From positions 2,179,771-2,243,770 of the forward strand of contig OZ242252.1 of assembly GCA_965206955.1 (NCBI GenBank): a DNA stretch of 64,000 nt, read 5' to 3'. Within the stretch, counting starts at the first letter, position 1. The number at the start of each line of letters is the position of its first letter. The position numbers were made by a program, and so were the translations under genes. This document shows positions 1-64,000 of this stretch, in pieces. The notes under the pieces are model-generated. The model saw nothing but the letters and a program-made list of their open reading frames with translations. It had not been told where the DNA came from and did no database searches. This DNA comes from Candidatus Foliamicus sp. GTDB taxonomy: Bacteria > Pseudomonadota > Gammaproteobacteria > Steroidobacterales > Foliamicaceae.

Positions 1-992
1 ACTGAGACAAGGTCTACGGTTGCGGAAGGCCTGCCCGTGTTACGCACGCTCATAAGACGCAGCAGCTGCTCAACCAGGCGAGTCATTCGCCGAAGATCGT
101 CCTTCAGGTCCTCCTTGTCCGGCCCGTCCGGCAGGTTCTCGAGGCGAGTTCGGACTATCGCCAGCGGAGTACGCAGTTCGTGCGCAGCCGCGGCAAGGAA
201 GAAAGCCTGTTCCTCGTTGGCTTCGTCAATTCGCCCAATCATGCTGTTGATGGCACGCACCATCGGCAGTATTTCCGCAGGAAGCCCTTTTTCCGGCAGG
301 CTGTGGCTGGGCGCCTGCGGGTCGAGCGATTGCGCAACGTTCGCCAGGCGCCGCAGCGAACGTACCAGGACATAGAGCAGGCAAAGCACTCCCAGCAAGA
401 TGGCGCCGCCGACGGCCAGGTACCTGCTCGACGCTGACCAGAAAAGGAAGAGATTCCAACCGGCCAGCCAACCGGTCGCTCGCTCTATGGGGAATTCCAC
501 CCCACCGATTTCATAATAGTATTCCTGCCCTTCGTACAGCCGGTAACTGGACATGCCTACGGCGGCGCCCTCGCTAAAGTTGAAATTGGAAAATGAACTC
601 GCGGGCGTATAGTCGTTTGTTGCTGATTCTCCCTTACTGGACCACAATTCGGAATAAGAGAAAACGCTTGACCAGCGGGGGGGCGCTCCAATTTGCATCT
701 CTTCGGTGCCTCGCCGAACGTAGAGGCGGAACTGGCTGTTTGCCGCCATCACTTCGCGTATATCTTCAGCGTCCGCGATCGTGCTCAAGGGCTCTTCGGA
801 GTTGTTCAGCGCATGGAACATACTGCTGCTTACGAGGTAAAGGGTGCTTCGTTGGGGATCGGGACGCTCCATGGTGAGTATTGGCAGAAACACGAAATAG
901 GTCAAAGACAGCAGCAACAGCGCCAGGGAAAGCAATGTTGTTTGTCCCACCAGCGATCGGAATATGGGGGGAATGCGCCGTGTTTTCTTCAT
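1..992 (-). CDS. sensor histidine kinase (3' end beyond window edge)
   Basis: Absent from the ORF track because it has no stop in the window. Manual minus-strand translation from ATG at 992 (ATGA overlap with the regulator stop) gives MKKTRRIPPIFRSLVGQTTLLSLALLLLSL..., a second TM (AVGGAILLGVLCLLYVLV), a HAMP-like linker and the H-box FFLAAAAHELRTPLAIV. Confidence 0.85.
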   Translation of the reverse strand, partial: MKKTRRIPPIFRSLVGQTTLLSLALLLLSLTYFVFLPILTMERPDPQRSTLYLVSSSMFHALNNSEEPLSTIADAEDIREVMAANSQFRLYVRRGTEEMQIGAPPRWSSVFSYSELWSSKGESATNDYTPASSFSNFNFSEGAAVGMSSYRLYEGQEYYYEIGGVEFPIERATGWLAGWNLFLFWSASSRYLAVGGAILLGVLCLLYVLVRSLRRLANVAQSLDPQAPSHSLPEKGLPAEILPMVRAINSMIGRIDEANEEQAFFLAAAAHELRTPLAIVRTRLENLPDGPDKEDLKDDLRRMTRLVEQLLRLMSVRNTGRPSATVDLVS

Positions 993-1663
993 GAATCTTC
1001 CCTCAACATGTATCCAACGCCGCGTACCGTGTGGATTCTTACGCCGCAGCCACGGTCAGCTATGGATTTGCGTAAACGCGACATATGCGACTCCAGCGTG
1101 TTGGATTCGAATTGTTCATCGTAGCCGTACATGGCCTTCTCCAGCACATCGCGGCCCACTACGCGGTTGGCGGAATGGATGAGCTGCTCAAGGATAACCA
1201 TCTCGCGCCGCGGCAGGACCAACGTTTCACCGTCGACTTCGAAGTTGCGTGAGTCGCAATCCAGCTTCAGGGCGCCCAGTTGCAGCACCCGCCCGACCTC
1301 GGGTACCGGCCGCCGTTCCGCGGCTCGAATCCTGGCCAGCAGTTCCTCCGGTTCGAACGGCTTGACCATGTAGTCATCCGCGCCCAGATCCAGGCCCTCG
1401 ATCCGCTCCTGCAGCTCCCCCAGCGCGGACAGCACCAGGAACTTGCAGGTCAGGTTGTTGCCTTGCGCGAAATGGATCAATTCCACTCCGTCGCCGTCCG
1501 GCAGGCGCCGGTCAAGCAGGACAATTTCGTATTGGCTGTTTTGCAGCGCGGACCGCGCTACGGACAAGTTCTCGGCTATGTCCACGATGTAATTAAGGCG
1601 CCGCAGCAGACGCTGGGTAGCGGTGGCCAGATCAGGTTCGTCTTCAACGAGCAGGATTTTCAT
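989..1663 (-). CDS. OmpR/PhoB-family response regulator
   Basis: MKILLVEDEPDL...VLLDRRLPDGDG receiver domain plus a C-terminal winged-helix (IHTVRGVGYML). Translationally coupled to the downstream kinase. Confidence 0.95.
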   Translation of the reverse strand: MKILLVEDEPDLATATQRLLRRLNYIVDIAENLSVARSALQNSQYEIVLLDRRLPDGDGVELIHFAQGNNLTCKFLVLSALGELQERIEGLDLGADDYMVKPFEPEELLARIRAAERRPVPEVGRVLQLGALKLDCDSRNFEVDGETLVLPRREMVILEQLIHSANRVVGRDVLEKAMYGYDEQFESNTLESHMSRLRKSIADRGCGVRIHTVRGVGYMLREDS

Positions 1664-1949
1664 GGGGTGTAGGGGTAAGGGTTTGTGTGGAATAGATTGG
1701 AACGAGGGCGGGACGCCCTCGTCGAGGGCAGGATGCCCTCGTTCCCAGGGGGGATGCGCTGGTTCCCAGGGGGGGAGGTGTTTGTTGTTGTGTCATTGCT
1801 GAGACTAATATCGCTCCAAAGCATTATCGCAACCTTACGCCGCCTATCTCGGGGGCCCTCTTTTTTCCGTTGGTACTTGTGACGGGCAAGCCGGGGTTTG
1901 GTGCGGCGCCCGCAGTACAATGCGTCCGCTCGATTTGGCATTCAAGGCG

Positions 1950-2663
1950 ATGAAGAGAGTACTTGTAATCCGCAACGTAAGTTACGAGACCGAGGGCATG
2001 CTCGAGGGTCTCCTTCGCGACGCAGGGCTTGATCTCAATATCGTGGATTTTCAGGAGGATGCCACGGCTGAGGCGAGCCTTGACGGGCATGCCGGCCTGG
2101 TAGTGATGGGCGGACCTATGGGCGCCAACGATACCGATCGTTTTCCGTACCTGTTGCAGGTTGAGCGCTTGTGCGCAGAGGCAATGGATCGCTCGGTGCC
2201 CCTGGTGGGCGTGTGCCTGGGGGCCCAGATCATGGCCAAGATTCTGGGCACCGAGGTATACCCCAATCCCGTGAAGGAAGTAGGGTGGTACGACCTTGCA
2301 ACAACCCATGCGGCTGCGGGAGATCCCTTGTTCTCCGGGCTTGATTCACGCGAAGTCGTATTGCAATGGCATGGAGATACCTTTGACTTGCCGGAAGGGG
2401 CCGTTCTCCTGGCCTCCTCTCCCGATTGCGTCAACCAGGCATTTCGCTATGGCGAGAACGGCTACGCAATCCAGTTTCATCTTGAAATCATTGAGTCGAT
2501 GATCAGGGAGTGGGTTGGACGGGACGCGGCGCGCGGTTGGTTGGGCCAGGACGGACGCATGAGCGCAGACAGGATTCTCGCCGATACGGTGACTTACATG
2601 GCCCGCTCGGAAGAAATCGGCCGGCGCGTGTATTCGCGTTTTGCTCGTTTGATCGCTGCCTGA
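1950..2663 (+). CDS. class I glutamine amidotransferase (GATase1) family protein
   Basis: MKRVLVIRN..., nucleophile elbow VGVCLGAQIMA, QWHGDTF and QFHLE motifs. The internal ATG at 1950 is preferred over ORF start 1920. Confidence 0.85.
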   Translation: MKRVLVIRNVSYETEGMLEGLLRDAGLDLNIVDFQEDATAEASLDGHAGLVVMGGPMGANDTDRFPYLLQVERLCAEAMDRSVPLVGVCLGAQIMAKILGTEVYPNPVKEVGWYDLATTHAAAGDPLFSGLDSREVVLQWHGDTFDLPEGAVLLASSPDCVNQAFRYGENGYAIQFHLEIIESMIREWVGRDAARGWLGQDGRMSADRILADTVTYMARSEEIGRRVYSRFARLIAA

Positions 2664-2682
2664 GTTTCCTTACGGTCGGGCG

Positions 2683-3951
2683 ATGCATGTAGTGATTGTC
2701 GGTTGTGGCGTTATCGGCGTCACCACGGCCTGGTTTTTGATCCAGGCCGGCGTTCAGGTAACCGTAGTGGAACGCCGGGAAGGGCCGGCGCTGGAAACCA
2801 GCTTCGCCAATGCCAGCATGCTGACGCCGAGCCTGTCGGCGCCGTGGAACTCACCGGGAGTGTGGCTCAAGCTTCTGAAGTATTTGGGCCGCAAGGAAGC
2901 GGCGCTGCTTGTCAGGCCGGCTGCGTTTCCCGGACTGCTGCACTGGGGTTACCGGTTCTTGCTTAACAGCCGTTCCAAGTACCACGAAATTAACCTTCGA
3001 AAGAATTTGAGAATATGCAATTACTCCATTGAAATAATGAAGGAATTACGATCCGACACTGCGGTCGAGTACGAGGCTGATCTTTCGGGTGTAATGGAAG
3101 TGTGCCGGGAAGAAGCTTCGATGCGTGCGGGGCGGGAGCGGGCCCGGGTTCTGGGAGCCGATCAGGTTCCGACCCGGGAATTGACTCCCGCCGAGGTGGT
3201 GGAAATGGAGCCCGCCCTGGCTGCCATTCAGCAGGAGTTGGTGGGCGGTTTCTATTTTCCGGCGGATGAAGTCGGCGACGCTTACAAGTTCAGTTGCAGC
3301 TTGCAGCGCCATTCGGCCCGCCACGGCGCGGTGTTTCGCTTTGGGGAGACAGTGCAGGAAATGCTGGGGAAGCAGGGGCAGGTTCAGGGTGTACGCTTGG
3401 AAGATGGCGAAGAAATTGAAGCCGATCAGGTTGTGGTTGCCGCGGGTAGCTACACGCCCGGGCTTGTGCGCTCCCTGGGTGTTCGGGTGCCCGTTTGTCC
3501 CGCCAAGGGTTACTCCCTGACCACGCCCATGCCCGAAGGATTGCCTCCTCTAGGTCACGCGGTGCTGGATGACGGCTACAAGGCCGGCGTGGTGCCGTTG
3601 GGCGGAAGGCGTATTCGCGTTGGCGGGACGGTGGAATTCACCGGTTTCAACCAGGAGCTCTCGCCTGAGCGGGTGGCGAACCTGCGCAATCTTCTCGCTG
3701 GAGTGCTTCCGCGCCATGCCGAGCGTATCCCGGTGGCGGAAATGCGTCCCTGGTGCGGCCTGCGCCCGGCTTCCCCTGACGGAGTGCCTATCGTCGGCGC
3801 CAGCGGACTGGACGGGTTGTCCCTGGCTACCGGGCACGGACACCTTGGATGGTCGATGGCAGCGGGAACCGGCAAGGCGCTGGCGCAGCAATTGATCGGC
3901 GAACAGCAGGATTTCCCGCTGGCGGACTACCAGCTGGCAAGGTTCGGATGA
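2683..3951 (+). CDS. dadA: FAD-dependent D-amino-acid dehydrogenase (DadA-family) oxidoreductase
   Basis: N-terminal Rossmann motif VVIVGCGVIGVTTAWFL. The 422 aa are collinear with DadA as I recall it (PAKGYSLT, RVGGT.EF.GFN, GLRP.SPDG.P, TGHGHLGWSM). Confidence 0.8.
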   Translation: MHVVIVGCGVIGVTTAWFLIQAGVQVTVVERREGPALETSFANASMLTPSLSAPWNSPGVWLKLLKYLGRKEAALLVRPAAFPGLLHWGYRFLLNSRSKYHEINLRKNLRICNYSIEIMKELRSDTAVEYEADLSGVMEVCREEASMRAGRERARVLGADQVPTRELTPAEVVEMEPALAAIQQELVGGFYFPADEVGDAYKFSCSLQRHSARHGAVFRFGETVQEMLGKQGQVQGVRLEDGEEIEADQVVVAAGSYTPGLVRSLGVRVPVCPAKGYSLTTPMPEGLPPLGHAVLDDGYKAGVVPLGGRRIRVGGTVEFTGFNQELSPERVANLRNLLAGVLPRHAERIPVAEMRPWCGLRPASPDGVPIVGASGLDGLSLATGHGHLGWSMAAGTGKALAQQLIGEQQDFPLADYQLARFG

Positions 3952-5105
3952 TGTTCGAGGCGCGTAAACTCAAGCGTTGCTTCAACCTGGAAGACCTGCG
4001 CAAGGTGGCGCGCAAGCGCCTCCCTTCCCCGATGTATCACTATCTTCGGGGCGGCGCTGACGACGAACGGTCGCTGCACAACAACACGGCCGCGTTTGAC
4101 AACTACGAATTGCTTCCGCGCTACCTGGTCAACGTGGAAAAAGTGGATGCAAGCGTCACGGTTCTGGGCCAGGAGCTGGAGTGGCCGCTGTTCTGTTCCC
4201 CCACGGGCATGTCGCGTATCTTCCACCACGATGGCGAGGTGGGCGCGGTGCGGGCGGCGCATCGATCGGGCACCATGTATTCGCTTTCGACGCTGGGGTC
4301 CACCACCATAGAGGACGTGGCCGCCGCCAGCGAAGGGCCGCGTATGTTCCAGATCTATGTGCTCAAGGACGCCGGTCTGAACCGGGAGTTCATCGAGCGA
4401 TGCAAGGAGGCGAATTACTCGGCGCTGTGCCTGACGGTGGATGTTCCGGTTGGAGGCAACCGGGAGCGCGACTACCACACCGGCATGACGGTTCCCCCGA
4501 AACTTACCCTGATGAGCCGGCTTGACGTGGCCCGCCACCTTACATGGTCCTATCACTATGTCCGCTCAGGACCCTCGGTTATGGCTAATTTTGCTCACCG
4601 GATAAAGGATAGCGACGACACCAACCTGATGGGCTATGTCGGACGCCAATTCGACATGACGGTGAACTGGGATGACGCCGCGCGCATGATCGAGCAATGG
4701 GGCGGGCCGTTCGCCATCAAGGGTGTCATGTGCGCCGAAGATGCCCGCCGCTCGGTCGAGGCCGGCGCCAGCGCAGTAATGCTCTCCAATCATGGGGGAC
4801 GCCAATTGGATGGCGTTCCCGCGCCGGTTGATCTGGTGCGGGAAGTTCGCGACACCATCGGCGGCGACGCCGAGGTGATCGTGGATGGGGGAGTGAGGCG
4901 GGGCACGCACGTACTGAAGGCGCTGGCACTGGGCGCCACCGCCTGTTCCACCGGTCGCGGCTACCTGTACGGTCTCGGGGCCGGCGGCGAAGCGGGCGTG
5001 GGTCGTGCCTTGCAGATACTCCGCGAGGAAGTGGAGCGAGACCTGGCCCTGCTGGGCTGTGTTCGCGCCCGCGACCTGGATCAGCGATTTGTGCGGGAGG
5101 TCTAA
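3948..5105 (+). CDS. FMN-dependent alpha-hydroxy-acid dehydrogenase/oxidase (LldD/glycolate oxidase family)
   Basis: Motifs YHYLRGGADDE, FQIYVLKD, SNHGGRQLDG and DGGVRRG. The ATG at 3948 overlaps the dadA stop (ATGA), and the ORF-track N-terminal extension lies inside dadA. Confidence 0.9.
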   Translation: MMFEARKLKRCFNLEDLRKVARKRLPSPMYHYLRGGADDERSLHNNTAAFDNYELLPRYLVNVEKVDASVTVLGQELEWPLFCSPTGMSRIFHHDGEVGAVRAAHRSGTMYSLSTLGSTTIEDVAAASEGPRMFQIYVLKDAGLNREFIERCKEANYSALCLTVDVPVGGNRERDYHTGMTVPPKLTLMSRLDVARHLTWSYHYVRSGPSVMANFAHRIKDSDDTNLMGYVGRQFDMTVNWDDAARMIEQWGGPFAIKGVMCAEDARRSVEAGASAVMLSNHGGRQLDGVPAPVDLVREVRDTIGGDAEVIVDGGVRRGTHVLKALALGATACSTGRGYLYGLGAGGEAGVGRALQILREEVERDLALLGCVRARDLDQRFVREV

Positions 5106-5122
5106 CGTCAAGGAGCAATGCG

Positions 5123-6097
5123 ATGACAAAGCATGAACCCCCTTCACTCGGTGAAATTCGCGAATACCGGGAAGTTGTCAGAGATCGTGTGGTGCGCACG
5201 CCGGTGCACGAATGGCGTGGCGCGGCGATTCAGAAATTGGCGCCGGACATGCGGATTTCCGTGAAGTTCGAATTGTTGCAGATGACCGGCACATTCAAGG
5301 CCCGCGGCGCCCTGGCCTGGATGCTGTCTTTGCCCAGGGAACAACTTGATAAGGGTGTGACCGCGGTAAGCGCCGGAAATCATGCCATTGCGGTGGCCTG
5401 GGCGGCGCACGTGATGGGCGCTTCAGCTCATGTCGTGATTGTTTCCCCGGCCAACCCGGCGCGAGTCCAGCAGGCGCGCGCCTGGGGCGCAAAGGTGGAG
5501 TTGATAGACAACGCGGAAGCTGCCTTTAATCGAGCCATGAATATCGAACGCGAGGAAGGACGGACCCTGGTGCATCCGTTCGAGGGCCTCCCCATCGCCA
5601 TAGGCACAGGCTCGCTGGCTATGGAATGGCTGGAGCAAGCCCCGAACCTGGACGCCCTGGTGATACCCGTGGGTGGTGGCGGGCTGGTTGCCGGCATAGC
5701 CGCGGCGGCAAAGCGAATACGGCCTGAAATCAGCGTGTATGGGGCCGAACCGGTAGGCGCCGACTCGATGTTCCAGAGCCTCGCCAGGAAAGAGCCCGTT
5801 AATGCGTCCCGGATTGACTCGATTGCCGACAGTCTGCGGGCTCCGAATGCACGTGAATACAGCTTTGCGCTGACCAGCCGTTACATGGATGACCTGGGAC
5901 AGGTGACCGACGATCAAATACGCGATGCCATGCGGCTGATTCTGCGCGAGTTGAAGATGATGGTAGAGCCAGCCTGCGCCACTGCTACAGCGGCCGCTCT
6001 GGGCCCATTACGGGAGCGTCTGCAAGACAAGTCCGTAGGCGTGCTGCTGTGCGGATCAAACATCGATCTCGCCACTTTTCAACGCCTCCTCGCATAA
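5123..6097 (+). CDS. PLP-dependent threonine/serine dehydratase family enzyme
   Basis: PLP-lysine motif LQMTGTFKARGA, a glycine loop VGGGGLVAG and SAGNHA. The 324 aa length fits the catabolic-type fold. Confidence 0.85.
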   Translation: MTKHEPPSLGEIREYREVVRDRVVRTPVHEWRGAAIQKLAPDMRISVKFELLQMTGTFKARGALAWMLSLPREQLDKGVTAVSAGNHAIAVAWAAHVMGASAHVVIVSPANPARVQQARAWGAKVELIDNAEAAFNRAMNIEREEGRTLVHPFEGLPIAIGTGSLAMEWLEQAPNLDALVIPVGGGGLVAGIAAAAKRIRPEISVYGAEPVGADSMFQSLARKEPVNASRIDSIADSLRAPNAREYSFALTSRYMDDLGQVTDDQIRDAMRLILRELKMMVEPACATATAAALGPLRERLQDKSVGVLLCGSNIDLATFQRLLA

Positions 6098-6106
6098 GAC
6101 AACTCT

Positions 6107-6240
6107 CCCCTGGGAGCGAGGGCTTCCAGCCCTCGGAGGACAGGATGTCCTTCTTCCCAGGGAACACCCGAAGCGTCAGGGTCTCTCCTGGGAACGAGGG
6201 CTTCCAGCCCTCGGAGGAAAGGATGTCCTCCTTCCCAGGG
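6107..6240. repeat. REP/BIME-like composite, two ~54-bp units
   Basis: The unit CCTGGGA(G/A)CGAGGGCTTCCAGCCCTCGGAGGA.AGGATGTCCT.CTTCCCAGGG occurs twice. Each has nested hairpins GAGGGC-N5-GCCCTC and AGGACA/TGTCCT. Confidence 0.9.
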
Positions 6241-6250
6241 CTGTAACCCG

Positions 6251-6772
6251 TCAGTAATTGAGGGCCAGTGTTCGCGGTTGGCCGAAACCGGGCAGGCTGA
6301 TCAGGTGAAGACGCCCGGGACCGAAGTCGGCGAACTCCAGAGCGCCGGCGTCCCATTCCGCCAGCAGGGCCGACGCCAGACTGGTGGGGGCCACGATGAT
6401 CACGACCCTACCGCGGTATTGTCTCTCCAGCCCTCGCGCGAAGCCGGCGGGCTCCTCGATCAAAACGTCGGCAATGGGCTCCCGGAGCCGTTCGGCCAGC
6501 AAGCGTACGGTTTCGCGCTCGGGTTCTCCTCCGGCGCTCAAGATTCCGCCGAGCAGCTCCGGCTTGGCGAGATCTCCCACCAGCCGGCTCAATGCCTGGG
6601 AACTCGCCTTTCCTTCGGCGCTGAGCGATGCAGAATCACCGTCTTGCCGCTGGGCGGCTGTCAGCAGCAGCACAGTGGTAGTCGCCTCGCTGCCCTGGAG
6701 GCGCCAGAACAAAACCAGAACGCCGACAAGAAAAGCGGCGACCAGCAGATTGCGGTATCGGGCGCGCATCAA
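6251..6772 (-). CDS. hypothetical membrane-anchored protein (possibly a degenerate histidine-phosphatase fold)
   Basis: 173-aa ORF with an N-terminal TM (LLVAAFLVGVLVLFW). It shows weak SixA-like layout but lacks the RH catalytic dyad. Confidence 0.5.
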   Translation of the reverse strand: MMRARYRNLLVAAFLVGVLVLFWRLQGSEATTTVLLLTAAQRQDGDSASLSAEGKASSQALSRLVGDLAKPELLGGILSAGGEPERETVRLLAERLREPIADVLIEEPAGFARGLERQYRGRVVIIVAPTSLASALLAEWDAGALEFADFGPGRLHLISLPGFGQPRTLALNY

Positions 6773-6876
6773 TTTCAGTTGGCAGCCAGCACGGACATGA
6801 GGCCGATGGTACTACTCCGATCCGCGTAAAATAAAGAGGTTGCGGAAGCGTTTCCGGAAAAAAGCGAGGCGACTCT

Positions 6877-7074
6877 TTGTTCGATTGGTATATGTTCATT
6901 ATGGATAACATTGGCGCAGTCGTTGCTGTCGTTCTCGTACTGTTCAATCTCGCCATATGGGTGGCGAGGCGGGTTCGTCAGAAACGTGAGCAGGAACGTT
7001 ACGGGCAATATCCTCCGGCCGTACGATCAGGCCGTTTGAACTATGACGAATACAAAAAGCGACGCGACGGCTGA
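6877..7074 (+). CDS. possible small single-pass membrane protein
   Basis: 65-aa ORF with a hydrophobic core (IGAVVAVVLVLFNLAIWV) followed by a basic tail. No clear RBS. Confidence 0.3.
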   Translation: MFDWYMFIMDNIGAVVAVVLVLFNLAIWVARRVRQKREQERYGQYPPAVRSGRLNYDEYKKRRDG

Positions 7075-7155
7075 TTCGTGCATCAAGTATGGAAAGGCTC
7101 CTCCGTCGTTTGCCGGTGGTATGCTTGAATAACTTGCGTGGATAGACCAATAGAC

Positions 7156-8394
7156 ATGAAAACCATAGTTCGCATATTGGGTGTTTCCTTAGCGCTGTCC
7201 GCGGGGCTGCTTCTCGGAAGTTGCAAGACCGTTGGCGGAAATTCTCCGCCGTCGGGCGGTTCCTCGGTTCCCATGCCTTCGCCCGGCGGCAGTTCCGGAT
7301 CATCCGGTGGCGCGGGCGGTTCGATGGGCTCGTCCGGAGGCTCGATGGGTTCCGCGGGCGGTTCGATGGGCTCGTCCGGAGGCTCGATGGGTTCCGCGGG
7401 CGGTTCGATGGGCTCGTCCGGAGGCTCGATGGGTTCCGCGGGTGGCTCGAAAGGCTCGTCCGGAGGTTCAATGGGTTCCGCGGGTGGTTCGATGGGCTCG
7501 TCCGGAGGCTCGATGGGTTCCGCAGGCGGCTCGATGGGCTCGTCCGGAGGCTCGATGGGTTCCGCGGGCGGCTCGAAAGGCTCGTCCGGAGGCTCGATGG
7601 GTTCCGCGGGTGGCTCGAAAGGCTCGTCCGGAGGCTCGATGGGTTCCGCGGGCGGTTCGATGGGTTCCGCGGGCGGTTCGATGGGTTCCGCGGGCGGTTC
7701 GATGGGCTCGTCCGGAGGCTCGATGGGTTCCGCGGGTGGCTCGAAAGGCTCATCTGGCGGCTCAAGGAGTTCTTCCGGTGGCGCCAGTGGTTCATCTGGA
7801 AGCTCCAGGGGGTCAGCCGGCAGTTCAGCAGGATCGGCCGGTGGCGGCATGGGAACAGGAGGCGGTCCCAGCGGCGGACAAGGCAGTGGCGCAAGCGGCT
7901 CCGGCGGCTCCGGGGATCCCGAAGGCGTTCTGCGTGAATCCATGGAAGGATACGATCGCGAAATCGCTCGTGAGCGCGATGCTATGGCTTCATCCGGGCA
8001 AGGAACACCTGGCGGTAGCGGCGGCATGGGTGGTACGACAGGCGAAGGCGGCGGAGCCGGCGGGCCAATGGTGACTATCCCCAGCATGTCTGGAGGCAGT
8101 TCCGGCGGCGGCCAGGGTGAAGGTGGCGAAGCCGCAGGCGGCAGAGCTAGGGGCGGTGGCAGCGGAGGCGCCGGCGAGAGCGGCCTGGAGGAAGGCGACG
8201 GCAGCAATGCCGGTGACCAACCCGAATCGAAGATTGATATTCCGGAAGATATCGCCGAAGCCACGGGCAGCGAAGACCAGGTAGCGCGGCAGATACGCGA
8301 GGCGGCGGAACAGGAAGAGGATCGACGTATTCGCGACGCGTTGTGGGAAGAATATCGCAGGCACATGGGACTGAAATCAGCGAGGTCGAAGTGA
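7156..8394 (+). CDS. lipoprotein with 21 tandem Gly/Ser heptads and an acidic C-terminal helix
   Basis: MKTIVRILGVSLALSAGLLLGSC lipobox. Positions 7315-7755 hold 21 x 21-bp units encoding GGSMGSS/GGSMGSA/GGSKGSS. C-terminus: EDQVARQIREAAEQEEDRRIRDALWEEY. Confidence 0.8.
   Translation: MKTIVRILGVSLALSAGLLLGSCKTVGGNSPPSGGSSVPMPSPGGSSGSSGGAGGSMGSSGGSMGSAGGSMGSSGGSMGSAGGSMGSSGGSMGSAGGSKGSSGGSMGSAGGSMGSSGGSMGSAGGSMGSSGGSMGSAGGSKGSSGGSMGSAGGSKGSSGGSMGSAGGSMGSAGGSMGSAGGSMGSSGGSMGSAGGSKGSSGGSRSSSGGASGSSGSSRGSAGSSAGSAGGGMGTGGGPSGGQGSGASGSGGSGDPEGVLRESMEGYDREIARERDAMASSGQGTPGGSGGMGGTTGEGGGAGGPMVTIPSMSGGSSGGGQGEGGEAAGGRARGGGSGGAGESGLEEGDGSNAGDQPESKIDIPEDIAEATGSEDQVARQIREAAEQEEDRRIRDALWEEYRRHMGLKSARSK
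7315..7755 (+). repeat. 21-bp (42-bp super-period) coding tandem repeat
   Basis: ggcggttcgatgggctcgtccgga / ggctcgatgggttccgcgggc alternate, with occasional aaa (Lys) variants. I counted 21 heptads in the translation. Confidence 0.9.
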
Positions 8395-9620
8395 ACAGAA
8401 CAACAACCTTCGTCGGCATAGCCGCGTGCGCCGTGCTTCTGGGAGCATGCACGTCGGCGCGCGAGATTCAGTACACCCAGGTGAGACTGAATCGCGCGGA
8501 GACCGAGATTGCCCAGGAAGCTCTGCTCAATGTGGGAATCCTGGTGTTCGATCCTGGTTTGCCGGAGAACTTGAGTGACCAGGAAATGAACGAAAAGCTG
8601 ATTTTCCCGGAAATTCGGCGCGCGGAGGCGCGCTACATGCCGTTTCACCTCAAGAACACGCTGGAGTCCACGGGTTATTGGGGCGCAGTGAGTGTCTTGC
8701 CGGAGTTCAGTCCGGTTGCGGACATCCTTATATCGGCGCGGATCGAAGAATCGGATGGTTACAGTGCCAAGCTGCAGGTTGCCGCCTGGGACGCGTCGGC
8801 GAAGGAGTGGTTCAACAAGAGCTACGAAATGATGGTGGCGGAACAGGCTTATGTGCGCAACACCGACCGCGGCCAGGATCCGTATCAAAACCTCTACAAC
8901 GAGATCGCCAACGATCTGCTGCAGGTCCGCTCCCAACTCAGCGATGCCGAGTTGCAGCGGATACGGGAAATAGGCGATTTGCGCTACGGCCTGAGCGTCG
9001 TGCCGCAGGCGTTCGAAGGCTACCTGGAAAAGACCGACAAAGGGCATTACCAGGTCAAGAGGCTGCCGGCAGAAGATGAACCCATGGTCGGCCGCATGCG
9101 CGAGGTCCGAGAGCGTGAATATGCACTTGTTGATGCGGTGAATGAGCACTACGCGAACCTGTACTACGGTCTGGATGAACCGTACGCGGACTGGCGGCGG
9201 ATGGCGCGCGAAGGCCGCCTGAGCTACGAGGAAATGCGAAGTGCCTCCAACACGCGAATGTTGCTGGGTATTCTCGGAATCCTGGGCGCAATCGCCTACA
9301 ACGACCGTGGCGGCAACAACAGGGCCGTCACCCAGACGATGATCCATGGCGGCATCATGGGCATCCAGGCGGGCCTGGGTCGGCGCGCGGAAGCCAAGAT
9401 GCATGCCGAGGCGCTACGCGAAGTGGGTGAGTCCTTCGACGCCGAGGCCGAGCCCATGGTGGTGGAACTGGAAGGTCAGACCCGGCGGCTGACTGGATCT
9501 GCGGAAGAACGCTTTCGGGAATGGCGCCGTTTGCTGAGGGAGATTTACAGCCGTGAGACCGGCAATCTCGAAATGCCAGGCGCTGCCAACTCCCAGGAAA
9601 CAACTCCGCCGCGACCCTGA
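8391..9620 (+). CDS. lipoprotein of unknown function with a C-terminal glycine-zipper-like hydrophobic segment
   Basis: The GTG at 8391 overlaps the upstream stop (GTGA). Lipobox FVGIAACAVLLGAC. Late segment MLLGILGILGAIAY...GGIMGIQAGLG. Confidence 0.75.
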   Translation: MNRTTTFVGIAACAVLLGACTSAREIQYTQVRLNRAETEIAQEALLNVGILVFDPGLPENLSDQEMNEKLIFPEIRRAEARYMPFHLKNTLESTGYWGAVSVLPEFSPVADILISARIEESDGYSAKLQVAAWDASAKEWFNKSYEMMVAEQAYVRNTDRGQDPYQNLYNEIANDLLQVRSQLSDAELQRIREIGDLRYGLSVVPQAFEGYLEKTDKGHYQVKRLPAEDEPMVGRMREVREREYALVDAVNEHYANLYYGLDEPYADWRRMAREGRLSYEEMRSASNTRMLLGILGILGAIAYNDRGGNNRAVTQTMIHGGIMGIQAGLGRRAEAKMHAEALREVGESFDAEAEPMVVELEGQTRRLTGSAEERFREWRRLLREIYSRETGNLEMPGAANSQETTPPRP

Positions 9621-9762
9621 ACGCGAGCGCATCGGTCCAGGTACTGCCTTGCGATCGCCCGGCAGGCGAATTCGCCCGCCTTCGCCCGTATCATTCGCCC
9701 CACGGTGAGGCGCAGGTGCTGGCGTGCGTAACAATTCAATAAACAAACCACGCGAAGGCGGG

Positions 9763-12051
9763 ATGCTGATATCCCGGTTTCGGCTGATTCGCCTGCTGGG
9801 CTCGGGCGGGCTTGGCGAAGTCTGGCTGGCGGAGGATGTCCGGAACCGGCGCGAAAAGGCATTGAAGCTGCTCAAAGCCAAGTATTGCCGAGAGCCTTCT
9901 CATGTGGAGCTGTTCCGGCGCGAATTCTCCGTAGCCCAGTCTCTTGTTCATCCAGCCATTGTGCGCCCGGAGGAATTCTTTTCCGCCGACTCGGTCCATT
10001 TCTTCGCCATGCCTGTCGTGCCGGGAGGGCATATCGGCGCATCCCGAGGGGCCACATGGAACGAAAGCGTGCGGCGACTCCTGCCGGTATGTGATGCCCT
10101 GGCCTATGCACACCGGAAGGGCGTCGTTCACGGGGACATCAAACCTCAGAACATCCTGTTGGATGAGTCCGAAGCCGCTTGCCTGACTGATTTCGGCGCC
10201 GCCCATATTCCGGAAGGACCCGGCGAAAAGAGGATTCGGCGCCCGGGAGGCACGCTTGCCTATATGAGTCCTCAGCAACTGGAGGGCCAGCCTGCGCAAG
10301 TCAGCGATGATGTGTATGCGCTGGGATGCGTGTGCTACGAGCTGTTCTGCGGGTTTCCGCCGTACGCGCCCGACATAAGCGAGGAAAGAGTCCGCAGTGG
10401 GAAATTTGCGGCTCCGGAGGCGTCGCTTGGGTCTCCGCAGCTTCCCACAGCTCTCTGTGAACTGGTCAAGGCCATGTTGGCTGGCGAAAAGTCGCGCCGG
10501 CCGGTGACCATGCAGGCGGTGCGCTCCACGCTGGAAGAGATTCTTGAAGAGCCCGCCACTGCCGGACAGCCGGAGGGGGCCGGCGCTATTGTTGCGCGGG
10601 CTCGCAATCGTCCCGCGGATGGAGCGCCGGCTGCGATGCTGCAACGGCGCTCGGGCGTGCCCCTGTGGTTGGCGTATGTGTTGGGGGCACTGTTGCTGGC
10701 GGTAGCGGTATCGCTGTTTGTCGCGTTGCCTCGCTTTGCCGAGCAGCGCGCCGCGACACGTCCGCCACCGCAGCAGGTTGCGCAGCAGGCCGAAGCGCCG
10801 CAAGAGGACAAGCAGCTCTTGAGGATTCAGCGCGACGCCGCGGATGAAGCCATGGGAGACATGCTTCAGGACCGCAATTACCTGGCCTCATTGCAGCCGG
10901 CCTTGTGGTCCGGTGGCGCCTGGGAACAGGCCATTGCGCAAGAACAACAGGCAGACGACTTCTACCGCCGCCGCGAATACCCGGACGCCCAACTGGGGTA
11001 CCGCAAGGCGGCCGAAATGCTGCGCCAATTGCGCGAGCAGGCGCCGGAGATCGGGCGCAAATCCCTGGAGCAGGCACAAGAAGCGATCGAATCCGGCGAC
11101 CAGGCTTCCGCATTGGAAGCGCTTGAGAAGGCCGAGATCCTGTTGGGAGCAACCGAGGCTGCCGTGCAATTGGCGCGGCGCCGCGTAAGGAAACTTCCGG
11201 AAGTCATGCCGGCGGTGGAGAAGGCGCGGGCCGCCCGGAGGGACGCAAGCCTTGAGGACCAGCGGCAGGCCTGGCAAGCGGTACTTCAGCTAGACCCCGA
11301 CCGGCAGTCCGCGCGCCGGGCGCTGGCAGCCGTGAATGCGGCCCTCGATCAGCAGTTGTTCGATACGCGGATGTCACGAGGGCATGCGGCGCTGGGCGAT
11401 GGGGATCTCAGTTCCGCACGAAGCGCGTTTGAAGCAGCGAAGAAGCAGCGCCCGGGTGACCCGGCGCCTGCAGAGGCACTGACCGCGCTGGAATTGGAGG
11501 AACGCGGCCAGCGTCTGGCGGAACTGCAAGCCGGGGCGATAGCCGGAAAGTTCCGGGAGGATTGGCGCACGGCGGTCGCTAACTACCAGGGCATGCTGGA
11601 GATTGACGCCAATATCATCGCGGCTCAGAAAGGATTGGCCGAAGCGCAGCGGCGGGTGCGCCTGGATGACGGGCTGGAGAACACCATTGCCAATGCCCAG
11701 ACGCTGAATCGCGAAGATGCCTGGCAACGTGGTAAACGCCTGCTTGATGAAGCCGGCGCCATTGCCAATTCCGGGCGGCGGCTCAGCACGCAAATTTCAA
11801 GTCTTGAGCAGGCTCTGACGGTGGCGGCTACCCCGGCGCCCGTGCAGTTGCGGTCCGATGGTCTTACCCAGGTGACCATTTATCACGTGGGCCGATTGGG
11901 GAGTTTCGATAATCGTGTGATGCAGCTTCGGCCCGGCGCCTATACGGCGATCGGCACCCGCGACGGCTATCGTGACGTGCGTCGCGATTTCGTAGTCGCT
12001 CCGGAGGGGCTTTCCGATCCGCTGGTTCTGGTCTGCACCGAACCGATCTGA
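9763..12051 (+). CDS. Hanks-type Ser/Thr protein kinase with TM, TPR-like periplasmic region and C-terminal PEGA-like domain
   Basis: Motifs LGSGGLGEVWLA...ALKLLK, HRKGVVHGDIKPQNILL, DFGAA and YMSPQQ. TM WLAYVLGALLLAVAVSLFVAL. Start at 9763 (MLISRF) or GTG at 9724. Confidence 0.9.
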   Translation: MLISRFRLIRLLGSGGLGEVWLAEDVRNRREKALKLLKAKYCREPSHVELFRREFSVAQSLVHPAIVRPEEFFSADSVHFFAMPVVPGGHIGASRGATWNESVRRLLPVCDALAYAHRKGVVHGDIKPQNILLDESEAACLTDFGAAHIPEGPGEKRIRRPGGTLAYMSPQQLEGQPAQVSDDVYALGCVCYELFCGFPPYAPDISEERVRSGKFAAPEASLGSPQLPTALCELVKAMLAGEKSRRPVTMQAVRSTLEEILEEPATAGQPEGAGAIVARARNRPADGAPAAMLQRRSGVPLWLAYVLGALLLAVAVSLFVALPRFAEQRAATRPPPQQVAQQAEAPQEDKQLLRIQRDAADEAMGDMLQDRNYLASLQPALWSGGAWEQAIAQEQQADDFYRRREYPDAQLGYRKAAEMLRQLREQAPEIGRKSLEQAQEAIESGDQASALEALEKAEILLGATEAAVQLARRRVRKLPEVMPAVEKARAARRDASLEDQRQAWQAVLQLDPDRQSARRALAAVNAALDQQLFDTRMSRGHAALGDGDLSSARSAFEAAKKQRPGDPAPAEALTALELEERGQRLAELQAGAIAGKFREDWRTAVANYQGMLEIDANIIAAQKGLAEAQRRVRLDDGLENTIANAQTLNREDAWQRGKRLLDEAGAIANSGRRLSTQISSLEQALTVAATPAPVQLRSDGLTQVTIYHVGRLGSFDNRVMQLRPGAYTAIGTRDGYRDVRRDFVVAPEGLSDPLVLVCTEPI

Positions 12052-12071
12052 TGCAGGACGCTTCCGCAAAC

Positions 12072-12420
12072 CTGGGACCGAGGGCATCTTGCCCTCAACG
12101 CCGGGAACGAGGGCATCCTGCCCTCGCCGCTGGGACCGAGGGCATCTTGCCCTCAACGCCGGGAACGAGGGCATCCTGCCCTCGCCGCTGGGACCGAGGG
12201 CATCCTGCCCTCAACGCTGGGACCGAGGGCATCCTGCCCTCGACGCTGGGACCGAGGGCATCCTGCCCTCAACGCTGGGACCGAGGGCATCCTGCCCTCG
12301 ACGCTGGGAACGAGGGCATCCTGCCCTCGCGCATCCTGCCCTCACGCTGGGACCGAGGGCATCCTGCCCTCGACGCTGGGAACGAGGGCATCCTGCCCTC
12401 GCGGATGTCCTCCTTCCCAG
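12072..12420. repeat. tandem array of 11 REP hairpins, 29-bp period
   Basis: GAGGGCATC(C/T)TGCCCTC cores start at 12080, 12109, 12138, 12167, 12196, 12225, 12254, 12283, 12312, 12355 and 12384, plus one half-unit at 12331-12343. There are no unique spacers. Confidence 0.95.
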
Positions 12421-12429
12421 GCTTGAGAA

Positions 12430-14898
12430 ATGACCGCTAAAGTAACGATCACGCTGCCCGATGGGGACCGCATCCTGACGGCGGATGAGCTGCCGATCAC
12501 GCTGCCCGATGGGGACCGCATCCTGACGGCGGATGAGCTGCCGATTCTGTTGGGCAGCGGGCCCGGTTCGCATATCCGCCTTCCCGGTCCGGCAGGCGCC
12601 CCTCCGGCTGCCAGCATCAATCTTCTCGACGAGCGTGCGCTGGTGCAGTGCTCCGCGGGAATCTCCGGCCTGCAACTGAACGGCGAGGCGATCAGCGGCG
12701 CCAAGTTGCTTAGGGAAGGGGACCGGCTTTCCATCGCAGGAGTCGAAGTGGCTCTTGATGGCGTATCCGCCAATTCACTAAGACTCCGGGTGGAATACCT
12801 GGCGAGTGCCTGGGATACCCGGCCTCCGGAAATTGCCGCAGATGAAGAAGGAAGATCCGCGGTTCCCCTGCGCCCGGCCCGATCCAAGGCTACGTCCTCC
12901 CGCCCGTCCAGAGCCCGGCTTTGGCTGCGCCTGGCGGTCGGCCTGATGTTGGCGGTTCTTGGCGCCTGCACGATTTTCGTATTCACCGCCGCCGGCGTAT
13001 TGATTGAAGTCGAGCCGGCGGAAGCTCAAGTGCAGGTCGAGGCGCTCAAACCGATGCCTCACGTCGGACCCCGCTACCTCCTATGGAGCGGCCAGTACCG
13101 GGTGCGCTCCGAACTGGAAAGGTATTACCCGCTGGATGAGCAGATTGAAGTGCGCGCCGTAGGCGGAGAGGAATTTCGTTTCGCCATGCAGCTCTTGCCT
13201 GGCCGCGTGGTGGTGGATACGGTAGCCGGCGCGGAGATTCGCATCGAGGGACAGGAAGGTGTGTTCACCGCCGGTGAGGAAATAGAACTCGAGCCTGGAA
13301 CCTACATAGTGAAGGTGAGTACGCCTCGCTACAAGGAATTAAACGCTGCGCTGGTTGTCAACGGAGGCGGCGAAATCGAGCCGTTCAGCGCGGAATTGGA
13401 ACCGGATTGGGCGGAGATCACGGTGAGCAGCGAGCCGGCCGGGGCGGAATTACGGGCTGAAGGCGAAGTATTGGGCGAAACACCGGCAACCGTGGAATTA
13501 CTCTCCGGAGAACGGGTGCTCTCACTCGCCAAGGCCGGTTTTGCAACGCACAGGGAACAACTTGCCATTGTGGCAGGCGAGCCTCAGATCTTGCCTTCCA
13601 TTCGCCTGCGGCCCGCGTCCGGTGTTCTTAAGGTGCAAACCGACCCGCCGGGCGCGAGCATCACGGTGGACGGAAATTTCCGTGGCGGCTCTCCGGCCAC
13701 TGTGGAAGTAAGCCCTGACCGCGCGCATCGCGTGGTGGTCTCGCGGGCCGGGTATGAATCGCAGGAACGCTCGGTAAGGCTGGGCCGAGGCCAGCAGCAA
13801 TCGCTGAATATCGCTCTCAAGCCGCGCCTGGGCAGGATTCGCGTAATGAGCCGGCCGGCAGGGGCTGAAGTACTGGTAAACGGGAAGGCCGCCGGCAGCA
13901 CGCCAATCGATTTGGACCTGCCATCCACGGAGCACACGCTTGAACTGAGGCTGGAAGGCTACGTGGCCGATTCCCGCCAAGTCATCCCCCAGCCTGCCTA
14001 TCCGCAGGAAATAGCCATAGAACTACTTACCCCGCCGCAGGCCAGACTGGCGGCCCAGCCCACGGAGATCCAGACATCCCTGGGCGCCAGGATGATATTG
14101 CTGCTCCCCGGCGAATTCGAGATGGGATCGCAACGCGGTTCCCAAGGATGGCGTAACAACGAGGTGCGCCGCAAGGTGCGCATCACCAAGCGCTACTATC
14201 TTGGCGTCAAGGAAGTAAGCAACCGGGAGTATAGGGCGATTGTGCCTACGCATACCTCGGGAGCTGAGCGCTTCAAGTCGCTCGCAGCCGACAGCAGTCC
14301 CGCGGTAGATCTGGACTGGCGAGCCGCGGCTGCATTCTGCAATTGGCTGAGTTCGCAAGAGAATCTGCCGCTCCAATACGTAAACCGAAGCGGCCGCCTG
14401 CAGCCGGTTGCCGAGCCGGGGACCGGCTATCGCTTGCCCACCGAAGCCGAATGGGTCTGGGCGGCGCGCTACGCCGGCGGGGTAGGGGATTCACGCTATC
14501 CATGGGGCGAACGCATGCCGCCCTCACCGCTTTCGGGGAATTACGCCGACCAATCCGCCAGCAGTCTGGTGACAATCACCCTAAGTGGCTACAACGATAA
14601 TTTCGCTTTCACCGCCGCGGCCGGCTCGTTCCCCCCCAACGCCAAGGGCTTTTACGATCTGGGCGGCAACGCGTCCGAATGGATGGGCGATTTCTATGGC
14701 ACCGACACGCTGTACCCGAACTTCGAAGTAGACCCGCGCGGTCCCACAGAAGGGCGTTTCCACGTGATCCGTGGCTCCAGCTGGCTTCACGGCGCGCTGC
14801 GCGAACTGCGCTGGGCCTACCGTGACTTTGGCGAAGAAGAGCGAATCGATGTAGGATTTCGTTTGGCGCGCTACGCCGAACTGCAGGAACCGGAATGA
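12430..14898 (+). CDS. FHA-like / TM / multi-PEGA / formylglycine-generating-enzyme (FGE-sulfatase, SUMF1-type) domain protein
   Basis: N-terminal FHA-like fold (LLGSGPGSHIRL...LNGEAI...GDRLSIAG). TM LAVGLMLAVLGACTIFVF. At least 3 PEGA units (SEPAGAELRAEG..., TDPPGASITVDG..., SRPAGAEVLVNG...). C-terminal FGE motifs YRLPTEAEWVWAAR, GNASEWM and RGSSW. Confidence 0.85.
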   Translation: MTAKVTITLPDGDRILTADELPITLPDGDRILTADELPILLGSGPGSHIRLPGPAGAPPAASINLLDERALVQCSAGISGLQLNGEAISGAKLLREGDRLSIAGVEVALDGVSANSLRLRVEYLASAWDTRPPEIAADEEGRSAVPLRPARSKATSSRPSRARLWLRLAVGLMLAVLGACTIFVFTAAGVLIEVEPAEAQVQVEALKPMPHVGPRYLLWSGQYRVRSELERYYPLDEQIEVRAVGGEEFRFAMQLLPGRVVVDTVAGAEIRIEGQEGVFTAGEEIELEPGTYIVKVSTPRYKELNAALVVNGGGEIEPFSAELEPDWAEITVSSEPAGAELRAEGEVLGETPATVELLSGERVLSLAKAGFATHREQLAIVAGEPQILPSIRLRPASGVLKVQTDPPGASITVDGNFRGGSPATVEVSPDRAHRVVVSRAGYESQERSVRLGRGQQQSLNIALKPRLGRIRVMSRPAGAEVLVNGKAAGSTPIDLDLPSTEHTLELRLEGYVADSRQVIPQPAYPQEIAIELLTPPQARLAAQPTEIQTSLGARMILLLPGEFEMGSQRGSQGWRNNEVRRKVRITKRYYLGVKEVSNREYRAIVPTHTSGAERFKSLAADSSPAVDLDWRAAAAFCNWLSSQENLPLQYVNRSGRLQPVAEPGTGYRLPTEAEWVWAARYAGGVGDSRYPWGERMPPSPLSGNYADQSASSLVTITLSGYNDNFAFTAAAGSFPPNAKGFYDLGGNASEWMGDFYGTDTLYPNFEVDPRGPTEGRFHVIRGSSWLHGALRELRWAYRDFGEEERIDVGFRLARYAELQEPE
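12448..12543 (+). repeat. perfect 48-bp in-frame tandem duplication
   Basis: atcacgctgcccgatggggaccgcatcctgacggcggatgagctgccg occurs twice (ITLPDGDRILTADELP x2). Confidence 0.95.
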
Positions 14899-15269
14899 AA
14901 AAGATACCGGGAGTAATCGCGATCATCGCCCTTGCCATCGGGCTGACCTGGGCCGCTGGAAGAGTGGGCGACTGGCTGGGGTTTGCTCAACAGGTGGACC
15001 CTGCCGCGGAAGAGAAGCCCTCCGGGAACCAAGACATCCCCCCTGGGACCGAGGGCATCCTGCCCTCGAATAACGGCTCTCCCGGCGCAGAAACGGACAC
15101 CGAAGGGATCACCCCCGCTCCACCACAAATATCCGCCGAAGTAGCCTCCATCGAAGAAGACCTCGCCCGTATCGAGGAAGCCCTGCAAAGCGACGAAGTC
15201 CTGGAGGAATTCATCCCCTCCGAGCCCCTGTCCGCCGACAACCCCATTCCCTTTCCCACCGACATCTGA
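14895..15269 (+). CDS. small secreted/membrane-anchored acidic protein
   Basis: The ATG overlaps the upstream stop (ATGA). Signal/TM MKKIPGVIAIIALAIGLTWAAG. It contains an in-frame REP hairpin at 15051-15067. Confidence 0.6.
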   Translation: MKKIPGVIAIIALAIGLTWAAGRVGDWLGFAQQVDPAAEEKPSGNQDIPPGTEGILPSNNGSPGAETDTEGITPAPPQISAEVASIEEDLARIEEALQSDEVLEEFIPSEPLSADNPIPFPTDI

Positions 15270-15300
15270 TCGGTCCGCAAAAAAACGGGGCGTTCCGCTT
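15262..15300. repeat. left 39-bp target-site duplication of the IS
   Basis: acatctgatcggtccgcaaaaaaacggggcgttccgctt is identical to 17209-17247. Confidence 0.9.
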
Positions 15301-17208
15301 CCTGACTTCGACGGTTGATGCGGCTGCGGGGTGGGTTTTGGCGGAAAGAGTCGTGTAATTCCGGGGATTTATTGGCGAGGGGTTCGGGATGGGCCAGCGT
15401 AGTGCCTAGTCCTTTTCTTTAGTTGACAAGCGTGCCCCCAGACGTTACCGTGCGTCCATGTTCATCCGCGTCAAAACCACCCCCAACAGCCCCCGGCGTT
15501 CCGTTCAACTCGTCGAGTCCGTGCGCGCCGGCGGAAAGGTCCGGCAACGCATCGTCCGGCACGTCGGCATCGCCATGGATGACGACGAACTGGTTCGGCT
15601 TAAGGAACTGGGGGAATTCATCAAGGCGAAGATCAGCGATGAACGCCAGCCGGGACTGTTCCCGCCCGAACCGATCGCCGAGCAGGCGATCCGGGCGTCA
15701 CGGGCGGCGAATAAGGCGCTGCGGGTGGACTTGAAGCAACTGGAGGAAGAACAGCGCGTGGTCACCGGCATTCACGAAGTGTATGGCGCGACGTATCGCC
15801 AACTGGGTTTTGACAAGCTGTTGCCGAGGTCCCGCTACCGCGCTTCCCACGACAGTCTGCTGCATACCGTCATGGCGCGGATCGCCAACCCCGACAGCAA
15901 GCGCGGCAGCGTGCGGCGGCTGGAGCAGGACTTCGGGGTGGGGCTGCCGCTGGAGAAGCTCTACCGGATGATGGATCACCTCGCCGGGCGGGTGATTGAG
16001 CGGCTCAAAACGCGGGTCGGCAGCGCCACGCAGGCGCTGCTGCCGGAGCCTTTGAACGTGCTGTTCTTCGACTGCACGACCTTGTATTTCGAGTCGTTCA
16101 CCGAGGATGAACTCAAACAGAATGGTTTCAGCAAGGACGCCAAGCACCATCAGGTGCAGGTGCTGCTGGCCCTGATGGTGACGCGGGAAGGTTTGCCGGT
16201 GAGCTATGCGGTGTTCCCGGGCGCCACCTACGAGGGACACAGCTTCATCCCGGTGCTTAAGGACGTGCAGCAGCGTCACCCACTCGGGCAAGCGGTATGG
16301 GTGGCTGACCGGGGGATGTTCAGTGACGATAATCTCAAGGAGTTGGAAGCGCAGGGCTGCGGATACATCGTGGGCGCCCGGATTAAGAACCTTCCCAAGA
16401 CGCTTGCCGAGCAAATTCTCGACACCGGCGCCTACCGGCCGCTGGAAGGCGTTGCGGGTAGGCAGGTTGCGCAATGGCGCCACGGTGACCGGCGGCTGGT
16501 AGTGACCTACAACCCGGCGCGGGCGCGCAAAGATCAGCACGAGCGCCGCAAGGCGGTTGAGAAGCTGATCAAAAAACTGGGCAAAAGCGATAACCCCAAG
16601 GCCCTGCTCGGCCATCGCGGCAACCAGCGCTTTATCACCATTGACGGCGACGCGCGGCTGATGCTCAACGAAGCCAAGGTCAAGGAAGCGGCGCGCTGGG
16701 ACGGGCTGCAGGGGATCATCACCAACCTTGAGGATATGCCGCACCACGAACTGCTGTCGCGCTATCGTGGCCTGTGGCAGGTCGAGGAAAGCTTCCGCAT
16801 CACCAAACATGACCTCAAGGTGCGCCCGATCTACCACTGGACGCCGCACCGGGTGCAGGCACACATCGCCATCGCCTTCATGGCTTTTGCCTGCATACGC
16901 CATCTCGCCTACCGGGTCGCGCTGCAGAAGCGCCGCATGTCTCCGGAAGTCATCCGCAATGCTCTCGTTCACCGCCAGTGTTCGGTGCTCCGGCACCGGC
17001 GCACCGGGAAACGCTATGCGGTGCCGTCAAAACCTTCCCGCGAAACAGAGGACATCTATCGAGCCATGGGGCTGCCACTTCCCACCACGCCCTGCGAACT
17101 CACCTGAACTCACCACTTCTCCCGGCGCTGCTGCTGAATGTAGTGCCTTGGCGCTGATGTGAATTCAGTTAAATCAACACGTTACGAAATCCAACCGTCG
17201 AAGTCAGG
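15301..17208 (+). mobile_element. IS1634-family (IS4 superfamily) insertion sequence
   Basis: 17-bp terminal inverted repeats CCTGACTTCGACGGTTG (15301-15317) and CAACCGTCGAAGTCAGG (17192-17208). Single transposase ORF, flanked by a 39-bp direct repeat. Confidence 0.9.
15458..17107 (+). CDS. IS1634-family DDE transposase
   Basis: The N-terminus MFIRVKTTPNSPRRSVQLVESVRAGGKVRQRIVRHVG is characteristic of this family as I recall it. 549 aa. Confidence 0.85.
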   Translation: MFIRVKTTPNSPRRSVQLVESVRAGGKVRQRIVRHVGIAMDDDELVRLKELGEFIKAKISDERQPGLFPPEPIAEQAIRASRAANKALRVDLKQLEEEQRVVTGIHEVYGATYRQLGFDKLLPRSRYRASHDSLLHTVMARIANPDSKRGSVRRLEQDFGVGLPLEKLYRMMDHLAGRVIERLKTRVGSATQALLPEPLNVLFFDCTTLYFESFTEDELKQNGFSKDAKHHQVQVLLALMVTREGLPVSYAVFPGATYEGHSFIPVLKDVQQRHPLGQAVWVADRGMFSDDNLKELEAQGCGYIVGARIKNLPKTLAEQILDTGAYRPLEGVAGRQVAQWRHGDRRLVVTYNPARARKDQHERRKAVEKLIKKLGKSDNPKALLGHRGNQRFITIDGDARLMLNEAKVKEAARWDGLQGIITNLEDMPHHELLSRYRGLWQVEESFRITKHDLKVRPIYHWTPHRVQAHIAIAFMAFACIRHLAYRVALQKRRMSPEVIRNALVHRQCSVLRHRRTGKRYAVPSKPSRETEDIYRAMGLPLPTTPCELT

Positions 17209-17247
17209 ACATCTGATCGGTCCGCAAAAAAACGGGGCGTTCCGCTT
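17209..17247. repeat. right 39-bp target-site duplication of the IS
   Basis: Identical to 15262-15300. Confidence 0.9.
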
Positions 17248-17264
17248 GGTCACGAAACGCCCCG
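17225..17264 (-). terminator. intrinsic terminator of the TonB-dependent receptor gene, site of the IS insertion
   Basis: Stem cggggcgtt (17233-17241) / aacgccccg (17256-17264). On the minus strand it is followed by a T7 run (17225-17232). The IS sits in what would be the loop. Confidence 0.7.
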
Positions 17265-17288
17265 CTAACTGCGCGAAGTATCTACCAA

Positions 17289-20262
17289 CTAGCCCGAGCC
17301 GCCAAGCTCCCAGTGGACCTCCAGGAAAAGAATCTGGCCGCGCCCATTCCAGCGAGTGGGGTCATATGGCAACAGGTGACTACTGGAAACCGTCGCCGGT
17401 GGATCGGCATCCAGGATATTTCGCCCGCCTGCCCGCAACCTGATGCGCTCGATTTCGCCCGCCTGCCCGCAACCTGATGCCGTTTTCAAACACGTAGGTG
17501 GCGGTAACATCCACAGTGGTGCTCGAACCCACATCAATCGCAACGGTGTCACCAAAGTTCTGGCAACGGCCAATTCCAATCAGATCGCCGTAACAAGTAA
17601 CCGCATCCTCGTTGACATAACTGGGCTTGTAATAGACAAACATGTCCAGGCCAAATCGTCCTCGCTGCCAGGTCAAGGAACCTGTAATCCTGTATTCGTC
17701 GCTTCCCTTTTGGGTTCCTACACGATCCACGGGTTCCGTCTCTGGCGTGATGCGGAAGAATTCGTCGAGCACACGGTAGTAATTGATCCGAGGAGTGAAA
17801 TGGCCCCAGGAAGTATCGAAGGAGTACTCCAGGTGAACATCCACGGATTCACTGATCTTCTCCGCGATATTGATGCTCGTGTTGTAGATGGTTACAGCTC
17901 TGCCGGTTGCGTCGCGCTCCACCAACTGCGGGAGCCTGAATGCGATATCGGCGTAGTTGTACAAGAGCGTGCTCCCGTACTCGATCTTGTCCTTGAAATC
18001 GGTGCGTTTCCAGTCAACAATCCAACGCAGACCGGGAATGGAAGTAGAGGACCAATCAAAACCAAGCGACCACTTGTCGCCGTGCTCCGCATTGATATCC
18101 AGATTATTGGACTGGAATTGTGTCGGGATAGGCCCGAAACTCGGGCCGCCGGGCGCGTAGGGGTCCGTGTAATAGGAATTGAACTCGCGGGAATTGCGGG
18201 TATTGAAGGTGTCGCTGAAAACGGGCGCCTTGAATGATCGTGACCAGGCGGCGCGAACAAGCACACTCCGCGTGGGCCGGTAAGCTATGCCAAAGCGTGG
18301 ACTGGTCCGGCTCTGTTTAGTCTTGACAATATTTGGCATGCCGACCTGGCTGGACACAAAACCTGGAACGCTTATCCAGCCTTCGCTCGGTACGAATTGA
18401 CGCCGCGTTCCAAATCCGCCAACAAAGTCAATGCCCCCGTCCGCACCCTCTGCTTCATAGCTGTCGTAGCGCGCCTGTGCCGTTAGCGTCAGCAGGTTGA
18501 TTCCGGGTCTTGCGTTTTGTTCACCCACGATGGGAAATGCGAATTCGGCAAAATAAGCACGTAATTCCTGTGTGGGTTCCGATACTCCAATAAACTCCTC
18601 TTCGCCCTCTTCCTCGATGCCGCCTTCTGCGTACCTTTGATACTTGTCGTATATAACAGTCTCGCGATACTCTGCGCCTACCGCATACTTGATCGCTCCG
18701 CCCCAAATCTCAAAGAGTTCGCCGCGCAGCAGTGGGTCAACCGTAGTCTTCTCGGTAAACCCGAGAGATGGCCCCAGCGCGTTGGTAAAGAGTTCGGCAA
18801 ATCCCTGTGATTGCGCAGTTCCATTTCCGAAGACGTTCAACGCAACATTGGGATCCGGGCTTGCAATGGCCGCATAGAAGGTGTCCTGTGTCGGGTCCCA
18901 TTCACTGCGCCGGTAATCAGGCCTGACCTGGTACGCAATGCTCTCGGAATCCGAAAGGGTTACGTTCAATTGAAATTGATGCACGTCTGCGAATTCCCAA
19001 AGAAAACCCACATTGTGATTCCGCTGTTTCTTTTCCGACTCAGTGTATGACCGCGGAATCAGGCCGGACTCAACCTCGGCGTTCGGCCAATAACCCACAA
19101 CCATGGTCCTGCCGAACGGGTTGAAGGCGTTACTGGCGGGGACCAGGTAGCCCGTCATGCTGGTCTGGAATTGCTGATAGGAATCAAGGTCGGAATACAG
19201 CAGATCGACATAGACGCGAAAATCGTCTGTGAGGTACTGCTCGAATATTACGTTGAGAGCATTTCTGCTCCAATCCGATCCGTTTTGCGGAGGCACGTAG
19301 TCAACAGGCACGACTTGATTGACCAGGAAGTCATCTACCGTAGCGCCGACTCCGCTGTGATCGGCAGGCAGCTGGTAGATGGTGGGATTAAAGAAAGAGC
19401 AACCGGGGAACAGATACGATCCATTGAACTCGCACACAAGCCCGGGTTGGCCATAAAAAGTTCGCCGCAAGTCAAACTCGGGCCCGAAACGGTCACGGTA
19501 GTCGCTTGACGTCCAACCTGCCTTACGAACATCGATCGGCTCACTCCCGGAGTGCGAAATGGAACCCGAAATGCTTCCGCTGGCCCAGGTGTAGCCGGCC
19601 TGCACGCTGCCCTTTTGACGATCCGCGTCTGTAGAACTCCATTCGTTGCGAATCGTTGCGCCGATGCCCGAGTAATTCTTCTTGACAATAAAATTGACGA
19701 CCCCCCCGATGGCGTCTGCTCCATACACGGCCGAAGCGCCGTCCAATTGAATATCCACTCGCTCAATTGCTTCCAAGGGCACCGTCAGGATATTGGCAAA
19801 ATCATCCTGATCACCCGGGTTGCCTGCGACGCGGCGTCCATTGATCAGCACCAGTGTGTTGGCTGAACCGAGTGCTTGCAGGTTGACGGTTGATGTTCCC
19901 AGGCCCAGTGCACCGAGGTTCTTGTCCGTATCTGATGCGCCGCCCCCGAAAAGCATGTCGGTTTGGGTAGTAATGGAGGAAAATGCGAAGGGCAAAGTTC
20001 GGAACAAGTCCTCCAGGCTGGACAAGCCTCGAACGGCAATGTCCTCGGCGGAGAAACTGTAGACTCGCGCCGAAGGATCGCCACCAACCATCCGTGAACC
20101 GGTGACGGTCTGGGTGGCCAGCTCAATCGGCTCTTCCTCGGTGACGGCGGTTGCGTCGTCCGCTTCCACCTCGTCTTGCACATCCTGGGTCAGGCCCAGG
20201 ACCGGTGTGACAAGCGCCGCTGCGAAAACCGCAAACCAGCGACTGCATGATGAATTACGCAT
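17289..20262 (-). pseudogene. TonB-dependent receptor, C-terminus frameshifted by a 34-bp tandem duplication
   Basis: Plug and barrel motifs are present (QTVTGSR, LEAIERVDIQLDGASAVYGADAIGGVVNFI). ORF 17380-20262 ends in the aberrant RAHQVAGRRAKYPGCRSTGDGFQ. The expected barrel end GGRNILDADPP...GRGQILFLEVHWEL continues in another frame to 17289. Confidence 0.75.
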
Positions 20263-20395
20263 TAGGTGTCCCCTCCCAATTGTCTGAATGTGAAGGGCAC
20301 CCTAATAGGCTGCATTCAATTGCGCAGCGTCATGTCACCCTTCAATAAGGGAAAGAACTTACCATATCAAACTTGAGAAAACCTTACGGATTCGA

Positions 20396-21889
20396 TCAGG
20401 CGCGAAGGAGAATTTTGTGATCCAGGCCGAGGCTGCGTGCCAGGGTTCTTAGTCGGCGTTGTACCGTGTCGCCCACCAGGATATGGGCGCCTTCCGAGCC
20501 CCTGAGGGTTAGCTGTTCTTGGTTCCGCGTCAGCCGAAATTGCTCAAGCACGCTCACGGCTCCGCCTGAAATGGTATAGGCCAACCGCATCGCCAGCCCG
20601 ACACTTGAAGCCTGACGTTTCTCTTCCTTGCCAAGGAGTTTGTCGAGTCCAAGCCGTTTCAGTGTTGATTGCAACGCGCTGTGGCGGGAGGCGACCGCAA
20701 GGCCCAGCATGACCCGCTCTCGATGATCCGCTCCGGTCAGCGGCATACGCATGATGCGCAGGAAGACCTGTTCGGCCCTGTAATCGGGGTGTTCGGACCA
20801 GCCGATGTCGGAAAGGTGGCAGGCGGCCAGGCGTAGCTTGTCCGGCACGGTGCCTTTGAGCGCCGGCGCGATCCAGTCGGCCAGATACTCGCCACTGGAA
20901 CCCCCACGACCCATGCGCCGGGCGGCGGATTCGCAAAGCCACAGAAGAGGGTCAATTTGCCGTTCCAGGGGAGTCAGGGCTTCATAAAGGCAGCCTTCAC
21001 GCAAACCGCTGGCGGAAAACACCACTTGTTCGGCGCCGGTGCGCTGCAACAGGCATTCCAGCGCCACCGCTGCAAAGGGAAGGGATTCCAGCCGGTCCGG
21101 GCGCAAGCCCTTGGCGGACTCCAGGCGCTCACGAGGCCAAGCAGCCAGCGTTGTGCAGAATTCTGATGCGCTGGCCGCGTCCAACACGTAGTTGTGAATC
21201 ACATGCAGCGGGTAGCCGGTTTCGTCCATGTGAATGCGCGCCAGCGCTCGCCAGGAACCTCCCACAAGGTAAAGAGAATGGCCCCCCGCCTGCTGCAACC
21301 AGCCCAGGTTTCCAAGGTGGTCCCGGACAGCTCTCTTGCTTTCCCGGATTGACTCATCGCCGTTTCTTCGCACCGTTCCGAGCGGCAGAGAAATTCGTTC
21401 AGTTACCCGGCCTGTGTCGAGAAGCGTTAGTTCCAGACTGGCCCCCCCGAGGTCGGCGGCGATACCGTTGGCATGCGGTATTGCACTGACGACACCGCCG
21501 GCGGAGATTTCAGCTTCGCGGTCTCCTGATAGCAAGCGGACTTCGAGGCCACATTCACTGCGCACCGTTTCGAGGAACTCGGTCCCGTTGCTGGCCTCGC
21601 GCACCGCAGCGGTGGCTACGGCTTGTATTTCCCGCACACCCATTTGCGGACACAGCTGCGCGAACCGGTGCAGGCTCGCCAGTGTCAGCCGCATGGCTTT
21701 GCCCGGCATCCTGCCGGTACGGTCGAGTCCGCGCCCCAGGCCGCACAACACTTTCTCGTTGAAGATCGGCAGCGGCGCCCGGCCGCCGTTCTCGTACACC
21801 ACCAGGCGGACGGAGTTCGAGCCCACGTCAATTACCGCCACCGGCGCCTCGCTTGGGGTGGCGGGGCTGGTTCGGAGTACGCCCGGCAC
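20396..21889 (-). CDS. ppx: exopolyphosphatase (Ppx/GppA family)
   Basis: VAVIDVGSNSVRLVVYE... with the Ppx/GppA actin-like fold. 497 aa, 7 nt downstream of ppk. Confidence 0.9.
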   Translation of the reverse strand: MPGVLRTSPATPSEAPVAVIDVGSNSVRLVVYENGGRAPLPIFNEKVLCGLGRGLDRTGRMPGKAMRLTLASLHRFAQLCPQMGVREIQAVATAAVREASNGTEFLETVRSECGLEVRLLSGDREAEISAGGVVSAIPHANGIAADLGGASLELTLLDTGRVTERISLPLGTVRRNGDESIRESKRAVRDHLGNLGWLQQAGGHSLYLVGGSWRALARIHMDETGYPLHVIHNYVLDAASASEFCTTLAAWPRERLESAKGLRPDRLESLPFAAVALECLLQRTGAEQVVFSASGLREGCLYEALTPLERQIDPLLWLCESAARRMGRGGSSGEYLADWIAPALKGTVPDKLRLAACHLSDIGWSEHPDYRAEQVFLRIMRMPLTGADHRERVMLGLAVASRHSALQSTLKRLGLDKLLGKEEKRQASSVGLAMRLAYTISGGAVSVLEQFRLTRNQEQLTLRGSEGAHILVGDTVQRRLRTLARSLGLDHKILLRA

Positions 21890-21895
21890 GAGCGG

Positions 21896-24172
21896 CTAGA
21901 CGGCGGCTTTGATCAAAGTGGGTCGGGGTGTCTCTTCCGCCGATGCGGACACTCGGGGTTCGGGAGCAGCTTCGCCAAGCATGGGTTGAGGGCAAGATGC
22001 CCTCTCTCCCAGGGGCGTTTCGGCTTCGGGTTCGGGAAAGAGTTCGCCAGGCATGGCGGGCCGCGAGTCGCGCAGCGCGCTGCCTCGGCCCGACAGACTG
22101 GGGTTGGTCATGAACCATGTGTGAGCACTGAAACTTTCGGGAGTGCGGGGAAGGCGGAGATACTCGCCGTCGGGACCGAGCTGCCAGCTTTGCATTTCGT
22201 CGATGCGATTGGCCATCATCACCTGTTCCAGGAGCTGCCGCTTCACCGTTTCGTTCTCGATCGGCACCAGCGACTCAACCCGGTGGTGCAGGTTGCGGGG
22301 CATCCAGTCCGCGGACGAGAGATAAACCTTGCTCTCGGTGGAAGGCAATGCGTGTCCGGCCCCGAAGCAAAGAATTCTGGAATGCTCGAGGAATCTGCCG
22401 ATCATGCTGCGGACCAGGATATTCTCCGACATGCCGGGCACGCCGGGCCGGAGGCAGCAGATGCCACGCACATACAGTTCGATCTTCACGCCCGCCTGGC
22501 TTGCACGGTAGAGACAATCGATGATTTCAGGGTCCACCAGCGAGTTGAGCTTGGCCCAGATTTCCGCCGGCCGGCCTGCGCGGGCGTGGGCTATTTCGTC
22601 TTCGATCAGCTCCACCAGAACGTTCTTCAACTGCGCGGGAGCGTAGACCAGCTTTTCCATTCCCTCCGGCGTGGCATAGCCGGTCATGTAGTTAAACAGC
22701 TTGGCCGTGTCCCGCCCGAGCGCGGCATCGCAGGTGAAAAAACTGAGATCCACATACACCCGCGCGTTGACGGGGTGGTAATTGCCGGTGCCGAAGTGGG
22801 TATAGGTGCGCAGTTCGCCGGCTTCGCGCCTGACCACCAGCGACACCTTGGCATGGGTCTTCAGTTCGACGAAACCGTATACCACCTGAACGCCGGCCCG
22901 CTCCATCTCGCGCGCCCAGCGAATATTGGCTGCTTCGTCGAAACGCGCCCTGAGCTCCACCATCGCGGTGACCAGCTTCCCGGCTTCGGCGGCGGCGATC
23001 AGCGCTTCCACAATCGGCGAGTCTTCCGATGTGCGGTACAGAGTCTGCTTTATCGCCACGACCGCGGGATCGGCCGTTGCGCGGCGCAGGAATTGCACCA
23101 CCACGTCAAAGCTCTCGTATGGGTGCTGAACCACGAAGTCCTTGGCTCGGATAGCGGTAAGTATGTCGCCGCCGTATTCCCGCACCCGCTCGGGGTAGCG
23201 CACGTTCAGGGGTTCGTGCTGCAGGTCGCGACGCTGGTCGGTAATGATCTGCTTGATGTCCGCCAAGCCCAGCATACCGTCGATATTGAAGACGTGGGCA
23301 TGCGAGGCATTGAACGCCTTGAGAACAAACCTGCGGAAGTTCTTGGGCATTCCGGCGGCCACCTCCACCCGGATGACGTTGCCCCGCCTGCGGCGCAGCA
23401 ATGCGGTCTCAAAGGTCCGAACCAGGTCCTCAGCTTCATCGTCGATCTCCAGATCGCTGTCGCGGCTGATTCGGAATATCCCGTGGCCAAGAATCTCCAT
23501 GCCCGGGAACAGCCGCTTGAAATTTTGCGCGATGATCTCCTCAACCACGACAAACCGCAAAGGCTTGCCCGGCACTCGAACGAAGCGTTCAACCTGCTGC
23601 GGAACCAGCACCAGGCCGTTGAATTCCCGCTTGTCCTGTGGCCGCTTGAGCCGCAGAACGTAAACAAGAAAGCCGGTCTGAATGAAGGGGAAGGGATGCG
23701 CGGGATCCACAGCTTGCGGGGTCAGAACCGGAAACAGCTGGTTCTCAAACCATCGCGAAAGCCACTCCTGGCCACGATTGCCGAGATCTTCGGGCTTTAC
23801 GACCGCCACACCGGCCTCTCGGCATTCGTCGAGCAATTCGGCGCTCAGTTGTGATTGGGCGCTCAGCAGTTTCTTTACCTGCTCGCGGATGGCCTGAAGT
23901 TGCTCGCTGGGTTGCAGGCCATCGTCACTGAGCTTGGTAACGCCTGCCGCCACCTGAGCCATCAGGCCCGCGGCCCGCACCATGTAGAACTCGTCTAAGT
24001 TACTGGCCGATATGGACAGAAAGCGTACACGTTCCAGCACCGGGTGGCTGTCGTTGGCCGCCTCCTCCAAGACACGGGTGTTGAATTGCAGCCAGGACAA
24101 CTCCCGGTTGATCAGCCGGGCGCCGGCGCGCTCCACCTCGCTCAGCGCCCTGGGTTTAGTGCGGGACGTCAT
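21896..24172 (-). CDS. ppk: polyphosphate kinase 1
   Basis: INRELSWLQFNTRVLEEA...RFLSISASNLDEFYMVR. Start taken at MTSRTKP (ATG 24172). The ORF-track N-terminal 116 aa run through REP repeats. Confidence 0.9.
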   Translation of the reverse strand: MTSRTKPRALSEVERAGARLINRELSWLQFNTRVLEEAANDSHPVLERVRFLSISASNLDEFYMVRAAGLMAQVAAGVTKLSDDGLQPSEQLQAIREQVKKLLSAQSQLSAELLDECREAGVAVVKPEDLGNRGQEWLSRWFENQLFPVLTPQAVDPAHPFPFIQTGFLVYVLRLKRPQDKREFNGLVLVPQQVERFVRVPGKPLRFVVVEEIIAQNFKRLFPGMEILGHGIFRISRDSDLEIDDEAEDLVRTFETALLRRRRGNVIRVEVAAGMPKNFRRFVLKAFNASHAHVFNIDGMLGLADIKQIITDQRRDLQHEPLNVRYPERVREYGGDILTAIRAKDFVVQHPYESFDVVVQFLRRATADPAVVAIKQTLYRTSEDSPIVEALIAAAEAGKLVTAMVELRARFDEAANIRWAREMERAGVQVVYGFVELKTHAKVSLVVRREAGELRTYTHFGTGNYHPVNARVYVDLSFFTCDAALGRDTAKLFNYMTGYATPEGMEKLVYAPAQLKNVLVELIEDEIAHARAGRPAEIWAKLNSLVDPEIIDCLYRASQAGVKIELYVRGICCLRPGVPGMSENILVRSMIGRFLEHSRILCFGAGHALPSTESKVYLSSADWMPRNLHHRVESLVPIENETVKRQLLEQVMMANRIDEMQSWQLGPDGEYLRLPRTPESFSAHTWFMTNPSLSGRGSALRDSRPAMPGELFPEPEAETPLGERASCPQPMLGEAAPEPRVSASAEETPRPTLIKAAV

Positions 24173-24245
24173 GGCCGGCTTGCTCCTGGGATAGAGAGCG
24201 TGCCTGGCCTTGGTGGGCAGGATGCGAACGCTCCCATGGCACAAC

Positions 24246-24417
24246 CCTGGGAACGAGGGCTTCCAGCCCTCGACGAGGGCAAGATGCCCTCGCTCCCAAA
24301 GTGTTCCCTGCGCGTCAGCGCAGCGGGGGCCGCTGCGAGAACTCCCAGGAAGGGCTTGCTCGGCGGTGGAGGGCAGGATGCCCTCTTTCCCAGCGAGGGC
24401 GTACTCCTCCTTCCCAG
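24246..24417. repeat. REP composite (MITE-like, ~170 bp) in the ppk/sixA divergent intergenic region
   Basis: CTGGGAACGAGGGCTTCCAGCCCTCGACGAGGGCAAGATGCCCTCGCTCCCA, then GTTCCCTGCGCGTCAGCGC...CTCCCAGG, then GAGGGCAGGATGCCCTC. Confidence 0.85.
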
Positions 24418-24523
24418 CGTGGGGCTGCCGCGTGGAATGGAATCCATGATCGGAGTAGCATACAGGACTGATGAGGTTTTTGACTCCATTCAAGAGTGAC
24501 TCCAGGCCGCCGCGAGCCAAGGC

Positions 24524-25057
24524 ATGACGCGCTTATGGTTGCTGCGACACGCCAAGGCCGGGCCGTATTCCGCGGACGACTTCGGAAGGGCTCTGGCGCC
24601 GAGGGGGCGCCGCAACGCGCCGGCGATGGGCGAGAAGCTGGCGGCTGTGGGATGCGCACCGGAACGCGTGCTTTGTTCGGCTGGCCGGCGAGCGGTGGAG
24701 ACAATGCGCGGGGTGCTGCCCTGGTTGCCGGCCGACCTCAGCGTGGAGATCATGCACCGGCTGTACACCTTCAGTCCGGGCACGGTCTTGCATTGCTTGC
24801 GCGAGTTACCGGAGAACGCCGGCGACATCATGGTTGTAGGGCACAACCCGGCGCTGCAGGAGTTGGCCCTGTACCTGGCCGGAGCGGGCGAAGAGGATGC
24901 CTTTGCGATGCTGCACGGCAAGTTTCCTACCTGCGCGGTGGCCGAACTCGAATTTCCCGAGTCGCCTCATCCAACCGATTGGGCCGAGAGCAGCGCATAC
25001 CTGCGCCGCGTTCTCACGCCAAGGCCACCTGGATGGAAGAGGCGAACCTATCCTTGA
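24524..25057 (+). CDS. sixA: SixA-type phosphohistidine phosphatase
   Basis: MTRLWLLRHAKA... RH catalytic motif and VVGHNPAL. 177 aa. Confidence 0.8.
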   Translation: MTRLWLLRHAKAGPYSADDFGRALAPRGRRNAPAMGEKLAAVGCAPERVLCSAGRRAVETMRGVLPWLPADLSVEIMHRLYTFSPGTVLHCLRELPENAGDIMVVGHNPALQELALYLAGAGEEDAFAMLHGKFPTCAVAELEFPESPHPTDWAESSAYLRRVLTPRPPGWKRRTYP

Positions 25058-25090
25058 TTATTCGTACCTTAAGGTGCGACAATCTCGCAT

Positions 25091-25297
25091 ATGGACGGAA
25101 CGGAATTCGTCAGGCGCGCCAGGAGATACGCCAAGAGTGTTGACACGTTTTTTCTCTTTGATCCTCGGCGAGGTAAGGGTAGTCATGGGATTCTGTATCT
25201 CGGTGAGCGGCGCACAGTGGTCAAACGTGGAGAGATTAAACCGGGAGCATTTCGTAGCATGCTTAAGCAGTTGGGCATTCCAAAGGAGAAGTTCTGA
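25091..25297 (+). CDS. hicA: HicA-family toxin
   Basis: 68 aa with RRGKGSHGILY and a C-terminal LKQLGI. Stop and start overlap with the downstream antitoxin. Confidence 0.8.
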   Translation: MDGTEFVRRARRYAKSVDTFFLFDPRRGKGSHGILYLGERRTVVKRGEIKPGAFRSMLKQLGIPKEKF

Positions 25298-25725
25298 TGC
25301 AATACGCCTATCCTTGCGTATTGACCCGTGAAGCCGCCGGCGGATACTCCGTCAGCTTTCCGGATGTTCCGGAAGCCATAACATGCGGCGAAAACCATGT
25401 CGATGCCCTTTCGATGGCCGAGGATGCGCTTGTGGCTGCTCTGGGCGCATACATAAGCTGCAAAGAGGACATTCCGCTTCCGAGTCCCGCAACTGACGGA
25501 CAATCGCTCGTTGCCGTCCCGCCGATAATTGCAGCCAAGACGGCGCTTTACATTGCGATGCGCCGAAAAGGACTGACCCAGGTCGCGCTTGCGCGCCGTC
25601 TTGGGCTTAGCGAGAGCGCCGTGCGTAAACTGTTGAATCCCGGCCATCGTTCCCATATCGGCCAGATCGAGAAAGCACTTCGCGCCGTAGGCCGTGGCCT
25701 GGTGGTTCGCGACCGGGCTGCCTGA
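25297..25725 (+). CDS. hicB: HicB-family antitoxin with C-terminal HTH
   Basis: MQYAYPCVLTREAAGGYSVSFPDVPEAITCGEN (HicB fold) plus GLTQVALARRLGLSESAVRKL. Confidence 0.85.
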   Translation: MQYAYPCVLTREAAGGYSVSFPDVPEAITCGENHVDALSMAEDALVAALGAYISCKEDIPLPSPATDGQSLVAVPPIIAAKTALYIAMRRKGLTQVALARRLGLSESAVRKLLNPGHRSHIGQIEKALRAVGRGLVVRDRAA

Positions 25726-25823
25726 CCCAATCGTTACGAGCATGTTCAGGATACTTTTTCCCCGGAGATCTTTCTCGCGCGGCTGTTTCTTCCCGTGCAC
25801 GCTTGGCTTTGTTGAAACAGCCT

Positions 25824-25875
25824 GCGAACGAGGGCATCTTGCCCTCGTGGAGGGCTGGAAGCCCTCGTTCCCAGC
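25824..25875. repeat. REP pair
   Basis: GAACGAGGGCATCTTGCCCTCGTGGAGGGCTGGAAGCCCTCGTTCCCAG. Confidence 0.9.
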
Positions 25876-25944
25876 GCCGAGGATGTTCGCTGAGGAGTTG
25901 CGGGACCATACTCCTTACTTCGGCTCAAAATTAGGCGGCAAGCC

Positions 25945-26742
25945 ATGAGAAGACAGTTACCGGTAGAGTTTGTTTTCCAGCTGTTCTCGCTGTTTCTGTC
26001 GGTGATCCTTGTGCACGCCATGTACGTGGCGTGGATTCGCCCGCAGGCCAACGCGGTCCTCGAAGAGCAGCGAATGCTCCTGGAGCAGGATGGGGAATAC
26101 GTTCCTGAACGGTCTTTGTATGTGATCGTGCGCGATTTTGAGCAGGAGGCCTGCCTGATTCTGGCGCTTTGGGCCCTGGCGATCATGGGATACAAGGCGC
26201 GGGTAGCGCTGCGCGAGCGCTCTCTGTTGCAGCGTGACCTGCTGCCGCTGGCGGAAGGGGTGCGTATCCTTCCGGAAGACACGCGCGAGCACGCGCGGCA
26301 GTTGCGGGCAATGCCGGCTACCCAGCAGCGATTGCTCTTGCCGCGTGTATTGCTGAGCGCACTGCAGCGGTTCGGCGCCACGGGCAGTGTGCAGGATGTG
26401 TCGTCGGCCACCCAAACGCTGGTGAACTCCGAGGCCGAGCGCCTGGAGTCCGAGTTGTCGATGATTCGGTATATCGCATGGGCGATACCCTCGATTGGTT
26501 TTATCGGAACCGTTCGCGGAATCGGTGAGGCGCTGGCGCTTGCCTATCGGGCCGTGGAGGGCGACATCAGCGGGGTAACCGAGAGCCTGGGCGTGGCGTT
26601 CAATTCCACGTTCTTTGCGTTGCTGGTCAGCATATTCATCATGTTCCTTGTCCATCAACTTCAATTGCTGCAGGAGCGCCTGGTATTCGAAACGGCCGAC
26701 TACTGCGACGAACGGCTGATCCGGCGCCTGCAGGGTGATTGA
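25945..26742 (+). CDS. MotA/TolQ/ExbB-family proton-channel protein (divergent)
   Basis: Four hydrophobic helices. C-terminal signature IAWAIPSIGFIGTVRGIGEAL...LGVAFNSTFFALLVSIFIMFLV resembles the AP.LGLLGTV.G motif of ExbB/MotA. Confidence 0.8.
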   Translation: MRRQLPVEFVFQLFSLFLSVILVHAMYVAWIRPQANAVLEEQRMLLEQDGEYVPERSLYVIVRDFEQEACLILALWALAIMGYKARVALRERSLLQRDLLPLAEGVRILPEDTREHARQLRAMPATQQRLLLPRVLLSALQRFGATGSVQDVSSATQTLVNSEAERLESELSMIRYIAWAIPSIGFIGTVRGIGEALALAYRAVEGDISGVTESLGVAFNSTFFALLVSIFIMFLVHQLQLLQERLVFETADYCDERLIRRLQGD

Positions 26743-26758
26743 GCCGCAGGCAACTCGC

Positions 26759-28177
26759 ATGGCGCTGGTCGCCCTTGAAGTAAACAGCGCGGCGCTGGTG
26801 GGCGCCACGTCACAGGGTGTATTGTTCAACGAGCCGGGCGTGGCTCTGGTAGAGAAACGCCGCGTGCGCTTCGGGCGCGAGGCAGCGGCCGAAGCGCGAC
26901 TGAACCCGGGTCGGAGTTACGAGAACTACTGGGAGATGCTGTCGGACGAGCCGCTTCCCAGGCCGGCGCGGGGGTTTAGAAGCTACGCCGACCTGGCCCA
27001 CGGCCAGTTGCAGGAGCTCCGAAAGCGCTTTGAGCAGTCGGCGAGCAGGATTGACGGCTGCGTTCTGGTCGTTCCCGCAGGCACTGGGGACGAGCGTCTG
27101 GCGCTGCTTCTGGGAATAGCCGAAGAAGCCGGATTGCGGGTGGCCGGACTGGTCGAGAGCGGCGTGGCCGCGGTGCGTGGAATTCCCGCGAACCGTTCCT
27201 GCCTGCATATTGAGGCTACCGCCGAACGCATGATTGTGTGCCGCCTGGAGCAGCGTAGCGGCCGGGTTTACAGCGAAGAAGTGCTGTTCACCAGCCGTCC
27301 CGGGCTGCGTCACTTGCGTGCCGCAATGACTCGATATGTAGCGGGCCGCTTCATATCCGCTTCACGCTTCGACCCTCTGGAACTACCCGCTACGGAGCAA
27401 GAGCTGGCCGGCCAGCTGGATACATGGCTCGAGGCGGTGGTGACTGGCGGGGAACTGAAGGTCGAATTAAGCGGTGCGCCGATTCCCGCCGCTGCCGTCC
27501 TGCGGCGTGAACAGTTCATGGCGGCGCTCGAACGCCAGTTGGGGGCTCTGGGTAATAGTCTGCGTTCCTGGTGCACGGGGCCGCAACCCGCTGAAATACA
27601 GCTCGCCGGGTCCTTGGCGGCTGCTCCGGGTTGTGCCGGCGTGTTTGCGCGCATGCTGTCGTCCGAAGTACACCTTCTTCCGCCGGGGGCGTCGGCGCTT
27701 GGCGCTCTTGCACGATTCAGGCCGGGCGTTGAAGCCAGGGATCGCTACGTGCTGTTGCGTTCGCTTCCAGCCTTGGATTCACCGATGGAGGGCGGCGCCC
27801 CGAGAACCATTCGCTCCGAGGCCAATAGTCCGGAAGGCCGGGCAAGCGGAGGCGGCAATAGCAGTCCGCCGACGCCGACCCACCTGGTGCATGACGGCCA
27901 GGCCTGGCGCATCAATGAGACCGGCCTGCGCATCGGCTCATCTCCACAAGCGGGCAGCCTGTCGATTGTGCTTTCGCCCGAGGCCGGGATTTCGCGCAAC
28001 CATTGCACCGTGGCCCTGGAGAACGAACAAGCTGTATTGCATGATCACAGCCGCTATGGCACCAAACTGAACGGCGCTCCGGTAGTGGAGTTGGCGCCTT
28101 TGCGCGGGGGCGACGTGGTCAGCGTGGGCTCTTTGGAGTTTCTCGTGGCATGCGAGGTTCAAAGCGATGGCTCGTAG
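26759..28177 (+). CDS. degenerate Hsp70/actin-like ATPase-fold protein with C-terminal FHA domain
   Basis: N-terminus MALVALEVNSAALVG, VLVVPAGTGDERLALLLGIAEEAGLRVAGLVESGVAAV (compare VITVPAYF...AG..V..ll.EP.AAA), with no DLGGGT loop. C-terminus GISRNHCTV...HDHSRYGTKLNGAPV...GDVVSVG is FHA. An alternative GTG start at 26735 overlaps the upstream stop. Confidence 0.75.
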   Translation: MALVALEVNSAALVGATSQGVLFNEPGVALVEKRRVRFGREAAAEARLNPGRSYENYWEMLSDEPLPRPARGFRSYADLAHGQLQELRKRFEQSASRIDGCVLVVPAGTGDERLALLLGIAEEAGLRVAGLVESGVAAVRGIPANRSCLHIEATAERMIVCRLEQRSGRVYSEEVLFTSRPGLRHLRAAMTRYVAGRFISASRFDPLELPATEQELAGQLDTWLEAVVTGGELKVELSGAPIPAAAVLRREQFMAALERQLGALGNSLRSWCTGPQPAEIQLAGSLAAAPGCAGVFARMLSSEVHLLPPGASALGALARFRPGVEARDRYVLLRSLPALDSPMEGGAPRTIRSEANSPEGRASGGGNSSPPTPTHLVHDGQAWRINETGLRIGSSPQAGSLSIVLSPEAGISRNHCTVALENEQAVLHDHSRYGTKLNGAPVVELAPLRGGDVVSVGSLEFLVACEVQSDGS

Positions 28178-29264
28178 GCCGTTCCATATCTTCAGCATGT
28201 CGTTTCTGGACATCATTTCCTGCGGCTTTGGTGCGGTCGTGCTGTTCTTCGTCATCATCAACGCCCAGGTGCGCCTGCGGGCCGACGCCCAGCGAAGTGA
28301 TTTGCTGAGCGAATCCACTCTGCTGGAAGAGGAGGTTCTTGAGGGGCGCAAAGACCTGTTGCAGCTTCGCGGTGAGCGCAATACTCTGGACGATCAGCGC
28401 GCGGCGGCGATCGAAGAATTGCGTAAATTGCGTGAACGCCTGGCCGCACTGCTGACGGAGTTGGCTCAATTTGAACGCCTCGGCACGCAGAGCCAGGAGT
28501 CCATTGAGAAATTGCGTTCCGATGTCGACCGCCTCAATCAATTGCAGGAGCAGTTGGAGGCCAAGATCGCTGAGTCGGAGGAAGGCACGGGCCAGCGCTT
28601 GCGCGGCTTCGAGGGCCAGGGCGCTCGCCAATACCTGACTGGAATGCAAATGGGCGGCAGCCATGTCTTGATCCTGGTGGATTCCTCGGCCAGCATGCTC
28701 GGGCGCACCTATATCGACGTGCTGCGCTTCCGCTTGATGGATGAGGAGCTCAAGCCGCGCGCGCCCAAGTGGCTGCAAGTGGTCAATTCGGTGGATTGGA
28801 TCACTACCCGTCTGACTCCACAGCAGAAGTTTCAGGTGTATATCTATGGCGTGGAACACCGCAGTATTCTGGAAGGGAGTGACGGAGAATGGCTGACCGT
28901 GGGGGACGGCAGCCGTGTCACCGAAGCGGTTGAGGCCCTTCGCAGCTTTGCTCCAAAGGGCGGAACCAGCATGCATGCGGCGGTTCGGGCCGTTCGGGCA
29001 ATGACTCCGTGGCCGGTTAACGTGTTCCTGCTCACCGACGGGCTTCCCACGCAAGGGGACCGACCGCCGTCGCGAGTGGGCTGGGTGGGCTCCCGCACCC
29101 GGGAAAGCCACTTCAGCCGCGCGGTGCGTGACTTGCCGCCACGCATTCCGATTAACGTGCTCTTCTTTCCGATGGACGGCGATCCGGCCGCGACCGGCCA
29201 TTACTGGCAGATCGCTTCCCGGTCGCGCGGTTCCTTCATCAGCGTCTCCCGCGACTGGCCCTGA
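28167..29264 (+). CDS. ExbD/TolR-like TM anchor - coiled coil - von Willebrand A (vWA) domain protein
   Basis: The ATG overlaps the upstream gene by 11 nt. The TM FSMSFLDIISCGFGAVVLFFVII has an Asp placed as in ExbD/TolR (TPFIDVMLVLL). About 120 aa of heptad-rich coil follow. vWA MIDAS motif LVDSSASM...GGTSM...LLTDG. Confidence 0.75.
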   Translation: MARRPFHIFSMSFLDIISCGFGAVVLFFVIINAQVRLRADAQRSDLLSESTLLEEEVLEGRKDLLQLRGERNTLDDQRAAAIEELRKLRERLAALLTELAQFERLGTQSQESIEKLRSDVDRLNQLQEQLEAKIAESEEGTGQRLRGFEGQGARQYLTGMQMGGSHVLILVDSSASMLGRTYIDVLRFRLMDEELKPRAPKWLQVVNSVDWITTRLTPQQKFQVYIYGVEHRSILEGSDGEWLTVGDGSRVTEAVEALRSFAPKGGTSMHAAVRAVRAMTPWPVNVFLLTDGLPTQGDRPPSRVGWVGSRTRESHFSRAVRDLPPRIPINVLFFPMDGDPAATGHYWQIASRSRGSFISVSRDWP

Positions 29265-29266
29265 TG

Positions 29267-29358
29267 TCTGGGCACGAGGGCATCCTGCCCTCGCGGAGGA
29301 CAGGATGTCCTCCCTCCCAGCCACGGCATCCCCCTGGGAACGAGGGCATCCTGCCCTC
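29267..29358. repeat. REP composite
   Basis: CTGGGCACGAGGGCATCCTGCCCTCGCGGAGGACAGGATGTCCTCCCTCCCAG ... CTGGGAACGAGGGCATCCTGCCCTCG. Confidence 0.9.
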
Positions 29359-29449
29359 GTAAATGGCAAGTGCCCTCACTTCAGCTTAGCCAACACGAAT
29401 CAAGCATAGTATCGATAGTGATATCATACAAGCGCGTAAGGAGACGCCC

Positions 29450-29686
29450 TTGGACCTTGACACGCTGCGACGCAATCCAGGAGGAGTGCGCTTCCGCGAC
29501 CTTTGCAGGATATGTGAGGCATATTTTGGAAAACCCCGGCAAGCCGGGACCAGCCACCGGTTTTACCGCACTCCGTGGCCCGGCGATCCGCGCGTGAACA
29601 TTCAGAACGATCATGGGATGGCAAAGGCTTATCAGGTCCGGCAAGTAATCAAAGCAATCGAAAAGCTGGAGAAGCAGAGTGATTGA
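29450..29686 (+). CDS. HicA-like toxin
   Basis: TTG start 6 nt after AGGAG. GTSHRFYRTPWPGDPRVNIQNDHGMAKAYQVRQVIKAIE resembles the HicA GSH...P.H core. It overlaps the downstream antitoxin by 8 nt. Confidence 0.65.
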   Translation: MDLDTLRRNPGGVRFRDLCRICEAYFGKPRQAGTSHRFYRTPWPGDPRVNIQNDHGMAKAYQVRQVIKAIEKLEKQSD

Positions 29687-29999
29687 CCATTACACCTATC
29701 GAGTTACCTGGTCCGCCGAAGACCGCGAACATGTCGCTCTTTGCGCCGAATTTCCGTCACTCAGTTGGCTGGCCTCTACCCCACAAGGCGCCCTGACCGG
29801 GATTCGGAAGCTCGTAGGCGAAGTGCTGGCGGACATGCACACTGCTGGCGAATTGCCGCCTGAGCCGCTTGCCGACCGGGCATTTAGCGGTAAGTTCGTG
29901 GTGCGTATTCCGCCTGCGATGCACCGTGAATTGGCCATCAACGCAGCCGAGGAAGGCGTTAGCCTGAATCGCCTTGTTAGTTCCCGCCTGGGCCGCTGA
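29679..29999 (+). CDS. HicB-like antitoxin with RHH C-terminus
   Basis: YTYRVTWSAEDREHVALCAEFPSLSWLASTPQGAL plus FSGKFVVRIPPAMHRELAINAAEEGVSLNRLV. Confidence 0.75.
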   Translation: MIDHYTYRVTWSAEDREHVALCAEFPSLSWLASTPQGALTGIRKLVGEVLADMHTAGELPPEPLADRAFSGKFVVRIPPAMHRELAINAAEEGVSLNRLVSSRLGR

Positions 30000-30043
30000 A
30001 CCGGAAACATGCGGGATAATGCGCGCGCCGGGAGAATGGCAGC

Positions 30044-30835
30044 ATGAATTTGCAGTTGGATGGAAAGGTAGCGTTGATTACGGGGGCCACCGGGGGCCTC
30101 GGCGCGGCCTGTGCGCGCGAGTTAGCCCAAGAGGGCGCCAAGCTGTTTCTTGCCGCCCGCACGGACAGCGCACTGTTGGAGCTGGCCGAGAGCCTGCGGG
30201 AAAAAGAAGGCGGCGAAGTGAGGTGGCTGGCTGCCGATTTGACTTTGCCTGAGGCTGCAAAGGCCGTTAGCACGGTCGCAAGCAATGCGTTTGGAAGGGT
30301 GGATATCCTGATTAACAGCGCGGGCGCGTCCGCCGGCGGCCTGTTCTGGGAAATCCCCGATTCCGCCTGGGAAAGCAGCATGGAACTCAAGTTCATGGCT
30401 ACGGTGCGGATGATTCGCGCAGTATTGCCGGGCATGATCGAAAGGAGCTACGGGCGGATTGTGACGCTGGTGGGGAATACCGGGCGAGAACCCGATCCTC
30501 GCCTTTTGCCGAGCGCGGCGGCGAACGCCGGATTGCTGGCCGTAACCGCAGGTCTGGCGCGTGAAGTGGCCCAATACGGCGTGGTTATCAACGCGGTAAA
30601 CCCGGGGCCCACGCGGACCGGCCGCTGGGAGGGAATGATGCAATCATTTGCTGCTCGCAGCGGAAAGACGCCGGAAGAGGAGGAGCAGCGCTTTCTGGAC
30701 CAAATTCCTCAGGGCCGGCTGGGGGACGCCGAAGAAATTGCCCGGCTGGTGGCATTCCTGGCAAGCGATGCCGCTCCTCACGTTACCGGCCGCTCGATTA
30801 CGGCCGACGGTGGCGCTTCCCGGGCTATTCTGTGA
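30044..30835 (+). CDS. short-chain dehydrogenase/reductase (SDR)
   Basis: GKVALITGATGGLGAACA cofactor motif and the NSAG motif. 263 aa. Confidence 0.9.
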   Translation: MNLQLDGKVALITGATGGLGAACARELAQEGAKLFLAARTDSALLELAESLREKEGGEVRWLAADLTLPEAAKAVSTVASNAFGRVDILINSAGASAGGLFWEIPDSAWESSMELKFMATVRMIRAVLPGMIERSYGRIVTLVGNTGREPDPRLLPSAAANAGLLAVTAGLAREVAQYGVVINAVNPGPTRTGRWEGMMQSFAARSGKTPEEEEQRFLDQIPQGRLGDAEEIARLVAFLASDAAPHVTGRSITADGGASRAIL

Positions 30836-30850
30836 AGGTGCAAATGGCCT

Positions 30851-30928
30851 CCCCTGGGAACGAGGGCTTCCCCCCTGGGAACGAGGGCTTCCCAGCCCTC
30901 GACGAGGGCAAGATGCCCTCGCTCCCAG
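30851..30928. repeat. REP cluster
   Basis: CCTGGGAACGAGGGCTTCCC x2, then GAGGGCTTCCCAGCCCTCGACGAGGGCAAGATGCCCTCGCTCCCAG. Confidence 0.9.
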
Positions 30929-30950
30929 CGGTTACTCGGAACTGACGGAT

Positions 30951-32099
30951 ATGGATAAGGAACAACTTTCCGAAATTCGTGAAGCGGTGCGCGTGGTTTG
31001 CGCCGATTTTCCGGGCAAGTACTGGCGCGACCTGGACCGCGAAAGGGCCTACCCCACCGAGTTCACGCGCGCCATGACAGAGAGCGGGTTTTTGGGCGCT
31101 CTGATTCCGGAACAGTACGGCGGAAGTGGCCTGGGGCTGGTAGCCGCCGCGGCGATTCTGGAGCAAATACACCGCTCGGGCTGCAACGCCGGAGCCTGCC
31201 ACGCGCAGATGTACACCATGGGCACGGTGCTGCGCTATGGTAGCGACGAACAAAAGCAACGATGGTTGCCCCCTATTGCGTCCGGCGATTTGCGCCTGCA
31301 GGCATTTGGAGTGACCGAGCCCGGCAGTGGAACCGATACCCTGGCGCTGCGGACCACGGCCAAGAGGGAGAACGGCGAATACGTCGTTACCGGTCAGAAA
31401 ATCTGGACCTCCCGCGCCGAGCATTCCGACCTGATGGTGCTGCTGGCCCGCACTACACCACGCGAGGAGGTGGCTCGCCGCACCGAGGGCCTGTCGGTGC
31501 TCATGGTGGATATGCGCGATGCGCCAGGCTTAAGCATCACGCCGATTCGCACGATGATGAACCACGCCACAACGCAAGTGTTCCTCGACGAAGTTCGGGT
31601 GCCAGCGGAGAATTTGATCGGCGAGGAAGGGCAGGGCTTTCGTTACATTCTTGACGGGATGAATGCCGAGCGCACTCTGATCGCCGGCGAATGCATCGGC
31701 GATGGGCGCTGGTTCATCGATAAAGCCGCCGCCTACGCCGGTGAACGGGAGGTATTCGGCCGTCCCATCGGACGCAATCAGGGCGTGCAGTTTCCGATCG
31801 CGCGTGCCTACGCTTCCGTCGAGGCGGCGGCGCTTATGGTGACGGACGCAGCAGAAAAGTTCGACCAGGGCCTGTCCACCGGCAAGGAAGCCAATATGGC
31901 CAAGCTACTGGCTTCCGAGGCCGCCTGGGAGGCTGCCGAAGCCTGCGTGCAGACCTTCGGCGGATTCGGTTTCGCGGAGGAATACGACGTGGAGCGCAAA
32001 TTCAGGGAAACCCGCTTATATCAGGTCGCCCCGGTCTCCACCAACATGATCCTGAGCTATCTCGGCCAGCACGTCCTCGGAATGCCCCGCTCCTACTAG
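30951..32099 (+). CDS. acyl-CoA dehydrogenase
   Basis: MDKEQLSEIREAV..., GVTEPGSGTD, QIWTSRA and QTFGGFGFAEEYDVERKFRE. The ORF-track upstream 101 aa cross SDR and REP sequence. Confidence 0.9.
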   Translation: MDKEQLSEIREAVRVVCADFPGKYWRDLDRERAYPTEFTRAMTESGFLGALIPEQYGGSGLGLVAAAAILEQIHRSGCNAGACHAQMYTMGTVLRYGSDEQKQRWLPPIASGDLRLQAFGVTEPGSGTDTLALRTTAKRENGEYVVTGQKIWTSRAEHSDLMVLLARTTPREEVARRTEGLSVLMVDMRDAPGLSITPIRTMMNHATTQVFLDEVRVPAENLIGEEGQGFRYILDGMNAERTLIAGECIGDGRWFIDKAAAYAGEREVFGRPIGRNQGVQFPIARAYASVEAAALMVTDAAEKFDQGLSTGKEANMAKLLASEAAWEAAEACVQTFGGFGFAEEYDVERKFRETRLYQVAPVSTNMILSYLGQHVLGMPRSY

Positions 32100-32232
32100 C
32101 TGGGAGCGAGGGCATCTTGCCCTCGACGAGGACAGGATGTCCTCGTTCCCAGGTTGTTCCCTGCGCGCCAGCGCCGCCGGAACGGGGGTGAAAACTCCCA
32201 GCCTCGAGGGCAGGATGCCCTCCTTCCCAGGG
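32099..32232. repeat. REP composite (same MITE-like architecture as 24246-24417)
   Basis: GAGGGCATCTTGCCCTCGACGAGGACAGGATGTCCTCGTTCCCAG, then GTTCCCTGCGCGCCAGCGC...CTCCCAG, then GAGGGCAGGATGCCCTC. Confidence 0.85.
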
Positions 32233-32236
32233 GGGG

Positions 32237-35200
32237 TTAGAAGGATTTGTGGAGTGACAGGCTGTACGCGCGGCCCTGAGTCCACTCATAGACGGGATTC
32301 ACTCGGTAGTTCAAAGTCTCGCCCGTTTCAGGGTTCAACCTGGTGGATTTTGCGTATGCATCCGTAATGTTGTTGACCGTCAGGGTTGCGCTGAAGTTGT
32401 CCATCCATGCCGGTGCGTCAAACAGGGAATCCTCTCCAAATTCGTAACTCAGCACCAGGTCGTAATTGGCGGCCGGCTCGGTAATGAAGTGGCTCGTGGC
32501 TATCCATTTTCTGACCACATCGTCGGAGTCCTGCATGTCAAGGCTGAGGAACAGGCCGCCGCGCGCCCAGGTAATTTGCATGCTGGTCTGGTGCCTGGGA
32601 ACCGGCAGGATGGTTACTTCTTCCTCACCGGTATCGTCACGCTGCCCCACAAGGTCGTGCACAACTTTTGAGATGGCGGATTGTTGAACGTCATAACGAT
32701 TGGTGTATGAGCGCCGTAGCTTAACGCCGAAGTCGTTGAGTCCCCGGCTCCACTCATAGCGGAGCTCGTAATCCACGCCTGAACGGTTGACGGCGTAGCT
32801 GTTGATCCAGCGCTCGTCAAGCACGTACAGGTCATCATCCGGAAAATAGGTAAGGGTGGGAGGAAGGTTGTTCAGGTCTTCAACGATCCCCGTGCTGAGC
32901 TTCGAAATGCGATTGGTGAATTCCGTGTCGCTCCAGCCAACCTTGAACAACAGGCCCGGCAGGAAGGCAGGTGTAAGTTCCGCCACCAGGCTGAGGTTCT
33001 CGGCGGTCTCAGTCTCCAAAGTATCGTTGCCGCCCCTTAACTTAACCACGCCACGCTGTATGACAAATTCGCCGTTCTCGTCGACGTAAACAAAGAGACT
33101 GAATGGGCTCGGATCCAATCGCTCCACCCGCTGCAGCAATTGGTTCAGTTGCGGCGCGACAAAGGAAGTGCTGAACTTGCCCCGAAACTGCATGGCGCCG
33201 TTGGGTCGGTACACCAGCCCTCCACTCCATGTGAACTCGCTTCCGGGGTCATCGGCATCCAGTGCGCCGGCATCGCCATTGGAACTCTGGCCGTATTCCA
33301 CTTCCGCGTTGGAATAAGAATCGTAACGGCCTGAAAAGGTGAGGCTCAACTGTTGCACGCCTGCCATGGCATTGCCTGAACCGACCAGTGGAACCAATCC
33401 TTCCACGAATCCCGAGTGGCTGGCACGGCTGATGCGCGTGTTGAATGCCGTATAGCCCGTGGGTGTGTCATTGCTCAGGAAATTACCCAGCAATGCCAAC
33501 TCAGAGAAGGAATCCAGCACATCCTCACGGTAATCGTAGCCTACCGCCAGCGCAACGGGTCCGCCCGGGGCGTTGAACAGGTTACCGCGCGCCAGCGCTT
33601 CAAACTGCTGTTGCTCGTTTTTGGACCCCGCGTCCAGGCCGGGGATGATATATGGATTGGCGTCGGCAAAAGGATTAACGGGATCAGGCGGCTGGCCGAG
33701 AACACGGCAGATGCCGATGAAGAAGCGATTAGGGGTGTAGGTGTAGCTCCAGCCCCCTAACTCTACCCGTCTGGCCTCACACTGCTCCTCGGTAACACGA
33801 AGCAGAAACGCTATCGCGGCGCCGGTTACTCCATCGCTGTTCAGGCCGCGAGTATAAGAACTGTCAAGGACGTTGTAACGAGTGGTGGCGATTTTCTGCC
33901 GCGAGGAGCTGTACTCGGCCTGCCAGGTCCAGCTTCCCAGCGAACCCTCGGCGCCGAGCCGGGCAAACATCTCGTCCGTCTGGGACTCATAAGTTTGCGG
34001 TGGAGTGCCAACCAGCAAGCCAACTATCCGCACCTGAACTCCGAAAGGGTTAAAGGGGTTATGTTCGTGCAGAATCTGAGTACCAAGAGAGCTCGTAGCG
34101 TTGAGTCCGTCGCCGGAATTGGAATCCTTCCTTGTCATACGCAGGTTGGCGTGCAGGGCCAGCGAATCCGTCAATTGCTGATCCACGCCCAGGTTCACTG
34201 TGTTGTAACTCTGTTCCGGTCGCAGGCTATAGCCCTCCTCGGCCTCGCCGCGCCAGTGCTGCTCGCCGAATAGTTCGATGGAATTAAGATCGTCCGTGTG
34301 CTGGAACCCAAGCGGCAGGGTTACGTCCTCGCGGCACGTTGCATTGGCCTTGCCGGCCTCGTCCAGCGCCAGGTAATCGGCGTGGGTAACCTTACTCCCA
34401 TCCGCCAGTTCCCATAGCACCGGCAACTGGGCAAGACGATTGGTCCGGTGGGGTGGGGGCGGGCAGTCACCACTCGTACGGTGGCCGAAAATCCGCCATT
34501 GCGGGCCGGCCGCCGCCTGTTTGTTCCCGGGGGTGTAGCCCAGATCAGTGCGTAAAGGAATAACAGCCGAATCCCGTTGCGAGGCATCCAGCCCGGAATC
34601 CTGGAAGTGCTCAAAACCAAACGTGGCTCGCCCTCCTGACCATGCCAGTCCGGCGGCCAGACTTACTTTCCTTTCGTCATAGCCGCTCTTATGCGGGCGG
34701 GAATAGTTGATGTCGAGTTCCACACCCGAGTAGTCCTGCCGGGTAATGATGTTCACTACGCCGCCCACCGCGTCCGACCCATACACGGCGGATGCCCCAT
34801 CCAGCAAGATTTCAACCCGCTCAACCATGGATAAGGGGATCGTGGAGATGTCGGTGACACCACCCAAGATTCCGCTGTAGCCAACCCGGCGGCCGTCCAC
34901 CAGGATCAGCGTGGATTCGCTGCCCAGGCCGCGCAGGTTCACGGTGGCGGCGCCGGTCTTGTTCCCGGCCGTGTTCAACAGCGAGCCGTAGGTCTCGTTG
35001 GTTGGGTTTGCGTTCTGGGGCAACTGACGGAGCAATCGCGCCAAAGTGAGTTCTCCACTCGCTCTAATGTCATCGCGGTCCAGCACGATGAGGTTGCCGG
35101 AGATCTCCGACGGCGAGCGGCTGAGCCGGCTGCCGGTTACCCGGACGTCCTCCAACTGCAATGCCTCGTCTTCTTCATCGTCCGCATCTTCCTGAGCCGA

Positions 35201-35308
35201 CGCGAAGTTCAGGCTGAGCGCCAAACCGGCGAGTATTGCCAGCATGAGGGAAGCAGCCAAGTGAAAACTGCGCCACCCGCGCAGGCAGAGGTTTGCAGAG
35301 TGTGCCAT
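32237..35308 (-). CDS. TonB-dependent receptor (large, ~1020 aa)
   Basis: Signal peptide, acidic linker, plug (LEDVRVTGSRL, VERVEILLDGASAVYGSDAVGGVVNIITR) and terminal ...SLSLHKSF. Start at MAHSAN (35308) or 35365. Confidence 0.9.
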   Translation of the reverse strand: MAHSANLCLRGWRSFHLAASLMLAILAGLALSLNFASAQEDADDEEDEALQLEDVRVTGSRLSRSPSEISGNLIVLDRDDIRASGELTLARLLRQLPQNANPTNETYGSLLNTAGNKTGAATVNLRGLGSESTLILVDGRRVGYSGILGGVTDISTIPLSMVERVEILLDGASAVYGSDAVGGVVNIITRQDYSGVELDINYSRPHKSGYDERKVSLAAGLAWSGGRATFGFEHFQDSGLDASQRDSAVIPLRTDLGYTPGNKQAAAGPQWRIFGHRTSGDCPPPPHRTNRLAQLPVLWELADGSKVTHADYLALDEAGKANATCREDVTLPLGFQHTDDLNSIELFGEQHWRGEAEEGYSLRPEQSYNTVNLGVDQQLTDSLALHANLRMTRKDSNSGDGLNATSSLGTQILHEHNPFNPFGVQVRIVGLLVGTPPQTYESQTDEMFARLGAEGSLGSWTWQAEYSSSRQKIATTRYNVLDSSYTRGLNSDGVTGAAIAFLLRVTEEQCEARRVELGGWSYTYTPNRFFIGICRVLGQPPDPVNPFADANPYIIPGLDAGSKNEQQQFEALARGNLFNAPGGPVALAVGYDYREDVLDSFSELALLGNFLSNDTPTGYTAFNTRISRASHSGFVEGLVPLVGSGNAMAGVQQLSLTFSGRYDSYSNAEVEYGQSSNGDAGALDADDPGSEFTWSGGLVYRPNGAMQFRGKFSTSFVAPQLNQLLQRVERLDPSPFSLFVYVDENGEFVIQRGVVKLRGGNDTLETETAENLSLVAELTPAFLPGLLFKVGWSDTEFTNRISKLSTGIVEDLNNLPPTLTYFPDDDLYVLDERWINSYAVNRSGVDYELRYEWSRGLNDFGVKLRRSYTNRYDVQQSAISKVVHDLVGQRDDTGEEEVTILPVPRHQTSMQITWARGGLFLSLDMQDSDDVVRKWIATSHFITEPAANYDLVLSYEFGEDSLFDAPAWMDNFSATLTVNNITDAYAKSTRLNPETGETLNYRVNPVYEWTQGRAYSLSLHKSF

Positions 35309-35566
35309 GCGTGTGCCCCAAGTCCCCAGAGGAGTTTCACTATACGGCACTACCGAATCTTGCACAATTTACCATAGCGTTGGCTGGCGATTCGGAGGCT
35401 GCGCTCCTACTGATCGGCTCTTGCTCCGCTCAGGTTCTTGTCAGAATTCGGGGGAAAAGGCGCCTGAATGCGCTCCTGCTTCCGGCTGAGAAGTCCTGTG
35501 CCGCCGCCATGCGTGCAACACTTGAACCAGGACCGAGCTGAAGGCCGTGCTGCGGGGTCGTATTTC

Positions 35567-36847
35567 TTAGCCTGAAGCAGCGGACTCCGCGGAGTCGGCG
35601 CTTTCGTCTTCAGCGGCGGGAGGAGCGATGCCGTCGATCAGTTCCGCGAGTTTCTCGTTCAGCTTTTCGCCGCGCAGGTTCTTGGCCACCAACACGCCAT
35701 CGGAATCCAGCAGGAAATTCATGGGTATTCCCAATACCCCGAACTGCTCCGGAACGGGGCTGTCGTAGGCCAGCAAATCGCTGGTATTGATCCAGGGAAT
35801 TCCGTCTTCTTCACTGGCTTCGGCCCAGTCGTCGCCGTCGTCGTCCAGAGAGAAGGCGAAGACCTCAAAGCCCTTGGGACCGTAATTGCCGTAGCTGGCG
35901 ATGAGATTCGGGTTCTCGGCTCGGCAAGGCCCGCACCAGGATGCCCAGAATTCGATCAAGGTGTACTGGTTGGCGGTGCGCGCGTCCTGCAAGTGGTAAT
36001 CCAGTCCATCCAGCCCAAGGCTGGAGAAGTCCTCAATTTGTGCGCCTTCCTTTAAGGCTGCGGCCGTGGCCCGCATCTCTATGCCCTGGCTGACTCGGCT
36101 GTGCATGGCCATCAGCGCGGGATGTTCGCCCAGTTCGGCCTTCAAGGCATCCAGCCGCGTGAGGGCGTCTTCACCCCCCATGCCGCCCATCAGCACCGCA
36201 TAGAGACTCGCCAGCGGGTCCTCTTCGGATTCCGCGATGGCGCGCAGAGCATTATTACGAACCTTGTGCTGTGCGTTGTAGAGGTCCCACGATTCCTTCT
36301 GGAGCTCCTCAAAACCTTCGTCGCCTTCTTCCATGTCGCTGCGCCTGGCCATCACGTCCCGGTACGCGGCGATTGCCTGTTGGTAGTCTTCACTATCCTG
36401 CCAACTGGCAACGACCTGCTGGTTGTAGGTTCCGCCGCGAGCCCTCAGCCCGGATACTTTCCCTGCGTACTCGATGACAATGTCACCCGGCTCCAGGATG
36501 AACTGCACCGACCCTTTGTTGCTTTCCTCGCTGTCATAGACGACCAATCGAACCACTGCGCCGTCGCTGAATTCCCCGCTCATGGAGAATTCACCATTGG
36601 TGAGCGCCACCCGGCCGGTTTCTTCCGTGCCGCCGAGAACAGCCGTTCCCTGAGTGAGGGCGACCTCACCTTCGTCAAGCAGTTCCGCCACATTGCCGGA
36701 AATCGTGTACTGGGGTGTTGCCTCTTGTGGCTCGACGGACTTTTGGGGATCTGCGCAGCCCGCTAACGCCGTGGCTGCCCACGCAATGAGCAGGAGTGAG
36801 GGTAGCATTGTGCCGGAGACAGTTGGCTGAGAATGCCTTGCTTTCAT
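35567..36847 (-). CDS. TlpA/AhpC-like thioredoxin-fold lipoprotein
   Basis: Lipobox ATALAGC and thioredoxin active site FWASWCGPCRAENP in the C-terminal domain. Confidence 0.85.
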   Translation of the reverse strand: MKARHSQPTVSGTMLPSLLLIAWAATALAGCADPQKSVEPQEATPQYTISGNVAELLDEGEVALTQGTAVLGGTEETGRVALTNGEFSMSGEFSDGAVVRLVVYDSEESNKGSVQFILEPGDIVIEYAGKVSGLRARGGTYNQQVVASWQDSEDYQQAIAAYRDVMARRSDMEEGDEGFEELQKESWDLYNAQHKVRNNALRAIAESEEDPLASLYAVLMGGMGGEDALTRLDALKAELGEHPALMAMHSRVSQGIEMRATAAALKEGAQIEDFSSLGLDGLDYHLQDARTANQYTLIEFWASWCGPCRAENPNLIASYGNYGPKGFEVFAFSLDDDGDDWAEASEEDGIPWINTSDLLAYDSPVPEQFGVLGIPMNFLLDSDGVLVAKNLRGEKLNEKLAELIDGIAPPAAEDESADSAESAASG

Positions 36848-37184
36848 TTGTATTCTCCCGAGGGGAAGCATTTGTTCAGGTATTGGGCGAGTTTCCTGAT
36901 CAGTTTAACTCGGCGCAAGCTCCTTGGCCACAAGCTTTCAGTAGGGTTCGAGCAAGGAACTGGCGGTGCAGTCAGCTTGATCTTCCTCTTGCACAATAGC
37001 CGGCTTCCCAAGACCGCACTAGACGTCCAACTTCAATACCACTGACACAATTCTGGGCCGGAACGCATTGTGTGGAGAACCAAAGCTGCGCAGCTTGCTT
37101 GGTCAAGGGTCTGTGATAGTGTTGGCGATCTAAGCATTGGTTCCGCCAGATGGCGCGGTGTTGGGTTCAACTCGGGAGGCATGT

Positions 37185-39179
37185 ATGGTGGCAAGGAAGC
37201 TAAGGGTATCCAGATCTGGTGCGTTCCTCGCGGCTGCCTTGTTGGCGGCATGCGGAGGCTCGGGGGCCAGTGACCCTTCTGAGCCTCCTCCTCCACCTCA
37301 GAACAGAGCACCGACGATTACGGTGAGTGGCACTGCGTCGGTGGATGAAAACGCCGCAGGGGCGGTAATTGCGTCAGTTCAGACCAACGACGCCGATGGG
37401 GATTCGGTTACAGTCTCGGTGAATGATGACCGGTTTGAAGTAACTGGAGGCAATCTAAAGCTAAAAGAAGGTATGTCACTTGATTACGAGGTTGATTCGT
37501 CGATAAATGTCACAATCACCGCGAGCGACGGGAATGTCTCTTCAAATGCGACAGTCACGATCACCGTCAACGATGTCAAGCTAAACGTGGAGTTCACCGA
37601 CGCTACAAGCGCATCCGGCATAAACTTCCAGCGCGGCTACCAGGAATCCACTGCGGATAGGGACTTTCGCCTGGACCCCGACGTACAGGAGTTTGGGGGC
37701 GGAGTGGCAGCGGGTGACTACGACAATGATGGCCGGGTGGATCTGTTTGTAGTGCGCGGAGACATTGGCCCCAATCTTTTGTACAAAAATTTGGGCGACA
37801 ACACCTTCCAAGATGTCGCTGCCGGTGCCGGCTTGGCCAATACCAAGTCCGCCACAGAGAACTATCCCCATAGCGGACCCGGCTTTGCAGACATGGACGG
37901 TGATGGTGACCTGGACTTGTTCATCGGCGGGATTTCAGGCGGTCCGGCAAAAATATTTGCGAATAACGGCGACGAAACCTTCAGCGACGTTACCGAGGGG
38001 TCGGGCCTGGAATCGATGATCGCGCGTTACACGATATCTTCGGCTTTCGGGGATTACGATCTGGACGGGGACCTGGACATGTTCCTCGCGCATTGGGGAA
38101 CGCCAAGGAACTTCGAGAACGAGCCCGACCTGAGTACCGAGAGCCTCTGGCGCAACGACTCGACGGGTGGCGTCATTCGCTTTATTGACGTCAGCCGAGA
38201 GTCCGCGATCGCACCCAGCATCATTGCTGATAGCCCCAATAACTCAGCTGCTGGCGGTAAACACGACTACACGTTTAGTCCGACATTTGCGCGCATTACG
38301 GACGATCTCTATCCCGACATCGTGATTGCCGCGGACTTTCTTACCTCCCGGTACTATGTCAACAACGGCGACGGAACGTTTTCGAACCGCACGGATCCCG
38401 GCGTGATTATTGACCGCAACGGGATGGGTTCGGCGCTCGGTGACTATGACGGAGACGGCGATCTGGATTGGTTCGTAAGTTCCATCTGGACTGATCCCGA
38501 CGAAGAAGGTGAGCAGTTGTTTACGGTTGGGAACCGCCTGTACCGCAACGATGAGGGTGTGTTCTCAGATGTAACGGAGGAAGCCGGTGTTCGCCACGGT
38601 AGTTGGGGCTGGGGTTCCTGCTTTGCGGATTTCGACAATGACGGGCATCTTGATCTCTATCACACCAACGGATGGCCACACAGGGAAGAATTTGCAGAGC
38701 ATGAGTTTGATGTTGATCCCAGCCGACTCTTCATGTCGAACGGACAGGGCGTGTTCTCGGAAGACGCGGAAGAGGCAGGGATCTTCGATACCGAGCGCGG
38801 GCATGGCATTGTGTGCGGCGACTTTGACAATGATGGTGACGTCGACATCTTTCTGATGCATCACAATGAGCACAACGCCGGTACGCTATGGCGCAACGAC
38901 ACGGCGGTGAACAACTACCTGCGTGTCAAACTCAACGGGCTTGCGCCCAATACTGCGGCCGCAGGCGCACGGATTACGCTTACCGTAGACGGAGTGAAGC
39001 AGTTACGGGAAATCATCATCGGCAGCAATTTCACATCGCAGAATCCCTTGACGCAGATGTTTGGACTGGGAAGTGCATCACAGGCTGACGTCTTGGTGGA
39101 ATGGCCGGATAGGGAAACTACCACGATGAGCAATGTGGATGCCAACCAGCTACTTACGTTGAATCATCCACATCGCTAG
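37185..39179 (+). CDS. cadherin-like + FG-GAP/VCBS repeat + ASPIC/UnbV (CRTAC1-family) lipoprotein
   Basis: Lipobox LLAACGGS. Cadherin-type segment VDENAAGAVIASV..NDADGD. Repeated DxDxDGxxD FG-GAP motifs. C-terminus NNYLRVKLNG...GARITLTVDG. Confidence 0.85.
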   Translation: MVARKLRVSRSGAFLAAALLAACGGSGASDPSEPPPPPQNRAPTITVSGTASVDENAAGAVIASVQTNDADGDSVTVSVNDDRFEVTGGNLKLKEGMSLDYEVDSSINVTITASDGNVSSNATVTITVNDVKLNVEFTDATSASGINFQRGYQESTADRDFRLDPDVQEFGGGVAAGDYDNDGRVDLFVVRGDIGPNLLYKNLGDNTFQDVAAGAGLANTKSATENYPHSGPGFADMDGDGDLDLFIGGISGGPAKIFANNGDETFSDVTEGSGLESMIARYTISSAFGDYDLDGDLDMFLAHWGTPRNFENEPDLSTESLWRNDSTGGVIRFIDVSRESAIAPSIIADSPNNSAAGGKHDYTFSPTFARITDDLYPDIVIAADFLTSRYYVNNGDGTFSNRTDPGVIIDRNGMGSALGDYDGDGDLDWFVSSIWTDPDEEGEQLFTVGNRLYRNDEGVFSDVTEEAGVRHGSWGWGSCFADFDNDGHLDLYHTNGWPHREEFAEHEFDVDPSRLFMSNGQGVFSEDAEEAGIFDTERGHGIVCGDFDNDGDVDIFLMHHNEHNAGTLWRNDTAVNNYLRVKLNGLAPNTAAAGARITLTVDGVKQLREIIIGSNFTSQNPLTQMFGLGSASQADVLVEWPDRETTTMSNVDANQLLTLNHPHR

Positions 39180-39378
39180 TCCATTAGGGGTTCTATCTCG
39201 TTGGCTTGGATCGCATGTCGCGCGCCACAAATTCGTTGACAATAACCTATTCGGCCGGAACCGGATCACCTGTAGGGCCGACGAAAAGTACTGCGCCCAG
39301 CACCGCCATGTAGGGCAGAACTGGGCGCAGATTTTCTTGAAAGCTTCGCATCCTCAAGCTGCCGAGGTGCTTACATCA

Positions 39379-42300
39379 TCAGAAGGACACGTGTATGTTC
39401 AGACGATATGACCGACCTTGCGTCCACTCATAGAAAGGGTTGATGCTGTAATCCTCAATCTCGCCCGTTTCCGGATTCAACTCGTAATTGTCAGCATAGG
39501 CGTCGGTCAGGTTGTTGATCGTAAGAGTGGTGCTTACGCCGTTCAGCCAAGCGGGTGCATCGAAAAACGTGTCATTGCCGAATTCGTAACCAATGACCAT
39601 GTCGTAGATTGTCGCCGGCTTGGTTACGTATTCCAGATTCGAAGAATAGCGCGTGCGGGTTTCGGCAGCGCCCTGCAGATCAAGGCTGAGGAACAATCCG
39701 CCGCTTGTCCAAGTGAATTGCATACTGGTCTGGTGCTTGGGAACCGGATACAGCAGCGCTCTACGCGGCGTCGTGTTGTCCTTCACTGTCAGGAGGCTCT
39801 GGACATCGTCCTGAGCAGGATCAACCAGAACATCAAACCGGTTTGTGTAGGAGCGCCGGGTCAAAATGGAGAAGTCATTGAGGCCCATTGACCAGTCGTA
39901 GCGAAACTCAAAGTCAATGCCGGTGCGATTTACGTAGGAAACATTGACCCAGCGGTTATCGCGCAGGTAAATGTCTTCTGCCGGATCGTAGATAACATTG
40001 CTGGGAAGATTATTGGGGTCGATGTTTGTAACCGAACGGAAATAGGCGATGCGATCCTCGAACTGCGTGTCGCTCCAGCTGGCCCGAAGGAAAACTCCAG
40101 GCAGGAAATTAGGCGAAATCTCGGCAGTTACACCAATGGTTACGGCTGTTTCGGGTACTAGCTTGTCGTTGGCGCCAAGGTTGTCAAAGACGTTGCCTTG
40201 GGCCTGCGTTCTATCCTGTGAGTCCGGTTCCGTGAAGTACAGTCCTTGGAAGGCCGGCGCTGCAATACGCTCCCGGGTACGTTGAATCAACTGGTTCAAT
40301 TGCGGAGCAACGAAAGCCGTTTGCCGGTCGGCCTTGAACTGCAGCTCGTCGTTGACCCGCCACACGATGCCCGTGCTGTAGGTGAATTCGCTACCCGGGT
40401 CGGCGGGTTCGTCCGTTCCGGCCGATCCGGATCGGGTTTCGCGGTAGTGCACTTCCACATTGGAATATGAATCGTAACGGCCAGAGAATGTCAGGTTGAA
40501 GCGCTGAACGCCGGCCATCGCATTGTCGCTGCCGATCAGTGGTATCAACCCCTCAAAGAAGCCGGCTTGGGTCTGACGGCCGATGGAAGTGTTGAATGCT
40601 TCGGCGCCTGCCGGCGAGTCATTCGGGCAAGCAACCGGCGAGCATTGGCCGCCGGAGGCGTGAAACTCCGAAAAGGAATCAAGCACATCTTCGCGGTAGT
40701 CGAAGCCCACGACCAGCGCTATCCTGCCTCCCGGTGCGCTGAACAATTCTCCGCGCAATGACGCCTCGAACTGGGTTTGCTCGTTCTGTGAGCCGCTGTC
40801 CAAGCCCACTGCAAGATACGAGGATAAGTCGCCAAAGGGGTTGATGGGTGTCGGTGGAGCGCCGTAGACGCTGCAGTTTCCGCCGAAGAAGGACGAATAG
40901 CTAAAGCGCGTGCCGCCGATTTCCATTTGCTTCGCTTCGCATGCGGCCCGGTCGATTCCACTGAATCTGCCGATGATTGCCTCAGTTACACCGTCGCTGT
41001 TCATTCCGTTGCGGATGGCGTTGGAATTTACAACGTTCATCTGCCGGGAAGCAATCTCTTGCTCCGAGCGGCTGAATTCCCAGTCCCAGGCCCAGTTGTC
41101 GCTGAATGATCCATCCATGCCCAGCCGGGTGAACAATTCGTCCGTATCGGAATCGAACAAGCGTGGCGGCGTGTTCGGAATCTGGCCAAAAGCTGTGACG
41201 GTAATGCCAAACGGGTTGTAGGGACTATTGCCATGGAAGTTACCGTAGAAGACATTTATCCCGCTGTTTGAGATGGTCTTCTTGGAGCCCCAACGTACAT
41301 TGGCGTGCGCCGTAATGGTGTCCGTGATGGCCTGATCAACGGCCATGTTTACAACATTCTGGTCCTGTTCGGGTCGCAGGCTATAGCCTAATTCAGCACC
41401 CTCTCCGAACCCGGCTGCACCAAAGAGATCGATCGAATTAAGGTCGTCGCCCGGCATAAAGCCCAGAGGCACGGTGATGTCCGCATGACAAGTTGCCATC
41501 GCCTGACTTTCGGCGCCCAGCGCGGCGTATTCATCGCGCGTAAGGATATTGCCGTCGAGTTCATACACGATGGCTCTGGCCTCATTACAGGAACGATCGA
41601 AGAAGTAGCTAAACATGCGTACCTGAGGTCCCGACAGACCGCGCTGCTGTGTACCGGAATCATCACGGTTGGCAAGAATGATTGAATCCCGATTCGAAGC
41701 ATCGAGTCCGGAATCGCGGAAATATTCGTAACCCACGTTGATGCGACCACCGTCCCACGCGAATCCGCCAGCTAGGTTTGCCCGAGTTTCATCAAATCCA
41801 CTCTTATGTGGACGGCTGTAATTCAAGTCTAGTTCAATGCCGGAATAATCCTTCCGCGTAATGATGTTTACTACACCTCCAACGGCATCCGAGCCATATA
41901 CGGCGGAAGCGCCGTCCAACAGAATCTCAATTCGGTCCACCATCGAAAGCGGGATGGTGGAAATATCGGTGACGCCGCCCAACAGGCCGCTGTAGCCAAT
42001 GCGCCGCCCGTCCACCAGAATCAGAGTGGATTCACTGCCGAGCCCGCGTAAATTTACGGTTGATGCTCCGGTAATGTTGTTTGTTCCGTTAAGGTCCGAA
42101 CCGTACGTCTCGTTCGTACCGTTTATGTTTTGGGGCAGTTGACGAAGCACGCGGGCCAGCGTCAACTCGCCGGAAGCACGGATCGCATCCCTGTCCAAAA
42201 TGATGAGATTGCCCGAGAGCTCGGATGGTGAGCGATTCAGCCGGCTGCCGGTGACCCTTACGTCACTCAGCTCCAAGGCTTCTTCGTCTTCCTCGTCCGC

Positions 42301-42426
42301 ATCGTCTTCCTGGGCAAGCGCAAAGTTCATGCTGAGCGCCAACCCGGTGAAAATCGCCAGCATCCAGGAGCAGGCCAGGCCCGCTTTGCCCAAAGCGTGG
42401 CCGAAGGGTTTATCGGAATGTTCCAT
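39379..42426 (-). CDS. TonB-dependent receptor, paralogue of 32237-35308
   Basis: Near-identical plug region (SGNLIILDRDAIRASGELTLARVLRQLPQN, STLILVDGRR) and C-terminus YEWTQGRSYRLNIHVSF. Confidence 0.9.
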   Translation of the reverse strand: MEHSDKPFGHALGKAGLACSWMLAIFTGLALSMNFALAQEDDADEEDEEALELSDVRVTGSRLNRSPSELSGNLIILDRDAIRASGELTLARVLRQLPQNINGTNETYGSDLNGTNNITGASTVNLRGLGSESTLILVDGRRIGYSGLLGGVTDISTIPLSMVDRIEILLDGASAVYGSDAVGGVVNIITRKDYSGIELDLNYSRPHKSGFDETRANLAGGFAWDGGRINVGYEYFRDSGLDASNRDSIILANRDDSGTQQRGLSGPQVRMFSYFFDRSCNEARAIVYELDGNILTRDEYAALGAESQAMATCHADITVPLGFMPGDDLNSIDLFGAAGFGEGAELGYSLRPEQDQNVVNMAVDQAITDTITAHANVRWGSKKTISNSGINVFYGNFHGNSPYNPFGITVTAFGQIPNTPPRLFDSDTDELFTRLGMDGSFSDNWAWDWEFSRSEQEIASRQMNVVNSNAIRNGMNSDGVTEAIIGRFSGIDRAACEAKQMEIGGTRFSYSSFFGGNCSVYGAPPTPINPFGDLSSYLAVGLDSGSQNEQTQFEASLRGELFSAPGGRIALVVGFDYREDVLDSFSEFHASGGQCSPVACPNDSPAGAEAFNTSIGRQTQAGFFEGLIPLIGSDNAMAGVQRFNLTFSGRYDSYSNVEVHYRETRSGSAGTDEPADPGSEFTYSTGIVWRVNDELQFKADRQTAFVAPQLNQLIQRTRERIAAPAFQGLYFTEPDSQDRTQAQGNVFDNLGANDKLVPETAVTIGVTAEISPNFLPGVFLRASWSDTQFEDRIAYFRSVTNIDPNNLPSNVIYDPAEDIYLRDNRWVNVSYVNRTGIDFEFRYDWSMGLNDFSILTRRSYTNRFDVLVDPAQDDVQSLLTVKDNTTPRRALLYPVPKHQTSMQFTWTSGGLFLSLDLQGAAETRTRYSSNLEYVTKPATIYDMVIGYEFGNDTFFDAPAWLNGVSTTLTINNLTDAYADNYELNPETGEIEDYSINPFYEWTQGRSYRLNIHVSF

Positions 42427-42497
42427 GTTGTTTCTCCTCAGTGCAACGGAGAGCGTGGAAATCGCGCCCCATTAGCAGGGCTACTATACACCTTTGG

Positions 42498-42515
42498 ACC
42501 GTCCAATTGGACGGT
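42498..42515. promoter_or_regulatory. perfect 18-bp palindrome upstream of the TonB-dependent receptor gene
   Basis: ACCGTCCAATTGGACGGT lies ~70 nt upstream of the receptor ATG at 42426. Confidence 0.4.
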
Positions 42516-42614
42516 GTGCTTGACGCTTCCTTGGGGCCGTAGAGGTGCTGCGAAGCAACCGGCTTGCTTGCTCCGGCTGGCCATTGCAGAAGGGTTCAAG
42601 CGGCCCTTAAGTGG

Positions 42615-42671
42615 TAGAATTGAAACTGTCTCAATTGTTGCGCGCCGCCTCTGTCGCGGCGCGTTTTTTGC
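42615..42671 (+). promoter_or_regulatory. gyrA-type promoter (-10 TAGAAT with upstream TG) and leader hairpin+U6, copy A
   Basis: gTGgTAGAAT at 42611-42620. Hairpin cgcgccgc(42641-48)/gcggcgcg(42656-63), then TTTTTT (42664-69), then GC-ATG. Confidence 0.5.
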
Positions 42672-43064
42672 ATGCCCGGCCCAACCCCCGAAATCGTCCC
42701 GGTAAAGCTCGAAGAAGAGATGCGCCGGTCCTATCTGGACTACGCGATGTCTGTCATCGTGGGGCGTGCTTTACCTGACGTTCGCGACGGTCTAAAGCCG
42801 GTCCACAGGCGCATCCTGCATGCCATGCGCGAACTCGGAAATCTGCACGATCGGCCGTACAAGAAATCGGCCCGGATTGTCGGTGACGTCATAGGCCGCT
42901 ACCACCCGCATGGCGATACGGCCGTGTACGACGCAATCGTGCGCATGGCGCAGGATTTCTCGCTGCGTTATCCGCTGGTGGACGGACAGGGCAACTTTGG
43001 TTCGGTGGACGGGGACTCGCCGGCCGCCATGCAACTTTCTTTAGGGGCTTGGCAAGGACATTGA
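42672..43064 (+). pseudogene. gyrA: truncated duplicate of the gyrA 5' end (codons 1-120 plus 10 unrelated codons)
   Basis: Near-identical to 45726-46086. It diverges after ...DGDSPAAM into [10 protein letters not shown]-stop, two codons before the catalytic Tyr of the AAMRYTE motif. Confidence 0.9.
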
Positions 43065-43224
43065 AGGCGAGCTGAAGAAGGCGCGTTCCGTCCTCGTTTG
43101 GGAGTTCGTAGCTGGCGCGCCATGCAAACGCTCTCAAAGAACCTACAGATCAGGTGTATGCCGGGGGCGTTGCCCAGGTAGGTGCGGAACACGACGGGGC
43201 AGCCGTTTCCGCAGGAAGTTCCGG

Positions 43225-43614
43225 TTAAAGCGTTTCCAGACCCAGATGCTCCTTGATTGGATCAAAGTCCCGGTCGGAATGGAGCAGAATATGCCTGTTC
43301 TCCATGCAAAAGGTTGCGATCAACATGTCGATGGTCTTGCGCACCGTCACCCCTTTGGCGCGAAGGGTGCGGTAGTTGCCGGCGCTGATCAGGGCGATGT
43401 CCCGTCCCACCATGGGTTCGAATATAAGGGTGTCCAGCGCCGCACGCGCTCTACGAACCTCGTGATCGGAGCGAAAGCCTTGTAAGACCTCAGCGAGGAT
43501 AAGGTCGCCGATAACAATTGGCTCCAGGCCGAGAATGTCATCGAGCAGCGCGGTTTCTCGAGTCTCGACACCTTTGAAGTAGTCAATCCAGACGGAGGAA
43601 TCGACCACGATCAC
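43225..43614 (-). CDS. vapC: VapC PIN-domain toxin
   Basis: MIVVDSSVWIDYF..., 129 aa, 4-nt overlap with the upstream antitoxin. Confidence 0.9.
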   Translation of the reverse strand: MIVVDSSVWIDYFKGVETRETALLDDILGLEPIVIGDLILAEVLQGFRSDHEVRRARAALDTLIFEPMVGRDIALISAGNYRTLRAKGVTVRKTIDMLIATFCMENRHILLHSDRDFDPIKEHLGLETL

Positions 43615-43805
43615 CGGTCGCGCCGCATCTCGTCAAGCGAGCCTTCCCAAGGTAGCTTTCCGCGCAACCGCCGGACTCGTCCTTGCGCCTGGGTTCGCAC
43701 CAGCAGGCGCAATGCTTCTTCAACGGCGGCCCTCTTGGTCTTGAATCCCCCCGCCTTCAGCGCCTCCGCCATCAGGTTGTCATTGATCTCGATATTGGTG
43801 CGCAT
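43611..43805 (-). CDS. vapB: VapB-type antitoxin
   Basis: MRTNIEINDNLMAEALKAGGFKTKRAAVEEALRLLV, 64 aa. Confidence 0.85.
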   Translation of the reverse strand: MRTNIEINDNLMAEALKAGGFKTKRAAVEEALRLLVRTQAQGRVRRLRGKLPWEGSLDEMRRDR

Positions 43806-43817
43806 CGCAGCCTCCCA

Positions 43818-43846
43818 TGTGTATTATCACAAGAATTATACACATT
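43818..43846. promoter_or_regulatory. inverted repeat in the vapBC promoter region (putative operator)
   Basis: ATGTGTAT (43818-25) ... ATACACAT (43839-46), immediately upstream of the vapB start. Confidence 0.4.
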
Positions 43847-43985
43847 GAATACACGGCAAATAGTCGCCCAGCAGCGCTTCGCGCTCATCTTTCATAACCC
43901 GCCCACGCACGCGAGGATGGTCCTGACAGGCAGGTACGGCAGGAACGGGATATGCTTGTATAGCGTTTTCAATTAGGAGCTGATT

Positions 43986-44210
43986 ATGCTTGCCATCCGG
44001 CTGCCCGCCGAAGTGGAAGACCGCCTTGAAGCACTGGCGCAGGCCACTGGGCGCACCAAAACCTTTTATGCCCGCGAAGCGATCCTTGAGCACTTGGATG
44101 ACCTCGAAAATTTGTATCTCGCGGAGCAGCGGTTGATCAATATTCGTGCAGGCAAAACCCAAACTGTGCCACTCGCAGAAGCGATGAGGCCCTATGGAAT
44201 GGAGGGTTGA
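43986..44210 (+). CDS. ribbon-helix-helix (RelB/ParD/CopG-type) antitoxin
   Basis: MLAIRLPAEVEDRLEALAQATGRTKTFYAREAILEHLDDLEN, 74 aa. Confidence 0.8.
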   Translation: MLAIRLPAEVEDRLEALAQATGRTKTFYAREAILEHLDDLENLYLAEQRLINIRAGKTQTVPLAEAMRPYGMEG

Positions 44211-44466
44211 GTTTGACCCCGCAGCAGGACGGGAGTTAGGGAAGGTCGACCCACAGATAGCGCGGCGCATCCTCGCCTTTCTGCAAGACCGGCTCGTCCA
44301 TATCGATAACCCGCGTAGCGTCGGGAAAGCCCTTTAAGGTTCCACGCTGGGCGAGTTCTGGAAGTACCGCGTCGGCGACTATCGAATCATTGCACACATC
44401 GAGGACGACGCATTGCGCATCCTTGTTGTGCGCATTGGCCACCGCAGGTCGGTCTACAGGAAATAG
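44194..44466 (+). pseudogene. relE: RelE/ParE-family toxin interrupted by an in-frame TAA
   Basis: Manual translation gives MEWRVEFDPAAGRELGKVDPQIARRILAFLQDRLVHIDNPRSVGKAL-TAA(44335-44337)[42 protein letters not shown]. Same frame throughout. Confidence 0.8.
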
Positions 44467-44921
44467 AACAGCTTTGCGGCGCTGTGTCCAGCGCCGGCGG
44501 GGTCATGCGCCAAGCGTGCCCGGAAGGCGGCGGGCGTCAGTATCGGCACGGCAAATGTCTGGCTCAGCGCCAGCAGATCCTTATCGCCGGTGATCAAGGC
44601 ATCGGCATTGGCGGTCAACGCCAGTTCCAGAAACGGGCGGTCGAAAGGGTCGCGGCAATCGGGAACCTTGATCCGGTTCGGCGCGGTGACAGTTTCGCAC
44701 CATGGCAAATAATCGCCCAACAGGTCTTCGCGTTCATCGTTTGTCAGGCGAAACCTGGGATAGGACAGAACCCGGATCAGTTCCTCCGCGGTGTCGCGGC
44801 TTACCAGCGGACGGATGGCATCCGATTGCCATGCTGATCGCAGCCAGGGCAGGGCGCCCGCATGAAACAGGAGAGCTGAAAGCACGACATTGGTGTCGAG
44901 CACCGTGCGGGGCGGGGTCAT
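44454..44921 (-). CDS. PIN-domain toxin (TIGR00305-like)
   Basis: [19 protein letters not shown]...LITGDKDLL. Start ATG at 44921 with a 4-nt overlap with the antitoxin. The ORF-track 278-aa version is over-extended. Confidence 0.8.
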
Positions 44922-45160
44922 GCGCCAGACTTGCCCCCGTCGCGCGCCCAGGATATGGCCTGGGCTACGTCGTCCTCCGTAATCCCCAACTCGGATAGCT
45001 TGGCTCGCACGGCGTCGCTGCGATTGACCCGCACCGGCGTCAGCACGATACGCCCGTTGTCCTCCGTTACGTCGAAATATTCCGTGCTGCGACACGAAGC
45101 CAGCACTGCCTTGGGCAGAGTCAACTGATTCTTGGATGTCAGCTTGGCAAGCATGGCCAA
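44918..45160 (-). CDS. AbrB/MazE/SpoVT-family antitoxin
   Basis: MAMLAKLTSKNQLTLPKAVLAS... looped-hinge-helix motif, 80 aa. Confidence 0.8.
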   Translation of the reverse strand: MAMLAKLTSKNQLTLPKAVLASCRSTEYFDVTEDNGRIVLTPVRVNRSDAVRAKLSELGITEDDVAQAISWARDGGKSGA

Positions 45161-45274
45161 TCCTCAAGTAAGGAAACAAGGATGTAAGGATACAGTACAT
45201 TCGATACGCATGCCGAGATACGGAAACTTGAACAGAGCGGCATTCCCGTTCCCCATGCAGAGGCGGTAGTCGAT

Positions 45275-45583
45275 ATGGTGACCAGAGCACCGATCAATAC
45301 ACAGGTGGCCGAGGGCCTGAGGCGCTTGGAGCGCCTGGAGCAGCACATTGAGACGAATATGGCCACCAAGGCCGATCTCGCGGCCGTAGCCGCCAATCTG
45401 GAGCGCCTGGAGCGGCACGTTGAGGCGAACATGGCCACCAAGGCTGACCTCGCAACGTTGCGCACCGAGACTAAGGCCGGCCTGACGGCCCTGCGCGCTG
45501 ACTTGTATCGCGCGCTATGGCTTCAAGGCGGGGCGCTCGCGGGGCTGATACTGGTGCTCGCGGGATACGCTCTGACCTCGTAA
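45275..45583 (+). CDS. small coiled-coil membrane protein (DUF1640-like)
   Basis: Internal repeat LERLE(Q/R)H(I/V)E(T/A)NMATKADLA x2 and a C-terminal TM GGALAGLILVLAGYAL. Confidence 0.6.
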   Translation: MVTRAPINTQVAEGLRRLERLEQHIETNMATKADLAAVAANLERLERHVEANMATKADLATLRTETKAGLTALRADLYRALWLQGGALAGLILVLAGYALTS

Positions 45584-45668
45584 CGCCGCGCAAAAAAGGG
45601 GCGAGGAAAGGCCAAGCCGCGTTGTCCTGATTGATGGGGAATGCCGCTTGTTCTGACCCGTGAAGTGG

Positions 45669-45725
45669 TAGAATTACAACTGTCTTAATTGTGTTGCGCC
45701 GCCTTTCCCGCGGCGCGTTTTTTGC
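45669..45725 (+). promoter_or_regulatory. gyrA promoter (-10 TAGAAT) and leader hairpin+U6, copy B
   Basis: Same layout as copy A. Stem gcgccgc(45696-702)/gcggcgc(45710-16) with a different loop (ctttccc vs ctctgtc), then T6, then GC-ATG. Confidence 0.5.
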
Positions 45726-48311
45726 ATGCCCGGCCCAGCCCCCGAAATCGTCCCGGTAAAGCTCGAAGAAGAGATGCGCCGGTCCTATTTGGACTACGCG
45801 ATGTCTGTCATCGTGGGGCGTGCTTTACCTGACGTTCGCGACGGTCTAAAACCGGTTCATCGGCGCATCCTGCATGCCATGCGCGAACTCGGAAATCTGC
45901 ACGATCGGCCGTACAAGAAATCGGCCCGGATTGTCGGTGACGTCATAGGCCGCTACCACCCGCATGGCGATACGGCCGTGTACGACGCAATCGTGCGCAT
46001 GGCGCAGGATTTCTCGCTGCGTTATCCGCTGGTGGACGGACAGGGCAACTTTGGTTCGGTGGACGGGGACTCGCCGGCCGCGATGCGCTACACGGAAATC
46101 CGCATGGCGCCGATCGCCACCCTGATGCTGGCGGATATCGACCGTGACACGGTCGATTTCGTTGAAAACTACGATGGCGCGGAGAGCGAGCCCACCGTGT
46201 TGCCCGCCCGTCTCCCCAACCTGCTGGTCAACGGGGCGTCCGGCATTGCCGTGGGGATGGCAACCAATATTCCGCCACACAATCTGCGTGAAGTGATCGA
46301 TGCGGCGCTGGCTTTGAGCAACGACCCGGAAATCGGAATCACGGAGTTAATGGGATATGTGCCTGCGCCGGACTTTCCGACCGCGGCAATGATCGTGGGC
46401 GAGTCCGGCATGACCGAGGCCTACAACACCGGGCGCGGAAGCATTCTGATGCGCGCGCGCGCGGAGGTGGAAGAGGGGCCGGCGCGTAACTCGATCGTGA
46501 TCACCGAACTCCCCTACCGGGTCAACAAGGCCCGCTGCGTAGAGAAGATAGCGGTTCTGGCGCGCAAGAAGCAGATTCCGGGCATTCACGAGGTTCGCGA
46601 CGAATCCGACAAAGACGGAATGCGCATGGTGGTGGAGCTGCGGCGCGACGCCGTCCCGGACATTGTTCTAAACAACCTGTACCGGCGCACGCCGCTGGAG
46701 TCCACTTTCGGGATCAACATGGTGGCGCTGTGCGGAGGACGGCCGCAACTGCTGAATCTCAAGGAAATGCTTGAGCATTTCCTTGCTCACCGCCGCGACG
46801 TGGTTACTCGTCGCAGCGTCCACGATCTTCGCCGGGCCAAGGCGCGCGCGCACGTCCTGGAGGGACTGACCGTGGCGCTGGCCAATATCGATGAGGTCGT
46901 GTCCCTGATCAAGGCTTCGCAAAACGCCCAGGAAGCCCGCGAAGCTCTTACCGCACGAATCTGGGCGCCGGGCGCGGTGCGCGGCATGCTGGAACGGGCC
47001 GAGGCCGGCCCGCTGGAACTGCCCAACCTGAGCGACCGGGGGTATCGCCTTACGGAAGTTCAGGCACGAGCGATCCTGGAACTGCGTCTGCAGCGCCTGA
47101 CCGGTCTGGAGCAGGACGCCATCCTCAAGGAATACGCCGGCCTGCTGAGGACAATGCAGGAACTGACCGAAATCCTGCGTGATCCCGACCGCCTGCTGGC
47201 GGTGGTTCGCGATGAACTTGTGGAGCTGCGCGACGAGTATGGCGACGAGCGGCGGACCGAAATCATTGCCGATTACAGCCGCACCGCCGACGAGGACCTG
47301 ATCCCGCGCCGCGAGCTACTGATTACGCTTTCCTGGCGGGGCTACGTCAAGACGCAGGAGCTGGAGACTTTCCGCACCCAGGGACGCGGAGGCCGAGGTA
47401 AGCGTGGCGCGTCGGTGGGTCAGGAGGATTTCATCGATCAACTCTTCGTCGCGCAGTCTCACTCCACGCTGCTGTGCTTTACCGATCGCGCCCGCGTATT
47501 TCAGATCAGGCCGTTTGAGATTCCAACCCAAAGCCGTGAAACCCGGGGGTTGCCGATTGCCAACCTGCTGCCGGGGCTGGAAGAGGGTGAGCGGGTCAAT
47601 TCCGTCTTGCCGGTGGAATCCTTTGACGATAGCCGGTTCGTGTTCATGGCCACGCGCCGTGGCCGGGTCAAGAAGACCCGTCTGGACGCCTTTGCCAGGA
47701 TTCGCCGGACTGGAATCTACGCATTGAGCCTGAAAGGCGACGACCGGTTGGTGGAAGCGGCGATTACCGATGGTGATAGCGACGTCATCCTGTTGGCCAG
47801 CAATGGCCGCGCCGCCCGCTTTTCGGAGACGGCCGTGCGACCCATGGGGCGAACCGCAAGGGGCGTGATCGGCCAGCGCCTGAAGAAGAAACTATGGGTA
47901 GTGGCGGCATTGATCGTCAGTGCCCAGGACGCCGAGCGCGAAGACGTTTGGGTGCTGCAGGCCACCACCGAGGGATTCGGCAAACGGACCGTTGTGAGCG
48001 AATTTCCGCGCAAGGGCAGGGGGGCGCAGGGAGTGATTTCCATCCGCACGGAGGGCCGTAACGGCCAATTGATCGGCGCCGCACTGGTCCGGTCGGGCCA
48101 TGAGGCAATGCTCATGACGGCAGGCGGCACGTTGCTGCGCACGGCTGTTGACGACGTGTCGGTGCAGGGCCGGTATTCGCATGGGGTACGCCTGATGCGA
48201 CCGGACAAAGGCGACCAGGTCGCGGTGTCATGCACACTGGCAGTGGATCAGGGGGAAGATGAAGCCGACGGCTCAAGCCCGGGTCGAGTGGTCGGCGAAA
48301 ATGTCGATTGA
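45726..48311 (+). CDS. gyrA: DNA gyrase subunit A
   Basis: Full-length 861 aa. [21 protein letters not shown], catalytic AAMRYTEIR and C-terminal beta-pinwheel repeats. Confidence 0.98.
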
Positions 48312-48490
48312 ACGCCCCTGGGAGGTAGGGCGTCCTCCTGGGAACGAGGGCGTCCTCCTGGGAACGAGGGCTTCCTCCTGGGAACGAGGGCTTCCTCCTG
48401 GGAACGAGGGCTTCCAGCCCTCGACGAGGGCAGGATGCCCTCGTTCCCGGCGCGAGGGCAGGATCCCCTCTTTCCCAGGGGTGAGGGCGA
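48312..48490. repeat. REP cluster with 4 x 20-bp half-units
   Basis: CCTGGGAACGAGGGC(G/T)TCCT is repeated, then GAGGGCTTCCAGCCCTCGACGAGGGCAGGATGCCCTCGTTCCC. Confidence 0.9.
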
Positions 48491-48517
48491 GACGCCCTTT
48501 TCCCAACGGGAATGAGA

Positions 48518-49597
48518 ATGTCCAGAATCCATAACTTCAGTGCCGGGCCGGCAGGCCTGCCGCTTCCCGTTCTCGAACAAGCCCGCGACGAGCTGCTCAA
48601 CTGGCAGGGGCGCGGACTGTCGGTGATGGAGGACAGCCACCGGGGGCGGCCGTTCGTTGAACTGGCCGAGCAATCCGAGCGGGACTTGCGCGCTCTTCTT
48701 TCTGTACCCGACGAATATGCGGTTCTGTTCATGCAGGGCGGCGCCACCCTGCAATTCGCTTCGATTCCCATGACATTGGCTCGGGAAGGTCAGGGCGTCG
48801 ACTACCTCATCACCGGGCACTGGGGCCGTAAGGCGGCCTCGGAAGCAGCCAAGCTGCGTCCCATGCGGGTGGTTGCCGATGGCGAGGCCCTCGGTTACCA
48901 ATCGGTCCCGGCGCAGGAAGAATGGGCGCCTGGAAATGACGCGGCGTATCTGCACTACACCGCAAATGAAACCCTGCATGGCCTGGAGATTGACCCGCCG
49001 CCCGAGGTGGACTACGCGCCCCTGGTGTGTGATATGTCGTCCACGCTTCTGTCGCGGCCGATTTCTGTGGAACGATTCGGGCTGATTTACGCCTGTGCCC
49101 AGAAGAACCTTGGTCCCGCCGGAGTCACCGTGGTCATCATGCGGCCGGATTTGATGGAGCGAGTGCCGGCGGACACGCCATTGGCTTTCAATTACCGGAA
49201 AATCGAGGCCGCCGGGTCGATGCTTAACACACCGGCGACTTTTTCCTGGTATGTGGCCTCACTGGTGTTCCGCTGGGTGATCCGCCAGGGTGGTTTGGCC
49301 GGTATGGCGGAGCGCAACCGGCGCAAGGCCAAACTCTTGTATGACTACATCGACGGTTCGGTTTTCTACGCTAATCCGGTGAACCCGAGGTGGCGCTCCT
49401 GGATGAACGTGCCGTTTGCTCTCGGTGATTCCGCCCTGGATGGACAATTCCTCAAGACCTCCGAGGAACAGGGTCTTTACGGGTTGAAGGGGCATCGCGC
49501 CGTTGGGGGAATGCGCGCCTCGATTTACAACGCGATGCCGGAGGAAGGGGTGCAGGCGCTGGTCAGCTTCATGGAGGAATTCGAGCGCAGGGCTTGA
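48518..49597 (+). CDS. serC: phosphoserine aminotransferase
   Basis: MSRIHNFSAGPAGLPLPVLEQA... typical SerC N-terminus. The gyrA-serC synteny supports the call. Confidence 0.95.
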   Translation: MSRIHNFSAGPAGLPLPVLEQARDELLNWQGRGLSVMEDSHRGRPFVELAEQSERDLRALLSVPDEYAVLFMQGGATLQFASIPMTLAREGQGVDYLITGHWGRKAASEAAKLRPMRVVADGEALGYQSVPAQEEWAPGNDAAYLHYTANETLHGLEIDPPPEVDYAPLVCDMSSTLLSRPISVERFGLIYACAQKNLGPAGVTVVIMRPDLMERVPADTPLAFNYRKIEAAGSMLNTPATFSWYVASLVFRWVIRQGGLAGMAERNRRKAKLLYDYIDGSVFYANPVNPRWRSWMNVPFALGDSALDGQFLKTSEEQGLYGLKGHRAVGGMRASIYNAMPEEGVQALVSFMEEFERRA

Positions 49598-49688
49598 AGG
49601 ATTGACTTGGCACGCGCGACGAAGGCAGGATGCGCTCGCTGGGAACGAGGGCGTCTCGCTCCCCGATCAGCGTCGGGGACAGGCTCTC

Positions 49689-49970
49689 GACGAGGGCTGG
49701 AAGCCCTCGGTCCCAGGGATGCGCTCGCTCCAAGGGCAACGCCATCGCTGGCGGAAAGGCTTTCTGCTCTTGACGAGGGCTGGAAGCCCTCGGTCCCAGG
49801 GATGCGCTCGCTCCAAGGGCAACGCCATCGCTGGCGGGAAGGCTTTCTGCTCTCGACGAGGGCTGGAAGCCCTCGGTCCCAGGGATGCGCTCGCTCCAAG
49901 GGCAACGCCATCGCTGGCGGGAAGGCTTTCTGCTCTTGACGAGGGCAGGATGCCCTCGGTCCCAGGATCC
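49689..49970. repeat. 83-bp tandem repeat (3 full units plus a partial) built around REP hairpins
   Basis: Units start at 49689, 49772, 49855 and 49938: GACGAGGGCTGGAAGCCCTCGGTCCCAGGGATGCGCTCGCTCCAAGGGCAACGCCATCGCTGGCGG.AAGGCTTTCTGCTCT. Confidence 0.9.
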
Positions 49971-49990
49971 TGCTAGAGCCGGTACAGAAC

Positions 49991-51166
49991 ATGTTCAATA
50001 TACGCATATACAACAACCTCGCCAACGAAGGGCTGGCCCGACTCCCGTCCGATCGCTACGTGGCGCCCTCCGACCACGATGCCCCGGACGGGATACTGTT
50101 GCGCTCGCAGAATCTCCACACGGTAGAGATCCCCGATAGCGTGCAGGTCGTGGCGCGAGCCGGCGCGGGCGTTAACAACATCCCGGTCGATGCCCTGGCG
50201 GAGCGCGGCGTGCCAGTGCTGAATGCGCCGGGGGCCAACGCAAATGCGGTCAAGGAAGTGGTTGTGGCCGGCATGCTGTTGGCGGCTCGAAACCTGTTGC
50301 CGGCATGGGACCACCTGCGCGGATTGGATTTGCCTGCCGATGAACTGCACAAGGCGGTCGAAGTGCACAAGAAGCAATTCGCCGGCCGAGAGCTGGACGG
50401 AAGGGTGATGGGCGTGGTTGGACTGGGAGCAGTCGGTGTAAAGGTGGCCAACATGGCCGTGGCGCTGGGGATGCGGGTATTCGGCTTTGATCCGGGGCTG
50501 GCCCTGGATCGGGCCTGGGAGTTGTCGGCGCAGGTCGGCAAGGGACGCAGCCTTGAGCACGTTTTTGCCGGCGCCGATTTCGTCAGCATTCACGTGCCGC
50601 TGATCGACGCGACCCGTGATCTGGTGGACGGCAAGCTGATCCGCAGTATGTGCAAAGGCGCTGTGCTGCTGAATTTTGCCCGTGGCGGCATTGTGAATAC
50701 CGAAGCGGTAGTTGAGGCTCTGGATTCCGGCTGGTTGTCGGCCTACGTGTGCGATTTTCCGGAGCCCGAATTGCTTCGTCACCCCAAGGCGATTCTGCTC
50801 CCGCATCTGGGTGCTTCCACTTCCGAGGCTCAGGTCAACTGTGCGGTGGTCGCCGCCGAGAACCTGCGTGCCTACCTGGAGGACGGCAACGTGCGCGGAT
50901 CAGTGAATTTCCCCGTGATCGATCTGCCCAGGCGCGACGGCTACCGGCTGACGATCGCCAACGCCAACGTTCCCCGGATCATAGCCAATATTTCGGCCCT
51001 GCTTGCGGAAGAGAACCTCAATATCGAGTACATGATGAACATGTCCCGCGGTGAGCTGGCCTACACCATGCTGGATCTCAACGATCAGGCCCCGGCTGCG
51101 GCCCTGCAACGTCTTCGTGCGATGGAAGGCATCCTGCGGGTTCGGGACCTGGGGCGGGCTACCTAG
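49991..51166 (+). CDS. serA: D-3-phosphoglycerate dehydrogenase-type 2-hydroxyacid dehydrogenase with C-terminal ACT domain
   Basis: NAD motif GVVGLGAVGVKVA and catalytic region HLGAST. ~390 aa, adjacent to serC. Confidence 0.8.
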   Translation: MFNIRIYNNLANEGLARLPSDRYVAPSDHDAPDGILLRSQNLHTVEIPDSVQVVARAGAGVNNIPVDALAERGVPVLNAPGANANAVKEVVVAGMLLAARNLLPAWDHLRGLDLPADELHKAVEVHKKQFAGRELDGRVMGVVGLGAVGVKVANMAVALGMRVFGFDPGLALDRAWELSAQVGKGRSLEHVFAGADFVSIHVPLIDATRDLVDGKLIRSMCKGAVLLNFARGGIVNTEAVVEALDSGWLSAYVCDFPEPELLRHPKAILLPHLGASTSEAQVNCAVVAAENLRAYLEDGNVRGSVNFPVIDLPRRDGYRLTIANANVPRIIANISALLAEENLNIEYMMNMSRGELAYTMLDLNDQAPAAALQRLRAMEGILRVRDLGRAT

Positions 51167-51186
51167 TTCTCTATGGGAAGGCGCTT

Positions 51187-52491
51187 CTGAAATCCTGGCG
51201 CGTCAGTCGCTCAGGCAAGCCGCCGGCGTCTGAGCCTTTCCGGGTTCCGGGGGACAAGTCGATTTCCCACCGGGCCGTCATGCTGGCGGCGCTGGCGGAA
51301 GGAGAGAGCGAGATCGTAAATTTCCTGCCCGGGAGCGATTGCCTGGCCACGGCAGGAGCATTGGAGAGCCTTGGTGTCCCGATTTCCTGGCTGGCGCGGG
51401 ATCGATTGCTGGTGCGTGGAGGAGCGCAGCTTCGCTCGCCCGCTGGAGCATTGGATTGCGGCAACTCGGGAACGGGGATGCGCCTGCTGGCCGGCCTGTT
51501 GGCGGGCCAGGGAATAGAGGCGGAATTGCATGGCGACGCATCATTGAGCCGCCGGCCGATGCGCCGCGTGATCGAGCCTCTCGCAAGGATGGGAGCCAAT
51601 ATCGAGGCTTTGGGGCAGGGCGAGCGGCCACCGCTGCGAATCGGTGCACATTCCGGCCTGAAGGGTATTTCCTGGAATCCGCCCGTGCCCAGCGCACAGG
51701 TGAAGTCCGCTGTTCTATTGGCCGGCCTGAACGCCAAGGGCGAGACCTGTGTGCAGGAATCCACGCCGACCCGCGATCACACGGAAAGGATGTTGCCGAG
51801 TTTCGGGGCCTACATCGAGCGTACCAATGGCCGCGCCTGCCTGACCGGGCAGCATCCCTTGCGGGCCGCGCGGATCAACGTTCCGGGTGACTTTTCTTCG
51901 GCGGCCTTCCTGTTGCTGGCGGGAGTGATTGGTCCTCACAAGGTCCACGTGGGTTCGGTGGGCGTGAATACCGGACGCACAGGATTTCTGCGACTCCTGG
52001 GCCATATGGGCGCCCGCTTCGAGCTTGCGGCCCGGCGGACGGAAGGCGCCGAGCCGGTGGCCGATCTTGCCGCGGTCCCCACTGTTTTGCAGGGAGTGCC
52101 GCTGGCAGCGGACCTGGTCCCGTCAGCCATCGACGAGATGCCGGCGCTTTTCGCCGCCGCGGCCTGCGCGATGGGAGAGACGGAGATTGAGGGGGCTGCC
52201 GAGCTGCGAGTGAAAGAAAGTGACCGGATCACGGCCATGGTTACCGGGCTGAAGTCACTTGGGGTGGAGTGCGAAGAGACTCCCCACGGAGCGCGCATCC
52301 GTGGAGGCTCCGTAGGTGGCGGAGAGGTGGATAGTTATGGGGATCATCGCGTGGCGATGGCATTCTCCATCCTTGCCCTGGTGTCGGAGGGACCAATCGT
52401 GGTTCGCGGAGTGGATGCAGTGGATACCTCCTTTCCCGGGTTTGCCGACACGGCCGCGCAACTGGGTTTGAGTCTTGAGCCGGTTTCCTAG
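51187..52491 (+). CDS. aroA: 3-phosphoshikimate 1-carboxyvinyltransferase (EPSP synthase); start codon uncertain
   Basis: The conserved N-terminal motif RVPGDKSISHRAVMLAALAEG lies upstream of the first canonical start (ATG 51280). The frame is open from 51055 with no ATG/GTG/TTG. CTG at 51187 follows GGGAAGG. Confidence 0.85.
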   Translation: MKSWRVSRSGKPPASEPFRVPGDKSISHRAVMLAALAEGESEIVNFLPGSDCLATAGALESLGVPISWLARDRLLVRGGAQLRSPAGALDCGNSGTGMRLLAGLLAGQGIEAELHGDASLSRRPMRRVIEPLARMGANIEALGQGERPPLRIGAHSGLKGISWNPPVPSAQVKSAVLLAGLNAKGETCVQESTPTRDHTERMLPSFGAYIERTNGRACLTGQHPLRAARINVPGDFSSAAFLLLAGVIGPHKVHVGSVGVNTGRTGFLRLLGHMGARFELAARRTEGAEPVADLAAVPTVLQGVPLAADLVPSAIDEMPALFAAAACAMGETEIEGAAELRVKESDRITAMVTGLKSLGVECEETPHGARIRGGSVGGGEVDSYGDHRVAMAFSILALVSEGPIVVRGVDAVDTSFPGFADTAAQLGLSLEPVS

Positions 52492-52588
52492 CTGGGGGCG
52501 AGGGCGTCTCGCTAGCTGGGAACGAGGGCTTCCAGCCCTCGTCGAGGGCTGGAAGCCCTCGTTCGCAGGGTGGGATGCCCTCGTTCTG
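52491..52588. repeat. REP cluster
   Basis: CTGGGAACGAGGGCTTCCAGCCCTCGTCGAGGGCTGGAAGCCCTCGTTCGCAGG. Confidence 0.9.
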
Positions 52589-52590
52589 CG

Positions 52591-53280
52591 ATGACTGATG
52601 TGCCGGTGATTGCGATAGACGGCCCCGCCGGGGCCGGCAAGGGCGTGGTGGCTCGCTATTTGGCCGAGCGGCTGGATTGGGGCCGCCTTGACAGCGGAGC
52701 GCTGTATCGGGCGTGCACTCTGGCACTGCTCGGAGTGGGGCTGGATCAGGCGGATGAAGAGCACATCGCGGAATATCTGGCCGATTGCCGCCTTGGATTC
52801 GAGGCGAAGTCGGATGGCGATATCGTTTACCTGAACGGTGAGGATGTGAGCACCGCGATCCGCAGCGAGGAAGTGGGCGTGGCGGCTTCACGCATAGCCC
52901 CACTTCCCGTAGTTCGGCAATTCCTGCTGCCGTGGCAGCGTTCTTTTCGGCGTGAGCCGGGTCTGGTTGCGGAAGGGCGGGACATGGCTTCGGTGGTTTT
53001 CCCTGATGCGCTGCTGCAAATTTACCTGACCGCCAGCCCGGAAAAACGCGCCAGGCGTCGCCATAAACAATTGAAGCAAAAGGGAATAGATGCTAATATT
53101 CGCGACCTGATCCGCGATCTGACGGAGCGTGATCGCCGTGACTCGGTTCGCACGCTGGCGCCGCTTAGAGTGGTTCGTCATGCGGTGGTGCTGGACACCA
53201 CGGCGATGGATGTCCGGCAAAGCAAACTTGCGGCCTGGCGCCTTGTGACGGACGTATGGCCGGTAAAGGCGGCCAGGTAG
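52591..53280 (+). CDS. cmk: cytidylate kinase
   Basis: MTDVPVIAIDGPAGAGKG P-loop. aroA-cmk-rpsA synteny supports the call. Confidence 0.95.
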   Translation: MTDVPVIAIDGPAGAGKGVVARYLAERLDWGRLDSGALYRACTLALLGVGLDQADEEHIAEYLADCRLGFEAKSDGDIVYLNGEDVSTAIRSEEVGVAASRIAPLPVVRQFLLPWQRSFRREPGLVAEGRDMASVVFPDALLQIYLTASPEKRARRRHKQLKQKGIDANIRDLIRDLTERDRRDSVRTLAPLRVVRHAVVLDTTAMDVRQSKLAAWRLVTDVWPVKAAR

Positions 53281-53375
53281 CGGATCAGTATTGGCGCCGG
53301 CCAGGATGGCGGGCGCGTGAAGTAGCAACCGCGAGCGTTGCTGGATTGCACGCACGCATTACATTGGGGCCCTGA

Positions 53376-55070
53376 ATGGCAGAAAGTTTTGCAGAGTTGG
53401 TTGAGGCCAATCTCGCTGACAAGAATTTCCGGCCGGGAGAAATTCTCTCGGCGCAAGTGATCGACATATCGCCGGAGATCGTTACCGTAAGCGCCGGATT
53501 GAAGTCCGAGGCGCTGATCCCCGCCAGTCAATTCATGGATGAAACCGGCGAATTGGAAGTGGACATTGGAGATGAAGTTGAAGTAGCCCTGGATTCCATG
53601 GAGGACGGATTCGGCGAGACCCGCCTTTCCAGGGAGCGGGCCAAGCGCACTCGCGTTTGGGAGCGGCTGGAATCCGCATTCGAACAGGAAGAGATCGTCC
53701 AGGGCGCCATCAGCGGACGCGTCAAGGGCGGTTTCACCGTCGACTTGTCCAACGTGCGGGCCTTCCTGCCGGGATCGCTGGTGGATATGCACCCGATCCG
53801 GGACACGACCTACCTGGAAGGGCGCAAGCTCGAATTCAAGGTTATCAAGCTCGACCGCCGTCGCAACAACGTTGTTGTGTCCAGGCGGGCGGTGATAGAG
53901 GAACTGCACAGCGCCGAGCGCGCTGCATTGCTGGACAGCCTTGAAGAAGGACAGGTAGTCAAGGGCGTGGTCAAGAACCTTACCGAGTACGGCGCGTTTG
54001 TCGATCTCGGCGGGATTGACGGACTGCTGCATGTGACCGACATGGCCTGGCGGCGCGTGAAGCATCCGTCTGAGGTGGTCGAGGTCGGGGAGGAACTCCA
54101 GGTGAAGATCCTCCGGTTCGACAGTGAACGCAATCGTGTTTCTCTCGGACTCAAGCAACTGGGCGACGATCCCTGGGTGGACATCGGGCGGCGCTATCCG
54201 CCGCACACGAGGCTGTTCGGCAAAGTCACCAATGTGGCCGACTACGGTTGCTTTGTGCAGATCGAGGAAGGCGTGGAAGGCCTGGTGCACGTGTCGGAAA
54301 TGGACTGGACCAGCAAGAACGTGAACCCCGGCAAGATTGTTCACGTTGGCCAGGAAGTCGAGGTCATGGTCCTGGACATCAACGAGGAACGGCGCCGGGT
54401 TTCGTTGGGCCTGAAACAGTGCCTGGAGAATCCGTGGCAGGATTTCGCCAACAAGTTCAAGAAGGACGACCGGGTTAGCGGTAAGGTCCGTTCGATGACC
54501 GACTTCGGGATATTCATCGGCCTGGAAGGCAGTATTGACGGCCTGGTTCATCTTTCGGATCTTTCCTGGGACCTGCCCGGCGAGGAAGCCGTGCGGAATT
54601 ACCGCAAGGGCCAGGAGGTCGAGGCCATCGTGCTTTCGGTGGACGCTGACCGGGAACGCATATCGCTGGGTATCCGGCAGTTGCAGGGGGACCCGCTGGC
54701 CGAGTTCCTCAAGGATCATCCCAAGGGCAGCGTAGCTACCGCGGTCGTGACTTCGGTCGATCAGCGCATGATTGAACTGGAGCTGGGCGAAGGCGTCACG
54801 GGGCGTATGCGTGCTGCGGAACTTTCGCGCGAGCATGTGGACGATGCCCGCATGCACGTGAGGGTAGGTCAGTCTATCGAGGCGCGGATCGTGGGCATAG
54901 ACAGAAAGACCAGAGTCGTCTCTCTGTCGGTGCGTGCGATGGAGGAGCAGGCGGAAGCCCAGGCCTTGCGTGACTACGAGGCGGAAGTGGGTGACCAGAT
55001 CAAGGGTGCAACCCTGGGCGAACTTCTGCGCAGCCAGCAACAGCAGGGAAGCGAAGACGCGGAGGAATAA
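53376..55070 (+). CDS. rpsA: 30S ribosomal protein S1
   Basis: [13 protein letters not shown]... with six S1 domains. 564 aa. Confidence 0.98.
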
Positions 55071-55162
55071 ATGGAGACAGCGGAAGCCAGGATCGAAGCA
55101 GTCACTCGCCGGGCAGTTTCAAAGGCGAGTATTCACGGCGGCCGCGCTGCGTTGGCGCGTAA

Positions 55163-55218
55163 GGAACACGCCGGGAGCGAGGGCGTCCCGCCCTCGTCGA
55201 GGGCAAGATGCCCTCGCC
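55163..55218. repeat. REP pair
   Basis: GAGCGAGGGCGTCCCGCCCTCGTCGAGGGCAAGATGCCCTCGCCCC. Confidence 0.9.
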
Positions 55219-55243
55219 CCAAATTGTTCCATGTGGCGGCCTC

Positions 55244-55594
55244 ATGAGATCGCCGGCGTCAGGCAATGCCATCACGCGTTCCGAGCTGGTTCGGATCGTT
55301 ACCCGCAAACTGTTGGAGGATGACCGCTTCACCTATTTCTCCTCGTCCGATCTTGAAGCATCGGTCAAACACGTGATCGACCTGATGGGGCAAACGCTTG
55401 CCACCGGCGGCGGTATTGAGATTCGGGGATTCGGCAGTTTCGGTCTCAGTTACCGTCGGGCGCGCATAGGGCGCAATCCCCGCACCGGGCAGGCGGTTGC
55501 GCTTCCCAGCAAGTACGTCCCCAAGTTTCGGCCCGGAAAGCGTCTTCGCGAGCGGGTCAATGCCGCGGCGAAAGCCGGCGCTGCCAAGAAATAG
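55244..55594 (+). CDS. ihfB: integration host factor subunit beta
   Basis: TRSELVRIV...[46 protein letters not shown]. Start at 55244; the ORF-track start at 55208 lies in a REP. Confidence 0.9.
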
Positions 55595-55631
55595 CGCCAG
55601 CCGGGCCGAACAGAGTCGGGCCTGAACTCTC

Positions 55632-55910
55632 ATGAAAGCCGCGCGCTGGCTGAAACGCGGGATTTATGTCCTGCTGCTGGTGCTGGTAGTTGCGCCGGCC
55701 GTCATCCTGGCGCTGCTGAATCGGGGCGAAGTGCATTTGGATCTGGCTTTCGCCGAAGTGGTCCTGTCCAAGCCGCTGGCGTTTACCGTCGCGTTCGGCC
55801 TGGGGTGGCTTTTCGGTCTGCTGTGTGCGGGCGGAGCCCTGATCAAACGGCGCAAGAATGCGAAGAAAGTCCGGCACGACTCGAAAGGAACTTCGCCGAC
55901 TGAAAGCTGA
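55632..55910 (+). CDS. lapA: LPS assembly protein LapA (DUF1049)
   Basis: Two TM helices, 92 aa, immediately upstream of lapB. Confidence 0.75.
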   Translation: MKAARWLKRGIYVLLLVLVVAPAVILALLNRGEVHLDLAFAEVVLSKPLAFTVAFGLGWLFGLLCAGGALIKRRKNAKKVRHDSKGTSPTES

Positions 55911-55919
55911 GGTTCGCTG

Positions 55920-57062
55920 ATGCCTCCCGATCTCCTGATCTCGCTAGCGGGCATCATATTTCTTGGGGTCGGTGTGGGCTATTGGTACGGCCGCTCCGGT
56001 GATTCCAACCGAGGTCTGCACTGGCGCTTCCGAGAGTACGCGGAGGAACTGCCCAAGCGATCCGAAAAAGCCGTAAGCGCCTATCTGCGCGAGGCGGAGA
56101 AAGACCGAAGGGAACCGGGCGCGGCTTTTGAGCTGGCTGCCTATTTTCGTTCCGGGGGCGATTGGCGCCGAGCACTTCAGATCCATGAATCACTGGCGTC
56201 CAGGGAGGATCTTGATGCCGCCACCCGCGCCCATGCCGGGTTGGAGATCGGCGACGACTATCGGGCCGCCGGAATGCTTGATCGGGCCGAGGAAGCCTAT
56301 GCCCGCACTGCCGAGTTCCTTCCCCTGCGCTTGAATGCCCTGGAGCGGCAACTGGGCGTTTGCGAACAATTGTCTGCCTGGGATCGGGCAGTGAATGTGG
56401 CCGAGCAGGTGCGCCAGGAGGATGCTGCTTTGGGATCGCGCCTCCGTTGCCACTACCTTTGCGAGTTGGCGGCCCTCGCCGTCCAGGAAGGAGATCTGCG
56501 CCAGGCGCGCGGTTGCTGGCGCAAAGCAGCACGGCGTGGCGGTAGTGCGGCGCGCCTGCTGGTTGATCGCGCCGTACTCGACACCGCAAACCCGGACAGG
56601 AGCCTCGCCGTTGCGGGCCGAAATCCCGGCGAAGCCGTGCTGATCCTATTGGGATTGTCCAAGACCCTTGACGTTACCTGGGAACGAGGGCTTCCAGCCC
56701 TCGAAGAGGAGTTGAATCAACTGCTGCAGAGTCAAGTTGCCGAAACGCCGGTCATAGGCCGCCCCCTTGCCTGCGCCGTTCTGCTTGCTCCGGAACTGTT
56801 GTGCGCCACGTCCGCCGAATGCCTGTTCGAAGCCTTGCAGGAGACGCTGCCCGCGTACGCAAAGATGTATGCCTCGGGCAAGCCGGCGGATTTCACCCGG
56901 AGTTCACTCAGGAAGCTCAGCAAGGACTTGCAGGCGGTAACTGGCGGCCCGCCGGGCTGGCGCTGCACGGTGTGCGGCAACCAGGACGAGGCCCACAATT
57001 GGCGCTGCGCGGAATGTGGAGCCTGGGAGGCTGCGCGGCTAATCTCGCCTCTTTCTCCCTGA
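55920..57062 (+). CDS. lapB: LPS assembly protein LapB/YciM (TPR plus rubredoxin-type zinc finger)
   Basis: N-terminal TM, ALQIHESL...IGDDYRAAGMLDRAEEAY, and C-terminal CTVCGNQDEAHNWRCAECGAWEA. It carries a REP hairpin in frame at 56678-56703. Confidence 0.9.
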   Translation: MPPDLLISLAGIIFLGVGVGYWYGRSGDSNRGLHWRFREYAEELPKRSEKAVSAYLREAEKDRREPGAAFELAAYFRSGGDWRRALQIHESLASREDLDAATRAHAGLEIGDDYRAAGMLDRAEEAYARTAEFLPLRLNALERQLGVCEQLSAWDRAVNVAEQVRQEDAALGSRLRCHYLCELAALAVQEGDLRQARGCWRKAARRGGSAARLLVDRAVLDTANPDRSLAVAGRNPGEAVLILLGLSKTLDVTWERGLPALEEELNQLLQSQVAETPVIGRPLACAVLLAPELLCATSAECLFEALQETLPAYAKMYASGKPADFTRSSLRKLSKDLQAVTGGPPGWRCTVCGNQDEAHNWRCAECGAWEAARLISPLSP

Positions 57063-57193
57063 ACTCAGCGGGCGGTCCTTTGTTGACAAACACGGGGCCT
57101 TTCAGCGTTTCTCTCTCTTGATCCGGGAACCAGACTTCCGCCCTGTTGCCGTTGCGAAATGCAACGGATCATCGACACAGAGGAGACGCACTC

Positions 57194-57481
57194 ATGAACA
57201 AGTGGATCATAGCGGTCATTGCCGCCCTGACGCCTTTCCTGGTGTTCGCCGGGCCCGTGAACGTGAACAAGGCGGATGCTGAGACTATCGCTCGCGAATT
57301 GCAGGGAGTCGGGCCGTCGAAGGCACGGGCTATCGTGGAGTATCGCGAGACAAACGGGCCTTTCGAATCGGTCAATGACCTGTTAAAGGTTCAAGGTATC
57401 GGCCCTAAAGTATTGGAAGATAACAAGAAGAATATACTTCTAGAGGACGATGCCGAGAGCGAGCCCGACGATTCTTCCTGA
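57194..57481 (+). CDS. ComEA-like helix-hairpin-helix DNA-binding periplasmic protein
   Basis: AGGAG RBS, signal peptide, VNVNKADAETIARELQGVGPSKARAIVEYRETNGPFESVNDLLKVQGIGPK. Confidence 0.9.
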   Translation: MNKWIIAVIAALTPFLVFAGPVNVNKADAETIARELQGVGPSKARAIVEYRETNGPFESVNDLLKVQGIGPKVLEDNKKNILLEDDAESEPDDSS

Positions 57482-57525
57482 TTTGGCGGCCTGACTGGAC
57501 ACCCCCCTCCCTGAGCAAGGGCTTG

Positions 57526-57554
57526 CGGCAGGTTTATCCTGCCGCCTTTTTTTC
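57526..57554 (+). terminator. intrinsic terminator after the comEA-like gene (overlaps the mscS 3' end)
   Basis: GCGGCAGG-tttat-CCTGCCGC followed by CTTTTTTT. Confidence 0.75.
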
Positions 57555-58865
57555 GGGTGTGGGAGGCGGCGGAAGTGCGCCGCTCCTGATGTGCAGATCG
57601 CGCTGGGGATAAGGGATTTCGACGCCGTTGTCCCGGAAAAGCCGCCATGCTTCAAGCATTACATCACTCTTGACGTTGGATACGCCACTGTTGGCGTCCT
57701 GAATCCAGAACCGGATCTCCAGCTCGATCGCTGAATCCCCGAAGGCCTTTACCAGGCAGCGGGGAGCAGGATCGGAGAGCACCCGTGGTTGACTGCTGGC
57801 AGCCTCCCTTCCCAGTCGAGTGGCCAGCTCCAGGTCGGTGCTGTAGTGGACACCCACCGGCACCCGTAAACGGGTATTGGCATCGGAATGGGTCCAGTTC
57901 GAAACCGGTTCGGTAATAAGCGTTTCGTTTGGAATCAGGTGTTCGATGCCGTCGCGGGTAATGATGGAAACATAGCGCGCTCCCAGCTTGTTCACCCAGC
58001 CGTAGGTATTCTCCACCGTGATCACGTCGCCTGGCTTGATCGACTTGTCCATCAACAGGATGACGCCGCTTATCAGGTTGGAGACAATTTTCTGCAGGCC
58101 GAAACCGATTCCGAAGCCCACCGCGCCACCGATGATTGCCAAGGCTGTCAGGTCGATGCCCGCCGCGCTAATGGAGATCAGTATCGCGAGGACATAGAGA
58201 CCGGTGCGCATTGTCTTGTTGAGAAGTACCCGACCCGCCGGCGATACCCAGTCAGCCTCCTTGAGTTGATCCTCCGTAACGCGGGATATGAATGCGGCCA
58301 GGCTCAGCAGCACCGCCAACAGCAGCGCAGTCGTGAGGACCTGATACAAACTCAGATTGAAATCGCCCAGGATCAGAGTGAAATCCGGTCCTTTCAGCGT
58401 CTCGATGGTCTTGCCCAGCAAGCCCCGGATGCTCAGCACGGCCATGCCGAAAGCAATGACCGCGGTTACCCGAGACAGCATGGGGTTGCGAATCAGGCGC
58501 GATACCAGGCGGACCACAATCCAGGCAAGTAGCAGGCTCTCGAGAATCTCGAGAATCCACGCGTTCACACCAAGGGCAAAGTAGATTCCAAACAGAATGC
58601 TGAGAAGAACAAACCAGATCAGCGGCCAGAGGAGCGGCTCCAGAACACGGCGCGTTCTCTCCCAACCCGGACGCGTTTCGCACCACGCGGCGATGGCAGG
58701 ATGCATCCGCCGGCTGATCAGAAGTGCGCAAGCAAACAACGCGCCGGCAAGGGCGAGCTGGGAAGAGCTCTCCAGCGCTGTAACACCCTCGGGGAGAAGC
58801 GCGAGGACTTTGTTCCAGGCGGACTGCAGCAGTGCCTTCAGTGTATCCACTGAGCCTGCCGCCAA
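57534..58865 (-). CDS. MscS-family mechanosensitive channel
   Basis: Multiple N-terminal TMs plus the conserved core LISGVILLMDKSIKPGDVITVENTYGWV. Confidence 0.9.
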   Translation of the reverse strand: MAAGSVDTLKALLQSAWNKVLALLPEGVTALESSSQLALAGALFACALLISRRMHPAIAAWCETRPGWERTRRVLEPLLWPLIWFVLLSILFGIYFALGVNAWILEILESLLLAWIVVRLVSRLIRNPMLSRVTAVIAFGMAVLSIRGLLGKTIETLKGPDFTLILGDFNLSLYQVLTTALLLAVLLSLAAFISRVTEDQLKEADWVSPAGRVLLNKTMRTGLYVLAILISISAAGIDLTALAIIGGAVGFGIGFGLQKIVSNLISGVILLMDKSIKPGDVITVENTYGWVNKLGARYVSIITRDGIEHLIPNETLITEPVSNWTHSDANTRLRVPVGVHYSTDLELATRLGREAASSQPRVLSDPAPRCLVKAFGDSAIELEIRFWIQDANSGVSNVKSDVMLEAWRLFRDNGVEIPYPQRDLHIRSGALPPPPTPEKKAAG

Positions 58866-58902
58866 TAGATGTCAGTCTTCAATCGATACTCGACGGGGAG
58901 GT

Positions 58903-58978
58903 TGGCTCCCCGGGCCGGACTCGAACCAGCGACAAATTGGTTAACAGCCAACCGCTCTACCAACTGAGCTACCGGGGA
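58903..58978 (-). tRNA. tRNA-Asn (anticodon GTT)
   Basis: Reverse complement TCCCCGGTAGCTCAGTTGGTAGAGCGGTTGGCTGTTAACCAATTTGTCGCTGGTTCGAGTCCGGCCCGGGGAGCCA folds as a cloverleaf by hand: 7-bp acceptor stem, anticodon loop CTGTTAA, TTCGAGT T-loop and encoded CCA. Confidence 0.95.
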
Positions 58979-59010
58979 AGCGCTGCGGAATTTTAGCCGC
59001 AACGGGCCGC

Positions 59011-60195
59011 TCACGCGAGCAGGCGCCCGATTCGCCGCATGGCTTCCTCAAGGTCGTCCATGCCGCAGGCGAAGGAAAAACGTAAATGTCCTTCGGCGCC
59101 GAAAGCAGCGCCGGGCACCAGCGCGACCTCGGCTTCCGACAGGAGCAACTCCGCCATCTGTGTGTCGTTCGACAAGCCCTTGGCCTGAATAGCTTCGCGG
59201 GCGTCGACAAACACATAGAAAGCGCCCTGGGCCGGCGCGCAGCGCATTCCCGGCAATGCGTTGACCGCCTCATACATGTATTCATAGCGTTCCATAAAGG
59301 CGTTGCGCATGGTCGTAAGTATCGATTGGTCGCCTTCGAGAGCGGCGACGGCGGCCGCCTGCGAGATGCTGCATGGATTGGAGGTGCTCTGACTGCAAAG
59401 CTTGCGCATGGCGTTGACCAGGTCCACGTTCGCCGCGGCGTAGCCGATTCGCCATCCGGTCATCGCGAATGCCTTGGAAACGCCGTTTATGGTGACGATC
59501 CGATCCTGCATCCCGGTCCAGACCTGGGCGGGCGTCAACCACGGCGTATCCCCCCAGTAGATGTGCTCGTATATATCATCGGATACGGCCACAACCTGGT
59601 CATGCCCGGCCAGAACCTCGCCCAGTGCCTGGAGTTCCGCGCGCGTGTAGCTTACGCCCGTAGGGTTGTTTGGCGTGTTGAAGAAAATCAATCGGGTCCG
59701 TTCGGTGATCGCGTCCTCGACTTGTTCGGGCGTAACCTTGTAATTCTCCTCCAGCCCGGCGGAAACGATGACCGGCTCGCCATCGCACAGCTTTACGATG
59801 TCAGGGTAGGAGACCCAGTACGGCGCCAATATGATCGCTTCGTCGCCCGGGTTCAGCAGCGCCGCGCAGACGTTATAGAGGACCTGCTTGGCGCCGGCGC
59901 CGACGGAAATTTCGGCGGGCTCGAAGTCAAGGCCGTTGTCGCGTTGGAACTTGTTGCAGATGGCGCGCTTAAGCGCCGGGGTGCCGTCGGCCGCGGTGTA
60001 TCGGGTGTCGCCGGCTTCCATCGCTTCAACCGCGGCGGCGCAAACGTGCGCGGGGGTGTCGAAGTCCGGTTCTCCGGCGCTCAGGCTGAGGACGTCCCGC
60101 CCGGCCGCGCGCATTTCCCGGGCCAGAGTGGATACGGCAATCGTGGCCGAAGGCTTTACGCGCTGCACTCGTTCGGAGAGCTTCATCGTACTCAT
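59011..60195 (-). CDS. class I/II PLP-dependent (aspartate) aminotransferase
   Basis: [16 protein letters not shown] and [13 protein letters not shown] (PLP lysine). 394 aa, divergent from uvrB. Confidence 0.9.
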
Positions 60196-60236
60196 TGATA
60201 TGCCTGCTGCTAGTCTTGAGTGTGCATTTTATCGCC

Positions 60237-60264
60237 CCCTGGGAACGAGGGCAGCCTGCCCTCG
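60237..60264. repeat. single REP hairpin
   Basis: CCCTGGGAACGAGGGCAGCCTGCCCTCG. Confidence 0.85.
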
Positions 60265-60322
60265 TCACCCCGAACGGATATCTTATCGGCCGCGTTTGCC
60301 ACTGGAATGCTACAGTGCCGAA

Positions 60323-62359
60323 GTGAAGAAAGATTACTTCGATTTGCAGGCTGATTTTGAGTTGGCCGGGGACCAGCCGCAGGCCGTCGATGCCTTGTGC
60401 GAGGGGCTGGAGCAGGGCCTCGCCCGGCAGACCCTGTTGGGCGTGACCGGCTCCGGCAAGACCTTTTCCCTGGCCAACCTGGTGTCCCGTCAGCAGCGGC
60501 CGGCCCTGGTGCTGGCGCCGAACAAGACGCTTGCGGCACAACTCTACGGGGAATTTCGGGACTTCTTTCCCCGTAACCGGGTGGAGTACTTCGTGTCGTA
60601 CTACGACTATTACCAACCCGAAGCCTACGTTCCCACCACCGATACCTATATCGAGAAGGACGCCTCGATCAACAGTCATATCGAACAGATGCGGCTGTCG
60701 GCCACCAAGGCGCTGATGGAGCGCAAGGACACCATCGTGGTGGCTACAGTGTCCGCGATTTACGGGCTGGGCGACCCGGATACCTACTTTCAGATGATCC
60801 TGCACCTGGTGCGGGGTGACCGGATCAATCAGCGGGACCTCTTGAGGCGCCTGGCGGACCTTCAGTACACCCGCAACGAGGCGGAACTGCGCCAGGGAAC
60901 GTTTCGGGTGCGTGGAGAAGTCCTGGATATATTCCCGGCCGAATCGGAGCGCGACGCGGTCCGGGTGCAGCTGTTCGATGACGAAATCGAGGATATTCGT
61001 TTCTTTGATCCGCTGACGGGCGAGATGGCCCGGCGTGTTCCGCGAGTAACCATCTATCCCAAGACTCACTACGTCACTCCCCGCGAGACGCTGGAAGGAG
61101 CGATTGACAAGATCAAGAAGGAACTGCGTGAGCGCCTGAACGTGCTGCGCTCGGAACAAAAGCTGGTGGAAGCGCAGCGCCTGGAGCAACGAACCCTGTT
61201 CGACATTGAAATGATGCTGGAAGTCGGCTACTGCACCGGGATTGAGAACTACAGCCGCTATCTATCCGGGCGCAACCCGGGCGAACCGCCGCCCTGCCTG
61301 TTCGACTACGTGCCGGCCAATGCCTTGCTGTTCGTAGACGAAAGCCACGTGACGCTGCCGCAGCTGGGCGGCATGTTCCGGGGCGACCGTTCGCGTAAGG
61401 AAACCCTGGTTCAATACGGATTCCGCCTGCCCTCGGCGCTCGACAACCGGCCCTTGAGATTCGAGGAATTCGAGCGCATTTCACCCCAGACCATCTATGT
61501 CTCAGCGACGCCGGGGGCGTTCGAGCATGAGCATTGCGATGCTCTGGTTGAGCAGGTCGTGCGTCCCACCGGGCTGGTCGATCCGCAGGTGGACGTGCGC
61601 CCGGCGTCACGCCAGGTGGATGATGTCCTGTCCGAGATCGCCTTGCGGGTGGAACGCAAGGAACGCGTTCTGATTACCACGCTGACCAAGAGAATGTCCG
61701 AGGACCTGACGGAATTCATGGAGGAACATGGCGTTCGCGTGCGCTACCTGCACTCCGACATCGATACGGTGGAAAGGGTGGAAATCATCCGCGATTTGCG
61801 CCTGGGGGTGTTTGATGTACTGGTGGGCATTAACCTGTTGCGGGAGGGGCTGGACATGCCGGAAGTGTCGCTGGTGGCCATTTTCGATGCCGACAAGCAA
61901 GGCTTTCTGCGGTCCGAGCGTTCGCTGATTCAGACCATAGGACGCGCGGCGCGCAACCTCAACGGCATGGCCATCCTGTATGCCGACAAGAGCACCAGCG
62001 CGATCCGCGGGGCGTTGGAGGAAACCAACCGCCGCCGCGGCAGACAGCTGGAATTCAACCGGGAGTGGGGCATCGAGCCGCGCGGAATTCAGAAGGACGT
62101 GGCCGATATCATGGAGGGCGCGGTAGTCAGGGGACGCAGCCGGCGGCGACCGGCGCGGAGGGTTGCGGAGCGGATGTCCGAATACCGTGCACTGACGCCG
62201 GAACAGGTGATGAAGAAGATCAAGCAACTCGAGAAGCGCATGTATCGGCATGCGCAGGACCTGGAATTCGAGGAGGCTGCGTCGCTGCGCGACGAGATCA
62301 TGCTGCTGCGCCGTGATGGCCTGGGTATTCCCGACCAGGACAAAGCCTTGGCTTCCTGA
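60323..62359 (+). CDS. uvrB: excinuclease ABC subunit B
   Basis: [17 protein letters not shown], Walker [10 protein letters not shown] and a C-terminal UVR domain. GTG at 60323 gives ~678 aa. The ORF-track start at 59888 is antisense to the aminotransferase gene. Confidence 0.95.
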
Positions 62360-62382
62360 ACCGCGAGCGCAGGAAGCCCTCC

Positions 62383-62547
62383 CCCTGGGAACGAGGGCTT
62401 CCCCCCTGGGAACGAGGGCTTCCAGCCCTCGACGAGGGCAAGATGCCCTCGCTCCTAGCGTGTTCCCTATGCATCAGCACAGCGGTACCCGCGGCGAGTG
62501 CTCCCAGCGAAGCCCTCCCCCCTGGGAACGAGGGCTTCCAGCCCTCA
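62383..62547. repeat. REP composite (third copy of the MITE-like architecture)
   Basis: REP pair, then GTGTTCCCTATGCATCAGCAC...GCTCCCAG, then CCTGGGAACGAGGGCTTCCAGCCCTC. Confidence 0.85.
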
Positions 62548-62638
62548 ACCCCCGTAGCCCAACGCACCACACACAACAAGCCCGACCGCCACACGGACCG
62601 CACAACCTATAATTATCCGACAATTCGGCAGGTGAAGA

Positions 62639-63379
62639 ATGCGAATGAAATTACTGCGAAAAATTGCGCCGGCCATGTTGCTGCTGGTTCCCATTGCACT
62701 CTATTCCGACGATTCCAGTAACGCGGAAGCCGATATCGCCCACCTTAAGGAGCAATACGCGAGCGTAGACGAGGTCCGCACAACGCCCTTGCCTGGCGTG
62801 TATGAAATGCGTTTTGGCTATCGGCTGGCATACGTGGACGCCACCGGGCGCTTTGCTTTCCTGGGCTCGGGGGATCTTCAGGATGTTTCCACCGGCACCA
62901 ACCTGTCGGAGGAGAGGCGTGCGGAATTGCGGCGTGAACTGATGGCGAGCCTGGATGAATGGGACACGCTGGATTTTCTTCCCGAAGACACCCAGCACGA
63001 ACTACTCGTGTTTACCGACGTGGATTGCGGCTATTGCCGGCGGCTGCACCAGCAGATGGCCGACTACCATCGGCTGGGAATCGGTGTGCGTTACCTGGCT
63101 TTCCCGCGCTCCGGCCCGGATTCCGATACCTGGACCACCATGCAGTCCATCTGGTGCGCCGATGACCGCTCCGCTGCCCTGACCCGGGCCAAGACGGGCG
63201 GATTTACGCCGGAACGCGAATGCGATTCAGTATCTGTCAAGCGGCACTATGAACTGGGCGCGGACATCGGCCTGTCCGGGACCCCGGCGCTGGTTACCTC
63301 GACCGGCCGCCTGATTCCGGGCTATGTGCAGCCGGCCCGCCTGGCCGCCATATTGAACGAGGAGCAGCAAGCCGAATAA
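62639..63379 (+). CDS. dsbC: DsbC/DsbG-family thiol:disulfide interchange protein
   Basis: Signal peptide and active site FTDVDCGYCRRLH. 246 aa. Confidence 0.85.
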   Translation: MRMKLLRKIAPAMLLLVPIALYSDDSSNAEADIAHLKEQYASVDEVRTTPLPGVYEMRFGYRLAYVDATGRFAFLGSGDLQDVSTGTNLSEERRAELRRELMASLDEWDTLDFLPEDTQHELLVFTDVDCGYCRRLHQQMADYHRLGIGVRYLAFPRSGPDSDTWTTMQSIWCADDRSAALTRAKTGGFTPERECDSVSVKRHYELGADIGLSGTPALVTSTGRLIPGYVQPARLAAILNEEQQAE

Positions 63380-63493
63380 GAAAAATTCCTGATCATGGTA
63401 AGAGGATGAGCGCCGAGCTGCGTCTTAGCGACGCGGCGTGTAGGTGAGAGGAGTGTAAAGGGTAAGGGTTGAAAAAATCCGTGCTCTCCTCTA

Positions 63494-63514
63494 TAGTCTG
63501 ACTTGGTCAGACTA
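63494..63514. promoter_or_regulatory. 9-bp inverted repeat, putative operator of the Phd/VapC module
   Basis: TAGTCTGAC-ttg-GTCAGACTA lies directly upstream of the RBS (AAAGGAG) of the antitoxin. Confidence 0.5.
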
Positions 63515-63531
63515 TGCAAAGGAGTGAACGG

Positions 63532-63777
63532 ATGGAATTGATGCTTACACTCAGTGACGCCAAGGCGCGCCTGTCGGAAATCGTCAAGAAGGCGGTTGAT
63601 GGCGAGGAGTTTGTTATTACCCGGATGGGAAGGCCGGCAGTCAGGATTAGCCGCTACGAACCTAGGCGCAACGTTCCGAGAATCGGCGACTTGGAAGGCC
63701 AAGTTCGGATAGCAGATGATTTTGACCGCTGGCCTCCCGAGATTGCAGAGGCACTCGGCCTTGCGGATTCCAAATGA
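63532..63777 (+). CDS. Phd/YefM-family antitoxin
   Basis: MELMLTLSDAKARLSEIVKKAVDGEEFVITRMGRPAVRI. The stop overlaps the toxin start (ATGA). Confidence 0.85.
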   Translation: MELMLTLSDAKARLSEIVKKAVDGEEFVITRMGRPAVRISRYEPRRNVPRIGDLEGQVRIADDFDRWPPEIAEALGLADSK

Positions 63778-64000
63778 GATATCTGCTCGATACCCATATT
63801 TTGCTATGGGCTCGCGCCGCGCCGGGTAATCTATCGAGAGATGTGTTGGCGATTCTTCAATCGGCTGACAATGAGCTTTACGTCAGCGTGGCGACACTGT
63901 GGGAATGTGCAATCAAGGCCTCAATCGGAAAACTGGAGGTACCGGCTGATTTCTATCGCATTGTGGCCAGCGACTACCACATAGTCACTGTGGAAGTCGC
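63774..64000 (+). CDS. PIN-domain (VapC-type) toxin, 3' end beyond window
   Basis: Manual translation gives MRYLLDTHILLWARAAPGNLSRDVLAILQSADNELYVSVATLWECAIKASIGKL... Confidence 0.8.
   Translation, partial: MRYLLDTHILLWARAAPGNLSRDVLAILQSADNELYVSVATLWECAIKASIGKLEVPADFYRIVASDYHIVTVEV

Follow-up and report, generated by a model that had tools for sequence, protein, structure and literature searches.

The GAGGGC-N5-GCCCTC hairpins that recur along a 64-kb stretch of DNA (the window) form a very dense REP-type repeat family of Candidatus Foliamicus. It is highly probable that, in relatives, a RAYT-type (TnpA-REP) HUH/Tyr transposase for single-strand DNA is dedicated to these REPs. The original prediction of a REP family with a RAYT and mobilisation agrees with three findings: the motif is chromosome-wide, a REP-flanked RAYT gene is present in relatives, and one REP insertion is polymorphic.

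A dense repeat family with a covarying stem

A motif count returned 42 exact GAGGGC-N5-GCCCTC hairpins in the window, whereas 100 dinucleotide-preserving shuffles of the window gave a chance expectation of 0.02 and a maximum of 1. Once the compensated GAGGAC/GTCCTC stem variant is counted, there are 44 hairpins in 17 clusters, at 1704, 6118, 12080, 15051, 21988, 24255, 25830, 29276, 30904, 32108, 48406, 49692, 52524, 55179, 56686, 60247 and 62414; the 17 loci originally claimed were all present where they had been placed (17/17). A MAG chromosome of Candidatus Foliamicus matches the window at ~90% identity; the host genus is uncultured, marine and gammaproteobacterial. Was the motif confined to the window? 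It was not: a genome scan found at least 88 motif-bearing stretches, at least ~68 of them scattered along three Candidatus Foliamicus chromosomes, at positions that range, among the matches listed, from 0.1 to 3.4 Mb. At loci chosen without regard to the motif, density was 0.56-2.1 hairpins per kb.

The REP unit measures 24-26 nt and consists of an unpaired 5' tag, CTGGGA(A/G/C)C, then a stem, C-GAGGGC-N / N'-GCCCTC-G, that the C-G foot pair extends to 8 bp and that closes a 3-nt loop, TCC or TCT. N5 loops in reverse-complement pairs had been described. The pairs are real: among the 44 window hairpins, the two with GAGGAC stems included, we counted ATCCT 12 and AGGAT 7, TTCCA 8 and TGGAA 5, ATCTT 4 and AAGAT 5, and GTCCC 1 and GGGAC 1. 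However, the five bases are not all loop but a covarying 7th base pair around the 3-nt loop, paired in 44/44 hairpins (A-T in 29, T-A in 13, G-C in 2). The proposed framing of the hairpins was also confirmed, with the 5' flank C-T-G-G-G-A kept at 88-97% per base in 43 oriented window copies and the 5' tag at 83-96% per base in 309 oriented copies.

In 87 distinct copies picked on the tag and left arm alone, 94% of stem cells pair. Compensatory changes amount to 59 cells, with 5/8 stem pairs altered on both sides, and this level of covariation was reached by 0/500 shuffles. Hence, the structure has been selected. The preferred 7th pair varies by genome, A-T/T-A in some and G-C in others, and A-T and T-A are exchanged between orthologous REPs.

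Arrangement in the window and candidate roles in RNA

The REPs are arranged as singlets, tail-to-tail doublets, 29-nt arrays, 20-21-nt half-unit runs, an 83-nt array and composites, as follows (strand is given where one was assigned).

1696..1775: adjacent hairpin pair and a GTTCCCAG-type tail repeat; the neighbours are a divergent response-regulator gene on the minus strand (989-1663) and, on the plus strand, a GATase gene (1920-2663)
6107..6240: two copies of a REP(+) joined to a degenerate GAGGAC-type REP(-), directly past the stop codon of a PALP-enzyme gene (5123-6097)
12072..12421, plus strand: head-to-tail array of 11 REP(+), 29-nt period, with a degenerate REP(-) at the end; flanked by a Ser/Thr kinase gene and a PEGA/FGE-sulfatase gene
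15039..15068, plus strand: single REP, in-frame translation PPGTEGILPS, inside a small signal-peptide ORF (14895-15269)
21980..22013, minus strand: single REP(-) in the 3' tail of the ppk ORF, directly upstream of ppx
24246..24420: composite of a REP doublet, the module TGTTCCCTGCGCGTCAGCGCAGCGG...GAGAACTCCCAG and a REP(-), upstream of ppk
25821..25875: tail-to-tail REP doublet (REPIN-like), divergent intergenic, before a MotA/ExbB-family gene
29267..29360: REP doublet, its second arm the GAGGAC/GTCCTC variant, and one REP(+); starts 3 nt past the stop codon of ORF 28167-29264
30851..30929: two 21-nt half-units and a doublet, between an SDR gene and an acyl-CoA dehydrogenase gene
32099..32236: composite of a REP doublet, the conserved module and a REP(-), convergent intergenic; the tag is contiguous with the TAG stop of the acyl-CoA dehydrogenase gene
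48316..48510: in the gyrA-serC interval, five half-units of 20 nt with a doublet and two degenerate REP(-)
49621..49966: degenerate REPs, then the 83-nt tandem array (3.4 copies), in which every unit combines a degenerate REP(+) with an intact REP(-) and 30 nt of spacer
52491..52590: degenerate REP with a perfect doublet in the aroA-cmk interval; a TAG stop codon adjoins the tag
55171..55260: REP doublet and a partial conserved module, between rpsA and an HU/IHF-family gene
56677..56702, plus strand: 24-nt REP singlet in frame in a lapB homologue, adding WERGLPAL
60238..60264, plus strand: single REP, 7th pair A-T, loop GCC, upstream of uvrB
62365..62547: composite of half-units, a doublet, the conserved module and a REP(+), between uvrB and a DsbC-like gene

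A doublet is two REPs tail-to-tail, 1-3 nt apart and ~55 nt in all (REPIN-like). Its predicted folds reach -22 to -33 kcal/mol (z-scores -7 to -11) and are of two kinds, a single long hairpin or two hairpins on an outer stem. Units of the 29-nt arrays share one orientation, and the composites (130-180 nt, at 24246, 32099 and 62383) join REPs to a second conserved module. Tandem Repeats Finder reported the 29-nt period (8.9 + 2.5 copies, 12072-12401), the 83-nt period (3.4 copies, 49683-49966) and 20-21-nt half-unit runs at 30851, 48327 (4.4 copies) and 62381, so that the half-unit runs, 29-nt and 83-nt arrays and composites of the original prediction were all recovered. Its label of REP/BIME-like is upheld, with the caveat that the long arrays are direct repeats whose orientation does not alternate as in BIMEs. 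The division into 16 intergenic or terminal sites and an intragenic hairpin at 15051 was mostly right, failing for 56686, within lapB, and for 21988, which falls among the final ~50 codons of the ppk ORF, a part that is not conserved.

Perhaps the hairpins are retained chiefly as RNA elements (3' stabilisers, modulators of translation or decay, or terminators) and owe their abundance to host selection, not transposition? We consider this unlikely as the main explanation; it is compatible with the REP/RAYT explanation. Most loci begin 0-25 nt from the stop codon of a same-strand upstream gene, and two of them (32099 and 52491) have the tag right against TAG. The stems are stable and rich in GC, and their covariation speaks for a selected structure. 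Stabilisation of upstream mRNA by REPs is established in E. coli (background cited in PMC3733652), and by analogy those of Foliamicus may act on mRNA as well. However, no T-run follows the stems (T is at most 32% at each of 16 downstream positions), and REPs are 0/13 of the terminator-like sites in 47-63 kb. Without T-tails the hairpins are not intrinsic terminators, and the proposed role in termination is not upheld. Further points against an RNA element are that singlets occur in either orientation relative to transcription, that some REPs lie in divergent promoter regions (1704 and 25830), and that no Rfam family matches the hairpins. Moreover, G-T (G-U) wobble cells are rare in the 87 copies, ~7 against the 59 full compensations; hence, DNA pairing fits better than RNA pairing.

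RAYT genes and orthologous loci in relatives

No RAYT gene lies within the 64-kb window. Four relatives (L003, L090, L091 and L093) have one in the same syntenic slot, between an SNF transporter gene and an RND-MFP gene, and it is bracketed by REPs in inverted orientation, REP(+) upstream and REP(-) downstream; the hairpin-flanked RAYT-like gene that had been anticipated thus exists in one slot. With E. coli RayT as the query, the L003 ORF was matched at 1.3e-12. The RAYT passes the NCBIfam model REP_Tyr_transpos (91.2 bits, cutoff 80), scores 30 bits against Pfam Y1_Tnp (cutoff 23), and has 4ER8, TnpA-REP, as its best solved-structure match. The alignment shows HUH, Y-I-x-x-N-P-V-K, W and R without variation. 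R stands where REP-associated subclasses keep Q95, a point against the REP/RAYT explanation. Intact copies (P0001, P0002 and P0003/P0175) occupy this slot in at least three species.

By analogy with E. coli TnpA-REP and IS200/IS605, the RAYT would act on DNA in single-stranded form, such as that at the replication fork. It would bind the folded single-stranded CTGGGAAC-hairpin, read the 5' tag, cleave, and then rejoin, so that new REP copies could be mobilised without target-site duplication. Once inserted, loci would persist for long while slippage or unequal exchange remodelled them locally into 29-nt direct arrays, 20-21-nt half-unit runs and the 83-nt array, and stem variants would be swapped out genome by genome.

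Most differences between relatives are local copy-number changes, for which a transposase is not needed, and arrays differ even between relatives ~90% identical. The 29-nt array has 11 copies in the window but two REP(+) and one REP(-) at the orthologous site of OZ252226.1. The 83-nt array has ~4 units in the window versus one in L097, a metagenome scaffold whose repeat arrays the assembler may have collapsed. L097 also has three half-units and one REP fewer at gyrA-serC, three direct REP(+) units and no doublet at aroA-cmk, and an almost identical rpsA-HU/IHF locus (55171..55260). The L007 orthologue of ORF 14895-15269 carries two extra in-frame 21-nt half-units, and the orthologues of the REP upstream of uvrB are T-A/TCC in L029 and A-T/TCC in L097.

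One clean insertion polymorphism was found. LapB orthologues have 372 aa, and 380 aa (WERGLPAL added) in the window and OZ252226.1 only. The insertion is a 24-nt REP, gained precisely in one sub-lineage at a site that offered no pre-existing repeat for slippage; in L097, where the site is empty, GTTAC is joined directly to CGAAG. The insertion showed neither a visible target-site duplication nor terminal inverted repeats other than its hairpin. Together with the differing sizes of the 29-nt and 83-nt arrays, this bears out the expectation of polymorphism among relatives.

Could the repeats be MITEs from a DDE-type IS, or CRISPR-like or integron attC arrays? The window does contain a DDE_Tnp_1 transposase ORF (15458-17107), and 29 nt is within the CRISPR repeat size range. 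Our results contradict these readings, which we regard as very improbable: the lapB insertion has neither target-site duplication nor terminal inverted repeats past its hairpin, the gene consistently bracketed by REPs encodes a Y1 HUH and not a DDE transposase, the 29-nt units abut directly with no spacers, and no cas, integrase or attC-like architecture was seen.

We wondered if the REPs might be fossils, no longer mobilised, with the RAYT decaying or in another role and the diversity due entirely to slippage during replication, unequal crossing-over and gene conversion among copies. This is possible, though we doubt it. The RAYT of the closest relative (L003, OZ252226.1) has an in-frame TAA stop, and hence its activity in that lineage today is uncertain. 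In 47.6-61.4 kb, 5/6 REP loci are occupied in both the window and L097, with differences mainly in copy number, and the 30851 doublet is kept, as a G-C stem variant, at the orthologous site of a 76%-identical genome (L075). Two lower-GC stretches of the window, 15.1-21.9 kb and 32.2-48.3 kb, are without REPs and so give no sign of recent invasion. Fossils do not, however, account well for the precise lapB gain with no prior repeat for slippage, for intact RAYTs with conserved catalytic residues in the same slot of at least three species, or for REP copies that stay near consensus with compensatory stem changes rather than decaying.

Comparison with known REP systems

The features of REP/RAYT/REPIN systems match those of the Foliamicus family (10.1101/2021.07.10.451892; PMC6006769; PMC3733652). 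The REP/REPtron systems with RAYT of E. coli (4ER8), Pseudomonas and Stenotrophomonas (PMC2817692, PMC3479197, PMC6006769) have in common with it short GC-rich palindromes with an unpaired 5' tag, many dispersed and mostly extragenic copies that are either single or inverted dimers, a Y1 HUH gene at a conserved chromosomal position with inverted REPs on both sides, and insertion without target-site duplication. In-frame copies inside genes, as in Foliamicus, are occasionally reported in the literature. The tag differs, CTGGGA(A)C versus GT[AG]G or CGTC, and a tag without the GT[AG]G that defines canonical RAYT substrates (PMC6006769) counts against the REP/RAYT explanation. The Foliamicus RAYT is 200-246 aa long versus 165 aa, with a ~45-aa insertion after the first strand, and its motifs (NHVH / W-R / YIH[QE]NP) correspond to none of the individual subclass lines of Table 1 in PMC6006769. 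The apparent density is several-fold above the usually cited hundreds per genome.

REPINs (Bertels and Rainey; PMC3116915, 10.1101/2021.07.10.451892) are, as in Foliamicus, inverted doublets that can fold into one long hairpin. The apparently single-slot, vertically inherited RAYT, the loci that persist across species and the genome-specific sequence populations are likewise REPIN-like. However, Foliamicus doublets are ~55 nt with a 1-3 nt spacer, whereas ~100 nt is typical, and many REPs stand in long arrays of one orientation. A 24-nt singlet, not a doublet, is the sole clean new insertion, which does not agree with the REPIN-as-replicator model. The mosaic intergenic clusters of REPs and other conserved motifs recall enterobacterial BIMEs, the extra motif in Foliamicus composites being the module TGTTCCCTGCGCG..CTCCCAG, but BIMEs alternate REP orientation at regular spacing, whereas the 29-nt and 83-nt arrays keep one orientation.

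TnpA-Y1 subclass 2.6 and class 3 (PMC6006769) share with Foliamicus hairpins without GT[AG]G flanking a Y1 gene, and atypical REP-like structures can reach high copy number, ~600 in Solibacter usitatus (PMC6006769). Compared by description, the subclass 2.6 Y motif YIH[QN]NP and HUH motif NH[LIV]H resemble the Foliamicus RAYT, but that subclass is mainly of Bacteroidetes with weak secondary structures, in contrast to the strong 8-bp GC helix of this gammaproteobacterial family. REP/RAYT systems as such are already known. The Foliamicus family is unusual in its details: a non-GTAG tag, a very high density, and the same hairpin with a RAYT of the same clade in another phylum, whereas the literature describes REPIN-RAYT systems as inherited almost only vertically.

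Anatomy of the hairpin unit

The original prediction described a family of GAGGGC-N5-GCCCTC hairpins at 17 loci. The family is real: the window contains 42 exact copies, against 0.02 expected from dinucleotide-preserving shuffles, and with the compensated stem variant GAGGAC...GTCCTC included, 44 hairpins fall in 17 clusters whose positions agree with those predicted. The hairpin was correctly drawn, but its five-nucleotide loop was not: the five nucleotides are a seventh base pair enclosing a 3-nt loop. This seventh pair is Watson-Crick in 44 of 44 window copies (A-T in 29, T-A in 13, G-C in 2), and a C...G foot pair extends the stem to 8 bp. On one strand the loop is TCC or TCT, which reads GGA or AGA on the opposite strand. 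Because it is asymmetric, every copy can be oriented.

The consensus of 309 oriented copies from the window and Foliamicus loci is C(93%) T(83) G(93) G(96) G(96) A(93) [A66/G22/C11] C(85) - GAGGGC-N-TCY-N'-GCCCTC - G(80). Hence, the REP unit is itself asymmetric: a conserved 5' tag, which is unpaired, precedes the hairpin. At 24-26 nt, with an 8-bp stem and a 3-nt loop, it is a short palindromic stem-loop in the 20-40-bp range of REPs. The oriented copies showed no conserved 3' tag on REP singlets (lone REPs). Instead of the unpaired GT[AG]G (or CGTC) canonically present at the hairpin foot, the 309 copies carry C-T-G-G-G-A-[A/G/C]-C. We conclude that this REP family is non-canonical in its tag.

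To test the stem without circularity, we chose copies on the tag and left arm only and set aside indel variants and half-units (20-21-nt partial copies), which left 87 distinct sequences. In these, 94.1% of stem cells were paired, and five of the eight stem pairs were changed on both sides, as at the 7th pair (A-T/G-C/T-A), the 5th (G-C/A-T) and the foot (C-G/G-C). Compensatory cells numbered 59. None of 500 shuffles reached these values. G-T cells were rare in the 87 sequences, so DNA pairing fits at least as well as RNA pairing.

Arrangement of the units and their place in genes and transcripts

The architectures that had been described (29-nt and 83-nt arrays, half-unit runs and composites) were borne out by Tandem Repeats Finder and by an alignment of three loci, in which composites of a doublet, a second conserved module and a REP span 130-180 nt. 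The repeat arrays found by Tandem Repeats Finder, and the window copies of the second module, are as follows.

12072-12401: 29-nt array, 8.9 + 2.5 copies
49683-49966: 83-nt array, 3.4 copies
30851, 48327 and 62381: runs of 20-21-nt half-units
24302-24368, 32155-32205 and 62461-62520: second module, TGTTCCCTGCGCG(Y)CAGCGCAGCGGCGCCCGCTGCGAAAACTCCCAG

Doublets, present at about 10 of the 17 window loci, are laid out tail-to-tail as tag-hairpin-G(N)C-hairpin-tag', with a spacer of just 1-3 nt. Their predicted folds are either two hairpins on an outer stem or one long hairpin (-22 to -33 kcal/mol, z-scores -7 to -11). They have the REPIN form of two inverted REPs with a spacer, predicted to make a long hairpin. 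A BIME is a series of alternating REPs at regular spacing; we reject this identity because the long arrays keep one orientation. The 11-unit array is all +, in the 83-nt array each of the four intact hairpins is -, and alternation occurs in doublets only. At 1704-1720, the left hairpin of a doublet has a GGA loop beside a 5'-tag-like TTGGAAC, its loop orientation flipped relative to the usual layout.

The second module lies directly 3' of many REP doublets, and Foliamicus loci contribute about 25 more copies. It has small palindromes of its own (CTGCGC/GCGCAG and GCAGCGG/CCGCTGC) and may be a second, diverged REP type.

Two further repeats lie near the arrays or elsewhere in the window. Directly after the REP array, the 5' end of a PEGA/FGE-sulfatase gene contains a perfect duplication of 48 nt (12446-12545; 2.1 copies, 100% match). 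The 42-nt tandem repeat at 7311-7782 (10.8 copies, 90% match; a 63-nt period can also be read) lies in a frame of very high GC3 and is unrelated to the REP family. Other identities for the hairpins themselves were considered and set aside. The 29-nt units are contiguous and lack spacers, so the array is not a CRISPR array, and an integron attC array was likewise rejected. At gathering thresholds, no Rfam family matched the hairpins in the window, where the sole match was a tRNA gene (58906-58978, minus strand).

Could the hairpins end transcripts, as had been proposed? They are followed by the consensus G-[A/T]-C-G... and not by a T-run, and the 13 terminator-like sites of 47-63 kb include no REP. 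Hence, they are not canonical intrinsic (Rho-independent) terminators, and the termination role was not upheld. Many REP loci start only a few nucleotides from a stop codon; by analogy with E. coli, effects on mRNA 3'-end stability or translation termination would be plausible.

REPs are predominantly extragenic: 41 of the 44 window hairpins lie outside homology-supported ORFs. The predicted division into 16 intergenic or terminal loci and a single intragenic one, at 15051, mostly stood, failing for REPs in lapB and in the 3' tail of ppk. The in-frame copies are these.

55920-57062: lapB homologue, 380 aa in both the window and OZ252226.1; its REP encodes WERGLPAL
14895-15269: ORF whose REP encodes PPGTEGILPS; a relative adds two 21-nt half-units, also in frame
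ppk 3' tail: in-frame REP

The last ~50 ppk codons are without counterpart in Ppk homologues; for this tail no close orthologue was found, the matches being dominated by distant Ppk homologues. REPs lying in frame within genes have been reported earlier (PMC3733652, PMC6006769). Read directly, the REP sequence contains no stop codon in any of six frames, and REP arrays therefore create spurious long ORFs, both throughout the window and at L003:2436-5231, in the RAYT-bearing locus of the closest relative. Called RAYT proteins P0001-P0003 likewise start or end in REP-encoded peptides, for example PWERGRPALE and KEGILPSARAGSPRSQR. Spurious long ORFs and REP-encoded protein ends are thus a practical consequence for MAG annotations.

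Distribution and polymorphism among relatives

We scanned genomes with GGGAACGAGGGC-N5-GCCCTC, and at least 88 stretches matched. Among the matches listed, three Candidatus Foliamicus sp. MAG chromosomes (Gammaproteobacteria) account for about 68, spread between 0.1 and 3.4 Mb; a few were in other gammaproteobacterial MAGs, and the remainder were scattered single occurrences that look like chance. The motif is therefore not confined to the window. The window aligns with ~1.11-1.19 Mb of OZ252226.1 in three colinear blocks (86-94% identity) and with OZ250178.1 at ~76% identity. Its genes (gyrA, serC, aroA, cmk, rpsA, an HU/IHF-family gene, lapB, uvrB, ppk-ppx and TonB-dependent receptors) fit a Foliamicus origin. 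Our literature search found no paper naming the genus.

Hairpins number 44 in the 64 kb of the window, 102 in 176 kb sampled from OZ253475.1 and 83 in 192 kb sampled from OZ252226.1. Together with the 0.1-3.4 Mb range of positions, these samples point to a dispersed family of more than 100 copies per genome. In stretches that had been retrieved without regard to the motif, outside the RAYT region, density is 0.56-2.1 hairpins per kb, and in the window it is 0.69; extrapolation to ~3.2 Mb suggests thousands of REPs per genome.

REPs are absent from two lower-GC stretches of the window, 15.1-21.9 kb and 32.2-48.3 kb, which hold an insertion sequence and TonB-dependent receptors and look like later acquisitions. 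At 15458-17107, beside a TonB-dependent receptor gene in the first of these, is an ORF with a DDE_Tnp_1 transposase domain. The REP-free segment at 32237-45700 (GC 55-59%, ~13-16 kb) encodes two TonB-dependent receptors, an FG-GAP/ASPIC protein and a redoxin-domain protein; it may be a later acquisition, and the corresponding locus of one relative (L031) has an extra ~3-kb insert.

Comparison across relatives revealed the predicted presence/absence polymorphism at lapB, together with differences in array size. LapB is 372 aa in essentially all of the other 47 orthologues, one of them 88-90% identical, and the difference is WERGLPAL. In L097, a metagenome scaffold, the site is empty and reads ...GACGTTAC|CGAAGA...; the filled site has exactly 24 nt added, (C)TGGGAACGAGGGCTTCCAGCCCT(C). 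Between filled and empty DNA sites there is no target-site duplication, which led us to reject a MITE of a DDE transposon. We conclude that the lapB REP is a clean, lineage-specific gain of a singlet. In REPINs the doublet is the copied unit; the sole clean gain seen here, a single event, is a 24-nt singlet.

Array sizes vary as well. The 29-nt array has 11 units in the window and 2 (plus one inverted) in OZ252226.1. Relative to L097, the window has ~4 hairpin units against 1 in the 83-nt array, 5 half-units against 3 at gyrA-serC, and a doublet against three direct units at aroA-cmk; because an assembler may collapse repeats in a metagenome scaffold, OZ252226.1, a chromosome, gives the safer comparison. 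Individual REPs also change in place: the one at 60247 is A-T/GCC in the window, T-A/TCC in a relative's locus (L029) and A-T/TCC in L097, and the doublet at 30851 is kept in the 76%-identical genome as a G-C variant. The prevailing 7th pair is genome-specific, A-T/T-A in the window and OZ252226.1 and G-C in OZ250178.1 and OZ253475.1. The overall pattern is of REP loci that are long-lived and rapidly remodelled internally, new insertions being occasional.

The RAYT gene and comparison with known systems

A RAYT (TnpA-REP, a Y1 HUH tyrosine transposase) flanked by the hairpins, the mobilising gene implied by the original prediction, is found in relatives (loci L003, L090, L091 and L093) and not within the window. 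There, neither phmmer with E. coli RayT nor tblastn with the Foliamicus RAYT gave a match, and a Pfam scan of the REP-bracketed window ORFs (24.5-25.8 kb and 29.7-30.8 kb) found no Y1 domain. E. coli RayT, taken from NC_000913.3, matched an ORF of L003 (OZ252226.1, ~2.046 Mb) at 1.3e-12. The reconstructed L003 protein scored 91.2 bits against the NCBIfam equivalog model NF047646 REP_Tyr_transpos (cutoff 80) and 30 bits against Pfam PF01797 Y1_Tnp (cutoff 23), and just 17.6 bits against the IS200 equivalog (cutoff 55). The L003 ORF is conserved apart from one in-frame TAA (LLK*WEEEL), which makes it a recent pseudogene unless the site is recoded or erroneous. The RAYT genes, those below from a protein search, are as follows.

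L003:5526-6200: RAYT with one TAA, in OZ252226.1, the closest sequenced relative
P0001: intact, 90% identical, on a 3.11-Mb contig
P0002: intact, 78% identical, in OZ250178.1-type genomes
P0003/P0175: intact, 75% identical, in OZ253475.1

L003 and the intact copies share one slot in four genomes, downstream of rplQ, in the order SNF-family transporter gene, RAYT, RND-MFP gene. In L003, L090, L091 and L093 a tagged REP(+) lies upstream and a REP(-) downstream of the Y1 gene, which is the arrangement of a REPtron (a RAYT gene flanked by its own REPs), and the flanking REPs frequently run into the ends of the genes as called. Among solved structures, E. coli TnpA-REP (4ER8) is the best match. Both NHVH and Y-I-H-Q/E-N-P-V-K are invariant, corresponding to H61/H63 and Y115 of E. 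coli RayT; W94 and R104 are also invariant, Q95 is replaced by R, and the RAYT clade has a ~45-aa insertion after the first strand. With an HUH motif, a predicted catalytic Tyr in the Y-x-x-x-N-P context and scores above curated family thresholds, the protein is a RAYT by sequence.

Related RAYTs occur beyond Foliamicus. P0008, from a 5.6-Mb chromosome, and P0020, from a gammaproteobacterial MAG, are 60-68% identical to the Foliamicus enzyme. Around RAYTs of this identity, loci L094 and L095 carry the same hairpin core, CGAGGGC-N-TCC-N'-GCCCTCG, with 5' tags that differ from those of Foliamicus: CCCGGGAYC (P0008) and CCCGGAGC (P0020). The comparison hints that tag and enzyme may co-vary while the stem stays fixed. 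In the Thermodesulfobacteriota MAG OZ220710.1, L047:2697-6380 is a 1227-aa DUF1156/D12-type DNA methyltransferase ORF that has no internal stop and holds a nested cassette in frame.

L047:4031-4084: Foliamicus-type REP doublet
L047:4188-4727: RAYT, 67% identical to the Foliamicus RAYT
L047:4779-4803: REP(-)

To judge by its sequence, this cassette looks like movement of a whole REP-RAYT-REP unit and transfer between phyla. Many RAYT homologues in the protein search carry the JGI name 'putative DNA methylase', and nesting of RAYT cassettes in methylase genes may be common.

With most of the features that define one in place, the hairpins are very probably a REP/RAYT (REPtron) system with REPIN-like doublets. 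The kind of system is already known and is not a new one: the defining features of a REPtron are seen here as in PMC2817692 and PMC6006769, and the REPIN-RAYT system is as in 10.1101/2021.07.10.451892. A broader reading, which we offer tentatively and consider rather unlikely, would unite the 8-bp hairpin with its CTGGGAAC tag and the corresponding RAYT clade (motifs NHVH / W-R / YIHxNP, ~45-aa insertion after the first strand) in a REP superfamily separate from the two described tag classes, GTAG and CGTC. It would depart from the REPIN model by spreading as 24-nt singlets and by being carried horizontally as a cassette between phyla that share a habitat. Its singlets, being stop-free in six frames, would be tolerated by genes; horizontal movement would follow from the in-frame cassette in the Thermodesulfobacteriota DUF1156 methylase gene and from RAYTs 60-68% identical that keep the hairpin core with other tags.

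Few repeat populations persist in compact bacterial genomes; REP-RAYT systems are among them, and their spread and their role for the host are still debated. To these the REP/RAYT system of Foliamicus, an uncultured, apparently host-associated gammaproteobacterium, adds a very dense family (~0.6-2 hairpins per kb in unselected stretches), an unusual tag, a 24-nt insertion unit defined by one clean pair of empty and filled sites, REP-encoded peptides within an essential-type gene (lapB), and the occurrence of this hairpin alongside related RAYTs in other phyla. Hence, it is a useful natural data set on RAYT-REP specificity and on vertical versus horizontal inheritance.

REPIN-RAYT systems are described as nearly exclusively vertical, and by contrast the L047 cassette is unusual. 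Compared with canonical REPs, the Foliamicus tag is neither GT[AG]G nor CGTC; compared with REPINs, the doublet spacer is very short (1-3 nt), direct arrays are present and the insertion observed is of a singlet. To judge from Table 1 of PMC6006769, the HuH and Y motifs of the Foliamicus RAYT come closest to the line of subclass 2.6. The motif combination of this RAYT, NHVH / W-R / YIH[QE]NP, departs from the canonical description.

Follow-up and report, generated by a model that had tools for sequence, protein, structure and literature searches.

The window analysed here, a 64,000-nucleotide stretch of Candidatus Foliamicus DNA, contains five co-directional open reading frames on the plus strand at 7156–8394, 8391–9620, 9724–12051, 12430–14898 and 14895–15269 (ORF1 to ORF5). 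Read directly from the sequence, the stop of ORF1 and the start of ORF2 overlap in a GTGA (8391–8394), ORF4 and ORF5 overlap in an ATGA (14895–14898), and a REP array occupies the gap between ORF3 and ORF4. Homologues were found for five of the five genes, and thus none of them is a chance ORF. An earlier note had described this layout, including both overlaps and the array, and had recognized two lipoproteins and two single-pass membrane proteins, namely the kinase and the 822-residue protein. Its observation of five genes is confirmed in all these respects, and its interpretation is partly supported.

ORF1 (7156–8394) encodes a 412-residue lipoprotein with the lipobox LLLGSC, which comprises a tandem array of GGSMGS[AS] heptad repeats (7311–7782) and a conserved C-terminal helix with the sequence QVARQIREAAEQEEDRRIRDALWEEYRRH (nt 8278–8364). 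The repeat region differs among the loci L001, L002 and L003, and the C-terminal ∼50 residues are kept in the same-position gene of at least 20 orthologous loci. The 409-residue lipoprotein encoded by ORF2 (8391–9620; lipobox LLGAC) combines an N-terminal α/β domain with a helical, Gly-rich C-terminal region, is found in 37 of 46 orthologous loci and belongs to a family of 1,561 representatives (50% identity, E≤1e-3). Neither lipoprotein has a family match in Pfam or NCBIfam. The AlphaFold2 model of ORF2 (pLDDT 68.8 overall and 80–94 in the N-terminal domain) exhibits, according to Foldseek, a weak likeness to the N-terminal domain of TolB (1.7e-3) and to LptE (8e-3).

ORF3 (9724–12051; the start may instead be the ATG at 9764) encodes a single-pass Hanks-type Ser/Thr kinase (Pkinase at residues 20–268, nt 9781–10527, E 2.9e-38) with the motifs GSGGLGEVW, ALK, HGDIKPQN (non-RD), DFG and SPQQ; the catalytic motifs are kept across orthologues. 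Its sole hydrophobic helix (residues 316–334, nt 10669–10725) is followed by a periplasmic TPR-like region and a C-terminal PEGA-like β-domain (∼nt 11779–12048). Of the TPR-like and PEGA parts that had been claimed for the ectodomain, TPR matches the window protein poorly (E 0.035) but its orthologues clearly; the label ‘PEGA’ is only weakly supported, comparison with a PEGA repeat of ORF4 in hhalign yielding a probability of 61% and an E-value of 8e-5. The REP array downstream (12072–12403) consists of 11 copies of a 29-nt unit with one GAGGGCA-TCC-TGCCCTC hairpin each, from a family with 48 copies in the window versus 0 expected. Since ORF3 and ORF4 overlap or abut in other lineages (L003, L005, L081–L086), the array represents a lineage-specific insertion.

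ORF4 (12430–14898), which we studied with Pfam, profile comparison against the PDB, AlphaFold2 with Foldseek, and a family alignment, encodes an 822-residue single-pass protein. It comprises (i) a degenerate, putatively cytoplasmic FHA-fold domain (∼nt 12478–12804), (ii) a conserved DTRPP motif (nt 12814–12828), (iii) the sole hydrophobic helix (residues 174–192, nt 12949–13005), (iv) four PEGA repeats (∼nt 13013–14049; E 4.5e-45), and (v) a non-catalytic FGE-like domain of C-type-lectin fold (residues 553–814, nt 14086–14871; FGE-sulfatase, PF03781, E 2.7e-38). The length of 822 residues is unique to this genome, the eight other members of the 90%-identity cluster having 806; a perfect 48-nt tandem duplication at the 5′ end (12446–12545, 100% matches) adds the 16 residues ITLPDGDRILTADELP.

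The N-terminus of ORF4 stays below the Pfam threshold for FHA (12.7 versus 20.7 bits). Nonetheless, every top match in the profile comparison with the PDB is an FHA domain (best E 5e-5), and the top 50 Foldseek matches of its AlphaFold2 model (pLDDT 85.6) are FHA domains only, so that the FHA-like character suggested earlier is recovered as a predicted FHA fold. The Arg, Ser, His and Asn through which FHA domains bind pThr are all replaced, as seen in both the family alignment and the PDB profile comparison, and the domain is retained in five loci devoid of any kinase. It is therefore a poor candidate for a phospho-reader, and the proposed kinase/phospho-reader pair of ORF3 and ORF4 is unlikely.

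For the C-terminal part of ORF4, an FGE/SUMF1-type domain had been claimed, which stands as far as family membership is concerned, but the domain lacks the catalytic cysteine pair. One might regard ORF4 as a genuine formylglycine-generating enzyme maturing sulfatases, which would be plausible for a sponge symbiont and would fit both the PF03781 match and the nearest solved relatives, which are human and bacterial FGE (E ∼1e-17). However, the final 120 residues contain no Cys, a feature common to the whole family; Cys336 of human FGE, which together with Cys341 forms the catalytic pair, aligns to a gap, and the family consensus reads RGxSW......ELR.xYRD. The absence of the cysteine pair suggests that the domain is not a sulfatase-maturing enzyme. 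In addition, ORF4 is membrane-anchored behind four PEGA domains and no sulfatase gene is present among the cluster genes scanned, and we consider an enzymatic role extremely improbable. The best NCBIfam match of the domain is GldK (E 9e-28), far below the cut-off of that model, and the solved PorK matches at E 6e-12.

ORF5 (14895–15269) encodes a small secreted protein of 124 residues with a signal peptide, an acidic, Pro-rich linker including a REP copy in frame (15051–15067), and a conserved peptide at the extreme C-terminus, FIPSEPLSADNPIPFPTDI (nt 15210–15266). The motif P[ST]E...[DE]....FPxDI-stop occurs in the window and in 28 related loci, and wherever its position is visible the gene bearing it sits between the FGE gene and a MotA gene. 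In the window, an IS4-family (DDE_Tnp_1) transposase gene (15458–17107, plus strand) lies between ORF5 and the MotA gene; it forms part of the DNA between the two halves of the cluster described below and is not a functional member. No IS4 counterpart was called at the equivalent position in the closest relative, L001.

The MotA gene belongs to an operon at 25945–29264, likewise on the plus strand. The first product (25945–26742, 265 residues) is a MotA/TolQ/ExbB-like proton-channel subunit (PF01618 E 1.9e-14; TolQ in NCBIfam E 2.8e-6), the gene for which stands directly 3′ of ORF5 in other genomes; the family profile matches E. coli TolQ, and the invariant T189 and T222 align with the channel threonines of the latter. 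The second (26735–28177, 480 residues) is a cytoplasmic protein in which no TM segment was found and whose family profile matches both Hsp70 nucleotide-binding domains (SSB1 3.7e-5, DnaK 4e-4) and FHA domains (9e-7). Its C-terminal FHA domain (nt 27929–28129, E 1.3e-9) is canonical, with SRNH at 27992–28003 and HSRYGT at 28046–28063, and is the only one detected at Pfam level in the window, in agreement with the earlier statement that the sole other FHA domain belongs to the MotA/vWA operon. The third (28167–29264, 365 residues) is a ‘transpore helix’-vWA protein of TolR/ExbD-like type, in which the N-terminal TM helix SFLDIISCGFGAVVLFFVII with the invariant Asp15 (nt 28200–28259) is followed by a coiled coil and a periplasmic vWA domain with the MIDAS motif DSSAS (nt 28680–28694); D15, D172, S174 and S176 are invariant among 24 orthologues. 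An ExbD/TolR gene was not found within the cluster.

In the window the two loci are 11 kb apart, which makes co-transcription impossible in this genome. In 38 of the 42 informative orthologous loci, most of them from a broad range of Gammaproteobacteria and some from a few other phyla, the start of the MotA gene follows the FGE gene at a distance below 1 kb. This order is also present in five further metagenomic loci (L081, L082, L083, L085 and L086); in L028 and L029 the MotA gene is not at the expected position. This contiguity implies that both window loci constitute one cluster, and the guess of the earlier note that they are wired together has thus proved well founded. The ancestral order is ORF1-like and ORF2-like lipoproteins, ORF3 (TM-TPR-PEGA-like), ORF4 (TM-four PEGA-FGE-like), ORF5, a TolQ-like channel, an optional Hsp70-like-FHA protein, and one or two vWA proteins bearing a TolR/ExbD-type Asp in the N-terminal helix; many genomes contain two extra lipoproteins and an M48 protease at the cluster end. 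The halves are separated by ppx-ppk alone in L002 and by ppx-ppk and a TonB-dependent receptor gene in L001 and the window, the insertion sequence being present in the window only. The cluster was split by ppx-ppk in the Candidatus Foliamicus lineage, with the receptor gene and the IS4 element added here. Both the window and L002 contain a single vWA gene, and neither another vWA paralogue nor the c7/c8 lipoproteins nor the M48 protease could be found within 64 kb; hence, the system is either reduced here or completed from elsewhere in the genome. On balance, we favor the view that the five genes represent the upstream half of a widely conserved envelope-spanning system, with 25945–29264 as its downstream half.

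The motor half was already proposed bioinformatically in 2025, when putative 5:2 motors of TolQ-like and transpore-helix-vWA proteins were described as a class found mainly in Proteobacteria, with function unknown (Mol Biol Evol 2025, PMC12204202). As in that class, a tolQ/motA homologue without tolR/exbD is tightly linked to inner-membrane vWA protein genes, and the vWA N-terminal helix bears a conserved proton-binding Asp; the window, however, has one vWA gene where the class usually has a heterologous pair. The report is silent on the upstream PEGA/FGE, TPR, lipoprotein and C-terminal-peptide genes, on the Hsp70-like-FHA gene and on any kinase, and the full system and its phospho-control appear to be undescribed.

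The kinase does not stand at the centre of the module: most orthologous clusters are kinase-less, having an ORF3 of ∼500 residues and an ORF4 of ∼690 residues without the N-terminal domain. Kinase and ORF4 N-terminal domain thus appear, from comparison of the sequences, to be a clade-specific add-on to a kinase-less core. A kinase is encoded in 14 loci, all 14 of which have the long ORF4. Canonical FHA motifs (S-x-x-H, HSRxGT) are present in the Hsp70-like protein of 8 out of 9 kinase loci, as against 1 out of the 23 loci in which a kinase is lacking (p = 7e-6 in a Fisher test with no phylogenetic correction). In the ninth kinase locus the Hsp70-like FHA has S-T-E-H, L004 has a near-canonical FHA domain with the kinase absent, and L012, where the contig edge truncates ORF3 and hides whether a kinase is encoded, keeps only part of the motifs. 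A rough NJ tree places the loci with a kinase in what is essentially a single clade or grade, so that few independent events underlie the covariation and its strength is overstated by the Fisher p-value. The presence of the long ORF4 in all kinase loci, along with its FHA fold, would also be expected of an autonomous envelope sensor-kinase module, in which these two proteins form a self-contained pair and the motor genes are mere neighbours elsewhere. We consider this unlikely, because the ORF4 domain lacks the pThr-binding residues and persists in kinase-less loci, because most clusters lack both kinase and N-terminal domain while their gene order, motor genes included, is unchanged, and because it is in the MotA-operon protein that canonical FHA residues go along with the kinase. 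We propose instead that the FHA domain of the 480-residue Hsp70-like protein is the better candidate for a phosphothreonine reader. No PP2C or other phosphatase was identified among the 38 window ORFs scanned against Pfam, as had been noted before for PP2C.

Taken together, we assign a probability of roughly 60% to a model in which the cluster encodes a TolQ-like/vWA machine of the envelope that is under kinase control. A pentamer of the TolQ-like protein would form, together with the vWA protein(s), a proton-driven 5:2 motor, as predicted in the published work (PMC12204202), and the vWA/MIDAS head would extend into the periplasm. ORF3 and ORF4 might provide a periplasm-spanning scaffold or sensor composed of TPR, PEGA sandwiches and the lectin-like, non-catalytic FGE domain, acting jointly with the ORF5 peptide and the two lipoproteins. 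In one clade, to which this genome belongs, a phospho-control layer would then have been added, consisting of (i) a Hanks kinase domain on the cytoplasmic end of ORF3 or as a separate gene, (ii) an FHA-fold docking domain on the cytoplasmic end of ORF4, and (iii) a pThr-competent FHA domain retained by the Hsp70-like protein. We speculate that the periplasmic sensor parts drive the kinase to phosphorylate a cytoplasmic Thr, possibly in the juxtamembrane region of the kinase or in the conserved DTxPP motif of ORF4, and that the Hsp70-like ATPase then docks on the phospho-site through its FHA domain, thereby switching the motor's assembly or activity. The output, which is the least certain step, would most likely be envelope maintenance or surveillance of the Tol-Pal or T6SS-TPP type.

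A vWA domain forms the periplasmic part of PpkA, the kinase of the H1-T6SS threonine phosphorylation pathway (TagQRST-PpkA-Fha1-PppA), in which envelope perturbation is sensed and the assembly of a machine is switched. In P. aeruginosa, the pathway of the lipoprotein TagQ, TagR (COG1262), PpkA and Fha1 senses envelope damage (PMC13584744, PMC7817224). The domain repertoire is common to both systems, with TagQ as the outer-membrane lipoprotein, TagR as the periplasmic COG1262/FGE-like protein, a Hanks kinase that spans the membrane once, an FHA reader and a vWA domain. In contrast, T6SS genes, a TagST ABC transporter and PppA/PP2C were not found among the ORFs scanned; here, PEGA repeats stand between the FGE-like domain and its membrane anchor, the vWA domain is carried by a TolR-like motor subunit and not by the kinase, and the output would be a TolQ-like motor.

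Alternatively, an Agl-Glt-type surface motility or adhesion machine might be encoded, in which the TolQ-like motor drives ORF4, as a GltG-like periplasmic transducer, and a vWA adhesin in order to move or anchor the cell. In M. xanthus, GltG, in which a single TM helix links the cytoplasmic FHA domain(s) to a long extension in the periplasm, is modelled on the pentamer of TolQ-like AglR, and the machine includes the vWA adhesin CglB (PMC11761067). TPR proteins and lipoproteins are likewise common to both systems, and gliding was suggested as a possible role of vWA transducers by the authors of PMC12204202. Yet the likeness to GltG is one of architecture, GltG ending in a TonB-C-like domain and ORF4 in PEGA repeats and an FGE-like domain; moreover, the Agl motor has TolR-like AglQ/S subunits unlike the window cluster, outer-membrane β-barrel partners are absent from the latter, and its vWA domain, which has an inner-membrane tether, is not surface-exposed. 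The hosts include planktonic marine clades (SAR92, OM182, Luminiphilus, Porticoccaceae) as well as sponge symbionts, none of which is known to glide, and a role in motility or adhesion seems quite unlikely.

Still less probable is a Zorya-like anti-phage or conflict system, in which a MotA-like motor, an FGS/FGE invader sensor and a defence kinase jointly detect a breach of the envelope. FGS domains are ligand sensors of conflict systems (PMC7159879), ZorAB is a defence motor of the 5:2 type (PMC12204202), and the kinase domain matches the PD-T4-6 and Mad6 kinase models of PADLOC. These PADLOC matches concern the generic kinase domain only, however, with none for the MotA, vWA, FHA, FGE or lipoprotein genes; a nuclease, NTPase or other effector is absent, the genes keep a stable order from family to family, and the cluster is flanked by housekeeping genes.

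The envelope machine favored here also shares features with PorK/GldK and PorLM/GldLM of T9SS and gliding, where a non-catalytic FGE-fold protein is combined with a proton-driven, periplasm-crossing motor of 5:2 type; PorK is an outer-membrane lipoprotein, though, and ORF4 has its anchor in the inner membrane, PorL/M/N homologues are lacking and the hosts are Gammaproteobacteria. In SctD, a TM helix and extracytoplasmic repeats come after a degenerate cytoplasmic FHA fold. ORF4 resembles SctD/YscD of T3SS and EssC of T7SS in such a succession of non-canonical cytoplasmic FHA fold, TM helix and extracytoplasmic repeats, a likeness of architecture only; secretion-system genes are absent. The FHA domain of EssC is the second Foldseek match of the ORF4 N-terminal model, and Pfam Yop-YscD_cpl weakly matches 3 of 24 ORF4 family members.

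The five genes between 7156 and 15269, which encode two lipoproteins (ORF1 and ORF2), a kinase protein (ORF3), an 822-residue protein with FHA-like, PEGA and FGE-like domains (ORF4) and a small protein (ORF5), almost certainly form a single gene cluster with the MotA operon (25945-29264), which encodes a 265-residue MotA/TolQ-like protein, a 480-residue Hsp70-like protein with an FHA domain and a 365-residue vWA protein. An alignment of ORF4 homologues served to fetch 80 loci from species-representative genomes; 45 of the first 46 are orthologous, the one left (L045) matching by its FGE domain only. When all proteins of the window were compared with these loci by tblastn, and the ORFs of the loci were clustered independently, the MotA/ExbB-like gene was found to start less than 1 kb past the PEGA-FGE gene in 38 of the 42 informative loci outside the Foliamicus lineage, as compared with 11 kb downstream of ORF4-ORF5 in the window. 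The earlier note had suspected a wiring between kinase locus and operon; their co-occurrence as contiguous genes is the opposite of what would speak against such a link. The consensus order runs from a TPR protein (c6) through the ORF1-like and ORF2-like lipoproteins, ORF3, ORF4 and a small ORF to the MotA-like gene, an approximately 440-residue protein ending in an FHA or FHA-like domain (missing from some clades), two vWA proteins, two small lipoproteins and an M48 peptidase. Contiguous loci occur in Woeseiaceae, Steroidobacteraceae, Pseudomonadales, Porticoccaceae, Luminiphilus, SAR92, OM182, Methylophaga, Arenicella, Nitrosomonadaceae, Desulfobacteraceae and others, and five further metagenomic loci have the identical gene order.

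Since all outgroups, including L003, exhibit the contiguous state, the split is a lineage-specific rearrangement. In the related locus L002 (ORF4 73% identical) ppx-ppk alone separates ORF5 from the MotA gene; in L001 (ORF4 89% identical) and in the window, a TonB-dependent receptor gene additionally lies between the two halves. The split region of the window, and not that of L001 or L002, also carries an IS4-family (DDE_Tnp_1) transposase gene at 15458-17107, directly 3' of ORF5, for which L001 has no called counterpart at the corresponding site. The MotA gene is closely preceded by two ORFs that match no Pfam family (24496-25143 on the plus strand and 25183-25800 on the minus strand); both are kept in L001 (84-86%), and the former is also present in L002 (52%), there immediately before the MotA gene. 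Neither a second vWA paralogue nor genes of the neighbour families c6-c9 were found in the window by tblastn. In two kinase-bearing loci from Steroidobacteraceae MAGs (L028, L029) the FHA and vWA genes directly follow ORF4/ORF5, and no MotA-like gene was found at the expected position. The metagenomic locus L081 encodes, after its second vWA gene, an OmpA-domain protein with a Gly-zipper (11270-11986) that resembles Pal, the peptidoglycan-binding lipoprotein of the Tol-Pal system; at this position other loci carry the unannotated lipoproteins c7 and c8 and the M48/BepA-like peptidase c9.

The window is chromosomal DNA of about 60% GC, and the nearest relatives of the five genes are carried by Candidatus Foliamicus MAGs. 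ORF calls place the five plus-strand genes exactly where the earlier note had read them, and the junctions it described are likewise seen: ORF2 (8391-9620) starts at a GTG that overlaps the stop of ORF1 (7156-8394; GTGA), ORF5 (14895-15269) overlaps the stop of ORF4 (12430-14898) by ATGA, and the gap between ORF3 (9724-12051) and ORF4 holds a REP array of 11 copies of a 29-nt hairpin unit. A promoter and terminator scan of 6700-15500 gave chance-level output. ORF4 contains a perfect 48-nt tandem duplication (12446-12545), which adds 16 residues in the first β-strand region of its FHA-like domain; the 822-residue form is confined to this genome, the 8 other members of the 90%-identity cluster having 806 residues, and the duplication either arose recently in this strain alone or reflects an artefact of the assembly.

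ORF1 and ORF2 are predicted lipoproteins, as each has a signal peptide ending in L-x-x-C, with a lipobox recognised by pattern after the hydrophobic segment (LLLGSC, residues 18-23, and LLGAC, residues 16-20, respectively). A 42/63-nt tandem array in ORF1 codes for GGSMGS[AS] heptads, and what the counterparts of ORF1 have in common is limited to the lipoprotein signal, a low-complexity Ser/Gly stretch whose length varies, and a C-terminal helix that is conserved. The ORF2 family, for which Pfam and NCBIfam have no model, comprises 796 matches in a word-indexed search and 1,561 representatives at 50% identity (E<=1e-3). Its moderately confident model (pLDDT 68.8; 80-94 in the N-terminal domain) finds the N-terminal domain of TolB and LptE as weak best structural matches with low TM-scores and high r.m.s.d., a possible resemblance that we take as a lead only. 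ORF5 looked doubtful because a REP copy (15051-15067) lies in frame within it. This copy falls in a variable linker, and a small ORF of the same type, consisting of a signal peptide, a low-complexity linker and a C-terminal motif (F-x-P-S/T-E-x-h-x-x-D/E-x4-F-P-x-D-I-stop, at the extreme C-terminus), is present in the window and in 28 related loci; its place is between the FGE gene and the MotA gene. Judged by sequence conservation, all five genes are members of the cluster.

The single-pass protein ORF3 is a Hanks-type Ser/Thr kinase that is predicted to be active. Its Pkinase domain (PF00069, residues 20-268) scores 132.2 bits against a cut-off of 31.7 (E 2.9e-38), and all catalytic motifs (GSGGLGEVW, ALK, HGDIKPQN and DFG) are present and conserved in orthologues. 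The Arg of HRD is replaced by Gly in the Foliamicus lineage (HGD), making this a non-RD kinase, and HRD is found in most orthologues. As the earlier note had already remarked, no PP2C phosphatase turned up when 38 ORFs of the window were compared with Pfam. A kinase domain fused to ORF3 is encoded in the window, L001, L002, L003, L005, L026, L028, L029, L034 and L035, as well as in L086 and the P0056 locus. L081 (2014-2673) and L083 (5487-6251) possess instead a separate gene for a soluble kinase of 219 and 254 residues, respectively, between the ORF2-like and TPR genes, and elsewhere ORF3 is a protein of about 500 residues with a short cytoplasmic tail. The long (~800-residue) ORF4 is found in 14/14 kinase-bearing loci; the short (~690-residue) ORF4 lacks the first ~110 residues and is encoded, for example, in L031 along with a fused, degenerate pseudokinase in which HGF replaces HRD. 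In a set of distant homologues (P0085-P0094) Pkinase is fused directly to PEGA and FGE domains, which shows independently that such an ectodomain is used as a kinase sensor.

ORF4 has one transmembrane helix, and its N-terminal domain adopts an FHA fold. The Pfam match is below the cut-off (12.7 bits against 20.7; E 0.18), and 8 of 24 family members match FHA at E<1. A search of the PDB with the family profile, however, finds only FHA domains (top-match E 5e-5 to 4e-3), namely those of afadin (5e-5), M. tuberculosis FhaA (1.6e-4), Rv1747, Ki-67, EmbR and GarA, and the top-50 Foldseek matches of an AlphaFold2 model (pLDDT 85.6) are likewise all FHA domains, so that the FHA-like N-terminus named in the earlier note is borne out by profile and structure. 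We considered that kinase and ORF4 form an autonomous pair, in which this domain would itself read the phosphothreonine. The fold and the occurrence of the long ORF4 along with the kinase are compatible with such a pair; when compared with FhaA, though, G-R is changed to G-S, S-R-x-H to A-P-P-A and the loop Asn to Ser, the columns aligned to phosphothreonine-binding residues are not conserved within the family, and the domain persists in five kinase-less loci (L007, L011, L082, L084 and L085). Based on this loss and survival, we read the domain as a docking or scaffold module. The degenerate FHA domains of SctD and EssC are similar to it, as is the FHA-TMH module of GltG from M. xanthus, modelled on the TolQ-like AglR pentamer (PMC11761067). 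A motility machine of the Agl-Glt type was considered as well. A D-T-x-P-P motif, of which both prolines are invariant in 24 sequences, follows 3' of the FHA-like domain and may be a candidate phospho-acceptor site.

Four PEGA stretches of ORF4 (PF08308) score 151.9 bits (E 4.5e-45), above the cut-off; the C-terminal domain of ORF3 is weakly PEGA-like (hhalign probability 61%). The FGE-sulfatase domain of ORF4 (PF03781; 132.5 bits against 23.3, E 2.7e-38) matches human FGE (1.6e-17), PorK (6e-12), PvdO and a Treponema DGR variable protein, and we considered that ORF4 might be a true formylglycine-generating enzyme. This was rejected, since the catalytic, copper-binding cysteine pair is missing: C336 of human FGE aligns to a gap, the last 120 residues are devoid of Cys, and the family consensus (RGxSW......ELRLxYRD) has no catalytic Cys.

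The likely reader for the kinase is encoded in the MotA operon. The 480-residue protein (26735-28177), which lacks a transmembrane segment, contains an FHA domain (38.8 bits against 20.7) with the phosphothreonine-binding SRNH and HSRYGT motifs, and with Ser in place of the GR-motif Arg (IGSS). The profile of its family matches Hsp70 nucleotide-binding domains at positions 85-293 (SSB1, 3.7e-5; DnaK, 4e-4) and, C-terminally, FHA domains (9e-7). In an alignment of the C-terminal 105 residues of all orthologues, the canonical motifs G-[VI]-S-R-x-H-C and D-H-S-R-x-G-T are present in 8/9 kinase loci as against 1/23 kinase-less loci (Fisher p = 7e-6, a value behind which stand few independent kinase/FHA events, because in an NJ tree the loci with a kinase make up a single clade or grade). 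The sole kinase-positive miss, L081, has S-T-E-H, and in kinase-less loci the motifs are mostly absent or degenerate. Suggestively, L007 combines lack of the kinase with degenerate FHA residues, and L011 and L082 have neither kinase nor FHA protein. It is reasonably probable that the kinase is wired to this FHA domain.

MotA/TolQ/ExbB-type 5:2 motors drive most of the processes known to depend on energy at the outer membrane of Gram-negative bacteria. The 265-residue protein of the operon matches MotA_ExbB (PF01618; 53.9 bits against 22.9), and its family profile aligns weakly to E. coli TolQ (E 0.012) such that the invariant T189 and T222 fall on the channel threonines. The vWA protein begins with the N-terminal helix SFLDIISCGFGAVVLFFVII, followed by a coiled coil and the vWA domain, for which the Pfam VWA_3 match is borderline (26.9 against 27); D15 and the MIDAS residues D172, S174 and S176 (D-x-S-x-S) are invariant in 24 orthologues. 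Single-sequence PDB searches with the MotA-like and vWA proteins returned nothing useful, and the vWA family profile gave coiled-coil matches only. A study of 2025 described a second vWA-protein family in tight linkage with tolQ homologues that lack a tolR partner; its authors proposed that this family places a TolR-like 'transpore helix' inside the pentamer (PMC12204202). The window shares with this class (i) a channel protein with the threonines, (ii) the absence of tolR, exbD and motB (Pfam and NCBIfam gave no match to ExbD, TolR or MotB among the cluster proteins), and (iii) an Asp-bearing N-terminal helix on the vWA protein. The heterologous TPH-vWA gene pair is not seen in the window, which like L002 has a single vWA gene, most orthologous loci having two; as PMC12204202 states 'predominantly', such a pair is not obligatory for the class. 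A putative proton-driven 5:2 motor of TolQ-like and vWA proteins is a probable reading of this half of the cluster. A Zorya-like defence system was also considered; however, the PADLOC match is limited to the generic kinase domain, and a known defence system was rejected on this ground.

Gene content, domain architecture, conservation and covariation are directly demonstrated; the mechanism proposed here goes beyond them by inference. A proton-driven 5:2 motor is probably built from the TolQ-like pentamer together with one or more vWA proteins, and ORF3 and ORF4 would provide a periplasm-spanning TPR/PEGA/lectin scaffold whose partners are the lipoproteins and the peptide of ORF5. Where a kinase is present, a periplasmic input would switch it on, and the Hsp70-like ATPase would bind the resulting phosphothreonine through its FHA domain and so control assembly or activity of the motor. 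We assign a probability of roughly 0.6 to this composite explanation as a whole; a role in envelope maintenance is doubtful. The TagQ, TagR, PpkA and Fha1 pathway is the nearest functional analogue. TagR is taken as FGE-like from its label in a review table, COG1262, a group of FGE-like proteins; a literature search on TagR, PpkA and formylglycine found nothing. In that pathway, envelope damage leads to assembly of a machine (PMC13584744, PMC7817224). The window differs from this T6SS threonine phosphorylation pathway, as neither T6SS core genes nor a PppA-type PP2C were detected by Pfam among the 38 window ORFs scanned.

Kinases, FGE, PEGA and Hsp70-like proteins are not mentioned in PMC12204202. 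Literature searches that paired PEGA or FGE with TolQ, ExbB or vWA found no paper on a combined system; neither the cluster as a whole, nor the ORF2 and ORF5 families, nor a control layer of kinase and FHA protein was described in the literature searched. The motor half belongs to a class already proposed bioinformatically in 2025, and the system stays within the TolQ/MotA-type trans-envelope machines regulated by a Hanks kinase and an FHA protein. With lower probability, the cluster would encode a proton-powered trans-envelope machine of a class not recognised before, one that differs in function from the Tol-Pal, Ton, flagellar, gliding, T9SS and Zorya systems. A TolQ-like pentamer would here turn or pull a vWA/MIDAS head engaging the conserved acidic C-terminal peptide of ORF5 and a lectin-like FGE/PEGA scaffold, and in one clade the machine would be gated by threonine phosphorylation that an Hsp70-like ATPase-FHA protein reads.

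The findings delineate an uncharacterised cluster, 8 to 12 genes in size, shared by many Gammaproteobacteria of marine, soil and symbiotic origin, for which ORF2 provides a marker lipoprotein family with ~1,500 representatives at 50% identity, and supply a parts list for the TolQ-like/vWA motors of 2025, including periplasmic proteins of lectin-like, PEGA and TPR type as well as lipoproteins, a conserved peptide and the Hsp70-like-FHA protein. Kinase-bearing and kinase-less versions, of which the former keep the phosphothreonine-binding residues of one FHA domain, offer a natural on/off comparison. The system also provides a testable route to what kinase-linked FGE-like domains sense and to the control of envelope machines by Hanks kinases beyond T6SS.

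A TonB-C domain in the c6 TPR protein, suspected from its C-terminal sequence, received no support from Pfam and was rejected. Three TonB-dependent receptor genes lie within 25 kb on the minus strand (17380-20262, 32237-35365 and 39379-42426), one of them in the DNA splitting the cluster. The REP family is present 48 times in the window, where chance would give 0, with the hairpin GAGGGCATCCTGCCCTC and its variant GAGGGCTTCCAGCCCTC; the copies are mostly intergenic and often arranged as inverted pairs or arrays, as for example at 1704-1740, 6118-6212, 12072-12403, 24255-24385, 29276-29358 and 49621-49957. The longest ORFs for ppk (21896-24520, minus strand) and an acyl-CoA dehydrogenase (30648-32099, plus strand) extend for more than 100 codons before the first Pfam domain and across REP copies, and the true starts are probably located further downstream. 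An FG-GAP/ASPIC/cadherin-domain protein (37137-39179) and a PIN_3-domain protein (44454-45290) appear unrelated to the cluster.

Follow-up and report, generated by a model that had tools for sequence, protein, structure and literature searches.

The locus that we analysed raises the question of whether three closely spaced genes, here called A, B and C, encode an undescribed envelope system coupled to the proton motive force (PMF). A reading made from sequence only had proposed this for a MotA/ExbB-like channel, a degenerate Hsp70-FHA protein and a membrane-anchored vWA protein found at 25945-29264 of the window, by which we mean the whole 64,000-nucleotide stretch of DNA under study. That observation was confirmed in nearly every detail. 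The three open reading frames are where they had been placed, and so are the junctions taken to indicate translational coupling: a GTG start at 26735 overlaps the TGA that ends A (26740-26742), an alternative ATG lies at 26759, and the ATG of C at 28167 gives an overlap of 11 nt with the stop of B. Because the ATG position is where 115 of 115 B homologues (about 472 aa; query coverage 98%) begin, B probably starts at 26759. Conserved synteny in about 80 genomes from several phyla excludes chance as the origin of the arrangement.

A belongs to the channel family to which it had been assigned. It matches Pfam MotA_ExbB (PF01618) with 53.9 bits against a cut-off of 22.9, and its T189 and T222 align with the pore threonines of E. 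coli TolQ, T145 and T178; the motifs around them, GFIGTVRGIG and FNST, are near-invariant in 75 family members. NCBIfam profiles and the TolQ alignment place the channel helices nearest to TolQ, and hydropathy fits a MotA-like topology with four transmembrane (TM) segments. A falls far under the NCBIfam tolQ/exbB equivalog cut-offs (27 vs 221 bits), and profile tests bear out the view that it belongs to none of Tol, Ton, Mot, Zorya and Bat. In the roughly 80 loci A always adjoins either B-C or C directly, and tolR, exbD and motB are absent from all of them.

C begins with a short N-terminal stretch and a trans-pore-type TM helix that carries the invariant D15 (LSFLD..CGFGA). About 105 residues of periplasmic helix follow, then a linker with the invariant motif RQYLTG, a vWA domain and, at the C-terminus, an invariant DWP. 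Copies of C keep the Asp of LSFLD in 83 of 84 cases, and copies of its paralogue C2 in 79 of 80 (162/164 together). Both proteins have K/R-rich N-termini, in keeping with an N-in topology. AF2 modelled C as a monomer, with low confidence for the TM segment, stalk and linker; helices span 11-104 and 110-139, and residues 160-365 form a confident vWA domain, which matches solved vWA domains (Foldseek E 6.5e-7). Its MIDAS is complete, D172, S174 and S176 being invariant and T290 and D291 near-invariant; the score against Pfam VWA_3 is 26.9 bits for a cut-off of 27. Pfam and NCBIfam searches returned no ExbD, MotB or OmpA profile match. The alignments, AF2 and Foldseek thus bear out the earlier proposal that in C a coiled coil and a vWA domain with intact MIDAS replace the ExbD/OmpA-type head behind an Asp-bearing TM helix.

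The description of B as a cytoplasmic, degenerate Hsp70-fold protein likewise held up. The AF2 model (pLDDT 88.9) consists of an Hsp70-NBD fold (1 to ~335), a disordered linker (~340-370) and an FHA domain (~375-465). The first ~335 residues match DnaK/Hsc70 NBDs (Foldseek E ~1e-14, TM up to 0.73), and a profile search against the PDB recovered both FHA (5.6e-8) and Hsp70 (~1e-3). Its phosphate-1 and phosphate-2 glycine loops have been replaced or deleted. The FHA domain scores 38.8 bits in Pfam and conserves SRxH and NG, but the Arg after G393 occurs in only 6 of 47 sequences; the absence of this canonical pThr-binding residue means that binding may be independent of phosphorylation. The N-terminal domain is common to at least 913 clusters at 50% identity (E<=1e-10). 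Its gene sits between A and C, but it is missing from 7 of 80 loci, where C follows A directly and C2, the kinase and the FGE protein are retained as well. B is therefore dispensable for the core and has an accessory or regulatory role.

The trio had been taken for a self-contained system, and on this point our results differ: it is part of a conserved cluster of 9-10 genes, the kinase half of which lies in the same window. In about 80 genomes the cluster is fixed as X0, the lipoprotein X1, a Ser/Thr kinase, an FHA-like/PEGA/FGE-like protein, a small protein, A, B, C, C2 and the lipoprotein Y2. In the window the upstream five genes occupy 7138-15269, 11 kb upstream of the trio (see the table), and between the two halves lie an IS element, a TonB-dependent receptor gene, ppx, ppk, a His_Phos_1 (SixA-like) gene and HicAB; C2 and Y2 were not found at the window's locus. 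The kinase, the PEGA/FGE protein and the lipoproteins are syntenic in Gammaproteobacteria, Desulfobacterales, Acidobacteriota and Rhodospirillales. Hosts include sponge symbionts, Woeseiaceae, Halieaceae and Desulfobacterales, groups in which, to our knowledge, gliding is not known. Several TonB-dependent receptor genes are present within the window, and at another locus (L001) a TPR/TonB_C protein adjoins the cluster.

Table. Genes of the conserved cluster found in the window, with coordinates in the numbering of the window
Gene	Coordinates	Strand	Description
X0	7138..8394	+	First cluster gene; low-complexity Gly/acidic protein; true start uncertain, limits are those of the ORF
X1	8343..9620	+	Predicted lipoprotein (lipobox LLGAC); Gly-rich hydrophobic C-terminal segment
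Ser/Thr kinase	9724..12051	+	Eukaryotic-type, membrane-spanning; Pfam Pkinase 2.9e-38
FHA-like/PEGA/FGE-like protein	12430..14898	+	Pfam PEGA 4.5e-45, FGE-sulfatase 2.7e-38
Small protein	14895..15269	+	Signal-anchored, acidic; conserved C-terminal ...FP.DI tail; 4-nt overlap with PEGA/FGE gene
A	25945..26742	+	MotA/TolQ/ExbB-family channel subunit, 265 aa; predicted pentameric stator shell
B	26759..28177	+	Cytoplasmic pseudo-Hsp70 NBD fold and FHA; predicted regulatory adaptor
C	28167..29264	+	TM helix with Asp, periplasmic helix and vWA; predicted dimeric rotor/shaft subunit

In the kinase, which is syntenic in most loci, the N-terminal kinase domain is followed by a single TM segment (~312-335), a periplasmic helical region with weak TPR matches and a C-terminal beta domain; its catalytic K, HxD, N and DFG are kept in 17-20 of 20 family members, the window's own kinase included. 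The PEGA/FGE gene is syntenic in nearly all loci, and its product, a predicted periplasmic ligand-binding arm, has an FHA-like N-terminus (a weak match, E 0.066) and a TM segment at ~165-195, followed by three or four PEGA repeats; the catalytic Cys pair is absent from its FGE-sulfatase-like domain (RGSSWLHGALRELRWAYR contains no Cys). X0 has no Pfam family by profile search, yet its C-terminal motif DDD(I/V)VA(R/K)QLREAA..E.DP.LRE.LW.EYR.YK is conserved, and in tblastn the X0 proteins of 10 loci match positions 8194-8364 of the window in the frame of the X0 ORF (E 5e-12 to 7e-6). X1, for which no Pfam or PADLOC family and no known domain was found, lies upstream of the kinase in most loci and is 43% identical over 359 aa to the X1 of L001. 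The gene for the small protein, which contains a REP copy (15051-15068), has a homologue at the same position in locus L005. Homology to more distant versions is suggested by position and motif only, as in L001, where an ORF in the corresponding place has a matching C-terminal motif. No phosphatase is present in the conserved cluster.

Taken together, this is a widespread, uncharacterised envelope system of 9-10 genes that includes a protein kinase, and it is most likely a kinase-regulated, PMF-driven envelope motor. As a complete account we favor, at somewhat better than even odds, an A5:C2 motor joined to the kinase half, with B coupling kinase to motor. By homology and gene order, a pentamer of A would surround the N-terminal helices of a C dimer in a 5:2-type motor, Asp15 on each C helix acting as proton acceptor and facing a ring formed by T189 and T222 of A. 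The stalk of ~105 residues (roughly 16 nm), together with the linker and the vWA/MIDAS head, could reach the outer-membrane side of the periplasm. C contains no peptidoglycan-binding or TonB-like domain; its head may instead grip an acidic ligand, for which the cluster lipoproteins and the small acidic protein are candidates, and the motor would pull or turn whatever the head holds. The upstream half (7138-15269) would supply a TM kinase with a periplasmic TPR-like sensor and a periplasmic binding protein of the FHA-like/PEGA/FGE-like type, and B, on the cytoplasmic face, would be an Hsp70-fold scaffold that holds no nucleotide and carries an FHA domain. Acting as clutch, brake or assembly factor, it would link the state of the kinase to the motor; gene order and homology are also what suggest its contacts with A5:C2. 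Our analysis establishes the identities of the domains, the conservation of key residues, the synteny and the intact catalytic residues of the kinase, whereas stoichiometry, rotation, the reach of the stalk, the ligand, the direction of signalling and the cellular purpose are inferred. In the lineage studied here, C must act as a homodimer since C2 and Y2 are absent from the locus. With these two genes missing and the cluster split by 11 kb, the local system may work differently or only in part, although its sequences are strongly conserved within the clade, which speaks for a functional system.

One could instead envisage a Ton/Tol-like energiser for an ordinary outer-membrane task (transporter import, tethering, or lipoprotein or polysaccharide handling), with the vWA head in the role of the C-terminal domain of TonB/TolA and the kinase loosely associated. 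We consider this unlikely. It would account for the kinship of the channel helices with TolQ and for the two conserved lipoproteins, the receptor genes of the window and the TPR/TonB_C protein beside the L001 cluster would suit it, and a published interpretation speaks of a 'force transducer' (PMC12204202). However, the conserved cluster includes no transporter or barrel gene, the TonB-dependent receptors found near the trio do not recur as neighbours in distant loci, and the synteny of the kinase and PEGA/FGE genes is as tight as that of the motor genes, so they are not loosely associated.

It is less likely still that the cluster serves anti-phage or anti-invader defence of the Zorya kind, in which the PMF motor would sense envelope perturbation and the kinase and FHA proteins would signal to an effector. 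A motor combined with signalling proteins does resemble ZorAB, the vocabulary of vWA, FGE-like, PEGA, FHA, Ser/Thr kinase and Hsp70-like domains overlaps that of predicted conflict systems (PMC7159879), and identity to the Acidobacteriota and Rhodospirillales copies is about as high as to other Gammaproteobacteria, a pattern that horizontal transfer could produce. The sequence-only reading had inclined towards an accessory or defence island because REP elements and HicAB modules flank the trio. Both are indeed present on either side, but REP is found genome-wide and occurs 45 times in the 64-kb window, and is thus uninformative on this locus, and the HicAB pairs are lineage-specific insertions that the closest relatives (L005, L006) do not have. 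The flanks conserved among close relatives are housekeeping genes, ppk and ppx upstream and SDR and acyl-CoA dehydrogenase genes downstream. In PADLOC, A, B, C, X1, the FGE protein, the small protein, C2 and Y2 had no significant match (ZorA against A, E 0.019), and the kinase matches, to the PD-T4-6 and mad6 kinase models, are limited to the generic kinase domain. We therefore do not retain the defence-island context. Moreover, the conserved cluster has no nuclease, protease, NADase or other effector, and its gene content and order are fixed over about 80 genomes rather than modular.

Very unlikely, in our judgement, is an arrangement with no motor, in which C would bind the FHA protein B and the two would work as a phosphorylation switch, like ArnB and ArnA of Sulfolobus, with A as a merely co-located channel. 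Archaeal FHA/vWA/kinase triads do form phospho-dependent complexes (PMC6509490), and the ArnAB structure 8s05 is among the weak matches of C (profile search E 0.013; Foldseek E 1e-4). Nevertheless, the short K/R-rich N-terminus and the Asp at the N-terminal end of the TM helix predict that the vWA domain is outside and hence in a different compartment from B, it is difficult to account for the invariant LSFLD..CGFGA helix and for the pore threonines of A unless channel and helix interact, and the 7 loci without B retain A, C and C2. Most improbable of all is a machine for surface adhesion or gliding like Agl-Glt of Myxococcus, in which a TolQR-type motor moves a complex with the vWA adhesin CglB at its end: both have a TolQ-like motor, a vWA/MIDAS protein and FHA-containing and lipoprotein partners (PMC11761067), and the possibility has been raised in print (PMC12204202), but here the vWA domain is fused to the inner subunit of the motor rather than carried by a surface lipoprotein, the loci showed no Glt-like genes, and the hosts listed above are not known gliders.

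There is precedent for part of the system that we favor, and the claim that it is undescribed has to be narrowed accordingly. A Mol Biol Evol paper of 2025 (PMC12204202, section 8, Fig. 4c,d) reported TolQ-like genes tightly linked to TM-Asp-vWA genes, without tolR or exbD, and modelled the products with AF3 as 5:2 motors; this computational proposal, seeded from Idiomarina loihiensis, named the proteins 'TPH-vWA' (trans-pore-helix vWA). Judging from the published description, they are very probably the same family as A and C, and the AF3 model then lends independent support to an A5:C2 motor. In both cases a tolQ/motA-like gene is linked to single-TM proteins with a conserved Asp and a C-terminal vWA, tolR, exbD and motB are lacking, the vWA genes usually form a heterologous pair (here C and C2, in about 80 loci), and the distribution is mostly in Proteobacteria. 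The window differs in that it has one vWA gene rather than a pair and a split cluster. The pairing of motor and vWA had thus been proposed before. What is new relative to the literature that we found is the pseudo-Hsp70-FHA protein and the linkage to kinase, FGE and lipoprotein genes, of which we found no report: PMC12204202 makes no mention of an Hsp70-fold/FHA gene, a Ser/Thr kinase, a PEGA/FGE-like protein or lipoproteins, and the words 'kinase' and 'Hsp70' have zero occurrences in its text.

Among characterised machines, TolQR, ExbBD and MotAB share with the present system the MotA_ExbB family channel, and A retains the two pore threonines of TolQ and ExbB. The single TM helix of C carries its Asp near the cytoplasmic end, and the equivalent residues are TolR D23, ExbD D25 and MotB D32. 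The system departs from these in the low equivalog score and four-TM hydropathy of A (relative to TolQ and ExbB), in the periplasmic coiled coil and vWA of C, which match no ExbD/TolR or MotB/OmpA profile, and in having no TonB/TolA-like third subunit. Zorya (ZorAB with ZorC/D or ZorE) also combines a MotAB-like PMF motor with non-canonical partners, but, beyond the non-significant ZorA match, A has no long cytoplasmic tail, C has no peptidoglycan-binding domain, and ZorC, ZorD and ZorE genes are lacking.

For the regulatory half, the type VI secretion (T6SS) PpkA-PppA-Fha1/TagH pathway and mycobacterial STPK-FHA pairs offer a parallel, as they too place a TM eukaryotic-type Ser/Thr kinase with a periplasmic sensor beside genes for FHA proteins. 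In such pairs FHA proteins control the assembly of a membrane machine, and in PpkA a vWA domain is part of the circuit. Here, in contrast, the score with the TagH model is 27 bits where the cut-off is 120, T6SS genes are absent, the cluster has no cognate PP2C, and the FHA domain of B is without the canonical Arg. B itself recalls PilM, the cytoplasmic domain of GspL/EpsL, and FtsA, ASKHA-fold adaptors, nucleotide-binding or not, that dock on the short cytoplasmic tails of bitopic partners; B is likewise a cytoplasmic, degenerate actin/Hsp70-fold protein of an envelope machine, although its best structural matches are true Hsp70 NBDs and it is fused to FHA. For the stalk and head of C we looked to GldLM/PorLM of type 9 secretion (T9SS) and gliding. 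We detected no relationship in sequence, the locus does not lie in a T9SS context, and the periplasmic domains of GldM are not a coiled coil and vWA. Nevertheless, GldLM/PorLM is a 5:2-type motor whose inner dimer forms a long periplasm-spanning shaft acting on outer-membrane components, and by analogy this shaft would be the best functional counterpart for what we propose for C.

The channel protein A, encoded by the first gene of the trio, is of the ExbB/MotA type, as the sequence-only reading had proposed. Residues 133-247 score 53.9 bits against Pfam PF01618 (MotA_ExbB; cut-off 22.9), and in a phmmer alignment with E. coli TolQ (8odt) T189 of A falls on TolQ T145 and T222 on TolQ T178. TolQ T145/T178 and ExbB T148/T181 are the essential pore threonines of the last two TM helices; in A the two residues sit in the motifs GFIGTVRGIG and FNST, which are almost invariant among 75 distinct family members. 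Judged from its sequence A is a divergent subfamily of MotA_ExbB, since its scores fall far under the NCBIfam equivalog cut-offs for tolQ (27.2 bits against 221) and exbB2 (17.7 bits against 135). Hydropathy and charge distribution suggest a MotA-like arrangement of four TM segments (8-30, 69-87, ~174-196 and 216-240) with the N-terminus inside; by hydropathy the number of segments may be three or four.

The third protein, C, had been described as a single TM helix with an Asp in the ExbD/TolR/MotB position, followed by a coiled coil and a vWA domain with an intact MIDAS, and alignments, copy counts and an AF2 model agree. A short K/R-rich N-terminus leads into the helix FSMSFLDIISCGFGAVVLFFVII, in which S12, F13, L14, D15, C19, G20, G22, A23 and L26 are invariant in an alignment of C with its paralogue C2; D15 is invariant in both C alignments, and the TM Asp is kept in 83 of 84 copies of C and 79 of 80 copies of C2. 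No ExbD, TolR, MotB or OmpA profile (Pfam, NCBIfam) matches C at E<=1. The AF2 model has a continuous helix (11-104 and 110-139), then a low-confidence linker and a confident domain at residues 160-365 (pLDDT ~90), and by this model and Foldseek the helix 34-139 and the vWA domain stand in place of a periplasmic ExbD-type or OmpA-type peptidoglycan-binding domain. The best Foldseek match of the domain is 4fx5 (E 6.5e-7), with further matches to the solved vWA domains of ITIH1, TEM8/CMG2, LapA, NorD and ArnB; the Pfam VWA_3 score, 26.9 bits, is just under its cut-off of 27. Of the MIDAS residues in the alignments, D172, S174 and S176 never vary, T290 and D291 hardly do, and GG(T/S)S occupies 265-268.

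The best-supported reading of A and C is that they form a PMF-driven motor of the 5:2 type. In favor of this reading are the family membership and pore threonines of A, the TM Asp of C, the strict adjacency of the genes and the fact that tolR, exbD and motB are found in none of ~80 loci; stoichiometry, rotation and topology are what we infer from these. A pentamer of A would enclose a C dimer at its Asp-bearing helices; most genomes would pair C with C2 there, and the lineage of the window C with itself. The periplasmic helix 34-139 would measure ~16 nm if extended, and it is plausible from the model that helix, linker and vWA head together span the periplasm. The MIDAS head would presumably grip an acidic residue of a partner; as speculation, the candidates are the two lipoproteins of the cluster and a small acidic protein with a conserved ...FP.DI tail.

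Between the two motor genes lies B, for which the earlier description, a degenerate Hsp70-fold protein that ends in an FHA domain with the pThr-binding Arg replaced, holds in both fold matches and alignments. In the AF2 model (pLDDT 88.9, pTM 0.87), residues 1 to ~335 match the nucleotide-binding domains of DnaK, Hsc70 and Ssb (Foldseek E ~1e-14, target-normalised TM <=0.73), and a profile of the B family finds Ssb1, Ssz1 and Sse1 in the PDB at ~1e-3. Across the family the phosphate-1 loop reads ALExNDA(A/G)L in place of the IDLGTTNS of Hsp70, and the phosphate-2 loop LHx(E/D)xxLH in place of DLGGGTFD, with a two-residue deletion opposite the DnaK GGG; these changes in the glycine loops lead us to infer that B would be unable to bind nucleotide. 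The Hsp70 C-terminal substrate-binding domain is absent and replaced by a disordered linker (341-367) and the FHA domain, which scores 38.8 bits against PF00498 (cut-off 20.7) and matches PDB FHA domains down to 5.6e-8. S412, R413, H415, N438 and G439 (SRxH, NG) are conserved. At the position of the canonical Arg after G393 the window protein has Ser, and only 6 of 47 sequences have Arg; in its absence binding by B may or may not require phosphorylation. No TM segment is apparent by hydropathy.

B probably acts as a regulatory adaptor between the state of a kinase and the motor. Our reasoning for this is that B is cytoplasmic, that its gene is translationally coupled to those of A and C on either side, and that 7 of 80 loci do without it; besides, it joins what is probably a nucleotide-free Hsp70 scaffold to a module for phosphopeptide recognition, and the cluster never lacks a gene for a TM kinase that looks active. 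A more ambitious scenario, which we regard as possible though rather unlikely, is that the cluster encodes a 5:2 rotary motor which is proton-driven and gated by eukaryotic-type Ser/Thr phosphorylation, the first of its kind and a new and widespread trans-envelope machine for force and signal. In such a machine a kinase that senses the periplasm and has a TPR-like arm, together with its PEGA/FGE-lectin partner, would recruit or release B, the nucleotide-free Hsp70-fold/FHA 'clutch' at the cytoplasmic face of the motor; this step would switch on a rotating coiled-coil shaft, and the vWA/MIDAS heads would pull on an outer-membrane lipoprotein, in a cellular function unlike that of Ton, Tol, Mot, Gld or Zorya. 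Two invariant motifs of C, RQYLTG in the low-confidence linker just ahead of the vWA domain and DWP at the extreme C-terminus, are both missing from C2; in B the invariant motifs are RFDPL (residues 203-207), which corresponds to the 'NDPL' region of Hsp70, and PTH (residues 373-375) at the start of the FHA domain. All four are candidate interaction sites.

The ORF listing gives the trio as three same-strand genes with the coordinates first proposed, and the junction sequences bear out the A/B junction and the overlap between B and C. Since the B homologues, 115 of 115 in a homologue search and alignment and ~472 aa long, start at the position of the window ATG, 26759 is taken as the start of B; the GTG at 26735 was dropped.

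The trio is conserved well outside this genome, but it is only half of a larger conserved cluster. The same neighbourhood surrounds each distant B homologue that we looked up (30-37% identity, long contigs): a lipoprotein (X1, ~400 aa), a Ser/Thr kinase (~770 aa), a PEGA + FGE-sulfatase protein (~800 aa) and a small protein (~100 aa) are followed in order by A, B and C, then by C2 (~330 aa), a vWA protein (DxSxS) that likewise has a coiled coil and the LSFLD..CGFGA helix, and last by the lipoprotein Y2 (~200 aa). When a C/C2 alignment was scanned against one genome per GTDB species, 271 relatives were found; the best 80 of these 271 were fetched and searched by tblastn, and the order X0-X1-STK-FGE-(small)-A-B-C-C2-(Y2) recurs in essentially every locus long enough to show it. 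Carriers include Woeseiaceae, Halieaceae, Steroidobacteraceae, Pseudomonadales and Cellvibrionaceae, Microbulbifer echini and Pseudoalteromonas denitrificans, Desulfobacterales, Acidobacteriota (Vicinamibacteria, Thermoanaerobaculia) and Rhodospirillales. In the seven loci where A is directly followed by C the kinase, the FGE protein and C2 are kept. These loci (L059, L061, L067, L069, L079, L085 and L086) are all gammaproteobacterial, one being a Sedimenticolaceae MAG, and they offer a natural 'B-deletion' set for comparison with B-containing relatives. Just downstream of the cluster, two of the distant loci have a convergent TPR protein (L001, 12173-13636, minus strand; L002, 11982-13832), which in L001 also carries a TonB_C domain; a protein of this type is not present in the window.

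Among the candidates scored, window C has >2,300 protein matches at E<=0.001 and Pseudoalteromonas C >6,900, and the N-terminal domain of B finds 1,227 clusters (50% identity) at E<=0.001 and 913 at E<=1e-10. Public names of the C and B families are confined to 'VWA domain-containing protein', 'FHA domain-containing protein' or 'hypothetical'.

The window copy is a reduced and split version of this widespread envelope system, which is experimentally untouched. The window also has an intact upstream half, 11 kb from the trio, whose kinase retains the catalytic Lys, HxD, Asn and DFG. The FGE-like domain is more likely a lectin-like binding domain, because it is without the catalytic Cys pair by which true formylglycine-generating enzymes are known; the N-terminus of the same protein has a weak FHA match (E 0.066).

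Coordinates of the features in the window
Feature	Position	Strand	Size	Remarks
X0	7138-8394			ORF; C-terminal motif at 8194-8364
X1	8343-9620			lipobox LLGAC
Kinase (STK)	9724-12051			Pkinase 2.9e-38
Tandem array with REP core	12072-12403			~11 copies of a 29-nt unit
PEGA/FGE-like protein	12430-14898			
48-nt tandem duplication	12446-12545			2.1 copies, 100% identity
Small protein	14895-15269			
REP core in small-protein ORF	15051-15068			read through in frame (EGILPS)
IS4-family DDE transposase	15458-17107		549 aa	Pfam DDE_Tnp_1 2.3e-17
TonB-dependent receptor	17380-20262	minus		Pfam Plug and beta-barrel domains
ppx, ppk	between the two halves			Pfam domains as called in L005/L006, the closest relatives
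His_Phos_1	24524-25057		~175 aa	SixA/PGAM-like phosphatase superfamily; between ppk and A in the clade
HicAB, upstream	25091-25725			
A	25945-26742		265 aa	TGA stop at 26740-26742
B	26735 (GTG) or 26759 (ATG) to 28177			GTG overlaps A stop; ATG 17 nt downstream
C	28167-29264		365 aa	11-nt overlap with B
RQYLTG of C	28626-28643			residues 154-159
DWP of C	29253-29261			residues 363-365
HicAB, downstream	29450-29999			
TonB-dependent-receptor-like ORF	32237-35365	minus		judged by appearance
TonB-dependent-receptor-like ORF	39379-42426	minus		judged by appearance

The closest relatives are L006, with a B of 92% identity, and L005, a 'Candidatus Foliamicus' (62%). A comparison of these loci shows that the interruption by ppx and ppk is old in the clade and that the HicAB pairs and the IS are recent additions: L005 has neither HicAB pair and L006 the upstream HicB only, and the IS4-family gene, which in the window lies just downstream of the small gene, is not at the corresponding position in L005. 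As in the window, SDR and acyl-CoA dehydrogenase genes come directly after C in both relatives. C2 and Y2 are not next to C in any of the three, nor are they elsewhere in the window (tblastn, where a C2 query finds C only). The reduced system is maintained in the clade, given that identities within it are 60-92% for B homologues and 73-94% for C homologues. In L005 the His_Phos_1 gene (8679-9194) and the start of A share 4 nt, an overlap that suggests co-translation; its product might be the phosphatase partner otherwise missing from the conserved cluster, or simply a companion of ppk/ppx.

Several smaller features mark the same region. The tandem array, whose unit contains the REP core GAGGGCATCCTGCCCTCG, fills the gap between the kinase and PEGA/FGE genes. 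At the 5' end of the latter, the 48-nt duplication repeats 16 residues (ITLPDGDRILTADELP) in frame, right ahead of the weak FHA-like region, and looks recent. The REP core inside the small-protein gene is either tolerated in a low-complexity region or a sign that the gene is damaged. The three TonB-dependent receptor or receptor-like products are 960-1042 aa, and TonB-dependent receptor genes are found around the locus in relatives too.

The sequence-only reading also took the REP elements and the HicAB modules that bracket the trio as signs of an accessory or defence island. Of these two toxin-antitoxin pairs Pfam confirms both members of the upstream one and the HicB of the downstream one, whose 78-aa partner has no Pfam match. 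As island markers both were rejected, in view of the abundance of the REP core (45 in the 64-kb window against 0.01 expected by chance, mostly intergenic) and of the relatives that have no downstream HicAB, one of them neither pair. PADLOC scans of every component gave generic kinase-domain matches only, and the surroundings are conserved housekeeping genes. A defence system is the main alternative. Its domain vocabulary is common to predicted conflict systems (vWA, FGE-like, PEGA, FHA and Hsp70 domains occur in the survey of Kaur et al. 2020, PMC7159879, in which MotA is not mentioned), its kinase domain resembles PD-T4-6 models and its phyletic pattern is compatible with transfer. We give this alternative a low probability, as there is no effector, no defence-island context and no specific PADLOC match. 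An ordinary Ton/Tol-like energiser role and an Agl-Glt-like role in adhesion were considered as well. A cytoplasmic FHA-vWA switch of the ArnA/ArnB kind is unlikely, being contradicted by the predicted N-in topology of C.

There is precedent in the literature for the core of the motor that we favor. A computational study (PMC12204202, Mol Biol Evol 2025) reported that TM-vWA proteins co-occur tightly with tolQ homologues, without tolR or exbD, that the vWA proteins carry a conserved Asp in a 'trans-pore helix' and mostly come as heterologous pairs, and that AF3 places a dimer of them inside a TolQ-like pentamer. A, C and C2 agree with these TPH-vWA motors on every listed feature and very probably belong to the same family, a comparison made with the paper's description of a family seeded from Idiomarina loihiensis. 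Among the listed homologues of Pseudoalteromonas C, the top 120, there is no Idiomarina entry. Since the features match, the central idea of the sequence-only reading was already in the literature as a computational proposal as far as the motor and vWA core are concerned. The kinase/FHA/pseudo-Hsp70 layer and the lipoprotein partners appear unreported: neither a kinase nor an Hsp70-like protein comes up in PMC12204202, and in the literature searched we found no description of the larger cluster, that paper alone being directly relevant to the full domain combination. The window differs from the TPH-vWA motors in that B intervenes between A and C, and in having C only, where those motors mostly, and almost all distant loci, have a heterologous vWA pair.

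The proposal that the system is not Tol, Ton, Mot, Zorya or Bat was upheld by profile tests, which likewise exclude Bat/MoxR and T6SS-TagH membership. Zorya combines a ZorA that has a long cytoplasmic tail with a ZorB that has a peptidoglycan-binding domain, and includes either ZorC/D or ZorE; in PADLOC the ZorA match had E 0.019 and 12 bits, and there was none to ZorB, ZorC, ZorD or ZorE. No gene for a MoxR AAA+ ATPase or other AAA+ protein, or for a DUF58 protein, the partners of the vWA proteins in Bat/MoxR systems, is among the called genes of six other loci (L001-L006) or the window genes examined. B scores 27 bits against the TagH model TIGR03354 (cut-off 120.25), and the loci inspected contain no T6SS genes. 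Proton motors of the 5:2 type known so far are MotAB, ExbBD, TolQR, GldLM, AglRQS and ZorAB, each powering a different envelope process. If our reading is correct, a large family found in several phyla (at least 6,900 C-type proteins at E<=0.001 and >900 B-type clusters at 50% identity) and entirely uncharacterised would add to these a motor with an integrin-like MIDAS adhesion domain at the end of its rotor subunit, and with a conserved kinase/FHA/pseudo-Hsp70 control layer as a new way of regulating such motors. The motor hypothesis is directly testable because some carriers of the family (Pseudoalteromonas denitrificans, Thalassomonas, Thalassotalea and Microbulbifer) are in culture and may prove tractable. 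The closest functional analogy to C is GldM of GldLM, where the inner subunit itself is the trans-periplasmic shaft.
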